Part shown: positions 1-64,000 of the stretch, in pieces | Numbering within the stretch: the first letter of the stretch is position 1 | How the letters are laid out: each line of letters starts with the position of its first letter | Assembly: GCF_036588685.1 (NCBI RefSeq) | Contig: NC_086377.1 | Span: 10,354,001-10,418,000, forward strand | Direction of reading: 5' to 3' | DNA: 64,000 nucleotides | From: Mytilus trossulus | Taxonomy: Eukaryota | Notes under the pieces: generated by a model | The model's database searches: none | The model's input: only the letters and a program-made list of their open reading frames with translations | Told to the model about the DNA's origin: nothing | Position numbers and translations under genes: made by a program

Positions 1-2136
1 AAATTAAACAGCATGTGATATTGAAAATTGTATCTGATATTTATTTTTATTAAATGGGAAAATATATATAAAAACAAATTCGTCCCTCTTGTATCCTTTA
101 TTTTATGTTATAAGTGTATAGTGTACGTATACACATTCATGGTACTGTTTTGTTCTAAAATGATACAACCAATTTTAAGGAGCCACTTTATCTATTATAT
201 GAGAATTGATATGGCATTTTGATGTAGCAACATTTTTTTTACATTATTTAAAACATTATGTTATACGGTAAATCTTGCATCTTGTGTTTCATTTTTGCAT
301 TTCATATAGTATGTTATTTTAATTCACAATTGGCGATTCGTACTTATTTATCTTTGATTATAACTAACTTACGTCAACTTGTTTTAGGATGAAAACACCA
401 AAGTGTCTTTCGAAAGTCTTGGTGTATAAAAACAAAAATCACATAAATTATGCAATTCATAATAGAAGTTGTTTGATGTAATGTTGTTATTAAAATAGCT
501 AGGCAATACAATACACACACCCTTTAAATAATGTCACACAGACGTGCGTTACAACTACAAAAGAGTCGGAAGATTTAGAGTATCGTTAAAATGGTATAAC
601 CAGAAATGTTTTAAGCCAATGACATGTGATAACCGGAACAGTTGAAATATTATACCATAAAAAGCATAAGTGAAACAAGTTTACTCAACCTCAGTTCAAC
701 TTACCTTTTGTGGGGTGCAACCTTAGTTCTCAAATGATTTCTTACTTTATAAAGCGACACGTTTAATTCATACACATACTGTTTATCACATTCCAATGTT
801 TGCCATGCTTGATTTATATACTAATTCAATAATGAGACTTCAAAATATTCTACTATCACAACTACCTATGGTATTATTATATTGTCGTTGTTATCTCTCT
901 TTGCTAAATTGTATGCTGTTTTCTGTGGTTAGATTTCTATAAGTTGTCCCTCAAGTTAGTGTAAAGTTAGGCAAACAAATAGGTATGGACATTAGTAATT
1001 TATAATATAAGGTTTTGTTAAAATGGTAGTAGTAGACTATGAGATTATTAAAAAATCATATTAACTTAATGTTGTATCTCAGACAGGTTCGTCTACAAGG
1101 AGACAATGCCATGACAAACAGCAGTATACACAAAAACAAAATCAATATTTTGAGTCATGTTTTATAGCGAAGCGGAACAAATCAGATATTTTCAATTCTT
1201 GAGTTTGACTGTCCCTCTGGTACCTTTCAGCCCTCTTTCATGGATTATACTGCATGAGAGACACTGAAAGCAGAGATGGTGAAATTAAAAAAAGTTTAAC
1301 AACAAATTTATTTGGAGAACTGTTTTAACATATCAACATACTTAAAAATGGTTAAATCAACTCAAGGTCAACTTTATTCGTTTTAGAATTATAATTCAAT
1401 ATTATGCTGTATTTAGTGATTATTTTTTTAATTTTTCAGCGGGTAAGTGTCAAGTAGCAAACAGATAAGTATAGAAAACAATTATATATGCAAGTTATAA
1501 TATAACGATAGTTATACAATGGCGTTAGCAGAGTAGTAAAGTTAAACAATAAACATACTAGTACCATTTTATGAAGAAAATTAGTTTAGAAGTGTTTTAA
1601 ATAAAATTGAGAATGAACATTTGTTAGTAGATAACCATTGTCTGTGTTCTGTTTTTTTTAAAACCCCTTTTATAAAGATTAAAAGTAATATCACAGCGTT
1701 TGTGTTCTTAAATAACAACTCTCAGCTTTTCAAATATGAGAATAAATTGATTAGATTACTTCCGTTTTGAATTTTACCCGAAGTTCAGTATTTATATGAG
1801 TTTACTGTTTGTTAAGTGATTAGACATGATAAGATATTCAAGACTGAGTTTTTAAAGATTGAGCCATGTGCTTGTTTATGTGTACAGCCAGTGTTTTGTA
1901 AACATATGTTGAAAAGAATGTCAGCAATTCTGTATGTTTTGAATTTCCATAATTATTCTGTCTATCAAAAAAAGCAAAACACTTTAAAAATTCAAAACGC
2001 CCGAAGCGCTTATGTTGATAAAAGTACCGTGCACTTGACGAAGCGGAACAAGTCAGACATAATAAGTTCAGATTTTTTGCTACAGTACTATGATTGCTAT
2101 ATGATTACCATAAGCATCATATAAAGAAAACACATA
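1..2136 (+). repeat. Segmental duplication, paralogous to 62119-64000 (tandem gene-scale repeat, ~62 kb offset)
   Basis: Near-continuous direct match by eye, e.g. aaaacagcatgtgatattgaaaattg at 6 and 62124. This copy has an extra ~240 bp around 1580-1818. ORF-track peptides 1816-2124 and 63766-63987 are also similar. Confidence 0.95.
1440..1442 (+). CDS. 3-nt microexon (CGG) of upstream TRIM-like paralog
   Basis: tttttcAG|cgg|GTAAGTgtcaagtagcaaacagataagta; positional paralog of 63542-63544. Confidence 0.75.
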
Positions 2137-2917
2137 CAGAGTTGATGCTATTATGATTTGTTTTGTCTCAAATAAAGGCAACAATAGTATACTGCTGTTC
2201 GAAATTAATAAATTGATAGAGACAGAAAAATACAAATCTGGGTTATAAACTAAAGCTGAGTGAAACGTATCAAATATAAGAGAACTACGTTACAACAGAA
2301 ACTCAACACTAAAATGTAACACACACAGAAACGAACTATACAGTAACAATGGCCATTTTCCCGACTTTGTAAAAGGCATTCTATGAAATAATGGTGGGTT
2401 AAACCTGTTTTTGTGGCATGTCAAACCTCCCGTTTTAATGGTAATGTTAATAATAACATTAAAATGACAACATTACACGACAGGGCTACAATAAATAAAT
2501 CGAAGAAAAATAGGACAGAGAAACAAACGAATAATAGCCATCAAAGGGTACCAGGTTATAAATAAATGTATACGTCAGACGTGCGTTACGTCCTCACAAA
2601 AACTATGCTCAGATGAAAAAAGTTTGAAAGCCAAAACAAGTACAGAGTACAAGAGCGATACACGGTTTGAACAGTCATTTACTTTTTTGGGGGACATAGT
2701 CATATTAACAACTTGGTTTGTCATTTTGTTTTATATTTAAGCATCGTTTAAGTAGCGACAATATTCACACAGTTTCATCTAAGCAACAAACAAGCAATTT
2801 AAAGCAATATTTAAAAATTAGCAAATTGATAACTGATGTTTTGAGAAGATATTTTATGTGTATCTGGATTTTGAAAAGTTTTTCCTTAGATTTCAAACTT
2901 TTTTTTATATTTTTCAG

Positions 2918-2923
2918 TTATCG
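2918..2923 (+). CDS. 6-nt microexon (TTATCG; encodes Y-R) of upstream paralog
   Basis: ttttcAG|ttatcg|GTAAGTgttatgtaacagataagtat; in phase 2 gives Y-R immediately before the CSC exon. Confidence 0.72.
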
Positions 2924-3352
2924 GTAAGTGTTATGTAACAGATAAGTATATAGTGATAAGTTTACCAAACAAAAAGAATGAATAGACATCATATAGCGAA
3001 TTGTGTGTGTGGAATTTAAAGAATGGGAAAATATAAGCCAGTTCCAAAAAAAAAGCATTATTATATAAATGTTATAAGAAGCCAGGCGATGTTTTGAATT
3101 CTGTTTTTTTTTAAGAATAATATCAGATAGTGATGATTACACATATTCCATAATTTTCTCCAATACTTGTGTATTGTGACTTATATTAGAACGTTCATAT
3201 CTTAAGCTTTAAATCCAATGAATATCTTATGTTTCATCATTAAATAACTATACATTTATTTTAACTGTTGAACCAGTTAACGCAAAGTTTAATAAGGATG
3301 TCCGAGCGACATGTTTTATATAATTAAGTGTTGTTTTTTTCTCTCATTGTAG

Positions 3353-3367
3353 ATGTTCATGTGGCGG
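3353..3367 (+). CDS. 15-nt exon encoding C-S-C-G-G (second Cys pair of putative Zn ribbon), upstream paralog
   Basis: ttttttctctcattgtAG|atgttcatgtggcgg|GTAAGTactgcagataaa; phase 2-2. Confidence 0.72.
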
Positions 3368-4481
3368 GTAAGTACTGCAGATAAAACATACAATCCATAT
3401 TGCTCTTTGATGACTTTAAGTTCATAGTATGAATTCGTCATACAACGACGTAAAGATTAAAGTATTTATTTAGTTTATCAATTAAATTAAATATGACATG
3501 CGTATTATTGTTTTATTCTTCCATTTAGCATATGATAGGCATTACTTCATGTTATTATGAGTATGTGCATATCACAAGTGAACAGCCTGTAATTCACATA
3601 TTTGTTTTTTTCGTTTTGAACAAAAATTAGGCCGTTAGTCTCTTGTTTTACATTTGTCATTTCGGGGCTCGTTGTTAAAGAAGGTTATGTGACTTATAAT
3701 TTTTTTGTCATTCGGTTTCTCTTGGAGAATTGTCTCGTTTAAAAATCAAACCACATATTCTATGTTATTTTTGCTGCAGAAAAATCTTTTCACTTGCGTT
3801 TCATAGAGACACGATAGAAGACGAATGACATACTTTATGTTTACAAATATATTCTTTAGAAAGACACTTTTCTAATTGTTAAGTTAGTTTTAATGGCTGG
3901 CCTGGCATAATTTGTGTCCATTTAAAACGATTGGTAAGTTATTGTACTTGATATCTACTCACTGAACAAAGAACATTTCAACGTATAAAGTATAAATATA
4001 AGCTATAAAAATCAATAATATACAGAACTAACATGTACTGTTAAAAGGTATCTTAAATACAACTTGAGCAATGGAGTACGATATTCAACATATCGGAAGC
4101 TTTGACTTGTATGAGTTTTGTACAATAAAAACCGAATGTCAACATCAAAACCTACTATTTATCTAGTCAAATCATGACCAAATGCAAGAGCAAGCAACGG
4201 AACTAACATGAACAACAGTCACTCCTGGTTTAGTTAGTATATCAACCAATTAGTCATTAAATAGTTTCAACCAACCACGTCAGGACTAAAAGACGAACAA
4301 TAATTTAGCAAAACATGCACACATTGTTTAGTTTCATGAAGAATAAACCAATTGCAATCAAATCGCATAGAGTACAAATAACAACAAATTTATACTAGTA
4401 CGATTATTTTGGAATGATATAATGTAATTATAGTGCATACATTATAATGATAATATTTGTCCATGGTATTCATGTTTTCAG

Positions 4482-4509
4482 AACTGTGAGGTATATTAGA
4501 GAATTGTAA
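4482..4509 (+). CDS. Putative terminal coding exon (G)TVRYIREL* of upstream paralog
   Basis: gttttcAG|a ACT GTG AGG TAT ATT AGA GAA TTG TAA in phase 2; AATAAA at 4755-4760. An internal donor AG|GTATAT at 4491 (9-nt exon) is an alternative. Confidence 0.6.
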
Positions 4510-7500
4510 AGAGACAGTCTGTAACAACCATTTGCCAGACAAAGAAACAGAAGTAGAAATGTATTTCATTCTAAACTGAAGAACCTAATGTTTTTTTTTT
4601 GTGTATGTACATATTTTGTTATTGATATAATTGTTGATTATAGCTACGAGTACAATAATCTTCGCAAAAAGTTAACCAAAATATTGTTTCTGTAAGGAGT
4701 AGTTTTATCATTATCCAAGTCATGTATAGAGTTTAAAGCCCAACAAATGTTTTAAATAAACTATCAAAACTCCAGAATATAAGTTTTTCGGGCTTCTGAT
4801 TTCAACATCAACATTGTTTGTTTACTCTGAGGGATCATACAAAGGTTAAACTAACAAACATCTGTCAGGGAAACATGTAGTGAACATATAAATATATCAT
4901 GGTGTTCATGATATAAAGATTCAATGATACGTTGCTTTTAGTGACTGGCGAACAAAACACGGTACTGTGGCTTCACCTTGGCGACATAAGCGTGGTTTAA
5001 TGTGACAAAACGATTACATAACGGTCAACGTTATCAACAGCCCGTCAATTTACCTTTTAAGATAGGAGTCCATCATAATAATTAGGATAATTCTGCTCAA
5101 AAGCTTCATTTCAAGCAGCAACATAAACTGAGTAATGACAGAAGAAAAATACAACTCCAGGAAAATGGTTTATAAACAAAGATTTCAGTTATTGCTTGGA
5201 TATTTTATTGAAATAGCTGAATGATGAACATTTAAGGATTGTTGCATACAAATACTATTATTCAGTTTTTGTTCTTTTCTTATCTGATTGGCGAATGATA
5301 TCCTTGGATTTGTTTTTATTCCTGAATGTGCAGTGTGTTCTGCGTACTTAGACACTTCTGTATGTAACTACATATAAATGACACATTGGTTATTATAAGA
5401 GAAGGATGTTCTGGAAAACTGATTGAAGTAAACCTGATCATGATTTGTGGTTGTCTTATATGTTCAGGAACATGGCATGAGTATCGAAATAAAAGTAGAC
5501 TATGTTATTCATGTTCCAATCATATCATTAAAAGTCTTAAAAAGTAAATCACTATTAATTCAATAATTCTTATATGATTTGCATGTCTGCAAATACATGT
5601 AATTTGTTTTTTCTATGGTCGGGTTGTTGTCTCTTTGACAAATTCCCCATTTCCATTCTCAATTTGTTTTAATACTTGCATCAGATTAGTCTGTTAGAAT
5701 TATGTTCCCTTTGTTTATTATAAGAAAAGGACGTTCTGGAAAACTAATTGAAGTAAACCTGATCATGATTTGTGGTTGTCTAATATGCTCAGGAACATGG
5801 CATGATTATCGAAATAATAGTAGAATATGTCATTCATATTAAAATCATATCATCAAAAGTATAAAAGTAAATAACTTATAGTTCAATAATTCTTATATGA
5901 TTTGCATGTCAACAAATTTATGTTATACTTATTATCATAATAGTCTGTTAGAATTATGTTGCCTTTGTTTACATTTCGATCCACCATGTTGCTGTAGAGT
6001 CTGTCGTACCTTCAATGTTCATGCGAGAAAGTTATACATAAGATCAAAAAGATCCAACTTAATTGAATATGTAATTAAGATACTAGCAATAATGATGATA
6101 ATAATTATATATGTATAATTATTATACCAGCAATAATGATGACAATAATCATATTCCTCATTCTAAGCACATACTTGAAAATCCAATGAAAATGAAACAG
6201 AATTCAAATTATCAGAAGTGGTGTATGCTTCATTAAGCAACCGATCATTCATCAACACACTAATAGGTAGGTGGTACGGGTGTCTTTTGTTATCTTGTAA
6301 GAGTCTCAAATTTCAGGTCTATCTAACGAAAGATTTTGGACACTTTTTAAACACTTCAGTGTCTTTCTTGATTGATCTTAGTTTATGTGAAAGATTTTAA
6401 CTGATTCACCGATGCAGACTTAGATATGAAAACAAAAAATGTCACTTTTCAGATGATTTTTGTCAAAAATAAAAGTGATCGCATCCGTGTTCATCCCAAA
6501 CCTTTATATATGCAATGTTTTATCATCATAACATGGCATAGTTCATTATTAAGAATGAACACAAATGCAACCAATTTTTATTTGAGACGGAAACCGTCTA
6601 AAATTTAACTAAATTACTAAAATTGTGACGATTTCAGTTATTAAGCAGGACTTAATGAGGCTAGTACCCGATATATTGGCATTTTATTGTCAAAAATAGC
6701 CCATATTTATATAGCAGATGCCTTGTTACTTTCCAAGAAGTAACTAATAATTTACATTTTCATAATTTTGCCAGATGGACGACTATATTGCATATGTTTT
6801 TAATGGCTTTTTGATGACCTTAAATCTTACTGTCAATTCCTGTTAAGAGTACAGGTGGATAGTTGTCTCATCTGGTATAATTCTTAATCGCCGTATTTTA
6901 TATGAAAAACTAATCAATGATTATCATATCAAAGCAGGAACCATCCTCCAATTTTGCGGGGAGAAATAGGTAATGTATCAGCCCTTAACTTTTTGTAGTA
7001 CGGATCATGCTTATTCAGTTTATATATTTTTTTTGATTATTTAAATATGACATGTACTTAGTGATGTCCATTACCAGATTACATAAATTCCTGGACAGAC
7101 ATATTTTCATATTTATAGAGTAGCAAATCATTGTAATACTTTGATTTGGTAAAATAAATAATGATTAAAGGTTAGAAGGTACAAGTTTGCTATTGTTCCC
7201 TGAACAATTCTTACCCTACTGCATAAGTGCAAAATGCACACCATATGGTTCAGAAGTCTAGAACTATTTGCAGGTTTTAAGTCCAATGAATTTAAAGATC
7301 TTACATCTTTATGTCTTTGATGTGTTAAAGGAGATTGTTGTAGTAATGTCGCTACACTTTTATTGTGTGGAAAGAATCCATTCTATATTAACCTATAATA
7401 CAGAATAGAATAGAATAGAATGGAATATTTGTATTTCCCAATTTACAGGGCATATACAGGGCATAAAATCAGATACAACTGATTTACATAATTGGTAACA

Positions 7501-8835
7501 ACAATATATAAAATATCAATTGGGAATAAAAGCATTGGTCAGAATCAAGTAAAAAACCACATATATATATAGTGAATAAAAGAATAATAAAATTACATTA
7601 TATCTGTATTTATATATTTTGTCCAGTTTTATATCTTTGCCACCTTGTCTAATTTTACAGGAACTCCGCCACCACGCGCTGAATTATGGGTAACTGTGAA
7701 ATAGACTATGCATTGAACAACCAAACAAACACGCATGAAACCACAAGCAATGCATACAAAAACTGTATACTGAGCAAGACGGTCGCAACGATCATTCGGG
7801 TTGATTTCAGGTGCTCATAGCATATTTAAAGTCGATGATCAGTAACTTTAAGTGATATGCGAAGTTTGAAATACATCTGCTATCATCTGTGACGCAACCA
7901 TCCCGTACCGATCAACCAAATACTAACGGCGTCTGTAAAACATTCGGAAGGGTAATTTCTACTTTACAATAAGAAACCTGTTTATAATAGCTTCATTGTA
8001 CGCAACAAATCTTTATCGAGGCAATCATGATAGATAACGCAATCGTTGAAATATCGTAAAAATTGGGAGATATAAATAATCCATGTGCAGGCTTTGCGTG
8101 AATCTTGCTACATAGAAACGGAAAAAACTATTACTGGATAGCCGAAGTATTTTTTGTTGTCATAAAGTTAAGTTACAAAACGACTTTCCGGTATCAGCCA
8201 AGACATACGGCGAACTTTACTATAACATTCCGTGTCCTGTGTTTAAAGTTTTATTAGAAAGATGCATTCAACATAATTACTTTTAATTGTATTTGAGTCA
8301 ATTGACATCATTTATATAGCAGAACATAAAGTTAAATGATAATTCTACCTTGTTTTCATTTTTTTCTGAGAATCTCCCCAATAAAATCGAATAGGAATAA
8401 AGGAACATGTTCTCAAGAAGAAGAGCATAGTCCCCAGTTATGCTCTGTGTGTTCCATATCACAGAGACAGAACTTGGGAATGTTACCAGTAAATAAACAC
8501 GTGCATATTGTTTACATTGAAATCTGTGGTAACCTTTTATTCGAGGTAGGGATAGGTAAGAAAATTAGTGTTAATTTATACTCTGAGAAGTTCAGGGCAT
8601 ATAAACGTTAAAACTATGCCGCACAACCCTATATTTTGACCTTCGAAAAAAATTGTGGTGCACATGAATTTTCACTTGTAGGATAAAAATAATCAAAACT
8701 TGATAGTAAAAGTGGTACAGTTTAATCCGTAAAAGGATTTTCTATGTGAAATTGCATTGTCAATATTTACAGAAATGCAACCTCTAAGAAGATATGCACG
8801 ATTACCTCTGCTACTTTTACTAATAAGTGCAATAT

Positions 8836-11398
8836 GGGTACTCAGACCGTGTATATTTACGCCAAACATTTTTCATTTTAAACTGAAATATAGATTTTTC
8901 AAAATACTCTACAAATTTTAAAGTTAATTTGCTTGATAAATGTAACAAAAAATTGTTGAAGTCACTTCTTAAAATTCAAATTCGTTATGAGATTTGAAAT
9001 TTGTAATTTTCATGTGATTACATTATTTGATTTCAAGAGATATAATATAAAAAGAAATGATAAGTTTGTGTTAAAAACACTTTATCCATCAACATTTTGA
9101 ATAAATTAAAACATTTGAATTTGATTATTTTACAACAAAAACAAATTTCAATCTCCTTCTTAAGAACAAAATATTGAAATTGCTTACCTTAATCATTTTT
9201 CAATTTGCCTTAAAAAATTGAAAAATGAGAAATGCTCCAACTTGGAGCATTTTTTCAATTTGTCTTTCAAAATTGAAAATTGAAAAATGATCCAACACGG
9301 AGCATTTTTCAATTTGTCTTTCAAAATTGAAAAATGAAAAATGCTCCAACGTGGAGCATTTTTCAATTTTCCTTGAAATATTGAAAAATGAAAATTGGTT
9401 GAATTTTCATTTTTTATTTTTTTTCTCAAATATGAAAATATTTTTGTGTGTAGCATTATTCAACTTTTGTAATCGTTAAGCAATTGATATAAAAGATATT
9501 GGAAAATAGATAATCAAATTATATTTTCATTCATTGTTCACACTTTCGAAATTTTGTTTTTATGCTATAAATATAATACACATGTGTGTGTTTGTGAACC
9601 CGTAAATACACATTTATAACCAAACTCCGAAAAACAGGAGAACTGCAACGCACCATTTTTTTGATGTGGCACAGGAATATCATGCAATCTTTATTTCCCT
9701 TCCTATGTCGTTATTAACATTAAGGTTATCTATATATTCTCTATGTCTATGTTAAATCAAATAGATATTGGTATGTTGAATTCATTGGTAAAGATATTTA
9801 ATTTTACTCTCAAGTTTAGTATTGTTTTAAAAGTTAAGATCATTTAATATAAGATCTTAGCCATTTATCAGTGTTATGATCAAGGTATAACTATGCCTGA
9901 TTTACAAACTAAGTAGAGGTTTTTTTAAAGGATTATGCAAAGCTGGTAACAATAACAAAGTGATCTAAGCACACAACGACAGTCGAGAGAGTTATGTAGA
10001 GTAAAACAAAAATGTAAGATGGACTTTTAATAAAAAAAAAATTCGTACTTTTATGCACTGGCTACGCGTTTGGTAATATCCTCGGTGACAACCTAGAAAA
10101 AATGTTCAGATAAAACAACACCTAGGAAAGCTGTTTTTCCCTATATCCATGTATAAAGTTGATGAATATGCCATATTTCTTCTAAATACGGCTTATTTTG
10201 GAAGTCATCTTTTAACTAGATAATATTAATTTTTCCTAAAGAAGTTAAGTGTTGACAAATGTCTTGGTGTGTTCTTCCGTCAAGTATCATTTGTTGAATC
10301 AAACATCAATGGTCGGAAAGTTCTTCCATTCTTACAACATGTACATGTATATAAACAAGTGACCTCTTCACTTCGAGATTAAAGATTTCAACCCCGACAA
10401 TTCAAAGAAAGAAACGACAAAGAAAAACAAGACAGATAGATAGACAGATTGATATATACAATGAATGACAGATTGATAAATCAAAAGATAGATATAAACA
10501 TGTAGCTACAAAGACAGCTAGATATATAGATAAAAAGAAAGAATGATTTTTTTTGTGGTCATTATCGTACTTGTCAGTGTACCATCCTTGTTCGGTATTT
10601 GTTGATATCACACATAGTTCGCACACATACACACACACCTTAAAAAGATCTTCAAGATATATTGCGATTAAAACTAGAAAAAAGAAAACGGAAATAGTAA
10701 AACATTAAATAAAAGGTGTCAACAATTTAAACATTTAAAACACCTATTTTGAAACAAATTACATTTTCGTTCTCATTATTACACATTTAAATAATGAACA
10801 TTTTTCAAATTTGATTATTGCACAGTAAAATGAAAAAGGAAAAATTTCATTTTTCAATATCAAACGTCAAATTGAAAATTGCTCTACGTTGGAGCATTTT
10901 TCATTTTTCAATATTCGAAGTCAAATTGAAAAATGCTCCATGCTAGAGCATTTTTCATTTTTCAATAATGTAAGTCAAATTGAAAAATGCTCCACGTTAG
11001 AGTATTTTCCATTTTTCAATATTGTAAACTAGATTGAAAAATGGTAAAGGTCAGTATTTTCAATATTTGCTTTTAAGAATGAGATTGAAATATGTTTTGT
11101 TTTCTAAAGCAAGCAAATCCAAATGTTTAAATATATTTAAACTTTTGACGAAATAAAATCATTTTTAACACAAACTTATTGTTATTTGTTTCAATATCTT
11201 CGTTAAATCAAAAATGTAATTTCATGAAAATAACAAATTTCAATTCTCATAAACAAAATGGTTTTTCAAAGTGATTTCAATAGATTTTTGTTACATTTAT
11301 CAAACCAACTACCTTTAAAATTTGCAGAGCAATTTCAAAATTTATTTTTAATTTTTAAATGAAAAATGTTTGGCGTAAATGTACACGGACGGTACTCG
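8836..11398. mobile_element. Non-autonomous foldback-type element with diverged ~600-bp inverted arms
   Basis: ~8836-9430 is the reverse complement of ~10835-11398 (e.g. tttacgccaaacatttttc / gaaaaatgtttggcgtaaa). Both arms carry aattgaaaaatgctccaacgtggagcatttttc subrepeats. True ends not resolved. Confidence 0.7.
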
Positions 11399-13677
11399 GT
11401 GCAATTTTTGTACCGAAACGTTATATCTCATGTTTATATTTGGGTTTTATTTATGTAGTTTTTGTCAGCCGTTATCAACAGTTTAGCCATGAAAAATTAT
11501 CAGAAACATTTTTCTTTTCTAAAAAAAATTCTAAAAAAGGTCGAATATTCGAAAAAAAAATGTTGAATTACAAGCATTTATCAATCTTGGAATATCAGAA
11601 TATGCCATCCAGCACACAGAAATATCCGTTTAAATCTCACCACACGCGTATGTACTATAGTAGCCAATGAAACTGTATGAAAAAAAGACTTGCATTTTTT
11701 AAACGGTATTCACGGAAACAAGATTACCCGGTAGATGTTGCTGAAATACTCCACGTAGTGAGCATTCAAGTCACAAAACCGAGACGTCAGAAGGAAACTT
11801 ATTCTTATGAAAATATAACTGTCAATTATAGAACTACAATATTTTAAAAACGCTTTTGAATTTCTTCCAATTTTACAACAATCTAAATAACCAAAGGAAC
11901 TGATTCTAAAGTTAGCACAAAATATTACCACTTTTCAACCACTACTTTTCAAAGTCAGATTCGTATCGTTTGGTAACAATGTGAAGAGAACGACTGTGGT
12001 TGTAGATGTGGCTGGCCTAGATGAACGAATGGGATTCTGCGACATTTTAATCTTGAGAAACCATTACAGTTAATGCAAGAATGAACTGGCCAACTTGCAA
12101 ACTGGTTTGATAAATGCTTGTAATGTTGTCTCCAATGTTCATTTGTTTGTATTTATAATAAAAAAAGTTTAATTATAGACAGATCACGCAAACAAATTAT
12201 ACATAAAGATGATATGACGCGGAATTAGGGTCATAAACATCGAATTTAGCATATGCTTAAATGATTTTAGCATAAGCTATATTATAATTTAGCATATGCT
12301 AAAATGATTTGAGCATAAGCTTAATTCATTTGAGCTTAAGCTAAATTCATTTTAGCATAAGCTAAATTCATTTTTGCATAAGCTAAAATCATTTTAGCAT
12401 ATGCTGAATTGTTTAGCTTATACATAAACCTTGGCGCGGAATCAAGGTCATAAATATTAAAATTCAGCTTATGCTTGAATGAATTTAGCTTATGCTTAAA
12501 CGATTTAAGCCTATGCTAAAATGAGTTTAGCTTATGCTAAAATGAATATAGCTTATGCTAAAATGAATTAAGCTTATGCTACAACGATTTTAGCTTATGC
12601 TAAAATGAATTCAGCTTATGCTTAATTAATTATTTTATCCAATCAAAATCTCGCTTTCTTAACTACTTTTATACTTTTCTCTGGTAAAAAGGAATAACCA
12701 CTTTTCTCAAATAAATAAATGTTTTTCTTAATGTAAATACATATATAAATAGGGAGACTGTGGCCCTTTGCCATCCCGCTAAATCCGTCTCTGTTACCAA
12801 TTAAGCCGATTTTGTATAAATATTTAGGTCTCGCATGTTGCAAAATTTCAAAATCTTGACACGTGTTTGTTGATTAAATGAAATTCTATGTGTAATTGTG
12901 TATACATTGTACTCGATCTTTTAACCCTTAACGGTGCTATAGATATACAATGTGTACATGTACATTTTTTACCGATTGCATAAATGAAAATTTCACTACT
13001 GTGTGGGGTTAAAGGGTTGAATACAATGTATATTTATCAAAATAGATGACAAGTTGAGATTGGAACAAATGATGTTTTTTAATCTTGTACAATGATTTAG
13101 CACTATCAGAAATACAGGTCAATTTTTATATGCAGCACAATTCCATTAGTAGTTTTCATAGTGACCCAAGAAATTGAAATCAGACAGCAATCATTTGATT
13201 TTCTGAGGGGTGGTGGGTGGGTTATTTGTGTGTGTGGTTAGGGGGGGGGGGGGGGGTAAGTGGCCAAAAAAATAGATTGTTCTTTTCGAAAAAAACAACA
13301 TTAGCCCGGGGAAAAAATCCATCGCCCATCCCCGAAAATCAAATGGTTGCTGCCTTAGATGCAAAATCCCTCGGGAAGAATAAATGCATCCAAGCAAGCG
13401 GTGCATGAGAGTATAGTAAGTTCGACCTTTTCGGCCATTCACGAAAAACTGTGGATCCCGTTGTTTAACTGAGTGAATGGCCAACTTATTAAGAAAAAAC
13501 TGTAAAATCAATTGAAAACAGATAAACTTAAAAGATCGGTACGAAACCACTAAAAAACACTAACATTATTTCTAGACAATAGCTATAGACACAAAGCACC
13601 AAAATGAGAACATGTACAATAACTGAAAGTTTGTCCAAATCATTGCACTAAGACTGACATAAACCTTGTTCTTCTTA

Positions 13678-15168
13678 GGCCGTGTTCACATTGACCTAAA
13701 TTCGGTGTTTTGTTAGTGTAACTCACACGTAAACTAAACACAATTGCGTTCCCATTGATAAAACTCAATGTTTACATGTAGTTTAAATCATGTTTTATCT
13801 ACACACAGTCGATAGTCAATGTAGGCCTAGTGTAGATTAAGTGTACACAAAACTAGGCATTTAGGACATTAGTTTTATCGTGTATATATTTAAGGAGAAA
13901 ACAATTTTTGAGAAAATTGATATTTTTGATAATTATTAGTAAAGTTCTTTACAGAAATTGTTGTCGTAATTTTACAGATTTTTTTTTTGTTAATAAAAAA
14001 TAAACGTACTTTATTAACCCCTGATCAAGACTCAAAGCAGCATCATTGCCGAACCCATAAGACAGCAACCAATATTGATTTTCGAGGGGGGATATTATAG
14101 TTGAGTATAAAACATAAAGGCAAAAAGGGGGGGGGGGGGTGGTGAGCTATGGATTTTGTTTTGGAAACAAAAAATGTTTCCAGTTTTTGGCCCTGAACAA
14201 AAAATGTGTTTGTTTCAACCTCAGCTGACACTATATATAATGATAAAATTGATTTCGACTTGTCACCAAAATTTGTCCTGAAAAAATCAATAGCTCACGC
14301 ACCCTACCCGCTCCCCTCCCCAAAAAATGAAAAATAGTTGCTGCCTAATTCATTTGAAAAGGTCTTCCCGAATCGACTTGACGTACACAGAAATATTCTT
14401 TACTCAAACAACGATTCACGCATAAATGCATGACTAAAATAGTGTGAGGTTAATGATATGTTTGTCTAGTATCTCAGATCCGTTAAATAACATTTAAAAT
14501 AAATAAAAAAACGTTACCCTATTCTTTTACCAAATACTCCTTGGAGAAGAAATACCATTTGAAACAAACAGAAAAAATAAAAATGTAGTGATCCCTAATA
14601 TCTCAATCCTTTTTTCGGCTGTAAGCACGCTGCTGCAGCTAACGTTTTCTAATGCGTAATCGAGACATCTCTAGTATATTCAAACTACTGCAAATTATAA
14701 AGTAGCAACCCCTTAACTAAAATAAGGGTAAAGGTTATTTTTTTTTTATCTGAGTCAGATTTTTTTTCGCGGGTACGTTTTTATTCCTTTTTTTCGATGC
14801 TGGTGATCAAATACTTTCTTTTCAATATTTAACACTATAATGTATTTTTTTTTATCATCTGTATGACAATTCTTTTTTTTTTTTTTTATCAAATTGGGGT
14901 TCGGAATATTTCCATTCCCACCCCTCACCCCCCTTTTGAAGTCAAATGGTTGTTCCCTTACCGCTAGAAAAATTGTCCCAAAATTTTGAATTCAGTTCTA
15001 CGTAATGAACATTTAAATGACATAGTTTACAAGTGGGAACAAATCTTATGTACAGGTAGCTAAACAAGGTGTATAGATGTGAACAAATGTAATGTGAAAC
15101 CAGTGTACACTACACTAAACTAATTGTAAACATGTTTACTCTACACGGCGTTTGGTGTGAACACGGCC
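13678..15168. mobile_element. PIF/Harbinger-type MITE nested in the long-TIR element
   Basis: TIR GGCCGTGTTCACA / TGTGAACACGGCC with TTA target duplication (13675-13677, 15169-15171); itself contains short G-run MITE-like inserts near 14059-14349 and 14697-14960. Confidence 0.8.
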
Positions 15169-15570
15169 TTAGACTCAAGTATCAATCACTACATATCAAC
15201 ATGTTTAGTCATAAACAGTCTGAAGGACGCCTCCGGGTGCGTCAATTTTCGATGTATTAAGGACCTATACCGTGCAAACAACCAGTCCACACTAATAAAC
15301 AGCTTTTCTATAAAATCATAACAGTTAAGTTATTTAAAACTTATATCCATAGACTAGACAGATAAATACTATTCTGAAAAAAAGAACAAATTGTTTAATC
15401 ATATTTTACTTTAGTCTAAAATAAGGACAACATATTGACAAAACGTTAAAAATATGCGTGTCAGACGAAACAGACTATACGCACAATCACTTTAGCAGGG
15501 GTGTTTGTGTTCTTCAAAATAGTGTTATATCCACGAAAATTCGAAAGAATGATATGCTTTATATATAGAG

Positions 15571-15828
15571 AATAATACATGGCAAAATCCGTATCATATG
15601 TCGTATCATCCGAGACATCAATATTAGGTTGGTCCCCTCCGTAAAACATTCAGTATGCCTTCGGAATATACAAATATTAACGGTCGGTATGAGCTTATGA
15701 ATTGTCAAGAATTTCAATAACGGCCGGGAAACAGACTACATCAATATCAGCCCAAGGGCCTTTAGGCCCGAGGGATGATATTGGTCGAGGGTGATACGGC
15801 ATGTGATACGGATTTTGCCATGTATTAT
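15571..15828. repeat. Palindromic non-autonomous element
   Basis: aatacatggcaaaatccgtatca ... tgatacggattttgccatgtatt inverted arms. Confidence 0.6.
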
Positions 15829-16733
15829 ACGCTCAATCATATATTTCAACAGAAGAGTATTATATTATATGAACTGTTTTCTGATTCATAGCACTGGGTT
15901 ACCTTCAGTTCTGCTTTTGTCTTGTTTCAAAGCTTTAAAATAAATGCATGCTCAATTATTTATACGAAGCACCTGGGTTACTTTACAATTTGCTTGCTGT
16001 TGTTTATGCCCGTGTCACACTGTCCCGATTTTTATATACGATGGACACCCGAATGCGAAAATTGTAAGTTCGTACGAAGTTGGTCCCGAATTCGTTAAAA
16101 TACCAAAAAGTGACCGAAGCAAGTACGATGAATAACGAAGTCCATACGATGGTGCCGAAATAATATACGATAGCAAAAGATGGACATACGAAGGTTAACC
16201 GAAGGCGGGTTTTTAAGCTTCATATATCAGCCGAAGCCTACACGATGGATCACGAAGGCTACACGATTACCGATTATTTGTGATAAGTTTTGTATTTCGC
16301 TTGCAATTTTTGTTTTGCTTATCAATATGTATACTACTTATTATGTTTTGTTGTACCGAATATGCATAGAATATTTCCCAATGATAGTAAAGTAAGCAAC
16401 AAACAAAAAAATGTATCGTATTCAGGGGCGGATCCAGCCATTTTAAAAAGGGGGTCCCAACCCAGGACAAAAGGGGGGGGGGGGGGGGGGTTCTAACTAT
16501 ATGTCCCCATTCAAATGCATTGATCGTGCTTAACGTCCTTTGTATTCTACAATTCAGGTTTTTGAAAAGTTGTGATCCAAAGGTTTTTGACCATCGGAAA
16601 TTTGCAATAAAAATAAAATTTAGGACTAGCAGAGTTTCTTTAAGGTTCACCATCATCCACATATTAATTACAAGACAAAAAATTGACAAATTATTGTATA
16701 GTTACAGCGATTTCTTCCTACCAATTGAATTTG

Positions 16734-17207
16734 TTTTATGCCCCACCTACGATAGTAGAGGGGCATTATGTTTTCTGGTCTGTGCGTCTGTCCGTCTGTT
16801 CGTCGTACCGTCTGTTCGTTCGTCCGTCTGTCCCGCTTCAGGTTAAAGTTTTTGGTCAAGGTATGTTTTGATGAAGTTGAAGTCCAATAAACTTGAAACT
16901 TAGTATACATGTGTTCTATGATATGATCTTTCTAATTTAAATGCCAGATTAGAGTTTTGACCCCAATTTTATAGTTCATTGAACATAGAAAATGATAGTG
17001 CAAATTTCAGGTTAAAGTTTTTAGTCAAGGTAGTTTTTGATAAAGTAGAAGTCCAATCAACTTGAAACTTAGTATACATGTTTCCTTTGATAGGATCATT
17101 CTAATTTTAATGCCAAAATAGAGAATTTATTCCAATTTCACGGTCCATTAAACATAGAAAATGATAGTGCGAGTGGGGCATCCGTGTACTGTGGACATAT
17201 TCTTGTT
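16734..17207 (+). mobile_element. Helentron-associated non-autonomous element (HINE/DINE-like)
   Basis: Starts ttttatgcccca with inverted ggggcat; (GTCY)n microsatellite; two ~170-bp core repeats; terminal ggggcat plus short palindrome and cttgtt end. Confidence 0.75.
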
Positions 17208-18267
17208 ACTTATTGTTTACTTACACCAAATATAAAAAAAAAACCAAAGCACTGTTCTAATAGTCCAAAAGGTCCAGGTGGTACAACTCCTGGTAGGTCC
17301 AAACTTAATTATTTTTACAGGGTCTAACATGCCTACCCCTAATTTTAAAAAATCTGACAAAAATTCCTTTCGGTTAATCATGTTTAACCACTAGGTACAA
17401 ATGATAGGTAATGGTCTAAGGTGCAATGGACCTTAAGGCCAAGGATGGACATTTTAGGGTTTGTCTTCACCATAGCTTTTCATTTCATTTTAATGATTCT
17501 TCTGCCAAATATCTGTTTCATATATTTTACTTGATGGTGTTATCTCAGTGAAAGATGAAATATTAAAACACAAGTGCCTTATTTGTAATACCAATTGTAA
17601 TGTTTTGTCTTTTTGAAAATGATATTCTCAAATGTACATAACTTAAATTAAGAAGTGTTGAAATTAAGTAAGGATATGGTATGTGATTGCCAATGAGACA
17701 ACTAAAAACCAGAGATAAAGGTATTTTCAGCCAGTGACTGAACAGCCGTCAACAATGAGCAAGACCTATCAATATTTAAATGTCTGCATGAAAAAAACAC
17801 AAAAACATTCAAATGGATAAACATAAGACACTGTATGAAAGCTATATATGCAAAACTATATACTGAAAATTCAGAAATTATTGCTAGCAATTGTAAGTGT
17901 GATTTTTCTCAATTTCATCATTTTTTGTGTGCAAAATTTAGAATAATCCTGTTTAGGTCATAAAAATTTCAATATGCAAGTGTATATTATTGTGATTATA
18001 ACCCTATCACTATTTTCACAATAATAAAAACAGCAATAATTTCTGAATTTATAGTAGTTAAATTTTTGAAACTCGATTTGCACTATGACACATAGTGATT
18101 TACTTTCAATTGAGCATGCCAAGACAAAAATCGTAGAACACACAATTATATATATCTACAATTAAGATACAGAGAAATATTTGTACCCATAATAACTTAG
18201 TCCGTTTTGTGAAATTGCTTCACTCATGCAATGAGAGGATTTTTTTATGTTTTCTTTTTAGTTACAT

Positions 18268-18640
18268 CACTTCCCATGTGAACAATCATTGTTCCCATGG
18301 GAAAACATATTGTTCCCACGGGAACAATTATTGTTACCATGGGAAGAAGTATTGTTCCCATGGGGAAAATTAGTGTTCCCATGGGAAAAAATATTGTTCC
18401 CATGGGAAAAGTTTTTTCCCATGGGAAGAAAAGGAGCTTCCTTGGGAAGAAAAATTCCCTTAGGAAATTTAGAACTTACCATGGGAACAAACAATTTACT
18501 TATGTTTCCATGGGAACTTTAAAGTTCCTATGGGAACTCTAAACTTCCCATGGGAAAAGTAATTTTTCCCATGGGAACTTTCAATGTTCCCAAGCGAAAT
18601 TCTAATATTCCCATGGGCATTATCATATTTCCCATGGGAA
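18268..18640. repeat. ~21-bp periodic minisatellite built on palindrome TTCCCATGGGAA
   Basis: Repeated ttcccatgggaa units; explains ORFs 18267-18542. Confidence 0.9.
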
Positions 18641-21209
18641 ATGTACTTTTAATCAGCTGCAGTGACAAGAGTGACAACAGTGACAAGTTGGAACATATGG
18701 CATTTTTTTAAATTTTTCAATAATCTATCACTGGGCAAATTTTTGTTGTTGATATCTTGTAAACCGACAAAGTCAGATTTGCCGATACCGGAATGGCAAA
18801 TTTGTCATCATATTCAACTGTTTGTAGGCAGATGTGATAAATATTAATTTTGATCCTTTATTTGTCCACACTATAATCTATCTTGATGCGTCTTGGTTTG
18901 GAATTTGTAGATGTCGTCTTTCATTATACTAGATTTTTTTCAAACTACTATTGATCTCATTATGACAAAACTTGACAGAAATGCTTGAAATAACCATTAT
19001 TACAAATGAATAAAGTCACATTCATTTTATTAACAATAATGTCTTCTTCAGGTGTCATACCACCAAATCATGGTACATCACATAGGTCGGGAAAAAATAC
19101 TCCCTTAAATATGACACTTGTAAGTGATTAATCCTACATTTTATTGAAGTAAAACATTTCTGTGTCATACACATATATCTTGGGTATTTCAAAGCACCTT
19201 GAACAAGGACTTCTTTAGGGATGGGTTGACCGCTATATTTGCATGCATATTGTATGTGCCTGTCCCAAGTTATGAGCCTATAGTTCTGTGGTTGTCGATA
19301 GTTCATGTCTGTCGACTTATTTTTTATGTTTTGTAAAAAAAATATAGCTGACCATTCGGTGTTGGTTTTTGTCATTATTCAAGGCCGTATGGTTGCCTAT
19401 AATTGCTAACATTTCAATATTCTAGATGAAAGTCATAAAATGCCGGGAAGCTCACCATATCATATTTGGCATTTGGTTTTCAGTAACTGTCTAATGTACA
19501 TTTAATTCGAATTGAATTTAACTCGAATTGACAAGCCCCCCTTCCCCCCAACCCCCCTATATCGCTAAATAATTGGGAATGCCTTAATTGAAAACAGCAT
19601 AACTCGATCTAAAACTAAAAATGCAATTGAGCTGAAAATTTACTTGGCCTCACAGGCACATCTCTAACCGTTAGAATCAGGTATCAGTTATATTTTGGCA
19701 AAAGTTAAAAACGATCAAAAACAGAAGTACTCGAAAACTGCAAATGGAATTGTGCTTCAAATAAAAATTGACATGTATTTCTGATAGTGCTAAATCATTG
19801 TACAAGATTAAAAAAAACATCATTTGTTCCAATCTCAACTTGTCATCTATTTTAATGTATACATTGTATTCGACCTTTTAACCCCACACAGTAGTGGAAT
19901 TTTCATTTATCAAATCGGTGAAAAATGTACACATTGTATATTTATAGCACCGTTAAGGGTTAAAAGATCGAATACAATGTATACACAATTACACATAGAA
20001 TATTGTTTAAACAAAAAAACACGTGTCATGAATTTGAAATAAATTTTCCAACATGCGAGACTTAAATTCTCATACAAAATCGGCTTAATTGGTAACAGAG
20101 ACGGATTTAGCGGGATGGCAGAGGGCCACAGTCTCCCTATTTATATATGTAGCTACATTAAGAAAAACATTTATTTATCTGAGAAAAGTGGTTATTCCTT
20201 TTTACCAGAGAAAAGTATAAAAGTAGTTAAGAAAGCAAGATTTTGATTGGATAAAACAATTAATTAAGCATAAGCTGAATTCATTTTAGCATAAGCTAAA
20301 ATCATTTTTAGCATAAGCTAAAATCATTTTTAGCATAAGCTAAAATCATTTTAGCATAAGCTAAAATCATTTTAGCATAAGCTAAATTTATTTTAGCATA
20401 AGCTAAAATCATTTTAGCATAAGCTAAATTCATTTAAGCATAAGCTGAATATTAATATTTATGACCTTAATTCCGCGCCAAGATTTATGTATAACCTAAA
20501 CAATTCAGCATATGCTAAAATGATTTTAGCTTATGCAAAAATGAATTCAGCTTATGCTAAAATGAGTTTAGCTTAAGCTTAAATGAATTTAGCTTATGCT
20601 AAAATCATTTTAGCATATGCTAAATTATAATATAGCTTATGCTAAAATCATTTAAGCATATACTAAATTCAATGTTTATGACCCTAATTCCGCGTCATAA
20701 GATGATGATTAAAGAAATAACATTATACAGGAAAAAAATCTAAAAAAAATCACTGATGATATGTGATTCTATAAATGCAGAGCAAATATCTTTTTTCCGG
20801 TCGAGAAAATTCATTTTTATATTAGAAATACACCAGTGTGGCTATATGCTTAGTTAAAACTATCAACATATTTACTATATTCACAAATGTAGGTTTGACT
20901 AGCCACACAGTCGGGTTCAACCCACATTTTATTCTTAAAATGTGCTGTATCAGGTCAGGAACATGGTAGATAGTTATCTTGTTGTTCGTATCTAAATCTG
21001 TTTGTGTGTGTCGTTTAGATTTTTGTTGCACTTTGGTGTTTCTGTTGTTTCGTTGCTTTCCTATGATAGTTACATGTATGTGTTTCCATCTGTTTAAGTT
21101 TGTTTCCCGGATCAGTTTTCTCACAAATCGATTGCTGACTTTCGAACAGCGGTATACATATGTTGCTTTTTTGTAAAGATTATTAAAAGATAATAACGGT
21201 TTCAATGCA

Positions 21210-21261
21210 TCACTTTTTTACTAGTACTTTCACTGCTTCCGCAGATCTTCAGGTAATGTGA
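21210..21261 (-). ncRNA. Minimal type I hammerhead ribozyme (Penelope-associated)
   Basis: Minus strand tcacattac-CTGAAGA-tctgc-ggaa-gcagt-GAAA-gtac-TA-gtaaaaaagtga: intact CUGANGA/GAAA core, stem II, palindromic stem III (AGTACT), stem I ttac/gtaa and tcac/gtga. Confidence 0.8.
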
Positions 21262-21384
21262 CTTGTATATAAATAAAACAATTGATTGACGTTAACAATA
21301 GTAGGACGTTAACAAATACAAGGGAGACTACTTATGTCATAATGTCATTTTAAGATTTTAAAATGTTATGTTCAAATTAGAATA

Positions 21385-21720
21385 TCATTTATCATTTAAT
21401 CCCGGGTTGAGAATGTTTATGAATAATTCTTCCTTCTTATTCCGGAGAAAATCATTTTGACGATTGACCATATACAATGGAAATATTTTAAATCGTCCAT
21501 TAGAGAAACGATGGAAATGGTCGTTTGCCCTGATGAGTGTTAAGTCTTCATGGTTGGTTTGCTGTCTATGTAAAGTCATTCTAGTCCGCAGTTCATTTTT
21601 TGTCTCTCCAACATAGAATTCCTCACAATTTTAACATATGAGAGAAAAGATGACGTTTGAACTTTTACAAGACATATTTTGCTTAACAGTAAAATGCTTT
21701 CCATTTTTGAAATAAATTGA
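21385..21720 (-). mobile_element. Penelope-like element GIY-YIG endonuclease remnant
   Basis: Minus-strand translation ...MSCKSSNVIFSLIC*NCEEFYVGETKNELRTRMTLHRQQ...RNKKEELFINILNPGLN matches the PLE GIY-YIG pattern; one in-frame stop. Confidence 0.8.
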
Positions 21721-21869
21721 ACTTTCTTCTATTAAGTTTGGACAAGTCATACATCGTTTATCTGTACATTTTTTTTACAATTGGCACAGTTTCATTGAAG
21801 TCAAATTTCGAAGATGTTAAATATCGTTTCAGACTTTTTGACTGTCTTTTGCTGTTGATAATCTTCTTT

Positions 21870-22165
21870 TTCTGTAAATATATGTCTAAGTCAGGAATCT
21901 GATGTACAGTAGTTGTCGTTTGTTTATGTAATATATACGTGTTTCTCGTTTCTCGTTTTGTTTAATATATAGATTATACCGTTGGTTTTCCCGTTTGAAT
22001 GGTTTTACACTAGTAATTGTGGGGCCCTTTATAGCTTGTTGTTCGGTGGGAGCAAAGGCTCCGTGTTGAAGGCCGTACTTTAACCTATAATGGTTTACTT
22101 TTTAAATTGTTATTTGGATGAAGAGTTGTCTCATTGGCACTCACACCACATATTCCTACATCTAC
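21870..22165 (-). mobile_element. Abundant short interspersed repeat (gatgtggtatgattgccaatgagacaact family)
   Basis: Ends gttgtctcattggcactcacaccaca; related pieces near 3600-3760, 17670, 22860, 25100-25350, 37950, 48735. Confidence 0.65.
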
Positions 22166-22190
22166 TAATTTGGTCTGTTATACCTTTCAG

Positions 22191-22211
22191 ATGGTAGAAA
22201 TGATCTAAACG
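22191..22211 (+). pseudogene. Degenerate homolog of the 21-nt exon (53961-53981)
   Basis: Acceptor context tggtctgttatacctttcAG resembles tgatctgtttcatctttcAG; shares GAAATGA; stops in the phase-2 frame and a weak GTAGAC donor. Confidence 0.4.
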
Positions 22212-22665
22212 GTAGACTTTAAAGTCATTAATAACCACACGCTGCATACTTAAAGAGTTTATCGTGTCCCATTACACACATTAATGTTGGTCTTTCGTTT
22301 GATCAATCCTGTCACCCCTTGGTGTGTAAAATTTTCAAAATGCGTTATCTTTGATTTATTCTCAACAAGGCATCAACTATTGATGGTTTTTAATATTGAT
22401 GTTTTCGACCAGTGCGTTTTAAGGAAGAATATGATATTATTTCCTATTATAAAAATGGCTATCTTTTATATTACATGTACTACATTTATTTACAATAATT
22501 TAAATAATCTTGTGTCAATATAAAATTAAGCTACAATAAATTAATATACATGCACTTTAATCATGCTTTTTTTTTTTATAAATATCGAATAACATAATAA
22601 TTAATAAAATTAATGGCTTAATATAATTCTTGAGTAATCAAACGTGTATTTTTCTCTTTTTTCAG

Positions 22666-22671
22666 CAAATA
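22666..22671 (+). CDS. 6-nt microexon (CAAATA), second cassette
   Basis: tttctcttttttcAG|caaata|GTAAGTgttatataccaga. Confidence 0.6.
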
Positions 22672-23758
22672 GTAAGTGTTATATACCAGAAGGAAATAAA
22701 ATTAATCAGTGTAAACAATAAGTAGACATGGATAATTTGGTAAATGAAGTTAAAGTATTGATTATTGTGAAATAACAGTCTTACTGAGATAGCAACACTG
22801 CTTTCTGAGAGATAATGTTTTTTTTTTCATTTGGCTTGTTTTTTATGCTATAAAATAAAGAGATGTGGTATAATTGCCAATGACAACTATCAACTAATTC
22901 TTTTGTTTTGATGAACAAAATTTAGTTTTTCTTTTCATTTCTTAGGGTAATATCAAAATACAAAAAACAATCCTAATTCCATCCACTCAGTTATGAATCC
23001 AATGCCTTTTTTTTTAAATTTAATTACGCACTATTTATTGAGTATGTAAACATTAAGCAACACCAAAGCAAACAAGCCAAGTCTGTCAATTTAATTGTAT
23101 TTCTATACTTTGCTAATGACTGTCATTCATACGTATTCAATGACAATGTTTTGATATATCCTTTCATATATCATATATAGCTGAACCTGATTATTTGGAT
23201 AATTGATCAGGAATTGAAACTGAATAAAAAACAAGTGTTTATAATGTACAGCTGCAGCGTAATAACTAGACACTCCATTGTTTTGGGAATGTAAATTGTC
23301 CAAATGATTAAACAACATACAAATGGAATGTTAGTAGTACCAATGCGAAATGTGTTCCAAATAACTGCTTTTAAAAGGAGAAGTCAATATTAAGAAACAT
23401 GGTTTTACTAAAGCTTGTATTATCTAGAAAGCTCAATCGATTAACATTTTTAAACACACACAACCTCAATTAAGATCATCGTTTCAATGCGTATCATCAA
23501 CATTTCATAGCTATCATGATGTTACAGAATGTCTCTCAAAAGGCAGCTAGTAAAAATCACCATGTCGTATAGACTTATATCCAATATGAAAATGTTGTGA
23601 CACGACTTACACAACTGAAAATATATATTTCTTTCACTTCATAAGCTACTTTACTCAAGAAAAACAGCTTTTAAAATGCAAAAATATCAAAACAATTTTC
23701 TGTAACAAATTTCAGAAATTTAAGAAATAATTTTGAGATGATTTTTTTGTTATTTTGG

Positions 23759-23761
23759 AGC
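23759..23761 (+). pseudogene. Dead microexon (AGC) with acceptor read as GG
   Basis: tattttGG|agc|GTAAGTgttatataccaga; same downstream module as 22672 but no AG before a 3-nt exon. Confidence 0.5.
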
Positions 23762-25009
23762 GTAAGTGTTATATACCAGACATATCAGTAAAGAATGATA
23801 AAAAGTAAAATCACAAAAAATACTGTACTTCAAAGGAAATTCAAACGGAAAGTCACTAATAAAATGGCAAAATCAAAATCCCAAACACATCAAACGAATT
23901 GATATTTATTTTCATCTTCCTGATCTGTACAGGTATTTCCATATATAGAAAACAGTAGATTGAAACTGCAACTGTAGTAGATTCTCCGATACACCGAGTT
24001 GAGTTAGAGAATCTATTTTAGAAAGAAGTAGATTCAGATAATATGTTCTTGTTCACAAATCTTCTACTTTTCGATAATTTCTACTCTAGATGTGTATTTT
24101 TCTAATATACGTGATTGCCCTTTATACCATACTTCATGCTTGTCAATAACATGTTGCCCACTTATTGTGTGCTCTGTTTTATTAGATTTTTTTTTATAAT
24201 TGGTTTGTTCGCTTTATGCATGCATGATTTATGTACAAATTCAAATCTGCATACAAGTAAGGATATCGATTTAAGGCCAAAATTGCATTGATCGACTGAG
24301 CATTCAACAGTGTGTTAGTAAGTGCAGCAGTTATCTTTTACTATTTAAAACAATATGTTTCCCCTTCTGGCCAAAAGATGCACGACTGTGAATAAAAATT
24401 GAGAATGGATATGGGGACACTACAACCAATGAATAACGATATTTCTCTACTCGAGACAGTTGCTTTTTTTTTTTATTTAAAGCGCGGTACTTTCCGGGCT
24501 TTTTAGATAATTAAAATGTAATTGTCGAGAGTCAAGAAATATCGTAATTCACAAGTTATAGTGTCGGAATCTGTTTGTCTGATGATTTTATGAAGATCTA
24601 GACATTGGAGTTGACAGAATAGAACTACATGACCAAGTGTAATAACACAAACGTGATCTCACAGAACACACAAACATTGATGTTTCTTCAATAGATATTG
24701 CATTAACGTTAAAATGACAGAGACACAAGGAATATAATATACACCTTGCATTGGAGAAAACATGATATTTGCATAAACCACTGGCTTGACGATTAACGAA
24801 TAAAAAGTTCTATACGCCACATCAAAATATAATCTGTGGATCAAGTAATGTCTCAAAATATTCTACCATCAGTTGATCTATGGATCAGGGAATGTTACAA
24901 AATATACTGTCATTAGTTAATCTGTGAATCAAGTAATGCCACTGTTGTGTACATATTTTATTGTTAAATAGAATGCTGTGATCTATGATTTATGTATTTA
25001 TGTTTTCAG

Positions 25010-25012
25010 CAG
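25010..25012 (+). CDS. 3-nt microexon (CAG) with GC donor, second cassette
   Basis: tgttttcAG|cag|GCAAGTgtcgagtattaaacagataaat; AG|GCAAGT is the usual GC-AG donor context. Confidence 0.55.
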
Positions 25013-25044
25013 GCAAGTGTCGAGTATTAAACAGATAAATTAAG

Positions 25045-25920
25045 CTTACAATAACATCACGATAGTAATATAACTAAGTTAATATTCCGTTGTCGACCTG
25101 TTGTAAAATTCAGTGGTTGTCATCTGTTTATGTGTTACAATTTGTTTTTCATTAATTTTTTTTTACATAAGTAAGGCCGTTAGTTTTCTCGTTTGAATTG
25201 TTTTACATTGTCTAATCAAGGCCTTTTAAAGATGACTATGCAATATGGGCTTTGCTCATTGTTGATAGCCGTACGGTGACCTATAGTTGTTAATGTCTGT
25301 GTCATTTTGGTCTTTTGTTGGCTCATTGGCAATCATACCATATCTTCTTTTCCAGACAATACCTCACGACAATGATATATCTAAGTTTGTATTTCTTTGT
25401 CAAACTGTTTATAACCTTACGATAGTGATATAACTAACTTAGTATTCCGTTGTCAACCTGTTTCAAGACAATACCTTACGATAGTGATATAGCTAAGTAA
25501 GAATTCCGTTGTCAGACTGTTTGTAGACAATACCTTGCGATAGTGATATAACTGAGTTTGTATTCTGTTGTCAACCGTCGATAACCTTACGATTGTGATA
25601 TTACTTATTACGTATTTTCTTGTCAACCAGTTGCAAGACAATACCTACGGACAGTGATATAACGTTAGTTAGTATTTCGTTGTCAACCTTTTGACTTAAC
25701 GATAGTTATTCAACCTGTTGATAACATTACGATAGTGGTATAACTTAGTAAGAATTCCGTTGTCAACTGTTGCAAGACAATACCTTACTATAGTGATAAA
25801 ACGTTCGTTAGTATTTCGTCGTCAACCTGTTTCTAGACAATACCATACGATAGTGATTTAAATAAGTAAGTATTATATTCGTTGTTAACATATTACAAGA
25901 CAATACCTACGCGTTATAGT
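25045..25920 (+). repeat. ~52-55-bp minisatellite interrupted by a short interspersed repeat
   Basis: Units like acaataccttacgatagtgatataactaagtaagaattccgttgtcaacctgtt; insert at ~25100-25350. Confidence 0.85.
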
Positions 25921-26899
25921 GTTATTTTATTAGTCTTTATTAATATTGCTTGTACATTTTTGAGATATTCTTTTGAATTGACTCTGTGGTTATATAAAAA
26001 CATCATGCTTTGAACGAAAAAAATTTTTCATTTACTTAACTTACTCTTACTTATGGATTTTTACATACTATGAATGATAAAATTATTCATTAAAATACTT
26101 TAAACTTCTGTTAAGTCTGTTTTTTATTTTATACATTTGACGTGATACTGTACGTATGTATCCCATCATACTTTGAACCACACCTTATTTATTTATTTTT
26201 ATTACATTTACAGTTGAGTCTGTTGTTTGTTATATCAACTTGACTATGCATGTATGTATACCTTCATACTTTGAACGACAAATTTATTTTTATGTCTACC
26301 TGTGCGAATTTCAAACGCGCAATTTTACACCAGCAATGAAAACCTTCTATTCTTTCCGGGTAGACTTTATATAGATAAATTAAGTGGTATAAGACAAGCA
26401 AAATGAGTATATTAAATTTGATGTATGCCTTTTTGTGCTTCTTCGTTACATTTGTTGTTTTTATAGTGATGCAAGTATGTTTGTTTTGTTCCAACTTTTA
26501 ACGACAAAATTATTTTTATGTCTACCTGTACGAATTTCAAACACGCATTTTTACACCAGCAATGAAAACCTTCTTTCCTTGACGGGTAGACTTTATATAC
26601 ATAAATTAAGTGGTACAAGAAAAGCAAAATGAGTATGTTAATTTTGATGTATGCCTTTTTGTGATTCTTCGTTACATTTGTTGTTTTTATAGTGATATTA
26701 AGATGATAACACAATAATGACTGCTGTACCCCTATTTTTGACATTTTTACTCTTTGAGTATGTTTGTTTTGTTCATACATCGTTGACAATGTAATGGAAT
26801 TTGATGCGACTGTCATACAAGTGAGAGGTTTAGCTAGCTATAAAACCAGGTTCAAAAAACACAATTTACTGCATTGTCAGTATAGAATCATTGTTGGCA

Positions 26900-27665
26900 G
26901 CTCAATTGTTTCTAAACAATTCAAAATTTGGTGACTATGTGGAACGCATCTATCCCATCGAATTTGAAATAAAAGATACTACAGATACAGTTAAGTCGGC
27001 TTCATATCTTGACTTGCATCTAGAAATTGACAATGAGGGTCGGTTGAAGACAAAACTTTACGACAAAAGAGATGATTTCAGCTTTCCAATTGCAAACTTT
27101 CCATTTCTAAGTAGCAACATTCCAGCAGCACCTGCATACGGGGTATATATCTCCCAATTGATACGATATTCCCGTGCTTGCATTTCCTATCATGATTTTC
27201 TTGATAGAGGGTTACTGCTTACAAGTAAACTATTAAACCAAGAGTTCCAAATGGTGAAGTTGAAATCATTCCTTCGTAAATTTTACGGACGCCATCACGA
27301 GTTGGTTTACCGTTATGGAATAACCGTTTCACAACTGATATCTGATATGTTCCTTACGTCGTAAATGTAATCCCCTTCCCTTTCATGACTGTGACCTACC
27401 GAACTAGACTATTTACCGGATTTGTAATCACATAAGCAACACGACGGGTGCCACATGTGGAGCAGGATCTGCTTACTCTTCCGGAGTACCTTAGATCACC
27501 CCTAGTTTTTGGTGAGGTTCGTGTTGTTTATTCTTTAGTTTTCTATGTTGTGTCATGTGTACTATTGTTTTTCTGTGTGTCTTTTTCATTTTAAGCGTTG
27601 GTGTTGTCAGTTTGTTTTAGATTTATGAGTTTGACTCTCCCTTTGGTATCTTTCGTCCCTCTTTC
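26900..27665 (+). mobile_element. 5'-truncated Penelope-like retroelement fragment (RT C-terminus plus 3' region)
   Basis: SASYLDL...LYDKRDDFSF...SNIPAAPAYGVYISQLIRYSRAC in ORF 26891-27364; 3' portion recurs inverted at ~36330-36528. Confidence 0.75.
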
Positions 27666-28624
27666 AAAACATTTATTAGGTCATTAGAAAGAAACATTTG
27701 AAAGTAGATTTAACCACTCTGCCATCATATCATGTGATAGCAGACATCTTTTAAACTATGTTCACGCAAAATTGTAAATATAACGGAATTTAATGTTTTA
27801 AAAATGCGCTATAAACCATTCGTCTGTGATGTGTTTTGTTAATGGATTTTGCAATGTGATTATGAACTTTACGATTAGATTTTCCTCTAAGCTCAGTATT
27901 TTTGTGATTTTACTTTTGACTACATTTTATGACAGAGAACTGTTTTCAATAATTGAATTTGATTATAATTCTTAACTGAAAATTTTCTTACCAACGTCTT
28001 TCAGTATTACCACTGTTAGGGTAAGTTTGCTATTAAATTCTGTGAGTATAATCAGTTCTTGTATGCTGATTGATAGCATTTCTGTTAATCTGATACCCTT
28101 TCGGCGAAACTGTGATCATCACAGGTTTTTACGTAAATTATGTCAACTCTATTTTATTTTGTTGGTTTTTATTTGACATTGTATTTTAACTTCTTTAAGA
28201 GTAGTGTATGTATATCCAGCCTCTTTTTCTTTCAATTTAGAAAACGCCACAAGCGCCTTGTACACGACGATTTGGTTTTGAATCTTAATTTCACTGTTGA
28301 CTTTCAATCATTTTGGTCTCCAGACTACAGTGGTATAATTCAGTCTTCTAAACAAGTATGCTCTATAACCGACCAGTTGTTCATTTTGACGTTAACATAA
28401 TAATACAACAATGAAGAAAAAAAGTTTTAGCGTCTGAATAACTTTCATAAATATAATTGAAAAAAGAGACGTAGAACTACATTAGCACCGTCATACTTTT
28501 ATGACTAAAACACGTTTAAAAGTAGAACAATATCAAATTGCAAAACCATAAGAGGTCGTAAAAATGATATGCTGAGTATCCTCATGTTGTTATTATTTAA
28601 TCACGTACAATTTTTCCATGTTAG

Positions 28625-28642
28625 CTGTTCTACCTGTGACGT
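28625..28642 (+). CDS. 18-nt exon encoding C-S-T-C-D-V (second Cys pair), second cassette
   Basis: tttttccatgttAG|c TGT TCT ACC TGT GAC GT|GTGAGT; phase 2-2; counterpart of 3353-3367. Confidence 0.68.
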
Positions 28643-29432
28643 GTGAGTACTTATTACAAAAGATAAACACAAATATTGGAGTTGGTACCTAACACTACAG
28701 CGAGATTACTCTTTAAAATCGGCTAAACGTTTTAATTACGTTGTGTTGTTAAGATAATATTAAACTTTGCCATGATCATAATTAAACGAGCTAAATAAGT
28801 TTTAGTAAATGTGTTAGGTTGCACCTTAATTAACATAAATTAAATAAATAATTATTTAACCTTTTCACAGCTGGTATTGCATAATAGAGACGAAGTTCTC
28901 TTTAAAATAGTATCATATCGAACATATTGACGATAGAAAAAAGTAAAATCACAAAAATACTGAACTCAGAGGAAAATCAATTTGGAAAGTCCATAACCAC
29001 ATGGCAAAATCAAAAAAACAAAACGCATCAAAAACGAATGGACAATAACTGTCATATTCCTGACTTGGTACAGGCATTTTCAAATGTAGAAAATGGTAGA
29101 ACTGATGTGTCAAAATTGAACAGTCGTCAAAATCCAAAATCTTAACAACATTCCTTTAGCAGTCTTTATCAGTATAATATACATTGCTGTTGTAGGAATT
29201 AAACGAATACATGTAATGATATATTTTACATTTCACGTGACTGTTTTCTTTCAAGCAAAACATATCACGTGACTTCTTCACTTCGACAGCCTTAAAGTTG
29301 TCAGAGATACTTAAACTACATTGAAATAGTGTACACCACAAATGATCAACGAAGAAGTCATAAAACATATGAAAGATAAATGATTATGAATTAATTTATC
29401 AAAACATTAATGTTATTTCCTCTATCTTTCAG

Positions 29433-29463
29433 GTATATGGCGCATATACATTGTGTAAAGTAA
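29433..29463 (+). CDS. Putative terminal coding exon YMAHIHCVK*, second cassette
   Basis: tttcctctatctttcAG|g TAT ATG GCG CAT ATA CAT TGT GTA AAG TAA in phase 2; similar size to 4482-4509. Confidence 0.6.
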
Positions 29464-30915
29464 CACCAGAGTACGCAGATACAAAAAGTACAACAATATT
29501 GATACATATGAATGATTTAAAAACAATCTTGATGTTTTCTTTGTTATTTTGATATTGACTTATGAATAATTCTAGTTATACCTTAACAAAACATGTACTT
29601 GGTTTGGTATAAATATTATTTTTGATCATATTTTGTTTACTTAAGTTATTCCATTACATGCACCATATTTGCTTACTTCAGTAAATGAACAATGTTAAGA
29701 TATTAATATGAATTTGGAGTATATAATTAAACTCATCATAGATACGCTTCTTTATTTTACTTCCTCTGTGTTTATATTTGACGGATGTTATCGTCCATAG
29801 AGCAAAAAAAATGAAACCACTGAACTTCTAGAGAAATATTATGGCATCATTAATATGACATCCAATCTACTAATTCACAACTAAACACAAGTTATTTTAA
29901 ATCAAGCACTGTATCGTTGTGTTAAGTCCGTTAAGTCATGTCAAGTTAATCAAGTTGGAAGGCTCTAGCGTTAAATCGTGTCTGTTAAGACTGTTTTGGA
30001 CAAATTTAGACCAATCATAAAAAGTAACGTTCAAACTTTCAGATCGGTGTTAAGATCCGTTAAGTGTGTCAGAATGATATTAAGAGTTACGCCCCTTCAT
30101 ATGGATACTACATTGTATTATAAATGCTAGAATAGAAAACGTATACTTTTCTTAACTATCAAACATAAAATTGTTGACTTTTTATTTCTGTTTTTTAAGG
30201 GATTAGAGAATTGATAATATATACAGTTTTGTTAGTTTGTTTTGTTGGGAAATTAAATTATTCGTCAATAACTGTTTCTAATTATATTTTTTTTTTTTTA
30301 TTTTCTGGTGTTAATCTATTTATTTATCTACTTATTATTTGAAAAAAGAAATTGCAATTTTCAAATGTAACACTCACAAAAGAGTGACAACAACATCTTA
30401 TGAATTGCATACGTCCAATTCAAATTTTATCAGGAACGATAACTGCAAAATACAAATATTTTACATGTAAGATCATTTATATAAATAATTTCGTTATCCT
30501 TTTTAGGGTGCATCAGGGAATCGTGTCTCCGTTTGAACTTAGCTTTTGAAACTGCTCTTAGGTCGTGACGTGAGAGTGTTTAAACTATGAATAACATACC
30601 ATCGGAAAGAAAAGGATGTCGATAGGGTTTTACAGAATAGAGAATGTTCGGCTATCAATATGAATAATAGAGAAAATGGAACAAAAAAAATAAGAGTAGA
30701 GAATAATAAAGTTTAGAAATAAAGAATTGATGATATAGACAAAAAGTATAAAGAATAGAAAAATAAAAGGCCTAAAGATTAACGAAAACAGAAATGAAGG
30801 ATCCCGTCCAGATCCTCATAGATTTAAACAATATAACCTAATTTTAAGTTTAGCATCAAGTATATGTCTTAGTTTATCTGTTTGTAAATGCGCTTATCCT
30901 TTCTTTCATTTAAGA

Positions 30916-31062
30916 ATTGAATGCTTTTTTGTAAATTTATTGGGGTGTAAAAGCGTTGACCGAAGTACATTTTGTATGAAGCGCGGAAGCGCTTCATTCT
31001 AAAAATGTACGCACGGTCAACGCTTTTACAACCCTATAACGTTACAAAAAGAAGCATTCAAT
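30916..31062. repeat. ~150-bp imperfect palindrome (core of a non-autonomous element)
   Basis: attgaatgct...gaagcgc-ggaa-gcgcttc...agcattcaat. Confidence 0.8.
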
Positions 31063-33200
31063 ACTTATAATTACATTTTTTAGCTAGGATCATGAAAACA
31101 CGATTTTCATTTAATTTTATTTATTTCACCTGTGCACTTTATTGTGGGACCTCGTGTCATCATGCATGATAAATGTTATTGTTTCATGCAATTGTTTATG
31201 GAATAACATGTGATGTGCTGTAAGCCAATCAGAATAACGTATTATAATGAAACATACATCTAATGTAATTATATGAATAAAAAACTTATTTAATATGAAT
31301 ATACATTTATTTTGTTTGTTTTTTCAGATTTCACTTTTGAAAATAATTCGTCTTCGTCTTCTTCCACTTAATTGTAAAAGCAACGTATGTATGCGTTAAT
31401 ATACGGTCTATAACGATTTAGTTCGATGGCACGTGCCAATAATCTAAATGTAATAAAATCAACGATCCATAAAATAACGTGGCAATTACAATGGCTATTT
31501 CACATTTATATCACACGTTCACCCGTAACATTATGAAAAATGTACCTCTGTATTTGTAGTATAAGGTTCTTAATCATTTTTTAAAGCTTCTTTCTCTTTA
31601 TTGTCGACATTGTTCAAACTACATGCACATATCACAAAACCCCAAAATTAATATAGTTAAAAAAGATACGATATTGAAAATGCATTTTTTTCTATCAAAA
31701 TGGTCGTGTATTTGTAACTCTAAGTGTTTATCTAAAATGTATTGAATATGGAAAAGATTAGATTTTTTCTCAAATATTTGCCATAAGAAGCATATTCAGT
31801 ATTATACATTTTGTCCTTTAATTCTTTTTTTTTTGGCGGGGGGAGGGGGGGTCCGTAAAAATACCGCAAAAGACCCCATTAGTGCAATAAGAACAAAAAA
31901 TGCACTAAGGACATGATGGAATGATACAATTGACACAAATTAGAAAGCTATTTAATATTTGATCGACTTGCACCACACTCAGTTGATTGTAATCTATAGA
32001 AATTCATGTTCGTTCAACCTTGACCCTTTTTGAAAACACTAGTATACTTATCAAAAATGTACATACATTATGTTATTTCATGTTGTTCTTGCTTTTTTTA
32101 TGGTATAATTATTACTGCCATATCTATTTTGCTTTTCTGTCTGTTATAATTTTTTACTTCTATGTAAGATTGTATTTTCTTCTTATTTTTGTTTCTTTTA
32201 ATTTCGTTCGTTTGTTCCATAAATTCAATTTTTTAAGTTCTCTCATAATGTTTCATAAAGATATTTTAAAATAGCAAAAAATGTATAGAGTTTGTTTACC
32301 AACACATACTGACATAGAAGATACACATGTTTCGCAAAGTATAATAGATTATTACATTTTTGTTGAGCCTTCCGACTTAAGCGTTCCACAAACCACAAAT
32401 ATGCAGTAGGATATAAGCTTGTTTATGATCATAATAGTTATCAAAGGTACCAGGATTATAATTTAATACGCCAGACGCGCGTTTCGTCTACATAAGACAT
32501 AAGATAGCTTAACAAAACCCAAAACATAAATTTATCCGTATTTTTATTTATAAATGATTTTTCATGGTTTCCAAGTTCTGTAAGCTGATTTCATTTACTC
32601 TGGTAAATCACATTTTCATGTTGGGGCCTTTTAATAATCGGTCGACTATGTGGAAGGTTTTTTCTCGTTTTTGAAGGCCGTATTGTTGCCTATAATTGCT
32701 TACATCCACTTCAGTTTAGGGGGTTGAGCGTACACGCATATGTGTTTATATTTGACGGATGTTATCGTCCATAGAACATAAAAAAACTGAAACAACTGAA
32801 TTACTAGAGAAATGATATGGCACCATTCATATGACATCCAATCTACCAATCAACAACTAAACACAAGTTATTTGCAATAAATCAAGCACTGTATCGTTTG
32901 TGTTTGAATGAGATGTGAACAACTTATCAACTGAGAATCACTTAACCACGCAATCTGAATGATCTCAAAATCTCACGAAAGATACGAAGATCGTTTATTA
33001 AATTTGAATCACTCATCAAACAGTTGTATATAATTTGTTACGTAGTAAATCAATGCAAGGAGTCTTCTTACAAAGATAGCATTTTGAAAGTTACTCTTTT
33101 ATCATATTGGTTTAAGAATTTTAATCATGTTAGTAAAAGACATTTGCGGAAACTATGTCTATGCATATGATTACGCTTAAGGCTTAGGATTACAGGTGAT

Positions 33201-35671
33201 AATATGAATGGGTCATCTCAAAATACAAAAACAAACCAATATATATACAAATCGCAAATGGTGTTTTCTACAGAAACAAAAGACGATATAAGCAACCGTT
33301 AAATTTAATTTGTCCGAAACGTTTTTATTGAACTACAATCATGATCAGGACCTCACAAAGTCGAATATTTGTAGTCAAGGACAGAGTGTGTAGATAGATG
33401 TATGATATATATAAATATATATTACAGGTAGGAGAATTATACTTTCCCCGCGAAACAGGATTCTTTAAATACAACGGTTAGTATACGAAAACTAGTTCTT
33501 GAATCGTTTTTTCTTGCTATTGAAACCAAAAACGTAGACAAAATGTGTGTCCTATTCAGGAAAAATAAAAGACTTTAAAAGAAATTATACAGAACGGCAA
33601 GTGAACTTTCATGCTGAAAAAATAGCTGAAACACACCCGTCCTCTGTATGTCCTCATTCTCTTTAAAACAAAATAAAAGAGAGAAAGTATGCATTAGCAT
33701 AAACATGCTTCCATGCTCCATGGTTTATTGCACCTCTCTTTAGCTTACACAAAATATTGCTGACTTTTTTCAGCAAGTGTCCCAATTCATCAACTGCAAC
33801 GACATTTTGTGTGTCTCATGTTAAAATTAATTCTAAAGTAATGTTATTTCAATATATCATACTTCGTACAATTGCAGCAATTGCTACCTTGGATAACACC
33901 GTATACAATAATTAATGTTAACACATTGTTGCAAATAAATTATTATTTAATTACATAAAACATCCATATTGTTACATTGTTTTGGATCGACGGTCTACTT
34001 TTACACCTTGAAAAAGCCCAAGATTGAAATGTTACCTGTAAGTATAATTGAAATCCCAATCGTAGGTGTAAGACAGTTGCCGCAGATGTCTATAAACACT
34101 AATATGAATGGGTCATCTCAAAATACAAAAACACACCAATATATATACAAATCGCAAATGGTGTTTTCTACAGAAACAAAAGACGATATAAGCAACCGTT
34201 AAATTTCATTTGTCCGAAACGTTTTTATTGAACTACAATCATGATCAGGACCTCACAAAGTCGAATATTTGTAGTCAAGGACAGAGTGTGTAGATAGATG
34301 TATGATATATATAAATATATATTACCAATAGGAGAATTATACTTTCCCCGCGAAACAGGATTCTTTAAATACAACGGTTAGTATACGAAAACTAGTAAAA
34401 TATTGTTCAGATGATACTCTACTGCACGATTACAACTTTGTACCCGCAACTGTTGCGTTGTCGACTTAAATAAGTTTTTTTAACAATGTCTTCTCGCCTG
34501 CTACACTTTTGATTTTGTTTTATCCCTTACAATCAACTGAATAGATTTGCGTATACAATTTGTGTTAAAATGAACAGCTTCACAGTGAGAGATATCGGGC
34601 TGTTCTGGTGGTTGGAACATCTCTTTTATTGCAGATCAAGACTTATGATTAGGGACATTTGGTCGACATCCCCACTTTTCCCTGGTTGAAATACTCTTTG
34701 GAAAATGACTTGATCGACCCCTGCGTCGTCATTGCACTCTATATTCCAATTCTATGAAAATATTAACAGTCTCGAAACAGGGGTTAAGCAAAGCAGTTCC
34801 ACCTATGGTCATGGAGGATAACCGTCGACACCGCGAAAAAAAGTCCATACTTTATGATTCCAAAGATCTGTTTATAAAAATTTAATGCAAGAAAAACAAC
34901 TTGGAACTCGTTTGCCATTTTCTGTTTGTTACTGTTGAAAACATAAATATCAAAGTTTAACTATTTGCGAACAGCTATTTTACATTTCAACTTAGTCTGG
35001 CGAACAGTTTCAAATATATTTCCGACAAAACAAAGTTCGTCGATAACTGGTTTTTGGTGGGTTTTTTTCTTGAATCGTTTTTTTTTTTGCTATTGAAACC
35101 AAAAACGTAGACAAAATGTGTGTCCTATTCAGGAAAAATAAAAGACTTTAAAAGAAATTATACAGAACGGCAAGTGAACTTTCATGCTGAAAAAATAGCT
35201 CAAACACACCCGTCATCTGTATGTCCTCATTCTCTTTAAAACAAAATAAAAGAGAGAAAGTATGTATTAGCATAAACATGCTTCCATGCTCCATGGTTTA
35301 TTGCACCTCTCTTTAGCTTACACAAAATATTGCTGACTTTTTTCAGTAAGTGTCCCAATTCATCAACTGCAACGACATTTTGTGTGTCTCATGTTAAAAT
35401 TAATTCTAAAGTAATGTTATTTCAATATATGATACTTCGTACAATTGCAGCAATTGTTACCTTGGATAACACCGTATACAATAATTAATGTTAACACATT
35501 GTTGCAAATAAATTATTATTTAATTACATAAAACATCCATATTGTCACATTGTTTTGGATCGACGGTCTACTTTTACACCTTGAAAAAGCCCAAGATTGA
35601 AATGCTACCTGTAAGTATAATTGAAATCCTAATCGTAGGTGCAAGACAGTTTCCGCAGATGTCTATAAACA
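33201..35671 (+). repeat. Local direct duplication (33201-33495 ~ 34101-34396; 33497-34100 ~ 35068-35671)
   Basis: Near-identical blocks; explains similar ORFs 33969 and 35542. Confidence 0.9.
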
Positions 35672-35875
35672 CTTATAGTTACATAACAGGGAATATAGAG
35701 TTAAGTTTATATTCTAAACTCATGACGAAAGAACCCAATATTTCAATGGCATAAAAAACCGCGAAAATATGGACGGTTTCACAAAACCTGCGTTAAGAAC
35801 TAAAAACTGATAATCACACCAAAGCAATTTAAAAAAAAATCAGCATAGATACCAGGATTAGAATTGTATATTTAA

Positions 35876-35918
35876 GATAAACGCGCGTTTCGTCTATAAA
35901 AGACTCATCGGTGACGCT
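35876..35918 (-). ncRNA. Degenerate hammerhead ribozyme in a short repeat
   Basis: Minus strand CCGATGA-gtct-tttat-agac-GAAA-cgcgcg-T; core CUGAUGA mutated to CCGAUGA; truncated relative at ~32468-32500. Confidence 0.55.
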
Positions 35919-38900
35919 CGAATCAAAAGAGTTTAAAGGGCCAAAAAAAATACGAAGTTGAATGATCTCTAAAATATCCCGAAAGATATAAAGATCGTTT
36001 TCTAAATATGACATGGATCGAATAACTCATGTTTGATACGTTGAACGAAAAAGTCTAATATTACCTGCTTTTGTAGCTTTGTAAACAAGAGCGTTATTAA
36101 ATTTTCGTCATATACTTGTTATGTTTTCTACTTTTGAATCCACAAATATCAGTACCTTCTTCAGTTATATTGCCATCGGTGTACTGCATATCATGGTGGT
36201 CCTTATTTATCATCAATGAGTAGTTCATCATTTATGTAATTCATATCAATAGTCTAATCTATATAAAATACGATAAACGAAAAACACTGATGAACCACAT
36301 CAACAAATGAAAACCACTGAACAACATTAAAAGAGGGACGAAAGATACCAAAGGGACAGTCAAACTCGTAAATCTAAAACAAAGTGACAACGCCATGGCA
36401 AAAACTGAAAAAGACAAACACAAAAAATCAATAGTACACATGACACAACATAGAAAACTAAAGAATAAACAACACGAACCCCACCAAAAACTAGGGGTGA
36501 TCTCAGGTGCTCCGGAAGGGTAAGCATTCGTCTGACTTCGGACAGGTGCAAACACATGCAGCGGGTTTAAACTTTGCTACAGGTAAAAAATCATCCCCTT
36601 TAATTAAGACAATAGTGTATCTTCACAACAAAGAAAGACGCACTATGAAATATTTTTTTTGAAATGGCCTTATTCAATGACAATACATACTATCACAAGT
36701 GAACCTAAACTGTACGAACACATATGATATTTGTCAAAATGTAAATACAAACCCAAAAGAAGGGTTATATGTAGAACAATGAAAGAAAGACAAATAAAAC
36801 GTTGAACAAAATACCAACAAAAAGATTTTTGTTTTAAGACGATCAGGTTGATTATTTTTTGTTGTTCTGTGGCATTTGATTAAATTAAATTGAAAATAAT
36901 TGATTCGACTAAACCAATTCAGATACTAGTACCAAATATATCTTTTAACGATGACATAAGAAATCAGTACATAATGTGTACAACATAACTGACCTAAAAT
37001 GTATGTTGCTTGATGTATGTTTTACGTTAATATGTTACTCTTGGCAGAGTATTACTCTTACAGCGGTCAGATTTTATTTTATGATTGAGAAGCATTCAAA
37101 CAGGATCTATACACGAAAGACCCCAATTGGACTTAGCCTGACGGGGAGGATTTCCAACTGACATACCCTTATGTGACACGCCTAATAATTACTGTTAATT
37201 CACTTTATTACTGTTGATTATGAGATAATATCCTTTTACTCTATAAAAACCTTCAACGTTATCACATTTGATATCATAATACTGTCTGCTTCAAAACTAT
37301 TATTGAAAAATAATTACTTAAACAGAATATTTGTAACAATTTTTTTTTTACCACTTGTTTTTCGCTAGTTTTTTTGTTAATAAATCTTAAGTATTATGTA
37401 TAATACATTGTGATATTTTCCTTTCTTTACATGGTGTTGCTATTGTTTTTTGATACTTGATTAGATTTTTCATTAAAGCATTGAAGTTTCAGTGTAGCGT
37501 AAACTCGAAAGTGTTAACTATTGAAAACCAGAACTGCTTTCCCTCCTAAAACATTTTAATGGTCATCCTCTACACGTTTTAAAACAAAGAAACCGATATA
37601 TTTATTTCATATATTTTATCATTTGATAATCATGCCATACATGAAAATGTTGTCTGCGTATCATGTTTTTAGGAATTTCGCCTTGTTTGATGATTATTTG
37701 CGTTGCAATTTCAACATAATATATATTTAGTTAGTTCTAATCCATTTGTTTAGACTATACTGTTTGTGATCATTATGTGTATCATGTAGACGTATTTCTC
37801 TGTAATGTATAATATTAAAGTAATATCATGAAATAGTATTATAAAAACAGCAGTAGTCGCAAGAACACACAACTTTTACTATGCAAAGCTTGTTTCTCTA
37901 TCGGTGACCATTAGCTACTTATTTATCTATCATTTTGGTCTGTTGAAGAAAGTTGTCTCATTGGCAATCATACCACATCTTTTTGTTTATCTATAAGATT
38001 TTGTACTCATTAATTCTGCAATATTATATTCCTATCTATACATATTCCAGTTATTATAGATTATATACCTATATGGAGTTATTTTCTTTTAGTAGGACAT
38101 GTCATTCTTTTTCAGAATCAACCCGGACGATACCATGTTTCAATGATATATGCTCCAAGGCATAAAATAATGACCTGTGTCATTATTTTCCTTGATAAAC
38201 ATGCAGTCTGTGATTAACTTCGAAACTTTATTCGTTGAACAGTTTTTTGTTGCCGATTTGGAAATTTATTTTTCAAGGTTAAATCGATGATAGGTGTAAA
38301 AGAAACCACATTGTAGTCCCGCATTTTAATCTAAGAAACACATAACATGAAGTGTTGTTAATTCATCGCTACACTAAAGAACTATAATCATATATGTCAG
38401 ATGAATTTTAATGTGGACTTTCATAAGACAAATGTTTAAAAACTATTTAGAAAATAAAATTTAACATATTCGTGTGTAAGAATTTGTAAATCGTATTGAG
38501 TCAAACTGAATAGGTTGATTGATTGTTGGTTGCTTGCCTAACGTCAAGTGGCAAATATTTTATGCATGTTCAGAACGATACAAACTGAATAAGAAATCAT
38601 ACTGTATCCTATATTCGTCTTCGTGTCAGTTCTTAACTTTTTAAAATTTATGTATACCTTTTACTCAACAAATACGATAATCTTATATTCTATTGAATAA
38701 CAATAACGTAACTCACGAAAGGGTAGGATGCGGATGGTATCTAATGATATCCTGATTATCTTTTAATGAAATTTATTGCTATGCAAAAGACAAGCTTTCT
38801 GCATTTTTCATTCGATTCAAGTAAAATTGTTCAAAAAATTACTTTTCCGCGATAGAAATATCATAACAAATAGAAAAAAAAACATACCCCTCCCCCTTTT

Positions 38901-39075
38901 GCATAAGCTACGTGGTACAATTAATAACTTACAATGTGTCTTGCATTTGTCATACACCGTTATCGTATGGAAACAATACATTTGTGTCTTACTTCATGCA
39001 GTTACAATTATATTTTTATTGTGTATGGATAATAATTTTGAAAAGGTTTATATTTAAATTATTTAGTGAGTTTTA

Positions 39076-39215
39076 TTTCACTTTCTAAATGAGCCGCAGG
39101 GCGTATTTAAACCTGAACGCGTTAGAAAGGAATATCCCACCTTTGTGTTGTCAGTAAAATAGGATACTTAATTTTACAAATCTTTATAAAATTAAAAATT
39201 TTTGACGGTATATAA
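39076..39215 (+). promoter_or_regulatory. Candidate immune-inducible promoter: IRF element, NF-kB site, TATA-like box
   Basis: TTTCACTTTC (=GAAAGTGAAA) 39076-39085; GGAATATCCC (=GGGATATTCC, fits GGGRNWYYCC) 39129-39138; TATATAA 39209-39215; ATG at 39477. Confidence 0.5.
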
Positions 39216-39476
39216 GTCAGATAATTCAATACAATTGTTAAATTATGGTAATCAAGTCAAGATTGCAGGTCAATAACTAATGTCATTAACATAACTGTAC
39301 ACTATCTTAAATGTTCAAATGATATTCAGGTTATAATTCAAGTTTAATATTTCACAATTTATCATCTAAATACACATTATACATAGATAACCGTAATTGA
39401 TTCAAATATAGAACACGTTATCATTGGTTATATACCTTACCTGTGCATTACACATTGAAGACGACAAAATGGCACA

Positions 39477-40243
39477 ATGGCACAGGCAGCCTCTAAAACA
39501 TGTGAGATATGTATAAGTGCTCCAGGATCCCAATACTGTTTGGAGTGTGAACAAAACTTTTGTGAAAATTGTAAAACTTTTCATAGTAGGCAGAAGATAT
39601 CAAAAACTCACCAGTTCCAGTCTTCCTCTGATGTAATCCCGGAGGGTAAATCGAAATGTAAGGACCACAATGAAGACTTCAGTTTTGTATGCAAAACATG
39701 TGACGTAGTAGTGTGCAGTAGTTGTGTGACTGGCAGTCACACAGGGCATGCTTTTTCCAAGCTTCTGGACAGCATTAAACAGTTAAAGGAGAAGAACACA
39801 ACATACCTACGTATAAGAGTACAACAGTCAACACAAAACATGAAGCAGATAGAAAAAGGTATAAAGGAATTTGATGTCAAGGTGGAAGGAGTAGTCAAAG
39901 CTATTACAAAAGAAGGTACACAACTCAAGGCTATGGTTGATAAATGTGTTGCAGAGATGATTTCATCGGTCAATGATCAATCTAGGAGAGAAAAGGACAA
40001 ATTGACAAAGATCATGGCAGATACTAGAATGGATTTGAAGGCAGGAAGCAATTTAGACATGCAGATTGATGAACTCGACAAGATCAGAAACGATGGTAAT
40101 TTGTTACAGTCTTTACAGAAGCTTACAGATGACAATGCAAAGCTGACGATAAAGCCAATTCCCGAGTTTCCGAACATAAGGTATACTGCGAAGTCCGCAA
40201 CAGATAACGACGTTAAACAACTGTTTGGTAACTACATACTCAG
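39477..40243 (+). CDS. RING-less TRIM-like protein, coding exon 1 (B-box1, B-box2, coiled-coil)
   Basis: CEIC..CLEC..CENC..H..H and CKDH..CKTC..CSSC..HTGH followed by a helical heptad region; donor ctcAG|GTAATT in phase 2. Confidence 0.93.
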
Positions 40244-40475
40244 GTAATTCTACTAAAAATGACTGACAATTTTGTGGGCGTAATACATGCTTTAATATAA
40301 CCATAGTATCTAAATGAGACACGCTTTTTTTTTGCGAAATAAAAATTATGTTGTATTCTGAAATATAAACTTATGTCTTGAAATAATATGACAGACGAAG
40401 GAGTGATAATTCATGAAATACAAATATGCGTTCATTACACATCTATTGTTTAATATTATGGATTCAACATGTGAT

Positions 40476-42164
40476 GAAACCAAATTTCTTGGTTTACTTT
40501 TCGATAAAAAGTTAACCTTTCTACCCCATATCAAAATGTTAAAAGCGAGATGTTTAAAAGCTTTAGATATTTTAAAAGTTGTCGGCAGCACTGACTGGGG
40601 TGCTGATCGCAACATTTTACTTAATTTATATAGATCTCTTGTTAGATCGAAACTAGATTATGGCTCTATAGTGTATGGCTCTGCAAGGAAGTCCTACATA
40701 CAGATTCTCGATGCTGTGCATCACCAAGGTTTGCGTCTCTGTCTTGGCGCATTTAAAACCTCACCAGTTGAGAGTCTGTATGTAGAGGCTGATGAGCACT
40801 CACTCACTGACAGACGTTTGAAGCTTGGACTTCAATATGCTGTCAAACTAAAAGCCCATTCAGATAATCCTGCCTACAGCTGTGTTTTTAATCCGATTTA
40901 TGAAGATATTTTTGCAAAACATGAAAATAAAATTCCTCCGTTAGGTTTACGTTTAAAACCACATTTAGCTTCTTTTGATTTAAAATCTGTTGCTCAAGTT
41001 CAAACTTGCAAATGTCCTCCATGGGAACTTCCCAAACCAAAAATGATATTTGATCTCCGTGAACACAATAAAAATAAAACAAATCCTCTTTTAATTCAGC
41101 AACACTATGCTGAAATTAAAGCCGATTATCTAGATTTTTCAACTGTATATACTGATGGATCAAAAGATGGTGATAGAGTTGCATCTGCTGCTGTCTTCAG
41201 GGACAGAGCTGCAACCCTCCGTTTACCATCTGATGCATCCATCTTTACTGCTGAAGCAGAAGCAATAATTTTGGCTTTGAAATTTATTGCTTCTTCAGAT
41301 AAATCCAAATTTATTATATGTTCGGATTCACTTTCATGTTTACAAGCTATACGAAATACTAAAATTAAAAACCCAACAATCCTGAAAATTTTATATGTAA
41401 TGAGGAATTTAAAAATTCTTCTGAAAGAAATAATATTTTTATGGGTTCCGAGTCATGTTGGAATCCTTGGAAACACAGCTGTAGACCTTGAGGCAAAGAA
41501 TGCCCTGGGTGACCCTCTATCTAACTGTGATATACCATATACTGATTTTAAATCTAATATTAGAGAATATGTTTTTAATATATTGAAAAATAAATGGAGT
41601 AAAAAAGATGATAATAAATTGCATGAAATTAAACCTAGTTTAGGCAAACCTTTTGATAATATTATGTGCAGAAAAGATCAGTGTGTTATTACTAGATGTC
41701 GTATTGGTCATACTAGAATAACACACGAGTATCTTTTAAAAAATGAAGATGAACCACAATGTGTTCCTTGCAACTGCAAGTATACTATTAAACATGTTTT
41801 AATTAATTGTATTGACTTTGCTGATATTCGTAAGAAGCATTTCAATGTCAATAATATGTATGATTTATTTAATGATGTTCCATTTACAAATATTGTTGCT
41901 TTTTTAAAAGAAATTGGAATTTATTATAAAATATAAAAATGTTATTATATTTAAATCGATTTTAATTTTTATCACGTTATTTTACTGTTGATTTTTAATT
42001 GTATATACTCAATTTGCTTTAGTCAATAATTTTAGTATACTGAAGGACTTTTTGTCTTATTTTAAAATATGCTTTAAATTGTAAAAATATTCGAATTAGC
42101 TCTCGCCGCGATATAGCCTTTTTGTGCTAATGCGGCGTAAAGCAACCAACAATCAATCAATCAA
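40476..42164 (+). mobile_element. 5'-truncated I-group (Nimb/I-like) LINE, copy 1, in intron 1
   Basis: ORF with end of RT region, RNase H (YTDGSK..AEAEAI..SDSLS..WVPSHVGILGN..D) and CxxC..H..C knuckle; (TCAA)n tail; 12-bp TSD TCAACATGTGAT (40464-40475, 42165-42176). Confidence 0.95.
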
Positions 42165-42737
42165 TCAACATGTGATCCAGTAGATAAATGCAGGATCTAT
42201 GGCATTTTACATTTGAAGTTGTATTGATACATGTACGTTTACCTATCTCGACAATACGTAAACATATGTAGAAATGCAAAAATAAAATTGAGAATAGAAA
42301 TGGGGAATGTGTCAAAGAGACAACAACCCGACCAAATAAAAAAACAACAGCAGAAGGTCACCAACAGGTCTTCAATGTAGCGAATACTTGCTTCCAAACT
42401 AGTACAGATATAACTGTTTTTCTCGTTATTTAAATATGTTATTCTAATTGCGTGCATTTTATGTATTATTATAAAAGAAATAAAGACAAAAGAAGTATAC
42501 CGCTTTACAATAGGAATATATCGATTAAACTGAGAGAAAAATCCGAACAAAACTGAGGGAAACACACATTAACTACAAGTGGAAAGCAACAGAACAACAT
42601 TAACACTGTACTGCTACAAAAACAAACGCCAACATACAAAGAAAATTACTATTTGTTCACAACTGTCATACTCCTGACACTTGACAGAACATTTCATGAA
42701 AAAAAAATATAAAAAAAATCTGTTTATCTTTTATCAG

Positions 42738-42794
42738 TGAAATGCGTACACAACAAATCATGAACAAAGAAAGAGAATTGCCTTCATCCAAGAG
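42738..42794 (+). CDS. TRIM-like gene exon 2 (57 nt; EMRTQQIMNKERELPSSK)
   Basis: tttatcttttatcAG ... aagAG|GTAGGG; open and symmetric phase 2-2, continuing the exon 1 frame. Confidence 0.78.
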
Positions 42795-45321
42795 GTAGGG
42801 AAATATTTGTGTATATTAAACAGTTTTAAAGTTACATATTTGGCAATATAAACTTGTTATCAAATCTGTGAGTGAATTACACATTATTTTCGATAAATCA
42901 ATTAGAATGTCTCTCCTCTTTTTTCCACTACGTACGTTAGAACACACTGGCTCGAGCACGATTGCGTTTTAGTAAATAAATCATATGATATGCAAACGCA
43001 TACTAGTAGCATCAATTATGTTCAATAAAGTTAAGATTTTGTTGCATTTAATTTTCGTAAATGTACTGTTCGTTAAAATGTGCCTGCTTCTCAGGTTGAA
43101 ATATTTAAAACCTCTTTACACTTATAGAATTTCTCTATGGCTTATGTATCTCCTCTTTTTTCCACTACGTACGTTAGAACAAACTGGCTTGAGCACGATT
43201 GTAACTAAATAAATCATCTAATGATATGCAAACGCAAACTAGTATCATTAATTATTTTCAATAGTGTTTAAATGTTGTTGCATTTAATATTCGTTAAATG
43301 TAAATTGTCCCTGCTTGTCTAGTTGAAATATATAGAACCTCTTTAAACTTATACGATATAACCAAAATATAAAAGTCATTCATCACAATTATCTGGACTA
43401 TTGATGCACGTATAATCAAAAGACGAAATACTGTTTTACAACAACATAACTGTTTTGTTAAGTGTAGTTTGTCTTTTTGTAAATAGTCTTTGTATGTCAT
43501 ATCTTTTCTCCTATAGAAATGATCTCTTTTAATGTGGTGACTGAAAGCAGATTTTATTTTAATCTAATCTCCCCACCGAACACACATCTATATAATATAT
43601 CATTGGAAAGAGGAAATTGCGTACTATAATAATATGCCTGTCGTCAGGTACTGATATGGTCACATTTTTTTTATAAATTGAGGTCAAAGGTCATATGTAA
43701 AAATCTGTGAAAATTCGGGAGGGTTTCAATTTTGACATTTTTTCTTTTTTCTAAACTCTATCTAAACACACATGATACTGTTTTGGCTTTAATAATGTTT
43801 GTTATTAAAAAACTAAAACGATGTTTTATAAACAAAACTTCATAAATCAAGTTTTCAACCTATAAAATGTTTAGAGCACCTTAACCTTATAAAAGTTTTC
43901 AGTTTCAGGTAAAAATTAAGTGTCATGCAGGGCAGTACTTAAATATTTAAACTAACATATTGGGTGAGGTATCAAACCAAAGCAATAGAACTCTACAGTC
44001 AAATATTACCTCAAATTGAATTTTCGGATACTTCAGGTTTTTTTATCGACTACTCGTTTTTCACAATTATTACTGCTTCCATAGTAGTATCTGTTGTTGT
44101 GTTTTCTACGCTGGTTAATATCTATTACATTATAGGTTTTGTACCTATATCCCCTCTTTTTCCCTTTGCAACGTACCACAAACTTCAAAAGTATTCCATA
44201 TAAAAAAAAAACATGTAATATGCTTGCAAATAAAACAACTCTTAAAATAAGACCAAATGATACATAAATTAACAAATAAAGGTCCTGTACGGGCTTCAAC
44301 TATGAGTAAAATTCATACGACATAGTCTTCGATTCCTGAAATGAATAAATTGAAACAAAAGAAAAATATAACGGCCTGATTAATATACAAAATAAATGAG
44401 AAACAAACAAATATAGTATACAGAAACAAACACCAAACACTGCATAACCGTCGCGTGACTTGTAAAACACATAAAATGTGGCGGGATTTAACTTTTTTAA
44501 AGTCGCGCCAACACTCCCCTAACCTCGAGGAAGGGACTGTGGGTACATTTTGTACCAGTGAAACAAGCTTTATACCAAATCCACCGTTATCGCCATCATC
44601 TTTATTTTGATCAACCGTTACAAGACATGTTTTAATATTTCTACCAATTTCACTCATGGCCACAGTTCTGCACAAGAAAGGTTCTGGTCAAAGCAAACAC
44701 ATTATTTTGAGTTTTTCTTTACAAGTACCGATAGGGTACTACCATTATAAGAGCACTGATAAGAAAACAATTGACGTACATTTGAGTTGAGTTCGTTTTT
44801 ACGCCAAAAAATGGCGGCGCGACAACTTTGTAAGCCTTTGAAAAATCGCTCATAAATTACTATATATCATTTGTCAGGATATTTGTCTTTAAATTCATAA
44901 AATTAAGCAAATTAACATTGATGTAGTAAATGCCAATACTAAACTTTTATCATTTAGATAAAAGTTTTGGGATTCTCAAATCTGGATTCCCAATTTTTTC
45001 TCCGTGGGACAGATTTGCTCTTGTTATATGGAACGCGGGTTTTTCAATGACGTCATCATAACATCATAAAAAGTGCATAAAAGACTGAAGGAACCATTCT
45101 GTTTAATAATTGAAAAAACGTTTTGACGAAAATGATAGTTTAGTGGTTACAATAAATGAATTATGTTACGCGGGACAGCCTTAAAATCGTCGGTTTTTTT
45201 AAGGTGAAGCTTGTCGCATGCAGCAAAAAACATAGTTTCGGTGATTATTTTTTTCGTCTTTATTTTGAAATTCTTTAGTTTTAAAAATACGTACAATAGC
45301 AATGGATAGGATATCACAAAA

Positions 45322-46300
45322 TTATATAATTGGACTTGCATCTTGCCAACTACACCGCATTTCCAATAAGGTACGAACATCGCGCGTAACGTCATAGTAT
45401 ACATTTACGCAATTTTTATAGTGCCATTTCCAGAGAAAAGTATTGGCTGAATGCAGTTTCATCGAGTAACAATAAAATAAATTGCAATGAATACGAAGGC
45501 ATTGACCGAATTGAAGATGGAAAAGACAATTCATCCGAAGTTGGGTATTCTTCTGTAGAGTTTCGAAGTCTTTTCGAAGTATACTTGCAGCGGAATGATA
45601 TATATGTCCGTTATTTATGTCTTTTACAGTTGTCATTGAGATTTTGAGGTCAGTTTTCAATTGACTAGCAGTTGATATGGCATCTCAAATAGTTTTTTTG
45701 CTATTAAATATTATGTTATAGTTGCCTTGAACTTGTTGAAGATGTTTGACAACTGAATTTCTATAGAAATCAATGAGTTTAGACAGCATTTTACAAGTAG
45801 AATATTTAAAATAAGAATCAGCCGGAAGAAAAGATCTATATTTATCAAGTAACGGACGTGTCATGAGGAACGACCATTGAATCGTTCTCCATAGCCAAAC
45901 TAAAATGAGTAAAAGCAGTATCGAGATCCGAAATATCTGCTTCTACGGGTTTCGATTTGTTTTTGTTTTTTTTCGTTTTTAGCAAATATTTTGTAATACA
46001 ACCGTAATGACAGAGTGCTTGAAGTTTAAAAGATGGACGGGAAACTGTTCTCAACGTTAACCTTATCTGACACGAATAAAACATTCTTGATACGCTCATC
46101 TGATTTGAACTTCAGTTGTTTTTGATCTTACTAAAATGTTTTGTTGCAGCAAAATATACAAGCGCTCCAGTTGAACGCGTACAAATACCCGAAACTGAGG
46201 GACAACAGTCCGATAATTTTATGTCGTCATTAAATGACAGATAGAAGCTTCCTGACTCTAAAAGGGGGAACAAATATATTTACTTGTGTAACTTTTCTAA
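45322..46300 (-). mobile_element. Decayed coding remnant of a probable DNA transposon in intron 2
   Basis: Fragmented minus-strand peptides (CHYGCITKY; IYHSAASILRKD) resemble large DNA-transposon proteins; many stops; family not established. Confidence 0.3.
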
Positions 46301-47731
46301 CATGAACAACTATAAACTTCCTGCACAGAGTTCTTTAAATTAACAGCTTCCGCATGCAACATCTTGATGTTCACCTCATCCAATCTTTTATTCAAGTGCA
46401 GATTCAAAATCGACTTCCCTATACTAGTAAAATAATTTTTGGCATATTAAGCACTGCATAAAATTAAACGACTTTTGCCTTTTCTTTAGACTTATAATGG
46501 AGCAAGTTGGAACGAACTAAACATATCACGGAATATTTACTGAAACTATCCGTTAATTATTTTGATTTTACAATAAGTCTTTTTTGATGTTTTATAAGAA
46601 GAAATTATAGAATACAAACATATACAAACAAAGTATGTGGCATATATCAGTGCACTTTAATTGAAAACATGTGTATATAAAGCAAAGAAGGTAGTAATTT
46701 CATATTTCAGTTGAGATCAAATTATTGACTAATACACAATATGTGACGGAAGGCAAGTGATTGAATTCAATGTTGAAATTGAAGTTTTTTACTCCATTCT
46801 TTTCCATTGATTTCGTAACGTTTCTTTGATATTTTGGTTCCGAAATTGTTATCACTTACTAGTTTTATGAAATATTATATGCTTAAAATATTATGGGTTA
46901 AAGTTTATTACTACTATGAAGAAGAAACTAAAGTTTGTGTCTGAATATGCAATTAAAATTACCTCGATTTTAAATAGTCCAAACTTTGCAAATTTCATAG
47001 ATTAGAAGAAAATAAAATACTGAATAGAATACTCTGACATATAAAAATAGCTCCAGGAAAAACTATTTCAATTAAATGTAAGCAAACCTACACACTTTTT
47101 TTTATTTTGAAAAAGGGGGGTTGAAACTCTCAAATATACTACTAGTCCTTAAAACGACTTTTTAGAAAAGTGTGACCGTACGAAATTTTGAAGACAGGGC
47201 AAAAATTAAAAAAGACATATTTGTCTTTAAGTTAAGACAATTTTAAGCCGTGTTTTATTTGGGAGATTGAACTCGCGATCTAGACGACTTTTTACACTTC
47301 TGTCACCGCACTATTTGTGATATTGTCACCTCTTTTTACCATAAAAACTATTATTGATTCACAAAGTTATTCGCAATCGACTGTTAATAAACAGTTCAAC
47401 CACGCCAGCATTCACATTCACAATGAAGGGGTAAAAGATTTCAGCAGCCATATCTACTCTAATTAAGATAGTTCGTCATTTCATTCAGTTTGTAAGTGTC
47501 TGTAGGAAAGACGGGGAAATAGAGGGAAAAGCGTATGCAATCAGAAATAATTCTATAAGGATTGGAAAGATAAAATATATATGACCTCAAATTGAATATA
47601 TTGTTTTGGTTGATATCATCTAATTTTGTTTAAGGAACGACATACACCAATACGACCATTACAGCTAAATAAAAGTCGAACTTAATTATAAGTTCTTGTC
47701 AAACATTACGTATACTACGTAACGACAACAA

Positions 47732-47946
47732 ATGGTGAACTGTGATACTCTTTGTGGGTAAACAGCTTCTGTTCTACACTGAACCATAGAAAACATCTCT
47801 GATGACATGGTGAACTGTGATACTCTTTGTGGGTAAACAGCTTCTACACTGAACCATAGGAAACATCTCTGATGACATGGTGAACTGTGATACTCTTTGT
47901 GGGTAAACAGCTTCTGTTCTACACTGAACCATAGGAAACATCTCTG
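47732..47946 (+). repeat. Three tandem ~70-75-bp repeats
   Basis: atggtgaactgtgatactctttgtgggtaaacagcttct... x3. Confidence 0.9.
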
Positions 47947-48205
47947 AAGTAAAGCAATATATCTTTCTAATAAAAAAAATGTATCTCTGTCAAGGTGTAA
48001 GTTGATTTTTTTTTTTTTATAAATTATCATTTCAATTCATTCGAGATTGTCTAATTTGGTTTATGACTCTAGTATATATTTCAAATGCTTTTATGATATT
48101 TTTGCACTGTTTATGTGTGTATCAGTTAGTAATAGCTTGTTGGATTTTAATATTATCTTAGAATAGAGTAAATTTTAAGTCAATCAATTGTGTTGCTTAT
48201 TATAG

Positions 48206-48271
48206 TGATTACAAACAGGATGTGATACCAAAGGAGCAAGGAAAATGCCTGTACAGATGTGTCAAGTGTCG
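48206..48271 (+). CDS. TRIM-like gene exon 3 (66 nt; DYKQDVIPKEQGKCLYRCVKC, first Cys pair)
   Basis: tgttgcttattatAG ... tgtCG|GTAAGT; open, phase 2-2. Confidence 0.82.
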
Positions 48272-48906
48272 GTAAGTTTATTATTATTGTTTCTATGGAC
48301 ATGACACAGAATTGTACATCTATATCATGTGTCGTATCAAATGTATAATTTCAAAGTGTCAATGAAGTGCAAAATACATGGGTCTTTTATCTCGAAAAAT
48401 GCAACAGGTGTCATGTGTAATTGGCTTGCGCCACACAGATGTTTGGACTGTTTAAGAAATCAATAAGAAACATCGATGAACAAACCAATAAGAGTGATAT
48501 AGAGCAGCATTATATCTGTTAACTTGTAAATAATTTACACAAATGTAATGAGCAACATAGTTTCGTCTTCGTCGGCAGTGATGTAAATGGATGTATAATA
48601 ATAATACTAGACGCCATATTTTGGTACTCATATTTAATCACTCATAGGGCGCATTTGGTGGTTTGATACTAAATCATTCACGGGTATTTTGCATGATTTG
48701 CATGATTTGCATAATATGGAGAATATAAAAAAAAAATGTGGTATGATTGCCAATGAGACAACTATCCACAAAAGACCTAAAAGAAATTCATTTTTAATCA
48801 GTTAAGATGTGGTCTAGAGCTCGCATGCATGTCAGTAACTGTCTTTGTTGATATACGCATCAATGCCATTTTGCATAGGTTTTTTTAGTTACCTTTTCTG
48901 ACATCA

Positions 48907-50546
48907 GGTGTAACACCACTAATTCAGGCCCGGCCAGAAAGCACATATCAGAAAGTAGTACATATTTAACACAAAATAGTTCCTACACATGAGTGTAACT
49001 TTCAAAATATGTAGAATATTTAGGTATTTTTGGTATCAAATGAAAGCTGAAGGACTGGTGATCATTGGAGAACACTTTTGGACATTTAGTTTTGAATATA
49101 TAAAAAACTGCACAAAATTTTAAAAAGAGGGTACATTTGGTCTGTTTGTCAGATCTGAAGTACCTGTTTTGGTACATCTGAAGTTCCGGGAACCAGTTCT
49201 TTCTTATATGTCATGCAAGGTATGTTGATTTTTTCAGTACAAGACACCATAAAGTGTTGCTTTGAAATGCAATGATTGCCACTTTATTTGAACTTAAAAT
49301 AAAAGAGGTGTGCCTGCTTGAAACGGAGGAATTTAACATAGAAAGCAATGGGACCATGAATTAGTGGTGTACTTCCTATTACAGAGAATCACCAGAAATC
49401 CAATTTTTAGAAGTTGTACCTATTCCAATGAAAATAAGTCAAATATGATGTTAGTAATCATGTTTCATCATCTTTTTTTGGTCAACCAACCTGCTTATGG
49501 GAAATTTAAGCTCTTAAATTGGTTTACTCAAATATGTCAGCCTTTTATGGTCATACAACATGCATGCAGTTAGGACTTGACTCCAAGTTCTTATTTTTTC
49601 ATTTTTTCTGATTGAAATCCATCAAAAACATGTATTTTATGACTTGTATATGGAACAGAATAGCTCTTGGTCAAAAGAATTTTCTGATTTTTAAAGATTT
49701 TTTGTTTTTCTTATGGTAGCCTTTTACAATCTAGGCAAATTGTATATACTCATACAAGAATTCTAAAATCTCACTGTGCATGCAATTTTGAACCAGTTTA
49801 GCAAGTTATCTAGCTGAGGGATATATAAATTGCTCTTATTAATCAATGTTTTACCACAGAATTTATGGTTCATACAAAAAAAAGCCTTTTTTTGAATTTC
49901 AAGAAAAAAGGGGGGATAATTTCTCATTCATGTCTTAAGTTTGGACTAATATATTTTTATTTAATGAAAAACCTCTGATAAAAATCTGACTATTAGTAAG
50001 CGCATAGCTTTCCTTATAGAAATTAATAAATAAAACAATGATATTGAGAATAAAAAAAGTATTTTTAGCCACTGGTAATATACATATATGCAGTTTTCTT
50101 TGAATAACCCATATGCTATTACCAGTCCAATTTGAACTTTGAAGTAATAAAATAGTCTTTGGACTAAAGCTTTATCTGTTTTTTATTGCTTGAAATAGAT
50201 CATAGAATGAAAAAAAGTAATGCTCAAGTCAATATAGCAAGTTTGGTTCTGTTATAGGTGTAATAACACTAATTCAGGCCCGGCTAGAAAGCACATACCA
50301 GAAAGTAGTACATATTTAACACAAAATAGTTCCTACGCATGCGTGTAAATTTCAAAATATGTAGAATATTTAGGTATTTTTGGTATCAAATGAAAGCTGA
50401 AGGACTGGTGATCATTGTAGAACACTTTTGGACCTTTAGTTTTGGATATATAAAAACTGCACAAAATTTTAAAAAGAGGTGTACCTGCTTGAAACGGAGG
50501 AATTTAACATAGAAAGCAATGGGACCAGGAATAAGTGGTGTACTTC
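48907..50546 (+). repeat. Repeat element with direct duplication of its start (48907-49372 ~ 50256-50546, second copy internally deleted)
   Basis: aggtgtaa..cactaattcaggcccggc..agaaagcac repeated. Confidence 0.7.
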
Positions 50547-50656
50547 CATCAGACTCTTTTAAACTGAGTCAAGCGCGCGAGGTTTGTTTAGACTTAAAAC
50601 TAGATTCAACACACCAATGGTTATAAAAATGTTGGGTATGTTTCTCATATTTAAAA

Positions 50657-53574
50657 TGTAGGCAAGCCCGACGAACATCCTGGAAAAAATTTGTCTCGGG
50701 GATTACATCTCGCACTCCGATGACAAAAGTTTGGAATATGGTAAATAAAATAAAAGGTAAAAATTCTAAAGCCACTGTAAAACATTTGAAAGACGGCAAT
50801 ACTTTATTAACATCTGAAAAGGATATTGCCAACAAACTTGGTGAAACTTTTGCAAAGTCTTCTTCTTGTAACAACTACAGGGAAGACTTTAAAAAAGTTA
50901 AAAAACAAAAAGAAAAAATTAAATTAAACTTTAAATCAAAAAATGGTGAAAATTATAATAAACTATTTTCTCTTGAAGAACTTAAAACATCTCTGTCAAA
51001 AGCCCATGATACAGCTTGTGGGCCTGATAATATTCACTACCAACTCTTAAAACACTTGCCAGATTCCTCGCTAGAAGCTCTCTTGCAGCTCATGAATAAC
51101 ATCTGGGAATCTGGTGATTTACCATCAATCTGGAAGCTTGCAACCGTCGTGCCTATTCCAAAACCAAGTAAAGATCATACGGATCCTATTAATTATCGAC
51201 CAATTGCTCTTACCAGTTGTGTCTGTAAAACACTCGAACGGATGGTCAATGATCGACTTGTTTGGTTCCTGGAATCCAATGGGCTATTAGCCAATATCCA
51301 GTGTGGATTCCGACAGGGTCGCAGTACTCTTGATCATCTTGTTCGATTCGAATCATTTGTCCGTAATGGTTTTGCGAAAAATGAGCATGTGGTGTCGGTC
51401 TTTTTCGACCTTGAGAAGGCCTATGATACTGCATGGAAATATGGTATTTTAAAAGATTTATTTGATATGGGGTTGAAAGGCAATATGCCTAATTTTATTT
51501 CTAATTTTCTCTCTAACAGACAATTTAATGTTAGAGTTTATCGACCATGTCTGATCTGTATGATCAAGAGATGGGTGTCCCTCAGGGCAGTATTTTATCT
51601 GTAACATTATTTAGTCTTAAAATTAACAGCCTTGTTGAAGTTTTAAAAAGTAATATTGAAGGTTCATTGTACGTTGATGATTTTTTAATATGTTACAGAG
51701 GCAAAAATATGAATAACATAGAAAGACAATTACAACTATGTCTTGGAAGAATTGAAAAATGGGCCTCGGAAAATGGTTTTAAATTTTCCACGTCAAAAAC
51801 GGTCGGGATGCATTTTTGTAACAAAAGAAAATTGCATCTTGATCCAGAACTAACTTTGTACGGCAACCCAATTAAAATGGTTGATGAAACCAAATTTCTT
51901 GGTTTACTTTTCGATAAAAAGTTAACCTTTCTACCCCATATCAAAATGTTAAAAGCGAGATGTTTAAAAGCTTTAGATATTTTAAAAGTTGTCGGCAGCA
52001 CTGACTGGGGTGCTGATCGCAACATTTTACTTAATTTGTATAGATCTCTTGTTAGATCGAAACTAGATTATGGCTCTATAGTGTATGGCTCTGCAAGGAA
52101 GTCCTACATACAGATTCTCGATGCTGTGCATCACCAAGGTTTGCGTCTCTGTCTTGGCGCATTTAAAACCTCACCAGTTGAGAGTCTGTATGTAGAGGCT
52201 GATGAGCACTCACTCACTGACAGACGTTTGAAGCTTGGACTTCAATATGCTGTCAAACTAAAAGCCCATTCAGATAATCCTGCCTAAAGCTGTGTTTTTA
52301 ATCCGATTTATGAAGATATTTTTGCAAAACATGAAAATAAAATTCCTCCTTTAGGTTTACGTTTAAAACCACATTTAGCTTCTTTTGATTTAAAATCTGT
52401 TGCTCAAGTTCAAACTTGCAAATGTCCTCCATGGGAACTTCCCAAACCAAAAATGATATTTGATCTCCGTGAACACAATAAAAATAAAACAAATCCTCTT
52501 TTAATTCAGCAACACTATGCTGAAATTAAAGCCGATTATCTAGATTTTTCAACTGTATATACTGATGGATCAAAAGATGGTGATAGAGTTGCATCTGCTG
52601 CTGTCTTCAGGGACAGAGCTGCAACCCTCCGTTTACCATCTGATGCGTCCATCTTTACTGCTGAAGCAGAAGCAATAATTTTGGCTTTGAAATTTATTGC
52701 TTCTTCAGATAAATCCAAATTTATTATATGTTCGGATTCACTTTCATGTTTACAAGCTATACGAAATACTAAAATTAAAAACCCAACAATCCTGAAAATT
52801 TTATATGTAATGAGGAATTTAAAAATTCTTCTGAAAGAAATAATATTTTTATGGGTTCCGAGTCATGTTGGAATCCTTGGAAACACAGCTGTAGACCTTG
52901 AGGCAAAGAATGCCCTGGGTTACCCTCTATCTAACTGTGATATACCATATACTGATTTTAAATCTAATATTAGAGAATATGTTTTTAATATATTGAAAAA
53001 TAAATGGAGTAAAAAAGATGATAATAAATTGCATGAAATTAAACCTAGTTTAGGCAAACCTTTTGATAATATTATGTGCAGAAAAGATCAGTGTGTTATT
53101 ACTAGATGTCGTATTGGTCATACTAGAATAACACACGAGTATCTTTTAAAAAATGAAGATGAACCACAATGTGTTCCTTGCAACTGCAAGTATACTATTA
53201 AACATGTTTTAATTAATTGTATTGACTTTGCTGATATTCGTAAGAAGCATTTCAATGTCAATAATATGTATGATTTATTTAATGATGTTCCATTTACAAA
53301 TATTGTTGCTTTTTTAAAAGAAATTGGAATTTATTATAAAATATAAAAATGTTATTATATTTAAATCGATTTTAATTTTTATCACGTTATTTTACTGTTG
53401 ATTTTTATTTGTATATACTCAATTTGCTTTAGTCAATAATTTTAGTATATTGAAGGACTTTTTGTCTTATTTTAAAATATGCTTTAAATTGTAAAAATAT
53501 TCGAATTAGCTCTCGCCGCGATATAGCCTTTTTGTGCTAATGCGGCGTAAAGCAACCAACAATCAATCAATCAA
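50657..53574 (+). mobile_element. 5'-truncated I-group LINE, copy 2, in intron 3 (frameshift plus premature stop)
   Basis: RT motifs (YRPIALTS, QCGFR, FFDLEKAYD, GVPQGS, YVDD), RNase H, knuckle; frameshift near 51540; TAA at 52285-52287; (TCAA)n tail; 12-bp TSD TCATATTTAAAA (50645-50656, 53575-53586). Confidence 0.95.
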
Positions 53575-53960
53575 TCATATTTAAAACGCTGAAACGACAT
53601 AATGTAGATGACGTAAAGCTCTAAACGCAGCACAAATTTGTGAATTTAGACGATTTACGTTGGCATTAAATTTCAGACCCTTTTATTTGCTGAGTCAATT
53701 ATCACTTTTGAAACATTAATTGTCAGATGCATAAAGGTGTATGCCGCCAATGTTATCATGCTAATGTAATATTCATCCATAACGATTTACATGGTCACAA
53801 TACAATTCAACAATAGGTGGTAAAATAAAGTAAACTTACCTAAATTTATAGAAAATATTAGTATTGCTTCGGAAATGTTTTCTGGATAAACAGCAACTTA
53901 TCTATCAGTAATTTTGTTTAGAATGTGTAACTGATACCAATGATCTGTTTCATCTTTCAG

Positions 53961-53981
53961 AAAGGAAATGAGAACTGATAT
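53961..53981 (+). CDS. TRIM-like gene exon 4 (21 nt; (R)KEMRTD)
   Basis: tctgtttcatctttcAG|a AAG GAA ATG AGA ACT GAT AT|GTAAGT; phase 2-2. Confidence 0.8.
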
Positions 53982-54988
53982 GTAAGTATGATCTACGTCT
54001 ATTGTAAAAGACAAATATTTAAAGTTCGCAATTCGTCAAATTGTTCCAAAAAATAAGCTTACAATAGATTGTGACACGACGATGGCTAGGTCTAAGTGTT
54101 CTTTGTTTTTTTATTAAACGTGTTGTTTGGCTTTTTTTAATTGTTTCTTTGCTATGGTGTATGTTTTTTGGGTTTTTATGATTTTCGAATGCCCATTGTA
54201 TTTAGTTTAAAACATATTTCGAGAAAATAAACATTTAACGTATATTATACTGTAATCGAAAACAAGTCCCATTTTAAGCCATTGTATCTTTTATTTTGCT
54301 CACCCGTGCATATTGTTGTCAATGTATTCGAATCATATGATACTGTAATACGATTAATAGGTTCAGCTAGTTATAACACAAAGTGTAATCCATCATTTTC
54401 TACATAAGTAAATGCTTGTACAAAAACCGGGGCGAAAGATACCAGAGTGACGGTCAAACTTATATATCTATACTAAACTGGGAACCACATGGGTTAGAAA
54501 TATAAAAAGAAACAAGAACATCAAAAAAAAAAACAATCATTGTTATACTATAGAGATACAAAGAAACACATATCAAACAAAACAATCATGTTGATGTACT
54601 TACGTTGTGAGATTAATTGCACATATATAAATACCAGGTTTTACAAATTGAAAATTCATGAAAAAAAGATTAATGCATAATGGTGTCTCGTTGATAAAGA
54701 CACTCTGCGACGTTTACTATGTGTCCAGTTTATGTGAACTGTGGTTAAAAGTTTTTTCTATCTAGTTACCATATCGGATAGGTAAATCAAATGTTGCTCG
54801 GACAAAACACTTAGTAAAAATATAGAAGTGTCATGTCGAATGTTTGTTCATTTGTCACATTCCTATTTATACAGCACGTAAACATTGCAGGGTTTGCACC
54901 GCACACTCACCATGTTACTGCATTACTTGTTCAATTACATTTAGTCTATTTATCAATTTTTTTATAATTAATTATTTGATATTTTCAG

Positions 54989-54991
54989 ATT
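54989..54991 (+). CDS. 3-nt microexon ATT
   Basis: attttcAG|att|GTAAGTgtcaagtagaaaacagataagtat. Confidence 0.75.
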
Positions 54992-55321
54992 GTAAGTGTC
55001 AAGTAGAAAACAGATAAGTATAGCGTCTTATTGTATATGTTGGTTTGTTTGTTTGTGTTGGTGTATACAGATATTTATATAAATTAGTTAGGTAGCTTTA
55101 CAATTTGAAATAATCTCAATCACTATGAGGAAAAATGAGAAAACAAATTAAACTCATAGTAATGACTTTACTATTGAATTATCTGACAGAACACTCGATA
55201 TTCTCAAAATGTTGTACTTTTATTGCATTACTTTTTCAATTAAATCCAATGACGATTTTTTGTTTTTAACTGTATGATTTGCTGTTAAAAAAATTGATTA
55301 TTTTGACTGGTTTTTGTTGAG

Positions 55322-55324
55322 CGT
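55322..55324 (+). pseudogene. Decayed CGT microexon
   Basis: ttgttGAG|cgt|GTAACT: acceptor CAG>GAG and donor +5 G>C relative to intact copies. Confidence 0.55.
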
Positions 55325-56258
55325 GTAACTGTCAAGTAACAATCAGAAAGGTATAATTATATATACTGTAGTTCATTATACAAAGAGAGTAATACAAAGA
55401 TGTTAAGTAAAACAATAAACATGTCATGATTGTGATGTATGGTAGCACCCGTTATGTCTACAAAAGAGGCGGAAGATACCAAGAGACATCTAAACGCATA
55501 ACGTTATAATTTAGTACCCAGAACGACAAAAAGACAATCAAATGAATACAAAATACAACAATCAGGATTGCGTTGTTTTCTATATGTATCTTCATCTTCA
55601 TTACATAACGTGTGATTAATTCAGTAATAAAAGTAAAACAATACACATGTCATTAACGTGATATATGTGAGACTCGCGGGTCGTCTACAAATGAGGCGAA
55701 CGATACCAAAAAGACATTCAAATGCATTGGTCGAATATAAACTGACACCGCCATGGCTAAATCCTAGTGCTACAAAAACACCAACAACAGTCGTCAAACA
55801 AATTGTGTGATTTCATGCACTGATTAATACATTTACCGTCATTGGAAATGCTGAAAGCCGAAATGTATAAACCTGTATAGTTAACAAACCTGTTGTCAGT
55901 TTGTTTTAGATTTATGAGTTTGACTGTCCCTTTGGTATCTTTCGTCTCTCCATTGAAGTATATGTCCTTGGAAAAAACACATCAATATGATTATATCGAC
56001 CTGACGTCCATTTCTTTTTTAGATTTCTTAACAAATTATAAATGTACAAAGCGCCAAATCACACAACTTTTACATTGCAATAACTGGCATCATTATATCT
56101 TATTGACTATACTTTTCAAAAATATGACAAAAACAAACTGTCATCTACAAATGTTCTCCTATCACATTACTACTTATTCCAATAATTATATTGGAGATAA
56201 CTTAATTCTTTTCTAAATGGTATGCTGTATTTAATGGTTATTAATTTGATTGTTTCAG

Positions 56259-56264
56259 ATCGAT
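56259..56264 (+). CDS. 6-nt microexon ATCGAT
   Basis: tgtttcAG|atcgat|GTAAGTgtcaagtagcatacagataagta. Confidence 0.75.
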
Positions 56265-56815
56265 GTAAGTGTCAAGTAGCATACAGATAAGTAATTTACA
56301 CTTATATAATATGCACTTTAAAATGTGATAACATGTATATAACGGTGTTAGAAGAGTTGCAAAGTTAAACAATAAACATACCATTGTAAGAGATAAATTT
56401 TCTCAGTACCGCTGTTCGAAAGTCGTATATCGAATGAGAGAAAAAAAGTAGGTGTCACGTAGAAAACAGATAAGTATAGCGTATAAAGATATATGTAGGT
56501 CATTATATAAAGATATCTGTACCAATTAGTTAAGTAATAGTGAACATTAGATAAACCTTTAAAATGATGTATGGTAGACGTGAGCATAGCTCTAAAATTT
56601 GAAATCATCAACATAACTATTAGGCAAGATGAGAAAACAGAATCTAACTCATAGTAATGACTTTACTTTTGAATTATCTGATAGAACACTCAATAGTCTC
56701 GAAATGATGTACTTTTATTGCATTGCTTTTTTAATTAAATCCAATAACGATTTTTGCTTTTGCCTGAATGATTTGCTGTTCACTATAATGATTAATTTGA
56801 CTGATTTTTGTTCAG

Positions 56816-56818
56816 CGT
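56816..56818 (+). CDS. 3-nt microexon CGT
   Basis: tttttgttcAG|cgt|GTAAGTgtcaagtaacaaacagaaatgtat. Confidence 0.7.
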
Positions 56819-57325
56819 GTAAGTGTCAAGTAACAAACAGAAATGTATAATTATATAAACTGTAGTTCATTATATAAAGAGAGTAATACAAATATGTTAA
56901 GTAAAACAATGAGCATGCGTATAATATGATGTATGATAGCCCTGCGTTATGTTTACAAGAGAGGCGGGAGATACCAAGAGACATTCAAACGCTTAACGTT
57001 ATAATTTAGTACGACGAAAAGACAATCAAATGAATACAAAAAAACAAACAATAATATGATTATATCGACCTGACGTCACTTTTGTTTAGGTTTCTTAACA
57101 AATTATAAATGTACAAAGCGCCAAATCACACAACTTTTACATTGCAATAACTGGCATCATTATATCTTATTGACTATACTTTTCAAAAATATGACAAAAA
57201 CAAACTGTCATCTACAAATTTTCTCCTATCACATTACTATTTATTCCTATAATTATATTGGAGACAACTTAATTCTTTTCTGAATGGTATGCTGTATTTA
57301 ATGGTTATTTATTTGATTGTTTCAG

Positions 57326-57328
57326 GCG
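57326..57328 (+). CDS. 3-nt microexon GCG
   Basis: tgtttcAG|gcg|GTAAGTgtcaagtagcatacagataagta. Confidence 0.72.
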
Positions 57329-57879
57329 GTAAGTGTCAAGTAGCATACAGATAAGTAATTTACACTTATATAATATGCACTTTAAAATGTAATAATATGT
57401 ATATAAAGGTGTTAGAAGAGTTGCAAAGTTAAACAATAAACATGCCATTGTGAGAGATAAATTTTCTCAGTACCGCTGTTCGAAAATCGTATATCGAACG
57501 AGAGAAAACAAGTAGGTGTCACGTAGAAAACAGATAAGTATAGCGTATAAAGATATATGTAGGTCATTATATAAAGATATCTGTACCAATTAGTTAAGTA
57601 ATAGTGAACATTAGATAAACCTTTAAAATGATGTATGGTAGACGTGAGCATAGCTCTAAAATTTGAAATCATCAACATAACTATTAGGCAAGATGAGAAA
57701 ACAGAATCTAACTCATAGTAATGACTTTACTTTTGAATTATCTGATAGAACACTCAATAGTCTCGAAATGATGTACTTTTATTGCATTGCTTTTTTAATT
57801 AAATCCAATAACGATTTTTGCTTTTGCCTGAATGATTTGCTGTTCACTATAATGATTAATTTGACTGATTTTTGTTCAG

Positions 57880-57882
57880 CGT
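57880..57882 (+). CDS. 3-nt microexon CGT
   Basis: tttttgttcAG|cgt|GTAAGTgtcaagtaac. Confidence 0.7.
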
Positions 57883-58389
57883 GTAAGTGTCAAGTAACAA
57901 ACAGAAATGTATAATTATATAAACTGTAGTTCATTATATAAAGAGAGTAATACAAATATGTTAAGTAAAACAATGAGCATGCGTATAATATGATGTATGA
58001 TAGCCCTGCGTTATGTTTACAAGAGAGGCGGGAGATACCAAGAGACATTCAAACGCTTAACGTTATAATTTAGTACGACGAAAAGACAATCAAATGAATA
58101 CAAAAAAACAAACAATAATATGATTATATCGACCTGACGTCACTTTTGTTTAGGTTTCTTAACAAATTATAAATGTACAAAGCGCCAAATCACACAACTT
58201 TTACATTGCAATAACTGGCATCATTATATCTTATTGACTATACTTTTCAAAAATATGACAAAAACAAACTGTCATCTACAAATTTTCTCCTATCACATTA
58301 CTATTTATTCCTATAATTATATTGGAGACAACTTAATTCTTTTCTGAATGGTATGCTGTATTTAATGGTTATTTATTTGATTGTTTCAG

Positions 58390-58392
58390 GCG
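58390..58392 (+). CDS. 3-nt microexon GCG
   Basis: tgtttcAG|gcg|GTAAGTgtcaagtagc. Confidence 0.72.
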
Positions 58393-58943
58393 GTAAGTGT
58401 CAAGTAGCATACAGATAAGTAATTTACACTTATATAATATGCACTTTAAAATGTAATAATATGTATATAAAGGTGTTAGAAGAGTTGCAAAGTTAAACAA
58501 TAAACATGCCATTGTGAGAGATAAATTTTCTCAGTACCGCTGTTCGAAAATCGTATATCGAACGAGAGAAAACAAGTAGGTGTCACGTAGAAAACAGATA
58601 AGTATAGCGTATAAAGATATATGTAGGTCATTATATAAAGATATCTGTACCAATTAGTTAAGTAATAGTGAACATTAGATAAACCATTAAAATGATGTAT
58701 GGTAGACGTGAGCATAGCTCTAAAATTTGAAATCATCAACCTAACTATTAGGCAAGATGAGAAAACAGAATCTAACTCATAGTAATGACTTTACTTTTGA
58801 ATTATCTGACAGAACACTCAATAGTCTCGAAATGATGTACTTTTATTGCATTGCTTTTTTAATTAAATCCAATAACGATTTTTGCTTTTGCCTGAATGAT
58901 TTGCTGTTCACTATAATGATTAATTTGACTGATTTTTGTTCAG

Positions 58944-58946
58944 CGT
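58944..58946 (+). CDS. 3-nt microexon CGT
   Basis: tttttgttcAG|cgt|GTAAGTgtcaagtaac. Confidence 0.7.
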
Positions 58947-59456
58947 GTAAGTGTCAAGTAACAAACAGAAATGTATAATTATATATACTGTAGTTCATTA
59001 TATAAAGAGAGTAATACAAATATGTTAAGTAAAACAATGAGCATGCGTATAATATGATGTATGATAGCCGTGCGTTATGTTTACAAGAGAGGCGGGAGAT
59101 ACCAAGAGACATTCAAACGCTTAACGTTATAATTTAGTACGACGAAAAGACAATCAAATGAATACAAAAAAAACAAACAATAATATGATTATATCGACCT
59201 GACGTCATTTTTATTTGGTTTCTTAACAAATTATAAATGTGCAAAGCGCCAAATCACACAACTGCTACTTTTCAATACAGTAACTGGCATCATTATATTT
59301 TATTGAATATACTTTTCAAAAATATGACAAAAACAAACTGTCATCTACAAGTTTTCTCCTATCACGTTACAATTTATTCAATTAATGTATTGAAGATAAC
59401 TTAATTCGTTGTTAATGGTATGCTGTATTATATGGTTATTTATTTGATTATTTCAG

Positions 59457-59459
59457 TTG
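59457..59459 (+). CDS. 3-nt microexon TTG
   Basis: tatttcAG|ttg|GTAAGTttcaagtagcaaacagataagtat. Confidence 0.72.
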
Positions 59460-59994
59460 GTAAGTTTCAAGTAGCAAACAGATAAGTATAACATGCACTT
59501 CAAAATGAATTAATTTGAATATAATGGTATTAGTAGAGTTGCAAAGTTAAACAAAGAACATAACATTTAAGTGAGAAATATTCTCAATACCGCTGTTCGA
59601 AAGTCGTTTATCGAATGAGAGAAAACAAGTGAGTGTCAAGTAGAAAACATACAGGTATAGCGTATTATTGTGTATGTAGGTCATTATATAAAGGTATTTG
59701 TACCAATTAGTTAAGTACTAGTGAACATTAAATAGCCCATTAAAATGATGTATGGAAGACGCGATCATAGCTTTAAAATGTGAAATCATCAAAATAACTA
59801 TGAGGCAAGATGAGAAAACAAAATAAAACTCATACTAATGACTACTATTGAATTATCTGACAGAAGACTCGATAGTCTCAAAGTATTGTACTTTTATTGA
59901 ATTACTTTTTTAATATAATCCAAAGACGATCTTTGCTTTTGCCTGAATGATTTGCTGTTCACTATAATGATTAATTTGACTGATTTTTGTTCAG

Positions 59995-59997
59995 CGT
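59995..59997 (+). CDS. 3-nt microexon CGT
   Basis: tttttgttcAG|cgt|GTAAGTgtcaaggaacaaacagaa. Confidence 0.65.
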
Positions 59998-60858
59998 GTA
60001 AGTGTCAAGGAACAAACAGAAAAATATAATTATATATACTGTAGCTCATTATATAAAGAGAGTAATACAAGTATGTGAAGTTAAACAATAAGCCTGCTTA
60101 TAATATGATATATGATAGCCGTGCGGTGTGTCTACAAAAGAATCAGAAGATACCATGAGACATTCAAATGCATAACGTAATTGTACCAAGAACGACAAAA
60201 ATACAATCAAATGATTACAAAATACAACAATCAGGATTGTGTTGTTTTCTATATATCTACATTACATAAAGTGTTATAAGTGAAGTAAAGTTAAACAATA
60301 AACATACCATAAATATAATATATGTGAGACTCGTTCCGTCTAATAAAATGGCGAAAGATATCAAAGAGAGATTCAACAGCATTGGTCGGATATAAACTTG
60401 CACCGCTATGGCTAAATCCTAGTGAGACATACAAATAAACAACAGTTTATAAAACAAAACGTAATCTGATGTTATTTCCTGTCTTCTAGATTAATCTTCA
60501 TTGAAAATACAAAATCAAAAATGGGTAAAACTTATGACATATACTAACCAAAACTGTTGAAGTTATTTGGCATCATTATTTAATTTAAATTGAATATATG
60601 ATTGTCCTTTTAAATTACCGATTCTTGATAAGTCTTCACCAGATAGTGACGTTCAAAGACATGGTATCCTGCTCAGCCCTGTCATAGAATTAATTGTCTC
60701 CTTTGTATTAGTCAATCAGGAGTATAATAGAAGAAACTGTCATTTAACAAAATGTTTTTTTTATATTTTTATTACGTATTCAACTAATTCCATTAAAGTT
60801 GGTTAATTCATTGCAGAATTGTATGCTGTAATTTATAATTATTATTATTTGTTTACAG

Positions 60859-60861
60859 CTT
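60859..60861 (+). CDS. 3-nt microexon CTT
   Basis: tttgtttacAG|ctt|GTAAGTtttaagtagaaaacagataagtat. Confidence 0.75.
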
Positions 60862-62064
60862 GTAAGTTTTAAGTAGAAAACAGATAAGTATAGCGTACAT
60901 TTACATAGACAATTTATAATGTAAGGCTTTTGATGCAATGGTGGTGGTAACATAGTTAAGTAAAACAATAATCCCACAACTTACATGACGTATCTCAGAT
61001 GCACGCTCCATCTTTAAAGAGGAGGAAGATAATAGAGAGACATTCAAAATCATTAGTAAAATGTAAACTAAACAAATACCATGGCAAAAATATAAAGAGA
61101 CAAACAACAGTAAAAAAAAACCCCAAAAGACAAGGTAATTTTAGAGACGATGAAAGCCAATACAGTTTTAAATAAAAATAGAGAACATACACATAACTGG
61201 TTGAACTATCACTAGGACAACTTTTTTTGAGGATGTTAGTTAAGAGTCTAGGGTTAACGTTTGTTACATATCCGATAATTTGTCAAACCTTCATAGGATT
61301 GTCTTGAAAACTTTGGCAGAAGATATTTATGATTCAGAAATAAGGTTTTTAAAATATATGTTCATTTGCAGTCTTTTTCTTATAGATGGTTTTGAATTAA
61401 TTTAGTTTTACTTGCAATATTTTTAAACCTGCATTAATTTTTATGAAACTTGGGCTTTATTAATACTGTATAATATCGTTTTGTATACAATGTGAAATAT
61501 CTGATAAATCCATAAATGAACTCATCATAGATAGTTATTAAAACTTTGCTTATCAGATAGTCTTTGTTGTTAGTGTTTTATCGTAAATAATCCAATTCTA
61601 AGGTTTTTTTTCTCGCCAATTAATATATTACAGAGTGACGTAATTGATAAAAGTAAGAACTCGTTTGTATTGGTTTTTTCTAATTTGATTGTTATATAAT
61701 TAACAACTGGATACCATAGAATAAAAAAACATACAGAAGTATTTTGTTATCATGATTGTTATAATTTCATAATATATAATCAATGAGGTTTCAATATCCA
61801 TTTACAATTATTATGGGAGAAAAATATTCATTTTTATCATTTAATTTGCTTTTTATTTGTATATTTTTACTTTTTTGTGATAGCTCTCACATTTAGGAAA
61901 CTACAGTATCTTCTAAATATGATTAACATTTCCAGACAAAATGCTGAACTTAATATGCACAAGTAAAACGTTGTATCTGATGTTTTTAGATGAGTATTTT
62001 CCCTTTCGTTGTTCTCTCAAACTATTCATTCGATCTTAATTGAATGTATATTTCTTTTTTTCAG

Positions 62065-62070
62065 GGGCAT
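62065..62070 (+). CDS. 6-nt microexon GGGCAT
   Basis: tttctttttttcAG|gggcat|GTAAGTaccaaccatataagtat. Confidence 0.7.
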
Positions 62071-62118
62071 GTAAGTACCAACCATATAAGTATGTTGTGA
62101 TAAGTTTAAACAAAATAA

Positions 62119-64000
62119 AAAATAAAACAGCATGTGATATTGAAAATTGCATCTGATATTTTAGTAAATGGGAAAATATATTAAAAAAAAGTTCGTCCCT
62201 CTTTTATCCTTTAGTTTATGGTATAAGTGTATAGTGTACGTACACACATTCATGGTACTGTTTTGTTCTAAAATGATACAACCCATTTTAAGGAGCCACG
62301 TTATATATTATATGAGAATTGATATGGCATTTTGATGAAGCAACATTTTTTTACATTATTTAAAACGTTATGTTATACAGTAAATCTTGCATCTTGTGTT
62401 TCATTTAGGTACTTTATATAGTATGTTATTTTAATTCACAATTGTCGATTCGTACTTATTTATCTTTGATTATAACTACCCTACGTCAACTTGTTTTAGG
62501 ATGAAAACACCAAAGTGTCTTTCGAAAGTCTTGGTGTATAAAAACAAAAATCACATAAATTATGCAATTCATAATAGAAGTTGTTTGATGTAATGTTGTT
62601 ATTAAAATAGCTAGGCAATACAATACACATACCATTTAAATAATGTCACACAGACGTGCATAACGACTACAAAAGAGTCGGAAGATTTAGAGTATCGTTA
62701 AAAATTGTAAAACCAGAAATGTTTTAAGCCAATGACATATGATAACCGGAACAGTTGAAATATTAGACCATAAAAAGCATAAGTGAAACAAGTTTACTCA
62801 ACCTCAGTTCAACTTAACTTTTGTGTGGTGCAACCTTAGTTCTCAAATGATTTCTAAATCTATAAAGCGACACGTTTAATTCATACACATACTGTTTATC
62901 ACATTCCAATGTTTGCCATGCTTGATTTATATACTAATTCAATAATGAGACTTAAAAATAATCTACTATCACAACTACCTATGGTATTCTTATATTGTCG
63001 TTGTTATCTCTCTTTGCTAAATTGTATGCTGTTTTCTGTGGTTATATTTTTATAAGTTGTCCCTCAAGTTAGTGTCAAGTTAGGCAAACACATAGGTATG
63101 GACATTAGTAATTTATAATATAAGGTTTTGTTAAAATGGTAGTAGTCGACTATTAGATTAATAAAAAAAATCATATCAACTTAATGTTGTATCTCAGACA
63201 GGTTCGTCTACAAGGAGGCAATGCCATGACAAACAGCAGTATACACAAAAACAAAATCAGCATTTTGAGTCATGCGTTATAGCGGAGCGAAATAAATCAG
63301 ACATTTTCAGTTTGACTGTCTGGTACCTTTCAGCCCTCTTTCATAGATTATACTGCATAAGAGATACTGAAAGCAAGGATAGTGAAAGCCAAAAATTATA
63401 AAAACAAATGTATTTGAAGAACTACATTAACATATCAACATATATAAAAATGGTTAAATCAACTCAAAGTCAACGTTATTCGTTTTTGAATAATAATTCA
63501 ATATTATGCTGTATTCAGTGATTATTTATTTATGTTTTCAGCAAGTAAGTGTCAAGTAGCAAACAGATAAGTATAGAAAACAATTATATATGCAATTTAT
63601 AATATAACGATAGTTATACAATGACGTCAGTAAAGCAGTAAAGTTAAACAATAAACACGTGTACTAGTACCATTTTATGAAAAGAAATATTTATATAAGA
63701 CATGATAAGATATTCGAGACAGAATTTTTAAAGCTGAGACGAATGTTTGTTTATGTGTACAGCCCGTGTTTTGTATACATATGTTGAAAAGAATGTCGGC
63801 AATTCTATACGTTTTGCATTTCCAAAATTATTCTGTCTTTCCAAAAAAGCATAACACTTTAAAAATTCAAAACGCCCAAAGCGCTTTTTGGGTTAAAGTA
63901 ACGTGCACTTTTACGAAGCGGATCAAGTCAGACATAATTTGTTCAGATTTTTTGCCACATTACAATGATTACCATAAGCATCATTGAAACAAAACACATA
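62119..64000 (+). repeat. Segmental duplication, paralogous to 1-2136
   Basis: Direct match to the window start. Confidence 0.95.
63542..63544 (+). CDS. 3-nt microexon CAA
   Basis: tgttttcAG|caa|GTAAGTgtcaagtagcaaacagataagtat; paralog of 1440-1442. Confidence 0.75.

Follow-up and report, generated by a model that had tools for sequence, protein, structure and literature searches.

Positions 1440-4509 of the window (the whole stretch of DNA that was analysed, 64,000 bases) are, according to the explanation that we regard as probable when taken as a whole, the 3' end of one gene, here designated paralogue B, that belongs to a large tandem family in Mytilus trossulus whose members are TRIM-like but lack a RING finger. 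The first-pass annotation had placed four exons here, and they were located as claimed (1440-1442, 2918-2923, 3353-3367 and 4482-4509, with sizes of 3, 6, 15 and 28 bases), each with a pyrimidine tract and an AG acceptor upstream and GTAAGT downstream. The features of this region are as follows.

1440-1442, plus strand: 3-base microexon CGG, phase 2, with tttttcag before and gtaagt after
1443-1474, plus strand: conserved intron module GTAAGTGTCAAGTAGCAAACAGATAAGTATAG right after the donor, near-invariant in 32 copies (repeat family D3)
2918-2923, plus strand: 6-base microexon TTATCG, phase 2, giving G-Y-R with its neighbours
3353-3367, plus strand: 15-base exon ATGTTCATGTGGCGG, phase 2, encoding R-C-S-C-G-G, the second cysteine pair
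4482-4509, plus strand: terminal coding exon AACTGTGAGGTATATTAGAGAATTGTAA, phase 2, encoding G-T-V-R-Y-I-R-E-L, with the stop codon TAA at 4507-4509
4510-4590, plus strand: presumed 3' untranslated region with a conserved start (mean pairwise difference 0.101 among 21 copies)

The phase-2 peptide claimed for these exons was confirmed codon by codon as C-G-Y-R-C-S-C-G-G-T-V-R-Y-I-R-E-L-stop, i.e., (C)GYRCSCGGTVRYIREL-stop after splicing. The CGG exon consists of the last base of a cysteine codon and the first two bases of a glycine codon, and the leading cysteine is supplied by the TG of a CTG exon situated 58 bases upstream of the window start. A strict microexon search, which required a pyrimidine tract of at least 0.7, YAG and GTAAGT around exons of 3-30 bases with lengths divisible by 3, revealed 7 sites on the plus strand and none on the minus strand, compared with 0.35 +/- 0.63 in 200 shuffles; the pattern thus exceeds chance, and three of the seven sites are the first three exons (1440, 2918 and 3353). 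An Rfam search of positions 1-7000 gave no match. RefSeq sister models end in the same way, and the four exons represent the genuine 3' end of the gene design of this family, as had been proposed.

In the lineage on chromosome 5, the loop preceding these last exons is spelled by exons of 3, 6, 9 and 21 bases in a chain, every one of them with a conserved intron module and with an acceptor and a GTAAGT donor of its own. For paralogue B, the candidate chain comprises exons of 21, 3, 3, 3, 3, 9, 6, 3, 3, 6 and 15 bases, all of phase 2 and separated by introns of 0.4-1.7 kb; these are runs of frame-symmetric exons of at most 36 bases with long introns, i.e., the arrangement by which micro-exon genes are recognized. 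The full candidate reading is …FKCGKCG-KEERIDKNVRVWYMENCG-YRCSCGG-TVRYIREL-stop; it was obtained exon by exon, and sister proteins were used instead for searches and folding. The microexons are positioned between two invariant cysteine pairs, in agreement with the original proposal. Several of these exons are used in RefSeq models. One of the sister proteins, P0025 (XP_063436120.1), could be threaded uniquely through five 3-base and three 6-base exons in the order CGA, CTT, GGACTT, CTT, CGG, TTATCA, CGG, TTATCG, followed by the 15-base and the terminal exon. Besides the TTATCG exon, P0025 shares the use of the 15-base exon with P0015 and P0019, and …CSCGG is also carried by P0015, P0019 and P0004. 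Two candidate exons, the 21-base exon and CGT, are omitted in P0025, which is only a hint of alternative microexon use. A word search with the tail region of P0025 detected five M. trossulus models and nothing else. In a subfamily on C11, the same domain is encoded by exons of 66, 30, 27 and 28 bases, all in phase 2 (YGCTKCG-DEQIIQLHSLN-YECFMCGG-EMLYYEDV), which is the older layout; a DNA search for its 27-base exon yielded one further copy only.

The proposal had been derived from a duplication between positions 1-2136 and 62119-64000. This duplication is genuine and extends further than claimed: the stretch from -79 to 5200 is colinear with 62044-67306 at 81-92% identity, with insertions in both copies. 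The corresponding features of the upstream cassette and of the window's own gene are listed below.

1-1586, plus strand: duplicated tail cassette of the upstream member, colinear with 62044-63692 (91.8% identity over 1673 bases; repeat families D13, D14 and D16)
48206-48271, plus strand: 66-base exon of the window's own gene with the first cysteine pair (…CLYRCVKC-R)
53961-53981, plus strand: 21-base exon of the window's own gene (K-E-M-R-T-D), start of the loop; its paralogue B homologue lies at -8001 to -7981
63542-63544, plus strand: 3-base exon CAA in the window's own gene, homologous to 1440-1442

Past base 64000, the window's own gene continues with the predicted exons, namely a 6-base exon at 64297, a 15-base exon at 65393 and a terminal exon at ~66590, and reads …NRQCICGGYMGITKGQ-stop; no NHL or SPRY exon was found in the 6 kb examined, as the first-pass annotation had anticipated. 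The composite domain YRCVKCR...YRCSCGG has to be corrected, as its first knuckle comes from the window's own gene (48206-48271) and its second one from another gene (1440-4509).

Family heads are numerous: C5 carries at least 45 of them (8.1-11.8 Mb), C11 likewise at least 45 and C14 further ones, and at least 21 copies of the terminal exon were located. Each family gene would encode two B-boxes, a coiled coil, a short linker and then, at the C-terminus, a mini-domain of 35 to about 50 residues. In the window, exon 1 of the family (39477-40244) shares 99% identity with a RefSeq protein of M. trossulus and matches the B-box family PF00643 in two stretches (E 2.2e-14), the ANCHR-like B-box PF22586 (E 3.4e-9) and the TRIM coiled coil PF25600 (E 6.2e-8); sister proteins likewise possess B-boxes. 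A structure search with the whole model of P0058, which effectively covered residues 92-247 and thus the coiled coil rather than the tail, matched the helix 94-200 to the coiled coils of TRIM5alpha, TRIM25, KAP1, TRIM3 and TRIM72 (Z about 7; 7.0-7.6 for the first four). Unlike in TRIM/RBCC proteins, there is no RING finger in the exon-1 product (no RING family in Pfam at E <= 0.1), and the family proteins begin with MAQAASKTCEIC… directly at B-box 1, the methionine being right before it. These proteins are therefore TRIM-like rather than canonical TRIM E3 ligases. The proposed mini-domain would start with a cysteine pair, [YF]-x-C-x-x-C-G, on a 66-base exon, followed by a variable-length loop, C-x-C-G-G on a 15-base exon and an 8-residue tail on the terminal exon, with all its exons in phase 2.

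For paralogue B itself, we give slightly better than even chances to the view that the design is genuine in the family but that 1440-4509, intact as it looks, is the tail of a gene that is decaying or dead, that is, a recently duplicated cassette whose splice signals have not yet been lost. A B-box exon had been expected before position 1, and both B-boxes are indeed present in the paralogue B heads, but the coiled coil that characterizes the family is missing. The head is rearranged: exon 1 is duplicated and truncated, with one copy breaking within the coiled coil, and no coiled-coil coding sequence was detected from -12400 to -9200. Furthermore, the donor of the first-knuckle exon (exon 3) is GC (GG/GCGAGT) instead of GTAAGT, and given these two features paralogue B may be decaying or non-functional. 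The protein searches made returned no protein with the paralogue B tail, and introns are 88-99% identical to those of other copies, which suggests that duplication is recent or that gene conversion has occurred. In four runs (one recorded as RNA, three guessed to be so), contigs show no splice joints in the 1440-4509 copy; they are colinear over the introns, of low depth and without any coverage at 4600-5400, so that they neither support nor refute splicing of the four exons, although the lack of spliced contigs would fit a dead gene. On the other hand, consensus acceptors and donors as well as an open phase-2 frame have been retained in 12 out of 12 candidate tail exons, exon 2 is still there, flanked by intact splice sites, and in the second head copy exon-1 residues 1-100 are fused in frame to the end of exon 2, with the donor kept. 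Note also that GC-AG introns occur at low frequency in animals. Expression of the 1440-4509 copy is putative.

The family-wide design is further characterized by an uneven distribution of variation among paralogues. In 32 paralogous copies of the 3-base exon, diversity at its three sites is 0.06, 0.75 and 0.52, versus 0.10-0.12 in the flanks; the 6-base exon shows 0.335 versus 0.075 and 0.040 in the flanks (14 copies), and the coding part of the terminal exon 0.322 versus 0.086 in the intron and 0.101 in the 3' flank (21 copies). The 3-base exon, the 6-base exon and the tail are about 3-4 times more divergent than the flanking introns; the 15-base exon, with 0.078, is close to its flanks. There are 18 distinct tails among the 21 copies, with a pooled pN of 0.43 and pS of 0.25 for the terminal exon. 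The first cysteine pair is invariant in all 33 family proteins; in the second pair, neither TGT codon varies across 29 aligned loci (19 distinct sequences). Exons that vary several times more than their introns suggest that diversity is being selected for, as it is in the B30.2 loops of antiviral TRIM proteins. The idea of a variable loop held between fixed cysteines is therefore supported by these figures, and the variability applies to the tail as well. Y-R can no longer be regarded as a conserved element, as the 6-base exon encoding it is variable among copies. Altogether, the first-pass interpretation is partly supported: its exon design and variable loop stand, and the composite domain and the Y-R element need correction.

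Most likely, the fold is zinc-ribbon-like and has one zinc ion clamped between the four cysteines; a putative hairpin around the first pair would be followed by the loop, the second pair and a strand; loop and tail would then form exposed variable surfaces. On the basis of the motif, the modest AlphaFold strands and the non-significant matches described below, the small end domain is probably zinc-binding, and a zinc ribbon is a plausible but unproven fold for it. The domain has four cysteines in two knuckles and shares with classical C4 zinc ribbons (Rpo12, eS27) the aromatic-x-C-x-x-C-G knuckles, 11-20 residues apart, and the predicted flanking strands. AlphaFold2 placed strands around both cysteine pairs in P0025 (293-297, 303-306, 318-321) and the C11 protein P0058 (269-274, 280-284, 298-304), with modest confidence (pLDDT of the block, 54-73). 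The only PDB sequence matches obtained with tails (phmmer) were zinc ribbons, all of them non-significant with E values of 0.07-1.3: RNA polymerase subunit P/Rpo12 (0.071), eS27 (0.78) and a Zn-ribbon RNA-binding protein (1.3); the P0025 tail matched no PDB sequence. The suggested ribbon was not borne out by HMM searches on the C-terminus, where five full-length sister proteins showed no Pfam family on the tail, zinc-ribbon families included, even at E <= 10. A protein atlas search with tails gave scores of 0.82-0.84, which is in the range of noise, or no usable match. Moreover, unlike in classical C4 ribbons, the second knuckle is CxC in the paralogue B lineage; this spacing varies further (CxxC in the C11 subfamily, CC in two other mussel species), which is unusual for a structural zinc site.

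These observations could alternatively mean that the cysteine pairs bind no zinc and that the tail is a flexible cysteine-containing peptide with another role (e.g., as a redox-sensitive, metal-buffering or interaction motif), the ribbon-like prediction stemming from the CxxC pattern alone. We consider this somewhat unlikely. The varying spacing, extra cysteines in some loops, the lack of a match to a curated zinc-ribbon family and the modest pLDDT would be in line with it, but the four cysteine positions are invariant within a subfamily while their neighbours vary freely, and strands are predicted to flank both pairs in two subfamilies. In addition, aromatic-x-C…C-G contexts are typical of zinc knuckles, and the B-boxes suggest an intracellular protein, in which disulfides are unlikely. 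By analogy with the C-terminal domains of other TRIM proteins, the zinc-clamped mini-domain would be the target-recognition end of a coiled-coil dimer; the comparison of its loop with a CDR is an analogy only.

It is highly improbable that the four exons are non-coding or read in another frame, as in the RefSeq readings MFMWR-NCEVY… and DVHVA… of the 15-base and terminal exons (P0002, P0005, P0022, P0091 and P0103), since only phase 2 stops at a constant place, after 8-9 codons in 21 of 21 paralogous terminal exons despite 1- and 4-base indels (the other two phases stop after 1-32 codons), since the variable block spans exactly from the acceptor to the phase-2 stop whereas the other frames continue into conserved sequence, and since phase 2 also gives this reading in the distant C11 subfamily, with CxxCGG and a tail of 8 residues. 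The wrong-frame RefSeq readings were rejected for the constant stop and the boundaries of the variable block.

Compared with known systems, the mussel family shares with TRIM/RBCC proteins (fish finTRIM, primate TRIM5) the B-box and the antiparallel-type coiled coil, and with their expanded subsets the large tandem expansions; fish finTRIM (PMC2657112) and primate TRIM5 are expanded and positively selected TRIM subsets. Furthermore, variation is concentrated in the C-terminal part, which corresponds to the target-recognising part of other TRIM proteins. The module at this position differs, being a microexon-encoded Cys4 peptide of 35 to about 50 residues in the mussel and a B30.2/SPRY, NHL, filamin or PHD-bromo domain in other TRIM proteins. 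A ligase or immune function of the mussel proteins is putative. Schistosome micro-exon genes (MEGs) possess very short frame-symmetric coding exons (3-81 bases), long introns and highly variable members (PMC10526429), all of which recur in the mussel family. However, MEG proteins are secreted, mostly disordered and almost wholly made from microexons (PMC10526429), whereas the mussel microexons fill one loop of an intracellular multidomain protein, each with a conserved intron module. A literature search on microexons in Mytilus or bivalves found nothing relevant.

We suggest, as a distinctly unlikely reading at this stage, that the family is a germline repertoire of intracellular recognition proteins in which a zinc-clamped mini-scaffold displays a loop and a tail, both subject to diversifying selection; owing to the microexon format and its near-identical intron modules, single residues could be added, lost or swapped between paralogues by recombination, or be chosen by splicing. 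If true, this would be a way of building invertebrate binding-site diversity that has not been described before. If the probable explanation given at the outset holds, mussel TRIM-like proteins would carry a previously undescribed kind of C-terminal recognition module, a tiny cysteine-clamped peptide with exposed residues each on its own 3- or 6-base exon. Such an extreme exon architecture is otherwise known mainly from schistosome micro-exon genes. Many public models of the mussel family do not extend beyond the first cysteine pair or translate the tail in an incorrect frame, and the genuine C-termini are therefore largely missing from protein databases.

The 3' end of paralogue B, the family member lying mostly upstream of the window, consists of four small exons, exactly at the positions and with the sequences that the first-pass annotation had read:

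1440-1442, + strand, 3-base exon CGG, pyrimidine tract and AG before, GTAAGT after
2918-2923, + strand, 6-base exon TTATCG, pyrimidine tract and AG before, GTAAGT after
3353-3367, + strand, 15-base exon ATGTTCATGTGGCGG, pyrimidine tract and AG before, GTAAGT after
4482-4509, + strand, terminal exon AACTGTGAGGTATATTAGAGAATTGTAA, pyrimidine tract and AG before

Exon by exon, their phase-2 reading is C-G-Y-R-C-S-C-G-G-T-V-R-Y-I-R-E-L-stop. A strict exon-pattern search of the whole window (G000:C5:10354001-10418000; 1.3-Gb, AT-rich genome, about 30% GC) returned seven sites on the + strand, three of them being the exons at 1440, 2918 and 3353, and none on the - strand (shuffles, 0.35 +/- 0.63). 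The window's B-box exon is 99% identical to Mytilus trossulus RefSeq proteins.

Such a microexon-built gene end is real in this family, as four independent lines of evidence show: RefSeq models, unique threading, frame constraint and a distant subfamily. Among the RefSeq family models, P0025 (XP_063436120.1) ends in …YRCNKCG-DLDFFGYHG-YRCSCGG-FMSYIKEQ, P0019 in …YRCDKCG-MEERSDLLRRWELEC-CSCGG-LMDRVQ and P0015 in …GYRCSCGGLMGYVETS; P0004 likewise runs through …YRCSCGG. Threading of the P0025 tail through its locus (C5:8474001-8494000), with YAG or AAG acceptors and GTRAG donors required, gave exactly one solution (CGA, CTT, GGACTT, CTT, CGG, TTATCA, CGG, TTATCG, the 15-base exon and the terminal exon). 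As this model holds five 3-base exons, we infer that it was derived from transcript alignments and not from ab initio prediction. In all 21 paralogous terminal exons phase 2 stops after 8-9 codons, even with 1- or 4-base indels, compared with 1-32 codons in the other phases. The MFMWR… and DVHVA… frames given to the same 15-base and terminal exons in some RefSeq models are therefore wrong, since only phase 2 stops consistently. Finally, in the chromosome C11 subfamily, whose heads are about 49% identical, P0058 threads uniquely through exons of 66, 30, 27 and 28 bases, all phase 2, reading YGCTKCG-DEQIIQLHSLN-YECFMCGG-EMLYYEDV. From this older layout of the same domain, the C5 lineage appears to have split an ordinary small-exon loop into a microexon chain.

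Many other RefSeq family models end at the first cysteine pair, with the donor read through. Exons throughout end in phase 2 with G|TAAGT donors (e.g., window 40241-40247 and 48270-48275; -24975, negative numbers counting upstream of the window start), so that without splicing the reading frame gains a single residue before it meets a TAA. This is exactly how the public models of 256, 275 and 297 residues and P0023, with 306, terminate. Intron retention would yield a nested series of cleanly truncated proteins.

The 40 kb before the window contain a candidate chain of further paralogue B exons, followed by those at 1440, 2918, 3353 and 4482:

-9126..-9043, first-knuckle exon, reading …GKFLFKCGKCG
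-8001, 21-base exon
-7007, 3-base exon GAA
-5347, 3-base exon CGT
-4423, 3-base exon GCG
-3862, 3-base exon CGT
-3020, 9-base exon
-1523, 6-base exon GGAAAA
-58, 3-base exon CTG

If every candidate exon were spliced in, the reading would be …FKCGKCG-KEERIDKNVRVWYMENCG-YRCSCGG-TVRYIREL-stop. Since paralogue B has its own first-knuckle exon upstream of the window, the composite domain proposed earlier, YRCVKCRKEMRTD…YRCSCGG, mixes two genes, with its first pair taken from the window's own gene and its second from paralogue B.

The head of paralogue B is rearranged. Exon 1 occurs twice; one copy is interrupted within the coiled coil, after …NMEKIEG, and in the other, residues 1-100 are fused in frame to the final seven codons of exon 2 and the donor is preserved. 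A diverged exon 2 is still there, and the first-knuckle exon has GCGAGT as its donor. Paralogue B may thus be in decay, or may encode a short form that lacks the coiled coil, and lack of function is marginally the likelier state. Contigs of four runs (one recorded as RNA, three guessed to be) lend no support to its expression: they are colinear over the introns at low depth and without splice joints, which is uninformative on splicing, and 4600-5400 has no contig coverage. Very high contig depth with many different flanks was seen at 1200-1400, 2000-2600 and 5604-5665 (up to about 60,000 in the last); these stretches are common dispersed repeats in introns and the 3' flank, outside the gene proper.

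The two ends of the window are genuinely similar, and their similarity extends beyond what could be seen within it: -79..5200 and 62044..67306 run colinear and are 81-92% identical, with insertions interrupting. In the next 6 kb past the window end, the window's own gene continues with the exon types that had been predicted:

64297-64302, 6-base exon TAGACA
65393-65407, 15-base exon ATGTATATGTGGAGG
about 66590, terminal exon

Together they read …N-R-Q-C-I-C-G-G-Y-M-G-I-T-K-G-Q-stop. No NHL or SPRY exon, the conventional ending named as the opposing outcome, was found in these 6 kb, and the next head of the family is another 25 kb downstream. Each duplication copy also carries a decayed module, probably a dead microexon (905-990 and 63020-63100), which has the usual upstream 'tgtatgctgt…' context, a post-donor-like stretch GTTAGTGTAAAGTTAGGCAAACAAATAGGTATGG and GTTAGT in place of GTAAGT, without a clean acceptor. 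Introns of the window's own gene, downstream of exon 1 and ahead of the microexon array, hold two copies of a reverse-transcriptase/RNase H retroelement (40413-41936 and 50720-53346); 300-base stretches of the two (40472-40771 and 51882-52181) are 100% identical.

Comparison of paralogous copies reveals a fixed cysteine frame, with the residues between and after the pairs changing fast.

Mean pairwise differences of exons and their flanks among family copies
3-base exon, 32 copies: 0.06 / 0.75 / 0.52 per site; flanks 0.10-0.12
6-base exon, 14 copies: 0.335; flanks 0.075 and 0.040
15-base exon, 19 copies: 0.078; flanks 0.081 and 0.069
Terminal coding part, 21 copies: 0.322; intron 0.086, 3' flank 0.101

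All 33 aligned family proteins have the first cysteine pair unchanged, and neither TGT codon of the 15-base exon varies, changes there being limited to the middle codon and silent sites. The variable block of the terminal exon extends from the acceptor to the phase-2 stop; the coding part of this exon gave pN 0.43 and pS 0.25 (136 pooled pairs, non-independent, so that the values are descriptive, with no formal test). The scaffold with a variable loop is thus the best-supported part of the first-pass annotation, though the Y-R before the second pair is not conserved.

Zinc-ribbon-like metal binding by the cysteine pairs is somewhat more likely than not. In its favour, both knuckles sit in contexts common among zinc ribbons (aromatic-x-C-x-x-C-G and aromatic-x-C-x(1-2)-C-G-G). 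Against it, the spacing of the second pair varies, being CxC in the C5 lineage, CxxC in the C11 subfamily and CC in models from M. coruscus and M. californianus. AlphaFold2 with family alignments predicted strands at 293-297, 303-306 and 318-321 in P0025 and at 269-274, 280-284 and 298-304 in P0058, i.e., with pair 1 enclosed in a hairpin and pair 2 followed by a strand (block pLDDT 54-73). PDB sequence matches over the tails were to zinc-ribbon proteins only, none significant: P0019 residues 295-322 to RNA polymerase subunit P/Rpo12 residues 5-32 (E 0.071), and the P0058 tail to eS27 (E 0.78) and a Zn-ribbon RNA-binding protein (E 1.3). Further against a ribbon, the P0025 tail had no PDB sequence match, no Pfam family covered the tail at E <= 10, and a protein-atlas search with the tails gave matches at noise level only.

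The proteins are RING-less TRIM-like (B-box, B-box, coiled coil), and a structure search, which covered only the coiled coil, returned coiled coils of TRIM proteins at Z about 7. The module at the C-terminus corresponds to none of the end domains usual in TRIM proteins. The gene architecture resembles that of schistosome micro-exon genes, with exons of 3-81 bases (PMC10526429), and the evolutionary pattern that of expanded TRIM subsets under positive selection, finTRIM among them (PMC2657112). We found no paper on microexons in Mytilus.

Another paralogue, the third, seems intact and has a very short loop (-30893..-21700; C5:10323100-10332300); it reads …LLKCDECG-KEKRSD-F-Y-Q-CSCGG-TFLLPFKEPV-stop, its terminal exon diverging completely from the family pattern. 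Six C5 paralogues (L014-L019) have a second, tandem terminal exon about 260 bases past the first (e.g., L014:1883), with its own 'tttttag' acceptor and, in five of the six, the phase-2 reading G-L-M-G-Y-I-K-[EK]-Q-stop; these may be alternative last exons. In the 402-aa M. trossulus model P0004, the CSCGG exon runs directly into an exon reading DACTRLTAVTEQELLKPK, which is exon 2, diverged, from a truncated B-type paralogue (compare -12180..-12123); such a layout implies that transcripts read through from one family member into its neighbour or that the gene model is a merged one. The copies are related in a mosaic fashion: C5:8642631 shares 99% identity with window 1290-1600, the same copy (L019) is only 84% identical over the terminal-exon stretch 4420-4560, and the best matches to 4300-4700 fall in other copies, which suggests recombination or gene conversion among paralogues across conserved introns.

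Follow-up and report, generated by a model that had tools for sequence, protein, structure and literature searches.

How can exons one or two codons long be read into a protein, and are they read in one fixed way or in many? The question is raised by a gene of Mytilus trossulus that encodes a B-box/coiled-coil protein without a RING. It belongs to a tandem family of about 51 paralogues on a single chromosome, and in it four ordinary exons are followed by a long array of 3- and 6-nt units (the window analysed is a stretch of 64,000 nt). We consider it probable that the array is a coding part of the gene, that it forms a constitutive chain of single-codon exons interspersed with dead CGT relics, and that the diversity of the encoded loop resides mainly in the germline.

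The gene and its predicted product

The initial annotation described exons of 767, 57, 66 and 21 nt with phase-2 ends followed by 12 short units, and all of these lie where it had placed them. Exons 1–4 have AG/GT borders and each of them ends in phase 2, and an upstream paralogue supplies a template for the 3' end of the gene:

39477–40243, + strand: exon 1, 767 nt; open reading frame found, two B-boxes and a coiled coil, no RING
42738–42794, + strand: exon 2, 57 nt, phase 2 to 2; borders checked
48206–48271, + strand: exon 3, 66 nt, encoding YRCVKC, the first CxxC knuckle; borders checked
53961–53981, + strand: exon 4, 21 nt, encoding KEMRTD; its donor lacks the downstream pseudo-donor described below
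1440–4509, + strand: 3' end of the upstream paralogue (CGG, 1440–1442; TTATCG, 2918–2923; CxC exon, 3353–3367; last exon, 4482–4509)

RefSeq proteins are 99% identical to exon 1, and homologues of the other long exons are used in RefSeq models of paralogues: the 57-nt exon in P0019, P0025, P0004, P0003 and P0005, the 66-nt exon in P0019, P0025 and P0004, the 21-nt exon in P0015, P0019, P0004 and P0003, and the 3'-end exons of the upstream paralogue in P0015 and P0025. The gene runs past the window, with TAGACA at L001:297-302, a 15-nt CxC exon at L001:1393-1407 and the last exon, which carries the stop, at L001:2595-2622. Introns 1 and 3 contain fragments of retrotransposons.

Full inclusion of the units reads open, as had been claimed, and the chain stays open from exon 1 through the CxC exon to the stop, with all exons, splice sites and frames intact. 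The predicted spliced product has 329 amino acids, ending in ..YRCVKCRKEMRTD-ILSMRRCLGINRQ-CICGG-YMGITKGQ, and units of 9 nt or less supply about 45 of its 990 coding nucleotides. The description of the gene as TRIM-like also holds, in the form of two B-boxes and a coiled coil without a RING. A Pfam scan of six family members matched zf-B_box in two stretches (E = 1e-10 to 1e-15) and found no RING, the protein beginning with the first B-box; TRIM_CC matched paralogues below its cutoff, AlphaFold2 predicted a helix at 97–205, and the family tail had no Pfam match to PRY-SPRY, NHL or another known C-terminal domain. The N-terminus of the window gene's product is a B-box and not a signal peptide.

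Units of three, six and nine nucleotides

Each of the 12 listed units consists of a polypyrimidine-CAG, 3 or 6 nt, and GTAAGT. Together with a decayed unit and a tandem duplication, the array reads as follows:

54989–54991, + strand: ATT, type A, found in all mapped models; most variable position among paralogues
55322–55324, + strand: decayed CGT unit, GAG for CAG and GTAACT for GTAAGT
56259–56264, + strand: ATCGAT, type B; 6 nt here versus 3 nt in paralogues, a +3 difference that keeps the frame
56259–59459, + strand: 1064-bp module duplicated in tandem, each copy holding a B unit, a relic without acceptor and a CGT unit; copies 99.7% identical
56816–56818, + strand: CGT, type C; intact splice signals, no (C)AGATAAGTA pseudo-donor; probably dead or rarely used
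57326–57328, + strand: GCG, type B; intact unit
57880–57882, + strand: CGT, type C; copy from the 1064-bp duplication, 99.7% identical
58390–58392, + strand: GCG, type B; tandem duplicate of the unit at 57326, by sequence comparison of the copies
58944–58946, + strand: CGT, type C; type skipped in RefSeq models
59457–59459, + strand: TTG, type B'; intact unit
59995–59997, + strand: CGT, type C; type skipped in RefSeq models
60859–60861, + strand: CTT, type D; included in P0025 (twice), skipped once in P0005
62065–62070, + strand: GGGCAT, type E; identical unit used in P0015
63542–63544, + strand: CAA, type F; TAGACA, the 15-nt CxC exon and the final exon come next, past the window's end

Of the microexon candidates no longer than 9 nt in the window, all 16 are on the + strand, and a 29-nt post-donor motif occurs 14 times, as against 0 in 100 shuffles. 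Each copy of the 1064-bp module amounts to one more loop codon.

The proteins of six paralogues (RefSeq P0015, P0019, P0025, P0004, P0003 and P0005) map exactly to ordered chains of motif-flanked units in their own loci, bearing out the proposal that such units encode a variable loop ahead of the CxC exon. The mapping admitted no exon shorter than 3 nt and demanded realistic splice signals; a mapper that allowed 1-nt exons gave hundreds of meaningless solutions, which were discarded. The expectation that every unit would preserve the frame is matched by all 83 intact units of nine arrays, which are 3, 6 or 9 nt long. Genome-wide, the exon slots hold 186 units at 3–9 nt and none at 0–2, 4 or 5 nt, with all controls at 0, and every unit whose length could be read is 3, 6 or 9 nt. 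These results indicate that in this family the 3/6-nt units are true coding exons. One could instead read them as non-coding intronic repeats, or as pure recursive-splice ratchet points whose 3 nt are not kept in mRNA, in that the units belong to a duplicated repeat of about 0.35–1 kb with relic copies and that an AG near GTAAGT looks like a ratchet point; however, the six proteins map exactly only if the triplets are codons, the 3/6/9 length rule is strict, and the repeat occurs only in a single gene cluster and on the strand of the gene, which leaves this reading very improbable. A dispersed transposon or satellite was ruled out as well, the motif being limited to one 2.5-Mb cluster on the gene strand only.

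Across five Mytilus species, many RefSeq models of the family run from exon 1, 2, 3 or 4 straight into the following intron and stop there; the likely cause is that the microexons could not be aligned. The true C-termini of the family are therefore widely mis-annotated. The model of the window gene itself (P0149) comprises exon 1 only, gives 256 amino acids and ends in this same way. To this extent standard annotation did miss the array, as had been predicted, but for at least six paralogues the annotation does follow the microexon chain. Models of paralogues also differ in which of the symmetric exons 2, 3 and 4 they leave out, although these exons are intact in the DNA. The P0003 model leaves out a stop-bearing exon, which ORF-guided model building could explain.

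The exon-1 model might also mean that the window copy is silent or decaying, its array an intact-looking relic of a family in which other members are expressed. The retrotransposon fragments in introns 1 and 3, the fragmentary neighbouring copies (exon-1 pieces, for example, at C5:10341151 and C5:10342840) and the unusually long loop produced by a very recent triplication of the 1064-bp module would fit such a copy. Yet exons, splice sites and frame are all intact from exon 1 to the stop, and many paralogues with intact arrays likewise have models cut at exons 1–4, as expected if aligners cannot place 3-nt exons. We consider a silent copy unlikely, and we infer that the window copy is expressed and its competent units are constitutively included.

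A pseudo-donor module and the fate of the units

What distinguishes a unit that is used from one that is not? Downstream of the donor lies a module, exemplified here by that of the ATT unit:

54992–55021, + strand: post-donor module, GTAAGTGTCAAGTAG..ACAGATAAGTA; true donor and, about 22 nt on, a donor-like site; diversity 0.02 per site, against 0.04–0.15 for distal intron

In the donor-like site an A stands where the cleavable G would be (AT for GT). We call a unit competent if it combines a strong acceptor, a GTAAGT donor and the donor-like (C)AGATAAGTA 16–23 nt downstream; CGT units lack (C)AGATAAGTA and carry AGAAATGTA instead. Among the six paralogue RefSeq models, with one model per gene, competent units are included in 39 of 40 cases (36 with the site and 3 with a near-variant; 1 was skipped), whereas CGT units, without the pseudo-donor, are skipped in 9 of 9. 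The presence of the pseudo-donor thus tracks inclusion (Fisher p = 1e-6, with counts that are not independent because the paralogues are related).

Conservation follows the same division. In used unit types, exon diversity is 0.13–0.67 per site; in types A, B, B' and F the module from +1 to +30 has a diversity of 0.02 per site and the distal intron 0.03–0.15. The 3-nt exon of pseudo-donor units varies 2–10 times faster than nearby intron, and the 30 nt that follow the donor hardly change. In CGT units the exon has a diversity of 0 and the module one of 0.08, which equals that of intron, and judged by these comparisons the CGT units evolve like plain intron, without constraint. Sixteen of them have a perfect AG and GTAAGT; a further six have splice signals that are weakened or missing. 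At the position of the decayed unit at 55322 the donor is weakened (GTAACT or GTACCT) in five other paralogues, one of which has also lost its acceptor. RNA folding of five units gave z-scores of −1.2 to +1.1, no better than shuffles, and a stem joining the polypyrimidine tract to the pseudo-donor, predicted in one unit, was not above shuffles either. What is new here is this pairing of a CGT class that lacks the pseudo-donor and is skipped with pseudo-donor units that are included and combine a fast-evolving exon with a nearly frozen post-donor stretch.

The initial annotation had proposed that the units are skipped independently in up to 2^12 patterns. On such a reading they would be cassette exons, CGT units included as optional ones, through which one gene yields hundreds to thousands of somatic loop variants in the manner of Dscam or the schistosome micro-exon genes (MEGs). 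Every unit is a multiple of 3, 8064 of the 8192 unit subsets of the window gene preserve an open frame and could encode 4264 distinct proteins, symmetric exons 2, 3 and 4 come and go among the RefSeq models, and the splice signals of 16 CGT units are perfect. Set against this are the inclusion counts, which look like a fixed chain with dead units; the near-consensus splice sites of all competent units, as in constitutive exons; the lack of constraint on CGT units and the decay of six further copies; and a protein search restricted to the C-terminal tail, which matched four RefSeq models and returned no transcript-derived ORF and no transcript-derived protein with an alternative loop. Free skipping of this kind is thus doubtful, somewhat more so than a silent window copy. 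The immune role that the initial annotation had suggested found no support either. A further version of the skipping idea, in which each competent unit (and CGT units at low frequency) is included by its own probability or regulation to give hundreds of loop variants per gene, seems to us slighter still in likelihood; if true, the 51-gene cluster would hold a very large somatic repertoire, Dscam-like but built of single-codon exons with a dedicated pseudo-donor module.

Because inclusion stands at 39 of 40 against 0 of 9 and conservation divides the units in the same way, constitutive chains and germline diversity among paralogues are favoured. After exons 1–4, the chain of 3/6-nt exons would then write the loop at about one residue per unit. 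The uncleavable second site, (C)AGATAAGTA, may let U1 define an "exon" at a workable distance; the upstream intron would be removed first, and the true donor, 3 nt past the acceptor, would be used afterwards. Splicing would proceed stepwise from 5' to 3', akin to recursive splicing but leaving 3 nt behind each time. The window's four CGT units, which lack the second site, would be relics that are normally skipped. Loop diversity would be mainly germline, the roughly 51 paralogues varying in unit number and triplet content, and new loop letters would be gained when a unit is duplicated in tandem.

Two complexes, one at the acceptor and one at the donor, cannot occupy sites 3 nt apart at once, and chains of up to about ten consecutive 3-nt exons therefore strain current ideas of exon definition. 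The cluster offers at least 186 natural test cases that share a strongly conserved intronic module, with a built-in negative control in the CGT units, which lack the pseudo-donor and are skipped; recognition of the shortest possible exons is therefore directly testable with minigenes. It also shows a route for the evolution of a protein loop: a self-contained splice unit is duplicated, the loop grows by one residue, and the triplet within the unit evolves far more quickly than the sequence around it.

The cysteine-knuckle tail and comparison with known systems

The units encode the loop between the CxxC knuckle of exon 3 and the CxC knuckle of the 15-nt exon. Two Cys pairs recur in the tails, as YRCxKC ... 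CSCGG in C5 paralogues and CxxC ... CxxC in C11 paralogues, and CxxC, loop and CxC together would form a zinc-ribbon-like tail of about 35 residues that may bind zinc. The best Pfam match for the tail is zinc_ribbon_6, in a distant paralogue and not significant (E = 0.06), and AlphaFold2 models the P0019 tail as three short strands (pLDDT 65–74).

The mussel family shares with TRIM/RBCC proteins two B-boxes followed by a coiled coil, and is large and tandemly expanded; it differs in having no RING, PRY-SPRY, NHL or other known C-terminal domain, in place of which it carries the Cys-knuckle tail. A search of the literature found nothing on bivalve microexons or arrays of 3-nt exons. In schistosome MEGs, long introns separate the short symmetric exons of an array; these genes are hard to annotate automatically and encode variable protein segments (PMC10526429). 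A run of consecutive symmetric microexons is common to them and the mussel gene, in the absence of any sequence relationship; however, MEG exons are mostly 6–81 bp (mode 15 bp) and make up the bulk of a secreted protein, whereas the mussel exons are mostly 3 nt and supply only a loop of about 10–15 residues in a B-box/coiled-coil protein that is in other respects ordinary and apparently intracellular. For the MEGs alternative use has been documented, whereas the mussel units are known from DNA and RefSeq models.

Closer in exon size are cytohesin-1, Drosophila homothorax and MAP4K5, where a 3-nt exon between canonical splice sites likewise adds one residue. Those exons are isolated, whereas in the mussel up to about ten follow in succession; they have a duplicated intronic module in common, and a single gene cluster holds at least 186 of them. 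The arrangement also resembles recursive splicing through RS-exons, in that an acceptor adjoins a donor: the mussel module comprises an acceptor, a proximal donor and a distal donor-like site, and (C)AGATAAGTA, which may be compared with the donor that defines an RS-exon, is present in used units and not in skipped CGT units. Classical recursive sites retain zero nucleotides, whereas the mussel units keep 3–9 nt in the mRNA as codons of RefSeq proteins, and the distal mussel site, unlike that of classical recursive splicing, is uncleavable (AT for GT), so that the mechanism suggested here would be a variant in which each step leaves a codon behind.

Exon layout and microexon array of the window gene

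The window spans C5:10354001-10418000 of Mytilus trossulus, C5 being a chromosome piece. The B-box/coiled-coil gene whose first exon starts at 39477 places four leading exons, all ending in phase 2, ahead of its microexon array, and terminates beyond the window's end, in the adjoining genome stretch L001:

39477-40243, +, exon 1, 767 nt, encoding two B-boxes and a coiled coil
42738-42794, +, exon 2, 57 nt, AG/GT borders
48206-48271, +, exon 3, 66 nt, AG/GT borders
53961-53981, +, exon 4, 21 nt, AG/GT borders
L001:297-302, TAGACA unit
L001:1393-1407, 15-nt CxC exon
L001:2595-2622, last exon, with the stop

Pfam searches on family members found no RING in the exon-1 product, and the RefSeq model of the gene (P0149; 256 aa) contains exon 1 only. 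The window's first 4.5 kb hold the 3' end of an upstream paralogue, whose array is followed by CGG, TTATCG, a 15-nt exon (C-S-C-G-G) and a short last exon; the post-array parts of the window gene match these.

The initial annotation had placed twelve microexons between 54989 and 63544, and all twelve were recovered as a polypyrimidine tract, CAG, 3 or 6 nt, and GTAAGT. A 29-nt motif following the donor has 14 copies in the window, against none in any of 100 shuffles, and microexon-like candidates of at most 9 nt number 16 on the + strand and none on the - strand. Between 56.3 and 59.5 kb the array repeats a 1064-bp module in tandem (copies 99.7% identical); the module comprises a type-B unit, a relic without acceptor and a CGT unit, and every copy contributes one codon to the loop. 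Within one unit type, length also changes in frame: the window gene shows GCG to ATCGAT, the upstream paralogue CTG to CTGGTACAT. Relic units at 56448-56476, 57512-57540, 58576-58604, 59629 and 63068 keep the post-donor module, some with the AGATAAGTA site, but have lost the acceptor and carry GTAGGT or GTTAGT for GTAAGT, showing that units are lost as well as gained.

The surrounding introns contain a 70-bp tandem repeat (2.9 copies, 47732-47947, intron 2, directly 5' of exon 3) and two copies of one non-LTR retrotransposon (40413-41936, intron 1; 50720-53346, intron 3). Both copies have reverse transcriptase and RNase H ORFs oriented as the gene and end in a common CAATCAATCAATCAATCA tail (42150-42170, 53560-53577); the intron-1 copy retains a 507-aa ORF. 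Between the two paralogues lies a second 3' cassette, which is headless, with a 6-nt unit, CAAATA (22666-22671), whose post-donor module has decayed, and an 18-nt exon (28625-28642) reading C-S-T-C-D in phase 2, a CxxC knuckle resembling the tails of paralogues on chromosome piece C11. Possibly this cassette is what remains of an earlier gene terminus.

Microexons in RefSeq proteins of the family

Using a purpose-written spliced mapper, restricted to realistic splice signals and to exons no shorter than 3 nt, we could place each of six RefSeq proteins exactly on its own locus, in every case as an ordered series of microexons flanked by the motif; one paralogue tail, for example, reads ..KEERTD-KWGFCWYR-CSCGG...

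Exact spliced mappings of six RefSeq proteins of the family (exon lengths in brackets)
P0015: [767][21] ACG CTG GGGCAT CTG CGG TTATCG [15][28]
P0019: [782][57][66][21] GTT GCG GCG TTG GGAATT GGAATG [15]..
P0025: eight units
P0004: five units
P0003: six units
P0005: nine units

The 3- and 6-nt units of this family are real exons. Chains of 3-nt exons are an unlikely invention for an ab initio gene finder, and we therefore infer that these models rest on transcripts. Many family models from five Mytilus species end past exon 1, 2, 3 or 4 by read-through into the next intron, as expected if aligners fail to place 3-nt exons. In the P0003 paralogue (L021, C5:10281888), the 66-nt CxxC exon contains an in-frame TAG and is skipped in the model, and a search of the 20 kb read found no CxC exon; probably the tail of this copy has no cysteine knuckles, or the copy is in decay.

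The proposal that the units are used combinatorially was arithmetically sound, as 8064 of 8192 subsets in the window gene keep an open frame, for a total of 4264 distinct proteins. We nevertheless consider such use improbable, and the suggested immune role gained no support from this analysis. Symmetric exons 2-4 are variably omitted from RefSeq models though intact in the DNA, but each gene has one model, competent units are included near-completely and their splice sites are uniformly strong, which together point to a fixed chain.

Two classes of unit and the reading frame

Although all twelve annotated units exist, four belong to the CGT class (type C), which goes unused in the mapped paralogue models (skipped 9/9 in the six). 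The exon of this class is invariant (CGT in 16/16), and the downstream sequence reads ..ACAAACAGAAATGTA, as opposed to ..CAAACAGATAAGTA in other units. Units followed by a pseudo-donor, a donor-like (C)AGATAAGTA site or near-variant with A for the cleavable G, were included in 39 of 40 cases in the six models; for the strict motif, the association with inclusion gives a Fisher p of 1e-6, although the relatedness of the genes makes the counts non-independent. In six more copies of the CGT type the donor is weakened to GTAACT or GTACCT, and two of these also lack the acceptor AG; one of the six lies in the window:

55322-55324, +, decayed CGT-type copy

Diversity per site by class of unit
Used types (A, B, B', F, G, E): exon 0.13-0.67; +1 to +30 after the donor, 0.02 in A, B, B' and F and 0.13-0.19 in G and E; distal intron 0.03-0.15
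CGT units: exon 0; +1 to +30, 0.08; distal intron 0.08-0.12

This contrast indicates that in functional units the splice module is frozen and the triplet changes fast, while CGT units look, from these comparisons, like neutral relics. Type D shows no exon variation (CTT in 5/5 copies). At the paralogue loci L016/L017 (C5:9914591, 9917732) and L020 (10137897, 10141052), units have a perfect donor and pseudo-donor without a polypyrimidine acceptor (..acataag|TCG|gtaagt); these are unused in P0005, indicating that an acceptor is needed besides the downstream module.

The 83 intact units in the nine arrays read measure 3 nt (60), 6 nt (22) or 9 nt (1). Genome-wide, the pattern acceptor, N, GTAAGT, 8-18 nt, CAGATAAGT gave 186 matches for N = 3-9 and none for N = 0-2 or 4-5; all reversed-pattern controls gave 0, and the 100 matches listed of the 186 are all 3, 6 or 9 nt long. 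A conserved 7-nt candidate, AG|TATTTAT|GTGAGT, about 340 nt past each CGG unit at C5 loci (e.g. L009, 8643128; L016, 9913247), would disrupt the frame and is used in no RefSeq model.

The post-donor motif has 147 copies in 1.3 Gb, nearly all on C5 from 8.14 to 10.6 Mb (136 on the gene strand), an interval that also holds about 51 exon-1 homologues; this coincidence indicates a tandem family with repeat units of 30-60 kb, each with its own array. A transposon source for the motif was rejected on the same distribution. Remoter exon-1 homologues group on C11 (~50% identity) and C14 (~35%). On C2, a single 3-nt unit, TCT (G000:C2:88418063-88418100), shares this arrangement of acceptor, donor and pseudo-donor; it is found 10 kb downstream of C2:88408097, where a B-box paralogue of 42% identity lies, so the design seems to predate the C5 cluster.

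Encoded tail, splicing and known systems

Full inclusion reads open, as had been claimed (333 aa with all 13 units); without CGT units, as in paralogues, the product is also open, at 329 aa, and ends ..YRCVKCRKEMRTD-ILSMRRCLGINRQ-CICGG-YMGITKGQ. Paralogue loops vary in length and content (LLRRWELEC, IRWGICGYR, KWGFCWYR, KNWRWYMENCGYR), and tails across the wider family follow the pattern CxxC, 8-16 residues, then CxC or CxxC. Such a sequence pattern is characteristic of a zinc ribbon or knuckle pair, and we infer that the tail binds zinc. Pfam gave no significant family match to the tail; AlphaFold2 on P0019 (40-sequence alignment) predicted three short strands in it (pLDDT 65-74) after a disordered linker.

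Simultaneous occupancy of an acceptor and a donor is impossible at a spacing of 3 nt. The conserved second site, a near-perfect U1 target but for A at the cleavable G, lies 16-23 nt downstream. This site could define the unit as a ~25-nt 'exon', whereupon the upstream intron would be removed first and the proximal GTAAGT would then act as donor, leaving 3 nt in the mRNA at every step. CGT units, being skipped and without the second site, serve as a natural control for this mechanism. RNA folding of the units was no better than that of shuffles.

The literature searched contained no paper on bivalve microexons or arrays of 3-nt exons, and these exons, although present in public RefSeq models of some paralogues, appear to be undescribed. 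Single 3-nt microexons have been described, and in schistosome MEGs symmetric exons stand in arrays, most of them 6-81 bp long and 15 bp being the commonest length (PMC10526429). The proposed mechanism resembles RS-exon recursive splicing as outlined in PMC6224609, and differs from it in leaving 3 nt behind at each step.

What the first reader, a model, noticed from the sequence alone, without database searches (positions are those of the whole stretch)
54989..63544. Phase-2 design makes each 3-nt microexon a one-amino-acid letter
Seen: all junctions are phase 2, so a 3-nt exon supplies the wobble base of the previous codon and the first two bases of the next. Each exon therefore specifies nearly the same residue whatever its neighbours: cGT=V, gCG=R, cGG=G, aTT/cTT=L or F, cAA=K or N, cAG=S or R, tTG=C or W. 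Junction-dependent letters add diversity. Stops arise only in limited joins (TG+A; TA+A/G after 22666). Inference: this is the phase best suited to modular residue-level shuffling, which argues for selection rather than chance.
Basis: partly seen in the sequence, partly recalled or inferred. Interest (0 to 1): 0.78.

Follow-up and report, generated by a model that had tools for sequence, protein, structure and literature searches.

The report
One-residue microexons; phase 2 is inherited
A mussel TRIM-like gene builds a short protein loop from a chain of 3- and 6-base exons that really are read in phase 2, but that phase is an inherited family trait rather than a design chosen for shuffling.

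Summary
The array lies in the 3' part of a Mytilus trossulus B-box/coiled-coil (TRIM-like) gene. Every intron is phase 2 and every internal exon is a multiple of 3 (57, 66, 21, then 3 or 6, then 15 nt).

Four RefSeq paralog models thread exactly through 25 such microexons; shuffled loops threaded 0 of 500 times each. RNA contigs from three studies show a 21-nt exon followed by ATT-GCG, TTT-GCG or CTT-GGGC.

The inference does not hold:
- Phase 0 is more modular than phase 2, both in simulation and from the genetic code.
- A sister subfamily on another chromosome has phase 2 at all its introns but no 3-nt exons.
- Duplicated units inherit their phase.

The five CGT ("V") units lack a downstream ATAAGTA motif, and that class is skipped in every model examined. 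Every ATAAGTA-type unit is included, so combinatorial splicing is not shown.

Selection does appear, on residues: exon positions 2-3 are far more diverse among paralogs than the flanks, position 1 is invariant in two of three unit types, and CGT units never vary.

This gene's own array has no RNA evidence; its RefSeq model is exon 1 only.

The scan had already noted this array and the upstream paralog on the same window (s1-829892, s1-829986).

The parts
39477..40243 (+). Exon 1: two B-boxes and a coiled coil. It ends AG| (phase 2). Its read-through stop gives the 256-aa RefSeq model of this gene.
   Evidence: ORF; Pfam B-box, ANCHR-like B-box and TRIM_CC; P0089 equals the window translation; donor
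42738..42794 (+). Exon 2, 57 nt, phase 2 at both ends
   Evidence: joint 42792->48204 (GT..AG) in one contig each of X3, X4 and X5
48206..48271 (+). Exon 3, 66 nt, carries the first Cys pair (C..C) and ends CG| (phase 2)
53961..53981 (+). Exon 4, 21 nt, ends AT| (phase 2).
   Evidence: The same 21-nt exon class follows exon 3 in RNA contigs and in paralogs
54989..54991 (+). Microexon ATT, first-position type, ATAAGTA downstream; predicted to be used
   Evidence: its homologue GTT is used in P0019; ATT follows exon 4 in the X5 contig
55322..55324 (+). CGT unit with GAG acceptor and GTAACT donor, no ATAAGTA; predicted to be skipped
   Evidence: its homologue is skipped in P0019
56259..56264 (+). 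Microexon ATCGAT (6 nt), B type, ATAAGTA downstream; predicted to be used
   Evidence: sequence
56816..56818 (+). CGT unit, no ATAAGTA; predicted to be skipped
57326..57328 (+). Microexon GCG, B type; predicted to be used
   Evidence: GCG is used in P0019; GCG follows the first microexon in the X3 and X5 contigs
57880..57882 (+). CGT unit; predicted to be skipped
58390..58392 (+). Microexon GCG, B type, in a recent copy of the ~1064-bp unit
58944..58946 (+). CGT unit; predicted to be skipped
59457..59459 (+). Microexon TTG. It is the only exon in the range that can make a junction stop (TG+A).
   Evidence: TTG is used in P0019
59995..59997 (+). CGT unit; predicted to be skipped
60859..60861 (+). 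Microexon CTT; predicted to be used
   Evidence: CTT is used in P0025; CTT followed by GGGC in the X4 contig
62065..62070 (+). Microexon GGGCAT (6 nt); predicted to be used
   Evidence: an identical exon is used in P0015
63542..63544 (+). Microexon CAA, last 3-nt type. The gene continues beyond the window: L004 1297-1302 (TAGACA), L004 2393-2407 (15-nt exon, second Cys pair) and L004 3595-3622 (28-nt coding end).

Best explanation
The stretch is the 3' half of a RING-less TRIM-like gene of Mytilus trossulus, with two B-boxes and a coiled coil. The loop between two cysteine pairs (C..C, then C.CGG) is encoded by a chain of 3- and 6-nt exons.

Shown:
- All introns of the gene are phase 2 and all internal exons are multiples of three. 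A 3-nt exon therefore gives the wobble base of one codon and the first two bases of the next.
- Paralog models and RNA contigs contain such exons.
- The phase is shared with ordinary exons of the gene and with a sister subfamily that has no 3-nt exons.

Inferred:
- The phase was inherited from the ancestral intron and copied with each tandem duplication of the unit (about 1064 bp here). It was not selected for modularity.
- Units are recognised through a strong acceptor, a perfect GTAAGT donor and a second donor-like ATAAGTA about 20 nt downstream. CGT units, which lack that motif, are passed over.
- Diversity arises mainly in the germ line, among some 40 or more paralogs, by gain, loss and fast change of the two residue-defining bases. 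It does not arise from shuffling at splicing.
- In this gene nine units (ATT, ATCGAT, GCG, GCG, TTG, CTT, GGGCAT, CAA, TAGACA) would be used and five CGT units skipped.
For: - Frames.
- RNA: the exon 2-exon 3 joint and the loose ends behind 48269 in X3, X4 and X5 read as a 21-nt exon followed by TTT-GCG-T, CTT-GGGC and ATT-GCG-C.
- Threading: RefSeq models P0019, P0025, P0015 and P0004 thread through 6, 8, 6 and 5 microexons (16 of 3 nt, 9 of 6 nt), all in phase 2. Each gave 1, 2, 1 and 1 chains, and shuffled loops gave 0 of 500 each.
- Genome-wide: YAG + 1-9 nt + the 14-nt post-donor module occurs 127+4 times against 2+4 for the control. Of the 100 rows listed, 97 have 3 nt, 2 have 6 nt and 1 has 5 nt, by my count.
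- Ancestral phase: the chromosome-11 gene of P0056 has exons of 66, 30 and 27 nt, all phase 2.
- Usage: 20 of 20 used units carry ATAAGTA and 0 of 6 skipped CGT units do.
- Diversity at exon positions 1/2/3: 0.51/0.44/0.44 (n=19), 0.00/0.37/0.71 (n=18) and 0.00/0.80/0.44 (n=12). Flank means are 0.04-0.09, with one at 0.36. The CGT type is 0/0/0 (n=17).
- Phase 0 beats phase 2 for modularity.
Against: - No RNA evidence for this gene's own array. The contigs on exons 2-3 are only 90-95% alike (6-9 differences in the 66 nt of exon 3), X1 had none there, and the 30-letter limit shows only 7-9 bases past exon 4.
- The gene's RefSeq model is exon 1 alone.
- RefSeq models are predictions. I could not see their supporting evidence, so threading shows that the models contain the exons, not that the exons are expressed.
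- One model per gene cannot exclude minor isoforms, including ones with CGT.
- Units are related by descent. The 20/0 against 0/6 table and the diversity figures are therefore not independent samples.
- The sites were chosen by an exact 14-nt downstream match.
- The invariant first base could reflect acceptor context rather than synonymy.
- The ancestral-phase argument rests on one chromosome-11 gene. Intron loss there is an alternative history.
- Exon 3 here ends CG| where paralogs have GG|, so Arg stands in place of the usual Gly. The copy may be decaying.
Confidence: 0.75

Rival explanations
1. Phase 2 was favoured by selection because it makes each 3-nt exon a near context-free amino-acid letter, so that splicing can shuffle residues into many loop variants.
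For: - All internal exons are symmetric, so any subset keeps the frame.
- Only 1.6% of 16384 subsets carry a stop in phase 2, and phase 2 gives the most distinct peptides on the real array: 7248 against 5160 and 3152.
- Some RefSeq models skip whole exons 2, 3 or 4 in frame.
- The residue-defining bases are hypervariable.
Against: - Phase 0 is better by stops, by peptide count and by certainty of the residue.
- Phase 1 has no stops at all on the real array.
- The high phase-0 stop count comes from one exon (TAGACA), which evolved under phase 2.
- Phase 2 is shared by the introns beside ordinary exons and by a subfamily without 3-nt exons.
- No model or contig shows alternative use of a 3-nt exon. 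All ATAAGTA-type units are included.
Confidence: 0.07
2. The array in this particular gene is an unused or decaying copy. The units keep their sequence only because they were duplicated recently, and the gene makes just the short exon-1 protein.
For: - The RefSeq model is exon 1 only.
- No contig 99% alike on exons 2-3 in four runs.
- Arg in place of the family's Gly after the first Cys pair.
- Retrotransposon ORFs lie in introns 1 and 3.
- Very recent unit copies: 1053 of 1061 bases identical between two units.
Against: - All 14 splice donors, the exon lengths and the final 15-nt and 28-nt exons are intact, and no stop arises with or without the CGT units.
- Many intact paralogs also have exon-1-only models, because read-through stops mislead annotation.
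- Only four runs of contigs were laid.
Confidence: 0.2
3. Phase 2 is kept for another reason. With GTAAGT-type donors it places TAA or TAG one codon after any unspliced donor, so a missed splice ends the protein cleanly instead of adding intron-coded residues.
For: - 14 of 14 donors of the predicted gene read (2 bases + G) followed by TAA or TAG.
- Family models stop after exon 1 (256 aa, ending R), exon 2 (275 aa, ending KR) or exon 3 (279 or 297 aa, ending CG).
Against: This is a general property of phase-2 introns with consensus donors and needs no selection. I have no evidence that the truncated proteins are made or matter.
Confidence: 0.1
4. The sites are not exons at all. They are a dispersed or tandem intronic repeat that happens to mimic splice sites.
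For: The units sit in a ~1064-bp tandem repeat. Relic copies lack an acceptor (56448, 57512, 58576, 59629) (sequence). The CGT units appear unused.
Against: Exact threading of four protein models with 0 of 500 shuffles. RNA contigs carry the unit letters right after exon 4. Lengths are 3 or 6 nt. Diversity is position-specific.
Confidence: 0.03

Closest known systems
Schistosoma micro-exon genes (MEGs)
   Same: Chains of very short exons, mostly multiples of three, separated by long introns. Automatic annotation is difficult, and the genes encode a variable protein family (passages of bioRxiv 10.1101/2023.06.21.545858).
   Different: MEG exons are given there as 6-81 bp, mostly 15 bp, make up most of the coding region and encode secreted proteins. 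Here the units are 3 and 6 nt and fill only a loop of about 8-13 residues after a 767-nt first exon of an intracellular-type B-box protein. No sequence relation was tested or is expected. Splicing-made variation, which I recall as reported for MEGs, is not shown here.
Single conserved 3-nt microexons (RPS24, Drosophila homothorax, MAP4K5, bee ELAV)
   Same: A 3-nt exon spliced between long introns (titles and abstract starts in the listing).
   Different: Those are isolated, conserved, alternatively used exons. Here up to nine 3-6-nt exons stand in series, are copied in tandem and differ between paralogs.
Tandem alternative exon arrays of the Dscam type (recalled, no call)
   Same: Tandem duplicated exon units with conserved intronic elements next to each unit.
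   Different: Those arrays choose one exon out of many. Here the models include all competent units, and no docking or selector pairing was tested.
Recursive splice sites (ratchet points; recalled, no call)
   Same: A polypyrimidine tract and CAG placed almost directly against GTAAGT inside long introns.
   Different: Recursive sites leave nothing in the mRNA. Here the 3 nt remain, as the models and contigs show.
TRIM / B-box-coiled-coil proteins
   Same: B-box zinc fingers and a TRIM-type coiled coil. The family is large and tandemly expanded.
   Different: No RING and no known C-terminal domain were found. The C-terminal C..C / C.CGG tail matches no Pfam family.

Membership tests
TRIM (tripartite motif) family | B-box zinc finger | tested here: met
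   PF00643 at 53.8 bits (cut-off 24.1), two stretches; PF22586 at 37.1 bits
TRIM (tripartite motif) family | Coiled coil after the B-box | tested here: met
   PF25600 TRIM_CC at 33 bits against a cut-off of 30. It falls below the cut-off in the four paralogs scanned.
TRIM (tripartite motif) family | N-terminal RING finger | tested here: not met
   No RING family among the hits for exon 1. The protein starts 8 residues before the first B-box-like domain, so it is TRIM-like, not a full TRIM.
Micro-exon genes (MEG-like architecture) | Internal exons very short and multiples of three (symmetric) | tested here: met
   57, 66, 21, 3/6 (x9 predicted to be used) and 15 nt, all phase 2 at both ends. 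In four paralogs, 25 of 25 microexons are 3 or 6 nt.
Micro-exon genes (MEG-like architecture) | Most of the coding sequence made of micro-exons; secreted product | tested here: not met
   Exon 1 alone is 767 nt of roughly 1 kb of coding sequence. The protein starts directly with a B-box-like domain. No signal-peptide tool was run.
Alternatively spliced cassette array (combinatorial or mutually exclusive) | Different subsets of the units in transcripts of one gene | tested here: inconclusive
   Three models include all 20 ATAAGTA-type units, and a fourth threads as a single chain. There is one contig per run, with 30 letters visible. No reads of this gene were seen.
Zinc ribbon / zinc knuckle tail | Two Cys pairs forming a known zinc-binding fold | tested here: inconclusive
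   The C..C and C.CGG pattern is present. No Pfam family matches the tail of P0019, P0025, P0056 or P0141 up to E=5. No structure was predicted.
Recursive splice site | Acceptor and donor juxtaposed with no bases kept in the mRNA | tested here: not met
   The three bases are kept in the models and in the contigs.

The most novel reading that the evidence does not exclude
The one-residue exons are also used combinatorially at splicing, perhaps with CGT units as conditional letters. Each of the 40 or more paralogs would then yield many loop variants of a putative zinc-binding recognition tail. That would be a splice-made repertoire at single-amino-acid grain in a mussel immune-type TRIM-like family, with the ATAAGTA motif as the switch.
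Probability: 0.12. Interest if true: 0.9.

Novelty: new variant of a known kind. Interest (0 to 1): 0.6.

Why it matters
Serial 3-nt exons are an extreme test of exon definition. Each must be recognised with almost no exonic sequence, so the flanking module (a perfect donor plus a second donor-like ATAAGTA) and its natural negative control (the CGT units that lack it) offer a ready system for asking how the smallest exons are seen.

The position-specific diversity suggests that the family evolves its loop one residue per exon. Positions 2-3 are hypervariable, while the wobble base and the introns are conserved. This is an unusual way to build a variable protein surface.

There is also a practical point. 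Phase-2 read-through stops explain why annotation pipelines truncate these genes at 256, 275 or 297 residues. The family's true C-termini are therefore mostly missing from databases.

Tried and rejected
- **Full threading.** P0004 did not thread as a whole because its model runs on past the 15-nt exon; its loop alone threads.
- **P0015 artefact.** For P0015 the threader split the 21-nt exon into spurious pieces (GAA, A, 17 nt), because my 9-kb gap limit excluded the direct exon 1-exon 4 join. One search shows the intact 21-nt exon.
- **More observed tails.** Searching with the tail of P0019 gave only 4 proteins. Searching with that tail as a short query gave no candidate.
- **Pfam on four tails:** nothing.
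- **Literature.** 'microexon' with 'Mytilus' gave 2 unrelated papers. Six phrasings of '3-nt exon' gave 20 papers, all on single exons as far as titles and abstract starts show. A TRIM/B-box/bivalve search gave no title on this family (listing only). One search was too broad. These are the only searches behind my statement that I found no description of such arrays. Supplementary files were not asked for.
- **Clustering.** Clustering all units at 80% identity lumped the types together. I replaced it with average linkage.
- **Unit identity.** The ungapped comparison of units 2-3 and 3-4 dropped to 901 and 329 of 1061, probably through indels. I use only the first pair.
- **Rejected.** A TTT site at 47489 and a degenerate unit at 63065 are not counted as exons: they lack the module or the splice sites.
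- **Not done.** No structure prediction of the tail, no other bivalve genomes (no tool reached them), and no reads laid on the array or on the 3' end.
- **Joined model.** The joined spliced model of this gene was sent to no search tool. It was joined only inside the script, for translation and enumeration.

Full report
**What is in the stretch**

The window is G000:C5:10354001-10418000. This is the same 88,129,055-bp chromosome that carries RefSeq Mytilus trossulus 'TRIM71-like' models.

From 39477 a 767-nt first exon encodes two B-box-type zinc fingers and a TRIM-type coiled coil. No RING was found.

Homology to family proteins places exon 2 at 42738-42794 (57 nt) and exon 3 at 48206-48271 (66 nt). 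Exon 3 holds the first C..C pair.

A 21-nt exon 4 lies at 53961-53981.

Searches give 13 candidate exons between 54989 and 63544: eleven of 3 nt and two of 6 nt.

The gene continues past the window in L004:
- a 6-nt exon TAGACA (L004 1297-1302);
- a 15-nt exon with the second Cys pair (2393-2407);
- a last exon with 28 coding bases (3595-3622).

The upstream paralog ends the same way inside the window: CGG at 1440, TTATCG at 2918, a 15-nt exon at 3353-3367 and the coding end at 4482-4509.

**Is the frame phase 2?**

Yes.
- Exons 1 to 4 end with two bases of a codon: AG|, AG|, CG| and AT|.
- The 15-nt exon gives C.CGG, and the last exon gives a short tail and a stop, only if it starts with the third base of a codon. 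This matches the ends of P0015, P0019 and P0025.
- All internal exons are multiples of three.

In phase 2, 256 of 16384 ordered subsets of the 14 units have a stop. These are exactly the subsets where TTG meets the A of the 15-nt exon.

**Are such exons really used?**

There are two lines of evidence, neither from this gene itself.

*RNA contigs.* Logan contigs of four runs were laid on 42700-48400.
- X3, X4 and X5 come from three studies. X3 and X5 are on record as RNA; the RNA label of X4 is a guess.
- Each has one contig that joins 42792 to 48204 at GT..AG and runs on behind 48269.
- The 30 visible letters are the last two bases of exon 3, a 21-nt exon 4, and then TTT-GCG-T, CTT-GGGC or ATT-GCG-C.
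- ATT, GCG, CTT and GGGCAT are units of the window's array, in that order.
- These contigs are only 90-95% alike on exon 3, so they come from paralogs or other Mytilus species. X1 had nothing on the exons.

*RefSeq models.* I threaded paralog proteins through their own loci, taken from G000.
- P0019 uses exon 4, then GTT, GCG, GCG, TTG, GGAATT, GGAATG, the 15-nt exon and the last exon.
- P0025 uses CGA, CTT, GGACTT, CTT, CGG, TTATCA, CGG, TTATCG.
- P0015 uses ACG, CTG, GGGCAT, CTG, CGG, TTATCG.
- P0004 uses ATG, GGGCTT, CTG, CTG, GTATAG.
- That makes 25 microexons, 16 of 3 nt and 9 of 6 nt, all in phase 2.
- The real loops gave 1, 2, 1 and 1 chains. Shuffled loops gave 0 of 500 for each gene.

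*Genome-wide.* YAG + 1-9 nt + the 14-nt post-donor module occurs 127+4 times, against 2+4 for the reversed control. All 100 listed rows are on C5. By my count 97 hold 3 nt, 2 hold 6 nt and 1 holds 5 nt, and 30 of the 97 are CGT.

The refuting condition 'random lengths and phases in paralogs' is therefore not met.

**Which units count?**

In the three fully threaded genes, every strong candidate with ATAAGTA within 40 nt after the donor is in the model (20 of 20). Every CGT unit, which has AAATGTA-like sequence there instead, is left out (6 of 6; Fisher 4e-6, though the units are related and so not independent).

The window has five CGT units and nine ATAAGTA-type units, counting TAGACA.

Because the models include every competent unit, they give no sign of shuffling at splicing. 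With or without the CGT units, the joined reading of this gene has no stop. I sent that joined model to no search tool.

**Is phase 2 a design?**

- *Real array, stops.* Stops occur in 50% of subsets in phase 0 (all from TAGACA), 0% in phase 1 and 1.6% in phase 2.
- *Real array, peptides.* Distinct stop-free peptides number 3152, 5160 and 7248.
- These sequences evolved under phase 2, so this mainly re-identifies the frame. Even so, phase 1 has fewer stops.
- *Random 3-nt arrays* whose full isoform is stop-free. Phase 0 never creates junction stops and gives the most peptides per subset (0.78). Phase 2 gives 7.1% stops and 0.73. Phase 1 gives 8.4% and 0.73.
- *Certainty of the residue.* Given what one exon supplies, the remaining uncertainty is 0 bits in phase 0, 0.52 in phase 2 and 1.875 in phase 1.

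Phase 2 is second best, not best.

The history points the same way. All introns of the gene are phase 2, including those beside exons 1-4. A gene of the roughly 50%-identical subfamily on chromosome 11 (P0056) has exons of 66, 30 and 27 nt, all introns phase 2 and no 3-nt exons. Units copied in tandem inherit their phase; two neighbouring ~1064-bp units are identical at 1053 of 1061 positions.

The phase is therefore one inherited event with a prior of one in three.

**Where selection does show**

I compared unique units from six loci and 60 further sites. Diversity at exon positions 1/2/3 was:
- first-position type (n=19): 0.51/0.44/0.44;
- B type (n=18): 0.00/0.37/0.71;
- last type (n=12): 0.00/0.80/0.44.

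Flank means were 0.04-0.09, with one upstream flank at 0.36, probably from indels. In the B type only 2 of 74 flank positions reach the lower of the two exon values.

The 17 unique CGT units never vary.

In phase 2, positions 2-3 are the residue-defining bases and position 1 is a wobble base. The pattern therefore both confirms the frame independently and points to fast change of the encoded residue in used units only.

Caveats: the units are related, most sites were chosen by an exact 14-nt match (those positions were left out of the flank figures), and acceptor context could also hold position 1.

**A side property of phase 2**

At 14 of 14 donors, read-through gives one residue and then TAA or TAG. 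This explains the many family models that stop after exon 1 (256 aa), exon 2 (275 aa) or exon 3 (279 or 297 aa). It includes this gene's own model P0089.

**Known relatives**

- Schistosome micro-exon genes are the nearest kind (passages).
- Isolated 3-nt exons are known (listing).
- I found no paper on arrays of 3-nt exons or on this mussel family in the searches.

**Verdict**

The design inference is not. The underlying system is real in the family, but its use by this gene's own array is unproven.

Noticed in passing
window 55322, 56816, 57880, 58944, 59995; 17 unique copies genome-wide: CGT units have a good acceptor and donor but no downstream ATAAGTA. They are skipped in all threaded models and their three bases never vary. 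They may be dead units, decoys or conditional exons.
   Followed up: partly
window 39477-65407 (14 donors, the last two in L004): Because the introns are phase 2 and the donors are GTAAGT, GTAATT or GTAGGG, every unspliced donor is followed by TAA or TAG after one extra residue. This explains the truncated 256-, 275- and 297-aa database models.
   Followed up: yes
The same exon class is present in the RNA contigs and in paralogs.
   Followed up: yes
window 40413-41936 and 50720-53346: Two copies of a non-LTR retrotransposon ORF (reverse-transcriptase and RNase H-like, judged by eye from the translation) sit in introns 1 and 3 on the gene's strand. The C-terminal ~300 residues of the two copies are nearly identical.
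   Followed up: no
window 56448, 57512, 58576, 59629: Relic units inside each ~1064-bp repeat keep the post-donor module, including ATAAGTA in three of the four, but have no polypyrimidine tract or AG acceptor and a GTAGGT or GTGAGT start.
   Followed up: no
window 47489-47491 and 63065-63067: There is a lone CAG-TTT-GTAAGT site between exons 2 and 3 without the module, and a degenerate unit with a GTTAGT start. Neither was counted as an exon.
   Followed up: no
window 48270-48271: Exon 3 ends CG| where paralogs end GG|. This copy would have Arg instead of the Gly that otherwise follows the first Cys pair.
   Followed up: no
L016-L018 (G000:C11:17946001-17976000): The chromosome-11 subfamily encodes the same C..C / C.CGG tail with ordinary 30- and 27-nt exons. 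The 27-nt exon corresponds roughly to the 3 + 6 + 15-nt exons of the chromosome-5 genes. This hints that the microexons arose by splitting or by partial duplication of a small exon.
   Followed up: partly
Not examined here.
   Followed up: no

Follow-up and report, generated by a model that had tools for sequence, protein, structure and literature searches.

Gene structure and microexon units of the cluster

We analysed a 64,000-nucleotide window of the Mytilus trossulus RefSeq assembly (contig NC_086377.1, here C5, 10,354,001-10,418,000; feature positions are numbered within the window). The window lies inside a tandem cluster of TRIM-like B-box genes: at least 38 copies of the first exon lie on C5 between 8.1 and 10.6 Mb, nearly all on the + strand, and an older cluster at about 53% identity lies on contig C11. 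Exon 1 of the gene in the window (39477..40243, +) encodes two B-boxes and a coiled coil (Pfam zf-B_box, ANCHR-like B-box and TRIM_CC), is 99% identical to an M. trossulus RefSeq protein (P0001) and ends in phase 2 (..CTC AG|gtaatt); the gene is annotated only up to this exon. Using tblastn with the tails of RefSeq proteins and inspection of the exon boundaries, we placed exon 2 (42738..42794, +; 57 nt, ..EMRTQQIMNKERELPSSK..) and exon 3 (48206..48271, +; 66 nt), which holds the first cysteine pair (..YRCVKC..). Exon 4 (53961..53981, +; 21 nt, ..KEMRTD + AT) follows, and its homologue is used in the RefSeq models of the paralogues P0015, P0004 and P0019. A candidate chain of 3- and 6-nt exons then runs ATT, ATCGAT, GCG, GCG, TTG, CTT, GGGCAT and CAA, and the gene continues beyond the window with TAGACA, a 15-nt exon (second cysteine pair) and the last exon. 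In this family such chains encode a hypervariable loop between the two cysteine pairs.

A 30-nt module begins at the donor of these units. At 54992..55021 (+), behind the 3-nt microexon ATT (54989..54991, +; 'first' class, inferred from the homologous units ACG, ATG and GTT that three RefSeq models use), it consists of the donor GTAAGT (54992-54997), a spacer (54998-55010) and a U1-like, non-cleavable site, CAG|ATAAGTAT (55011-55021), hereafter the decoy. Each full copy reads Y-tract, CAG, three variable bases, then GTAAGTGTCAAGTAG(A/C)AAACAGATAAGTAT. The CAG of the decoy starts at intron position +20 and its pseudo '+1' A is at +23, that is, about 22 nt after the real donor and 25 nt after the acceptor. 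In the window, CAGATAAGTAT (up to 1 mismatch) occurs 13 times on the + strand and 0 times on the - strand against 2.2 expected, and the donor-proximal 15-mer GTAAGTGTCAAGTAG (up to 3 mismatches) occurs 23 times against 2.0 expected. All of the sites listed in a sequence-only reading of the window exist, and the observation made there is confirmed.

Full modules sit directly behind AG-NNN at donor positions 1443, 54992, 57329, 58393, 59460, 60862 and 63545, and at 56265 the exon is 6 nt. These units are ATCGAT (56259..56294, +; ..CAGATAAGTAA), which is the first copy of a 1064-bp tandem repeat, GCG (57326..57358, +; homologous GCG units are used in P0019), GCG (58390..58422, +), TTG (59457..59489, +; GTAAGTTTC..CAGATAAGTAT; the homologous TTG unit is used in P0019), CTT (60859..60891, +; GTAAGTTTTAAG..CAGATAAGTAT; homologous CTT units are used in P0025) and CAA (63542..63574, +). 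The unit CGG (1440..1472, +), in the tail of the upstream paralogue, is identical to a unit used in P0015. Three modules (56265, 57329 and 58393) end in ...AAGTAA rather than ...AAGTAT. Much of the local recurrence at 56-60 kb reflects the 1064-bp repeat, the copies of which are 97-99% identical and are not independent. Shortened modules follow two 6-nt exons: TTATCG (2918..2949, +; GTAAGTGTTATGTAA-CAGATAAGTAT, identical to a unit used in P0015), with the decoy 4 nt closer to the donor at 2924, and GGGCAT (62065..62093, +; GTAAGTACCAAC-CATATAAGTAT, homologues of which are used in P0015 and P0004), with the decoy 7 nt closer to the donor at 62071. In both cases a second GATAAGT follows, 5 nt later in the GGGCAT unit.

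Other units depart from this design. The CGT class (donors at 55325, 56819, 57883, 58947 and 59998) has a good acceptor and donor but a degraded decoy: the candidate at 55322..55354 (+; AG CGT GTAACT..) carries CAGAAAGGTAT, and that at 56816..56848 (+), repeated at 57880, 58944 and 59995, carries CAGAAATGTAT. Conversely, class B units (56448..56477, +; repeated at 57512 and 58576, and decayed at 59629) have no acceptor and a GTAGGT donor but an intact CAGATAAGTAT; the flank of this class is homologous to the used CGA unit of the P0025 gene. In the upstream paralogue, the 15-nt exon with the second cysteine pair (C-S-C-G-G; 3353..3389, +) is followed only by a degenerate remnant, GTAAGTACTG-CAGATAAAAC, at 3368. 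A relic tail cassette (22666..25042, +) has three units (donors at 22672, 23762 and 25013) that have lost or degraded the decoy; no decoy is left at 22672, and one unit has a GC donor.

Use, conservation and distribution of the module

The microexons are real. For four paralogues, we translated chains of AG/GT-flanked 3- and 6-nt pieces and compared them with the RefSeq proteins; the chains reproduce exactly 19, 18, 19 and 8 residues of P0015, P0004, P0019 and P0025, respectively. All 24 tiny exons in these chains carry AT(A/G)AGT at +16 to +23, and the models use the upstream GTAAGT, not the decoy. By contrast, the five CGT-class candidates that lie between them have a good acceptor and a GTAAGT donor but a decoy degraded to CAGAAATGTAT or similar; all five are skipped, and inserting them breaks the protein match. 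Whether weakening the site causes skipping is left undecided by this contrast, as the CGT class is a single lineage that also differs elsewhere and counts as one natural experiment (at class level, about 8 used against 1 skipped). Use of the microexons of the window itself rests on homology to the RefSeq models of paralogues, with units homologous flank for flank. Assembled RNA contigs (Logan) mapped to the region from position 61,900 to 3.9 kb past the window end, which holds four microexons, the last exon and the 3' UTR, fell only on repeat-like stretches and none lay on any exon, which was uninformative; no joined spliced sequence was used as a query. A protein search with the tail alone found no transcript-derived proteins beyond the RefSeq models. 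Larger exons behave differently: the 15-nt exon is followed by a stable degenerate remnant (CAGATAAAAC), the 21-nt exon 4 by nothing similar (gtaagtatgatctacg..), and the older C11 paralogues, which have no module within 8 substitutions, encode the loop in 30- and 27-nt exons without any such motif (seen in P0058).

The sequence-only reading had named lack of conservation relative to adjacent intron among old copies as grounds for rejecting a function, and we found the opposite. Between nine old unit classes, the mean pairwise identity is 1.00 for the donor (+1 to +6), 0.86 for the spacer (+7 to +19), 1.00 for CAG (+20 to +22) and 0.89 for the core (+23 to +30), compared with 0.42 at +31 to +60, 0.32 at +61 to +90, 0.38 at -60 to -21 and 0.30 for the exon; with gapped alignment the flanks reach only 0.47. 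Within a class, paralogues have diverged too little to separate motif from flank, and the signal of selection comes only from the old classes. We next considered 62 units not ascertained through the motif, from six whole gene tails and the neighbours of 30 motif-centred loci. Each of the 51 non-CGT units among them carries AT(A/G)AGT. In the 20 distinct collinear 30-mers, decoy positions +1, +2, +4, +5 and +6 have no extra allele, whereas the spacer has 1.23 extra alleles per site, CAG 1.33 and +7/+8 1.5, and the only core change is +3 A>G. CAG is less conserved than ATAAGT, and the motif varies only where real donors vary (-3 to -1, +3 A/G, +7 and +8), the tolerance profile of a genuine donor, which here varies only at +3 and +6. 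With about 1.28 extra alleles per soft site, five empty sites have a probability of about 0.002, although this is a rough Poisson estimate and the alleles are not fully independent. The hexamer also keeps its place when the spacer changes by indels (6-nt exon units) or diverges to about 50% identity (in one subfamily, L054, the locus of which was chosen through the motif).

A second ground for rejection named in advance, that the motif occurs mostly away from acceptors as part of a transposon, did not hold either. In a genome-wide search of the kind the sequence-only reading had proposed, GTAAGT-N6-14-CAGATAAGT occurs 208 times forward and 27 times reverse, against controls of 23 and 15, and all 30-mers with up to 1 mismatch lie in C5:8.14-10.36 Mb on the + strand. 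Intron flank anchors at 0 mismatches are likewise confined to C5, with a few 1-mismatch exceptions on C7 and C12, and a four-copy hit on C3 is an unrelated 100-nt tandem repeat with no acceptor. The module is thus specific to this cluster and tied to acceptors rather than dispersed on both strands independently of one gene family. Terminal inverted repeats and target-site duplications were not examined, although the variable triplet codes for protein, which argues against a target-site duplication. In the window, ATAAGT overall shows no strand bias (41 against 40) but is donor-linked 10 against 1.

Predicted pairing with U1 and possible functions

The U1 genes of M. trossulus form a tandem array of at least 42 copies on C14 and begin ATACTTACCTGG, with the canonical 5' end AUACUUACCUG. 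CAGAUAAGUAU pairs with this end at 10 of 11 positions, with a predicted duplex of -7.3 kcal/mol, and the pseudo +1 lies at +16 to +23 in 70 of 70 non-CGT units. The site cannot itself be cut, as A occupies +1 in every copy. The decoy is nevertheless a decent rather than a superior U1 site: it averages -6.9 kcal/mol against -9.2 for real donors and is the stronger of the two in only 5 of 70 units. Degraded CGT-class sites fall to -1.6 to -5.7 kcal/mol.

The best-supported reading, which we hold tentatively, is that the 30-nt sequence is a selectively maintained intronic splicing element of a Mytilus-specific cluster of TRIM-like genes, the 3' part of which, (C)AG|AUAAGUAU, is a 5'-splice-site mimic that docks U1. 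In a 3-nt exon the acceptor AG and the donor GU would be too close for U2AF and U1 to sit on them together. U1 bound at the dead site would define a pseudo-exon of about 25 nt, so that the acceptor can be recognised and the upstream intron removed; the genuine donor would then sit at the end of a long exon and be used, and the 22 extra bases would never enter the mRNA. Our analysis establishes that the element exists, is tied to tiny exons that are really used, evolves like a splice site and matches the mussel's own U1, whereas binding of U1 snRNP or U1-70K, enhancement of inclusion and the order of intron removal are inferences for which no RNA or binding data were obtained. Several points weigh against this reading: the decoy is the weaker predicted U1 partner in 65 of 70 units, the spacer is conserved too in 3-nt units, so that another factor could be the reader, and units without an acceptor (class B and one in the P0019 gene) still carry intact decoys. 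In addition, a 25-nt pseudo-exon is still short for classical exon definition, and two U1 particles 22 nt apart probably cannot bind together. The interpretation offered in the sequence-only reading, that the decoy recruits U1 at a workable distance, with the real donor used afterwards and possibly recursively, is therefore partly supported, with the corrections that the whole module and not only the decoy is conserved in 3-nt units and that the mechanism, presented there as a dedicated one, has precedents.

Two alternatives are less likely. The motif could be a fossil of the ancestral unit, carried along by tandem duplication and homogenised by gene conversion, without a function of its own: all units plainly derive from one ancestral cassette, young paralogues show equally conserved flanks, dead units keep intact decoys and the module is confined to one gene cluster. 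However, conservation has sharp edges at about -20 and +30 with a hypervariable exon in between, five splice-site-critical positions do not vary while the spacer varies and takes indels, and the motif decays in the skipped CGT class, after larger exons and in the relic cassette; conversion tracts would not stop repeatedly at the same 30-nt boundary. Equally unlikely, in our view, is an element read by something other than U1, such as an RNA-binding protein that recognises AAGU repeats (GUAAGU..CAAGUAG..AUAAGUAU), or a silencer or insulator that sets which microexons are included. Conservation of the whole module in 3-nt units, including CAAGTAG, the second GATAAGT in 6-nt-exon units and the modest strength of the decoy are consistent with this, and known microexon enhancers bind proteins (SF1 on G-rich elements, SRRM4 on UGC). 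Yet the allowed variation matches the 5' splice-site consensus position by position, including +3 A/G and free -3 to -1 and +7/+8, and the spacer, including CAAGTAG, is replaced in 6-nt units and in the L054 subfamily while ATAAGT stays.

The remaining readings are very unlikely. Pairing of the module with the conserved upstream region (TATGCTGTA, U-rich tract) could present the microexon in a loop, and some units can pair UAUGCUGUA with UAUAGCGUA, or UUAUUUAUUUG with CAGAUAAGUAU, in predicted folds; across 16 units, however, fold z-scores range from -3.2 to +2.0 with no common structure, the partners differ between classes and AU-rich pairing of this kind is expected by chance. An intronic cluster of GATA-factor sites (AGATAAG / TGATAAG) is suggested by CAGATAAGT and GTGATAAGT, which fit WGATAR, but used units carry CATATAAGT, CAAATAAGT or CAGATGAGT (TATAAG, AATAAG or GATGAG in place of the GATA core), which break GATA but keep the splice-site-like core, and the motif has a strict strand and a fixed distance from a donor. 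The 22 nt from GT to CAG are too short to be an intron for a metazoan spliceosome.

Relation to known splicing systems

Intronic U1 sites that enhance exon definition are known. In human PAH exon 11, a natural U1 site at about +14 to +32 enhances definition of the exon, its loss causes skipping and adapted U1 rescues it (Martinez-Pizarro et al. 2018, PMC5933811); engineered exon-specific U1 snRNAs exploit the same effect (PMC3349419). As in PAH, a U1-complementary site here lies a few tens of nucleotides into the intron (+20 to +30) and is not itself used for splicing; it is proposed to strengthen definition of the upstream exon, and distance to the real donor matters. In PAH, however, it is a single cryptic GT site behind a normal-sized exon, shown by mutation and U1-70K binding, whereas the mussel site is dead at +1 and is repeated behind every 3-6-nt exon of a chain and across at least 38 paralogues, with about 185 copies above chance and nothing shown experimentally.

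The proposed mechanism also follows the logic of recursive splicing in Drosophila and vertebrates, in which a strong acceptor and a GTAAGT donor lie almost juxtaposed and a cryptic RS-exon, flanked by a downstream donor, must be recognised before the ratchet-point donor is used and the cryptic exon is discarded (PMC8605326, PMC6224609). Ratchet points leave 0 nt in the mRNA, whereas here acceptor and donor are not directly juxtaposed and the 3 or 6 coding nt between them appear in the RefSeq proteins; RS-exons are about 50 nt with a functional GT donor that competes, whereas the pseudo-exon here is about 25 nt and its 'donor' is dead. A donor-like site does lie 22 nt downstream, but with A at +1 and so short a pseudo-exon this does not tell whether such an exon is recognised first, and splicing intermediates or sawtooth read patterns were not measured. 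Microexons depend strongly on the U1-associated proteins PRP-40 and RBM-25 (bioRxiv 10.64898/2026.09.14.751627).

Downstream intronic enhancers of vertebrate microexons (the G-rich/SF1 enhancer of the 6-nt cTNT exon and the c-src N1 downstream control sequence) are likewise conserved elements just after the donor of a very short exon, needed because the exon cannot hold enhancers or be bridged normally, but they are G-rich or UGCAUG motifs bound by proteins, not a 5' splice-site mimic, and serve single alternative exons of 6-18 nt, not arrays of constitutive-looking 3-nt exons. U1 also binds sites that do not undergo splicing in the RSV negative regulator of splicing and the ATM intronic splicing processing element; those decoys repress splicing or a cryptic exon, whereas the association here is with inclusion. 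On paper the mussel module works like the PAH, exon-specific U1 and recursive-splicing systems, and it differs in three ways: the disabled +1, the very short distance and the systematic reuse behind arrays of one- and two-codon exons.

How a spliceosome recognises an exon of three bases has long been unresolved, and known microexon enhancers are protein-binding elements studied on single exons. This family offers about two hundred natural replicates of one compact design (acceptor, 3-6 coding bases, strong donor, spacer and dead donor), together with natural controls in the form of skipped units with a decayed motif, larger exons without it, dead copies and an older paralogue cluster that encodes the same loop in normal exons. 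If the dead donor is a U1 dock, it would show that non-productive U1 binding can be a routine, evolvable solution to the steric limit on exon size, and would link microexon splicing mechanistically to recursive splicing. It is possible, although we consider it somewhat less likely than not, that mussels have evolved a dedicated cis device for one-codon exons, in which a catalytically dead 5' splice site about 22 nt behind each 3-6-nt exon docks U1 in a recursive-splicing-like step with a disabled RS-exon donor. Such a device would let a gene family build, duplicate and diversify a hypervariable, possibly immune-related, protein loop one amino acid at a time, and would explain how this loop can be assembled codon by codon.

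Sequence elements flanking the microexons

A second conserved element, TATGCTGTA(T), lies about 27–36 nt upstream of most microexon acceptors (window positions 1405–1440, 56225–56258, 57290–57325, 59420–59456 and 63505–63541, and homologous units in the family loci L035–L051), whereas the CGT class, the skipped candidate units, has TTGCTGTTC further upstream. A UGC-containing motif just upstream of the acceptor is the hallmark of SRRM3/4 (eMIC)-dependent microexons in bilaterians. On the downstream side, the units with 6-nt exons carry a second GATAAGT 5 nt after the decoy (the non-cleavable U1-like site), in the arrangement ..ATAAGTAT-atagt/gttgt-GATAAGTTT (window positions 2950–2962 and 62094–62106; also loci L037 and L049–L051), so that these units carry two dead donor-like sites.

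Comparison of window positions 54989–63544 with loci L035–L037 and L049–L051 revealed that the 3-nt exons are as different between homologous units as random triplets (30% identity), while their flanks are 86–100% identical. Nearly every copy has a different triplet (CTC, CCC, GTT, GCG, CCG, AAT, GCA, CGG, CTG, CGA, CTT and CAA, among others), in contrast to the unused CGT triplet, which is invariant in all 11 copies. In the skipped CGT class (window positions 55325–55354, 56819–56848 and 59998–60027; loci L036, L049 and L050), the two most variable positions of the first 40 intron bases are exactly the former decoy positions +3 and +4 (AAATGT, AAAGGT, AAAAAT, AAAATT, AAAACA and AAAAGT). This could reflect relaxed constraint, selection to silence the unit or slippage in an A run.

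Repeats in and around the gene cluster and the U1 genes

Two copies of a non-LTR retrotransposon (with reverse transcriptase and RNase H ORFs) sit in introns 1 and 3 of the TRIM-like gene (window positions 40413–41936 and 50720–53346). The two copies share identical 300-nt stretches (positions 40472–40771 equal 51882–52181 at 100%), indicating that they are recent insertions or a duplication. Between the two gene copies lie 21-bp tandem arrays of palindromic units (TTCCCATGGGAA.. and TTTAGCATAAGCTAAA..; window positions 18271–18640, 12245–12622 and 20258–20671), whose nature is unknown. Past the window end, short, high-depth contigs from all four RNA(-like) runs lie on three intron stretches of locus L048 (L048:2162–2361, 2789–2883 and 3783–3843, corresponding to about window positions 64,061 to 65,742) at 90–95% likeness with many loose ends; these look like fragments of an abundant expressed repeat rather than transcripts of this gene.

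Elsewhere in the M. trossulus assembly (G000), a tandem repeat of about 100 nt (ACCGTAAGTATA..CAGATAAGTC..GGTACAGTA..) on contig C3 (G000:C3:6,957,148–6,960,732; loci L056 and L057) matches the donor-plus-decoy pattern by chance; there is no acceptor in front of it and it is unrelated to the TRIM-like family. The U1 snRNA genes form a tandem array of at least 42 copies on contig C14 (G000:C14:50,057,228–50,217,257) with a period of about 1.3 kb, all scoring 146.7–148.2 bits against Rfam RF00003.

Annotation of the family in other Mytilus species

Many annotated family members in other Mytilus species (proteins P0009, P0014, P0020, P0028 and P0030, from M. californianus and M. edulis) stop just after exon 4, with tails such as ..KEERSDYAM or ..KEEITDM. 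This looks like read-through into the intron, and the microexon chains are therefore probably missed by annotation in those genomes.

What the first reader, a model, noticed from the sequence alone, without database searches (positions are those of the whole stretch)
55984..60230. Microexon birth by 1064-bp tandem duplication, with the exon changing faster than its flanks
Seen: each repeat unit carries two microexons. At the first slot the units have ATCGAT, GCG, GCG and TTG in nearly identical intronic context (tgtttcAG..GTAAGTgtcaagtagc); the second slot stays CGT. A decayed CGT copy sits at 55322. Inference: the repertoire expands by unequal crossing-over, diversifies at the exon itself while keeping 3n length, and loses units by splice-site decay. 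Copy number probably differs among haplotypes.
Basis: partly seen in the sequence, partly recalled or inferred. Interest (0 to 1): 0.72.

Follow-up and report, generated by a model that had tools for sequence, protein, structure and literature searches.

The report
One-codon exons build mussel TRIM loop
In a mussel, dozens of neighbouring TRIM-like genes write one short loop of their protein from chains of 3- to 9-letter exons that are gained by local DNA duplication and vary far more than the DNA around them, which likely gives each gene a different binding surface, possibly for recognising pathogens.

Summary
The repeat is real, but it is one piece of a larger system. It lies in the introns of a RING-less B-box/B-box/coiled-coil (TRIM-like) gene of a Mytilus mussel, one of at least 40 tandem paralogs. 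Each ends in CxxC-loop-CxC, a likely zinc ribbon, whose loop is coded by 2-9 phase-2 microexons (194 of 194 are 3, 6 or 9 nt; 35 different loops in 36 genes, none with a stop). Spliced contigs from four public studies show that such exons are joined; in the one contig assignable to a paralog the CGT slots are skipped. Across paralogs the used slots are up to 7 times more diverse than their flanks, almost only at amino-acid-changing positions; skipped slots are invariant. A second cluster (50% identical proteins) has its own 3-nt arrays. An immune role is inferred; this gene's own expression and copy number are untested. No description found in print; the scan noted a 12-nt analogue in an octopod (e1-8664734).

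The parts
39477..40243 (+). Exon 1: B-box, B-box, coiled coil (255 codons plus 2 nt, phase-2 donor)
42738..42794 (+). 57-nt linker exon (absent from the assigned X6 contig of a paralog)
48206..48271 (+). 66-nt exon ending in CxxC, first half of the likely zinc ribbon
   Evidence: spliced in 4 runs
50627..53343 (+). Reverse-transcriptase-like (LINE-type) ORFs inserted in the intron
   Evidence: the family label is my reading of the translation
53961..53981 (+). 21-nt exon before the array
   Evidence: follows the Cys exon in contigs
54875..54877 (+). CAC pseudo-slot (weak donor, invariant in 25 of 25, skipped in X6)
54989..54991 (+). ATT microexon slot (used, variable)
55322..55324 (+). Decayed CGT slot, decayed throughout the family
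55985..60231 (+). Tandem array of four ~1064-bp units of mixed age
56446..58685 (+). Most recent event: exact duplication at lag 1064 (1176 identical bases) that added one GCG and one CGT slot
56259..56264 (+). Slot-X microexon ATCGAT, shared with the paralog slot at C5:9973037
56816..56818 (+). CGT slot, likely skipped
57326..57328 (+). Slot-X microexon GCG (would add Arg)
57880..57882 (+). CGT slot, likely skipped
58390..58392 (+). Slot-X microexon GCG, duplicate (would add a second Arg)
58944..58946 (+). CGT slot, likely skipped
59457..59459 (+). TTG microexon, an older slot shared across paralogs
59995..59997 (+). CGT slot, likely skipped
60859..60861 (+). CTT microexon
62065..62070 (+). 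6-nt microexon GGGCAT (variable slot)
63542..63544 (+). CAA microexon. A 6-nt exon, the 15-nt CxCGG exon and the last exon follow 297, 1393 and 2595 bases past the window's end
1440..3367 (+). Tail of the upstream paralog: CGG (1440), TTATCG (2918) and its 15-nt exon (3353)

Best explanation
The array is part of a microexon chain that is spliced to code the loop between the two cysteine pairs of a predicted zinc ribbon at the end of a RING-less TRIM-like protein, and the family likely uses it as a germline diversifier of a binding surface. Shown: gene layout, phase-2 3n exons, splicing of such exons in paralogs, skipping of CGT slots in one assigned contig, and excess amino-acid-changing diversity in used slots. 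Inferred mechanism: unequal crossing-over between the ~0.5-1.5 kb intron-exon-intron units, within a gene or between neighbouring paralogs, adds or swaps single residues. Because the introns are in phase 2, each exon gives two bases of a codon and the next exon the third, so gain or skipping can also change the neighbouring residue (68 of 194 simulated single skips do, 3 make a stop). Slots fall silent by decay of the splice site or, likely, of a downstream A[G/T]ATAAG element. The coiled coil would dimerise and present two ribbons whose aromatic- and Arg-rich loops would bind targets, most likely pathogen molecules or pathogen effectors in the cytosol.
For: Frame and domains: (329-codon open frame for this gene). 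Family: 40 Cys-exon matches on one chromosome, 8.13-11.78 Mb, a lower bound. Splicing: all 14 contigs laid from 4 runs of 4 studies cover only the Cys exon, with no intron depth, and five of the six loose ends behind it run into the 21-nt exon and short exon-like letters. The X6 contig reads 21-nt exon, ATT, GCT, CTT; its 21-mer and Cys-exon start match only the paralog at C5:10085527 among 41 loci. Its 60 letters between Cys exon and last exon equal 21+24+15, which fits the six slots that carry the motif and leaves out CAC, both CGT and GGACTT. Diversity: slots ATT, X, E6, F3 have pi 0.34, 0.35, 0.23, 0.41 against flanks 0.05, 0.05, 0.04, 0.14 (P 0.002, 0.0003, 0.001, 0.01); skipped CAC and CGT slots 0-0.015. 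22 extra alleles at 14 codon positions 1-2 against 2 at 7 wobble positions; pN/pS 0.31 for exon 1 against 0.90 for Cys plus 21-nt exons. Loops: 35 distinct in 36 genes, W/Y/F/R 33% against 8% in exon 1. Model of the domain: three strands around the cysteines, pLDDT 77. Second cluster on C11 with 3-nt arrays in 6 of 7 genes read.
Against: No transcript of the window's own gene was seen, and it has a LINE-type insertion in an intron. Only one contig could be tied to a genomic paralog; three of its six microexons are inferred from length, and an allele difference could mimic skipping. The loose ends of X4, X7 and part of X8 are blends of 2-3 contigs. Slots TTG and CTT are not more diverse than their flanks (P 0.27, 0.32). 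Copies share ancestry, so the P values are optimistic, and the flank-built tree lowers flank counts. The wobble base is also exon position +1, which splicing may constrain. The pN/pS interval for Cys plus 21-nt exons (0.5-1.8) includes 1, and the two gene sets share only 12 genes. The motif was picked after seeing the CGT slots, so only GGACTT is a partly independent check. Fold matches are weak (best Z 3.5; no Foldseek E below 0.001). No evidence here on ligand, tissue or immune induction. Several paralogs are broken.
Confidence: 0.68

Rival explanations
1. Relaxed constraint only: the microexons are spliced, but the loop is a tolerant linker, and turnover by duplication and gene conversion in a decaying cluster produces variety without selection for new binding.
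For: Several paralogs carry stops or frameshifts. pN/pS of the Cys plus 21-nt exons is about 0.9 with an interval spanning 1. Two used slots show no excess.
Against: Relaxed sites should vary like the introns, not up to 7 times more. The CpG-containing CGT slots are nearly invariant, so CpG decay does not explain slot X. All 36 loops are free of stops against an 8% stop rate for random codons, and they are enriched in W, Y, F and R.
Confidence: 0.17
2. Somatic combinatorial splicing, as in Schistosoma micro-exon genes, is the main source of diversity: each gene yields many loops by skipping microexons.
For: All exons are symmetric and 3n; only 3 of 194 single skips give a stop. The X6 contig lacks the 57-nt exon and GGACTT.
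Against: The skipped slots in X6 are those without the downstream motif, which fits fixed silencing. No two isoforms of one gene were seen. The large differences among paralogs are genomic.
Confidence: 0.1
3. The exact 1064-bp copy in this gene is an assembly artefact, so this gene has one GCG exon; the family picture is unaffected.
For: No difference over 1176 bp; no reads were laid across it.
Against: Like duplications of all ages (85-99%) occur in 22 of 39 genes, and a triplication at 98% is shared by two paralogs that are 99.3% identical. Six genes hold two or more slot-X copies.
Confidence: 0.1
4. The loop binds a rapidly evolving partner that is not from a pathogen, such as gamete or self/non-self proteins or transposon products.
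For: Diversifying selection does not name the partner; no expression data were obtained.
Against: Tandem expansion with fast C-terminal domains is the pattern of antiviral TRIM groups (PMC3137616, abstract). There is no signal peptide in the model, so the protein would be intracellular.
Confidence: 0.15

Closest known systems
TRIM/RBCC multigene clusters with a positively selected C-terminal domain (fish ftr, btr, hltr; TRIM5alpha), PMC3137616, abstract seen
   Same: B-box and coiled-coil body, tandem expansion, conserved N-terminus and fast-changing C-terminus
   Different: No RING in the models scanned; no B30.2/PRY-SPRY; the tail is a ~40-residue CxxC-CxC module with no Pfam match; its variable loop is built from one- to three-codon exons
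Schistosoma micro-exon genes (MEG), PMC10526429 (passages) and PMC4350168 (abstract)
   Same: Chains of mostly 3n short exons, gene duplication, high dN/dS, missed by automatic annotation
   Different: MEG exons are mostly 15 bp (6-81 bp in the text, 3-81 in the abstract) and cover most of a secreted protein, with diversity mainly from alternative splicing. Here 124 of 194 exons are 3 nt, they code one loop inside a folded intracellular domain, and the diversity seen is between paralogs
Avian fast troponin T P exons, PMC7581897 (passages; lead from e1-8664734)
   Same: A lineage-specific series of short exons (up to seven) that lengthens one protein region
   Different: One gene with repeated like motifs under developmental control; no family-wide hypervariable loop
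Single 3-nt microexons such as RPS24 (PMC11703226, passage) and cytohesin-1 (PMC6314551, search listing)
   Same: Exons of one codon are spliced in animals
   Different: They are single regulated cassettes, not serial arrays under turnover

Membership tests
TRIM/RBCC proteins | One or two B-box domains | tested here: met
   PF00643 E 2e-14 and PF22586 E 3e-9, both above their cut-offs
TRIM/RBCC proteins | Coiled coil after the B-boxes | tested here: met
   PF25600 above cut-off; helix 96-204 in the model of a paralog
TRIM/RBCC proteins | N-terminal RING domain | tested here: not met
   No RING hit in exon 1 or in 6 database models. An unannotated upstream exon is not excluded, so the label is RING-less TRIM-like
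TRIM class with B30.2/PRY-SPRY | C-terminal B30.2 domain | tested here: not met
   The tail after the linker is about 55 residues with no Pfam hit
TRIM/RBCC proteins | E3 ligase or antiviral activity | not testable with these tools
   No assay or expression data
Zinc ribbon (rubredoxin-like knuckles) | Two cysteine pairs with beta-hairpin knuckles | tested here: inconclusive
   The CxxC pair is the invariant C-terminal feature of the 40-protein alignment; three-strand model; most top matches are zinc-ribbon proteins (MCM, Sir2, desulforedoxin, Nob1) but at Z 3.5 or less and E above 1
Schistosoma MEG | Chain of symmetric 3n micro-exons | tested here: met
   194 of 194 motif-bearing exons are 3, 6 or 9 nt, all phase 2
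Schistosoma MEG | Micro-exons make up most of the coding sequence | tested here: not met
   12 of 329 codons in this gene; exon 1 has 767 nt
Schistosoma MEG | N-terminal signal peptide | tested here: not met
   The protein begins with a B-box at residue 9; judged from the sequence, no predictor was run
Schistosoma MEG | Many isoforms per gene by exon skipping | tested here: inconclusive
   One assigned contig only

The most novel reading that the evidence does not exclude
Mussels carry a family of about 90 intracellular TRIM-like receptors in two clusters whose recognition loop is a germline, CDR3-like element written one codon per exon. Loop length and sequence are edited by duplicating, swapping and silencing intron-exon units, switched on or off by a downstream intronic element, and possibly re-mixed by exon skipping in single cells.
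Probability: 0.4. Interest if true: 0.9.

Novelty: new variant of a known kind. Interest (0 to 1): 0.78.

Why it matters
It shows a way to evolve a binding loop that has, as far as these searches reach, not been described: every residue sits on its own kilobase-sized recombination unit, so residues can be added, dropped or exchanged between paralogs without frameshifts. It names a hidden, testable candidate recognition family in a farmed shellfish without adaptive immunity. Public gene models mostly stop at the array, so the variable part has been invisible to annotation. It also offers a natural experiment on how runs of 3-nt exons are spliced: more than 190 used and about 90 silent copies that differ in a short intronic motif.

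Tried and rejected
Reading frames: frame 0 has stops in the 21-nt exon. Frame 2 (a furin-like site, phase-1 introns) was my first reading; it was dropped because exon 1 and the Cys exon end in phase 2 and frame 2 has a stop in this gene. Secreted-peptide and defensin readings were dropped once exon 1 was found. Database models P0015 and P0019 match the genomic microexon chain, P0019 with CGT left out; they are not counted as independent, because sister models on the same chromosome are frameshifted and may be ab initio. One search listed no holder on record as RNA. (last exon region) mostly showed unspliced or repeat contigs and no joint. Atlas search: best score 0.87, no lead. The PDB sequence search gave only generic cysteine-motif hits. 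Homolog searches with the tail found only Mytilus models already in hand. The search of representatives gave 5719 hits at E 0.001; three unnamed or unchecked relatives have a complete tail; of 10 relatives looked up, the 7 with a species name are Mytilus. C14 cluster: no clear 3-nt array in 3 of 31 loci read. An upstream TGCTG motif does not separate used from skipped slots. Literature: 'microexon'+'Mytilus' 2 irrelevant papers; 'micro-exon'+'tandem duplication'+'hypervariable'+'immune' none; 'TRIM'+'B-box'+'Mytilus'+'expansion' 6 papers, 5 listed, none on this family in the listing or in the passages read of two; microexon with mollusc terms: none of the 20 listed held 'microexon'; 'microexon'+'exon duplication'+'positive selection'+'gene family' 1 unrelated; none. 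Subscription journals and supplements were not searched and may hold a description. The copy number of this array could not be checked with reads.
Full report
Observation. The window lies at G000:C5:10354001-10418000 of a 1.3-Gb animal genome; the nearest database proteins are labelled Mytilus, the closest M. trossulus. They are not chance matches: across 464 kb around the window, 74 of 78 sense-strand candidates of 1-12 nt are 3, 6 or 9 nt long, against 7 candidates on the other strand.

History of the array. The four units are of mixed age. Unit 4 (TTG) is 87% identical to the others. Units 1 and 2 differ in 27 columns, all within the first ~470, and units 2 and 3 in 6, all after column ~570. 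The newest event is therefore a duplication at lag 1064 with 1176 identical bases, 56446-57621 = 57510-58685, which copied one CGT and one GCG without change. The flanks of the ATCGAT slot are nearest to the ATCGAT slot of the paralog at C5:9973037 (6 differences in about 390 nt, against 14 to the neighbouring GCG slot). The TTG slot and the decayed CGT slot at 55322 occur across the family. So the series ATCGAT, GCG, GCG, TTG does not record change after duplication in place; it is a mosaic, likely made by unequal exchange within and between paralogs (inference).

The gene. Upstream lie a 767-nt exon with two B-boxes and a coiled coil, a 57-nt exon, a 66-nt exon ending in CxxC and a 21-nt exon. 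Past the window lie a 6-nt exon, a 15-nt exon coding CxCG and a short last exon. All introns are in phase 2. With the nine motif-bearing microexons the gene has an open frame of 329 codons. The public model of this gene holds exon 1 only, and many models from other Mytilus species end at or just after the 21-nt exon. No RING or B30.2 was found. A model of the tail of a paralog has three strands around the cysteines, pLDDT 77. Its best structural matches are mostly zinc-ribbon proteins but weak (Z 3.5 or less), so the fold is likely, not shown.

The family. The Cys exon has 40 matches on C5 between 8.13 and 11.78 Mb, a lower bound. Exon 1 has 129 matches: 46 on C5, 47 on C11, 31 on C14 and 5 elsewhere. 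I read 41 C5 loci. They give 35 different loops of 4-13 residues, none with a stop, with W, Y, F and R at 33% against 8% in exon 1 (one search had one more exon through an ad hoc motif variant that I then removed). 22 of 39 genes hold internal duplications of 85-99% identity in this region. On C11, where the proteins are 50% identical, 6 of 7 genes read have 3-nt exon series with a different intronic unit. Three of the 31 C14 loci showed no clear series.

Splicing. Four runs of four studies were laid on a paralog's Cys exon. All 14 contigs cover the exon only, with no depth in the flanking introns, and five of the six loose ends behind it continue with a 21-nt exon and short exon-like letters. 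The tool marks these runs as guessed RNA; the exon-exon joins are what shows splicing. One X6 contig (1100 nt, depth 10.7, taken to be the same record as from equal length, depth and strand) carries a Cys-exon start and a 21-mer found together in only one of 41 loci, C5:10085527. After the 21-mer it reads ATT, GCT, CTT. In the genome that gene has CAC, ATT, GCT, CGT, CGT, GGACTT, CTT, CAACTT, CGG, CCATCA. The contig has 60 letters between the Cys exon and the last exon, which leaves 24 for microexons: exactly ATT, GCT, CTT, CAACTT, CGG and CCATCA. The first three are read, the last three inferred from length, and another subset or allele cannot be excluded. An X8 contig reads 21-mer, TTG, GGGC; X7 gives ATT, GCG, CTG as a blend of two contigs. 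None shows CGT. No contig could be assigned to the window's gene.

Used and silent slots. A[G/T]ATAAG, 6-34 nt past the donor, is present in 28 of 29 ATT, 35 of 35 X, 11 of 14 TTG, 23 of 23 CTT, 26 of 31 E6, 35 of 37 F3 and 35 of 36 G6 copies. It is absent from all 46 CGT, 21 decayed CGT and 25 CAC copies, and also from the 21-nt and 15-nt exons. The four exons that the X6 contig leaves out all lack it. It resembles a second donor site; a role as enhancer is my inference, and the motif was chosen after seeing the CGT slots.

Rates. I kept copies at least 90% identical over the probe and of standard length (X 29 of 35, ATT 25 of 30, E6 15 of 36, F3 26 of 75, TTG 13 of 14, CTT 15 of 43; G6 dropped with 3; many dropped F3 and CTT rows were mis-parsed or dead slots). 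Exon diversity exceeds flank diversity for X (0.347/0.051), ATT (0.337/0.054), E6 (0.225/0.036) and F3 (0.407/0.139), but not for TTG or CTT (P 0.27, 0.32). The skipped CAC and CGT slots have 0-0.015; they contain CpG like GCG does, so CpG decay is not the cause. On a tree built from flanks, slot X needs 0, 5 and 9 changes at its three sites against a mean of 0.68 and a maximum of 6 at 590 flank sites. The variation falls at codon positions 1-2 (22 extra alleles at 14 sites) and not at wobble sites (2 at 7). pN/pS is 0.31 (0.25-0.39) for exon 1 (19 intact of 22 found among 41 loci; the rest lay outside the fetched stretches or the start pattern) and 0.90 (0.5-1.8) for the Cys plus 21-nt exons in 27 genes. 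Shared ancestry makes the P values optimistic.

Mechanism. Each loop residue sits on its own intron-exon unit, so unequal crossing-over changes loop length in frame and moves variants between paralogs; point changes at codon positions 1-2 are kept more often than in introns; units are silenced by decay. In phase 2 a skip can also change the preceding residue: 68 of 194 simulated single skips do so and 3 make a stop. By analogy with TRIM clusters whose C-terminal domain evolves under positive selection (PMC3137616, abstract), the tail would be the specificity module of an intracellular, dimeric sensor or adaptor. B-box zinc-finger orthogroups are listed among bivalve expansions (PMC8382680, passage). 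The partner is unknown, and immunity is the likeliest setting, not a result.

Relation to what is known. The pieces have precedents: Schistosoma MEGs (PMC10526429, passages; PMC4350168, abstract), avian troponin T P exons (PMC7581897, passages) and single 3-nt cassettes (PMC11703226, passage). The gene works like a MEG in its exon chain and like a TRIM cluster in its body, but fails membership of MEGs (no signal peptide, a small share of the coding sequence) and lacks the RING and B30.2 of classical TRIM groups. Ten literature searches found no account of this family's microexons; the library lacks most subscription journals, and supplements were not read. The scan has a 12-nt analogue in an octopod membrane protein (e1-8664734) and a different mussel TRIM family with a PHR tail (e1-9500337), and nothing on this family.

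Verdict. A real feature, larger than reported; new variant of a known kind; interest 0.78.

Noticed in passing
window 50627-53343 and 40410-41933: Reverse-transcriptase-like element in the intron before the 21-nt exon, with a second partial copy just after exon 1 of the same gene.
   Followed up: no
G000:C5:9904201-9921100 and 10127401-10144500: Two paralogs 99.3% identical share a triplication of a 3.15-kb unit with CGG and TTTACA exons (about 98% between units), which would repeat a three-residue motif.
   Followed up: partly
G000:C11, about 28.9-33.4 Mb (L141-L154): A second cluster of about 47 related genes with 3-nt exon series mostly starting with T, a ~450-670-bp unit, and three AAGT words after each donor, like the C5 slots.
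   Followed up: partly
G000:C14:74191601-74211600 (L159-L160): A C14 relative has two similar 15-nt exon candidates 1.3 kb apart: possibly the same process with a larger unit.
   Followed up: no
G000:C5:10340192-10343138 (L049): The upstream neighbour has an exact 1258-bp duplication through a broken exon 1, though its microexon chain is still in frame.
   Followed up: no
window 47732-47947: A 70-bp unit in about three copies upstream of the Cys exon; one or two copies in paralogs.
   Followed up: no
window 12245-12622, 18271-18640, 20258-20671: 21-bp tandem arrays, two of them arranged as inverted pairs, likely foldback or MITE-type repeats.
   Followed up: no
G000:C5:10536900-10551300 (L022-L024), minus strand: A tandemly duplicated LTR-retrotransposon-like pol region between two family members; observed only.
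   Followed up: no
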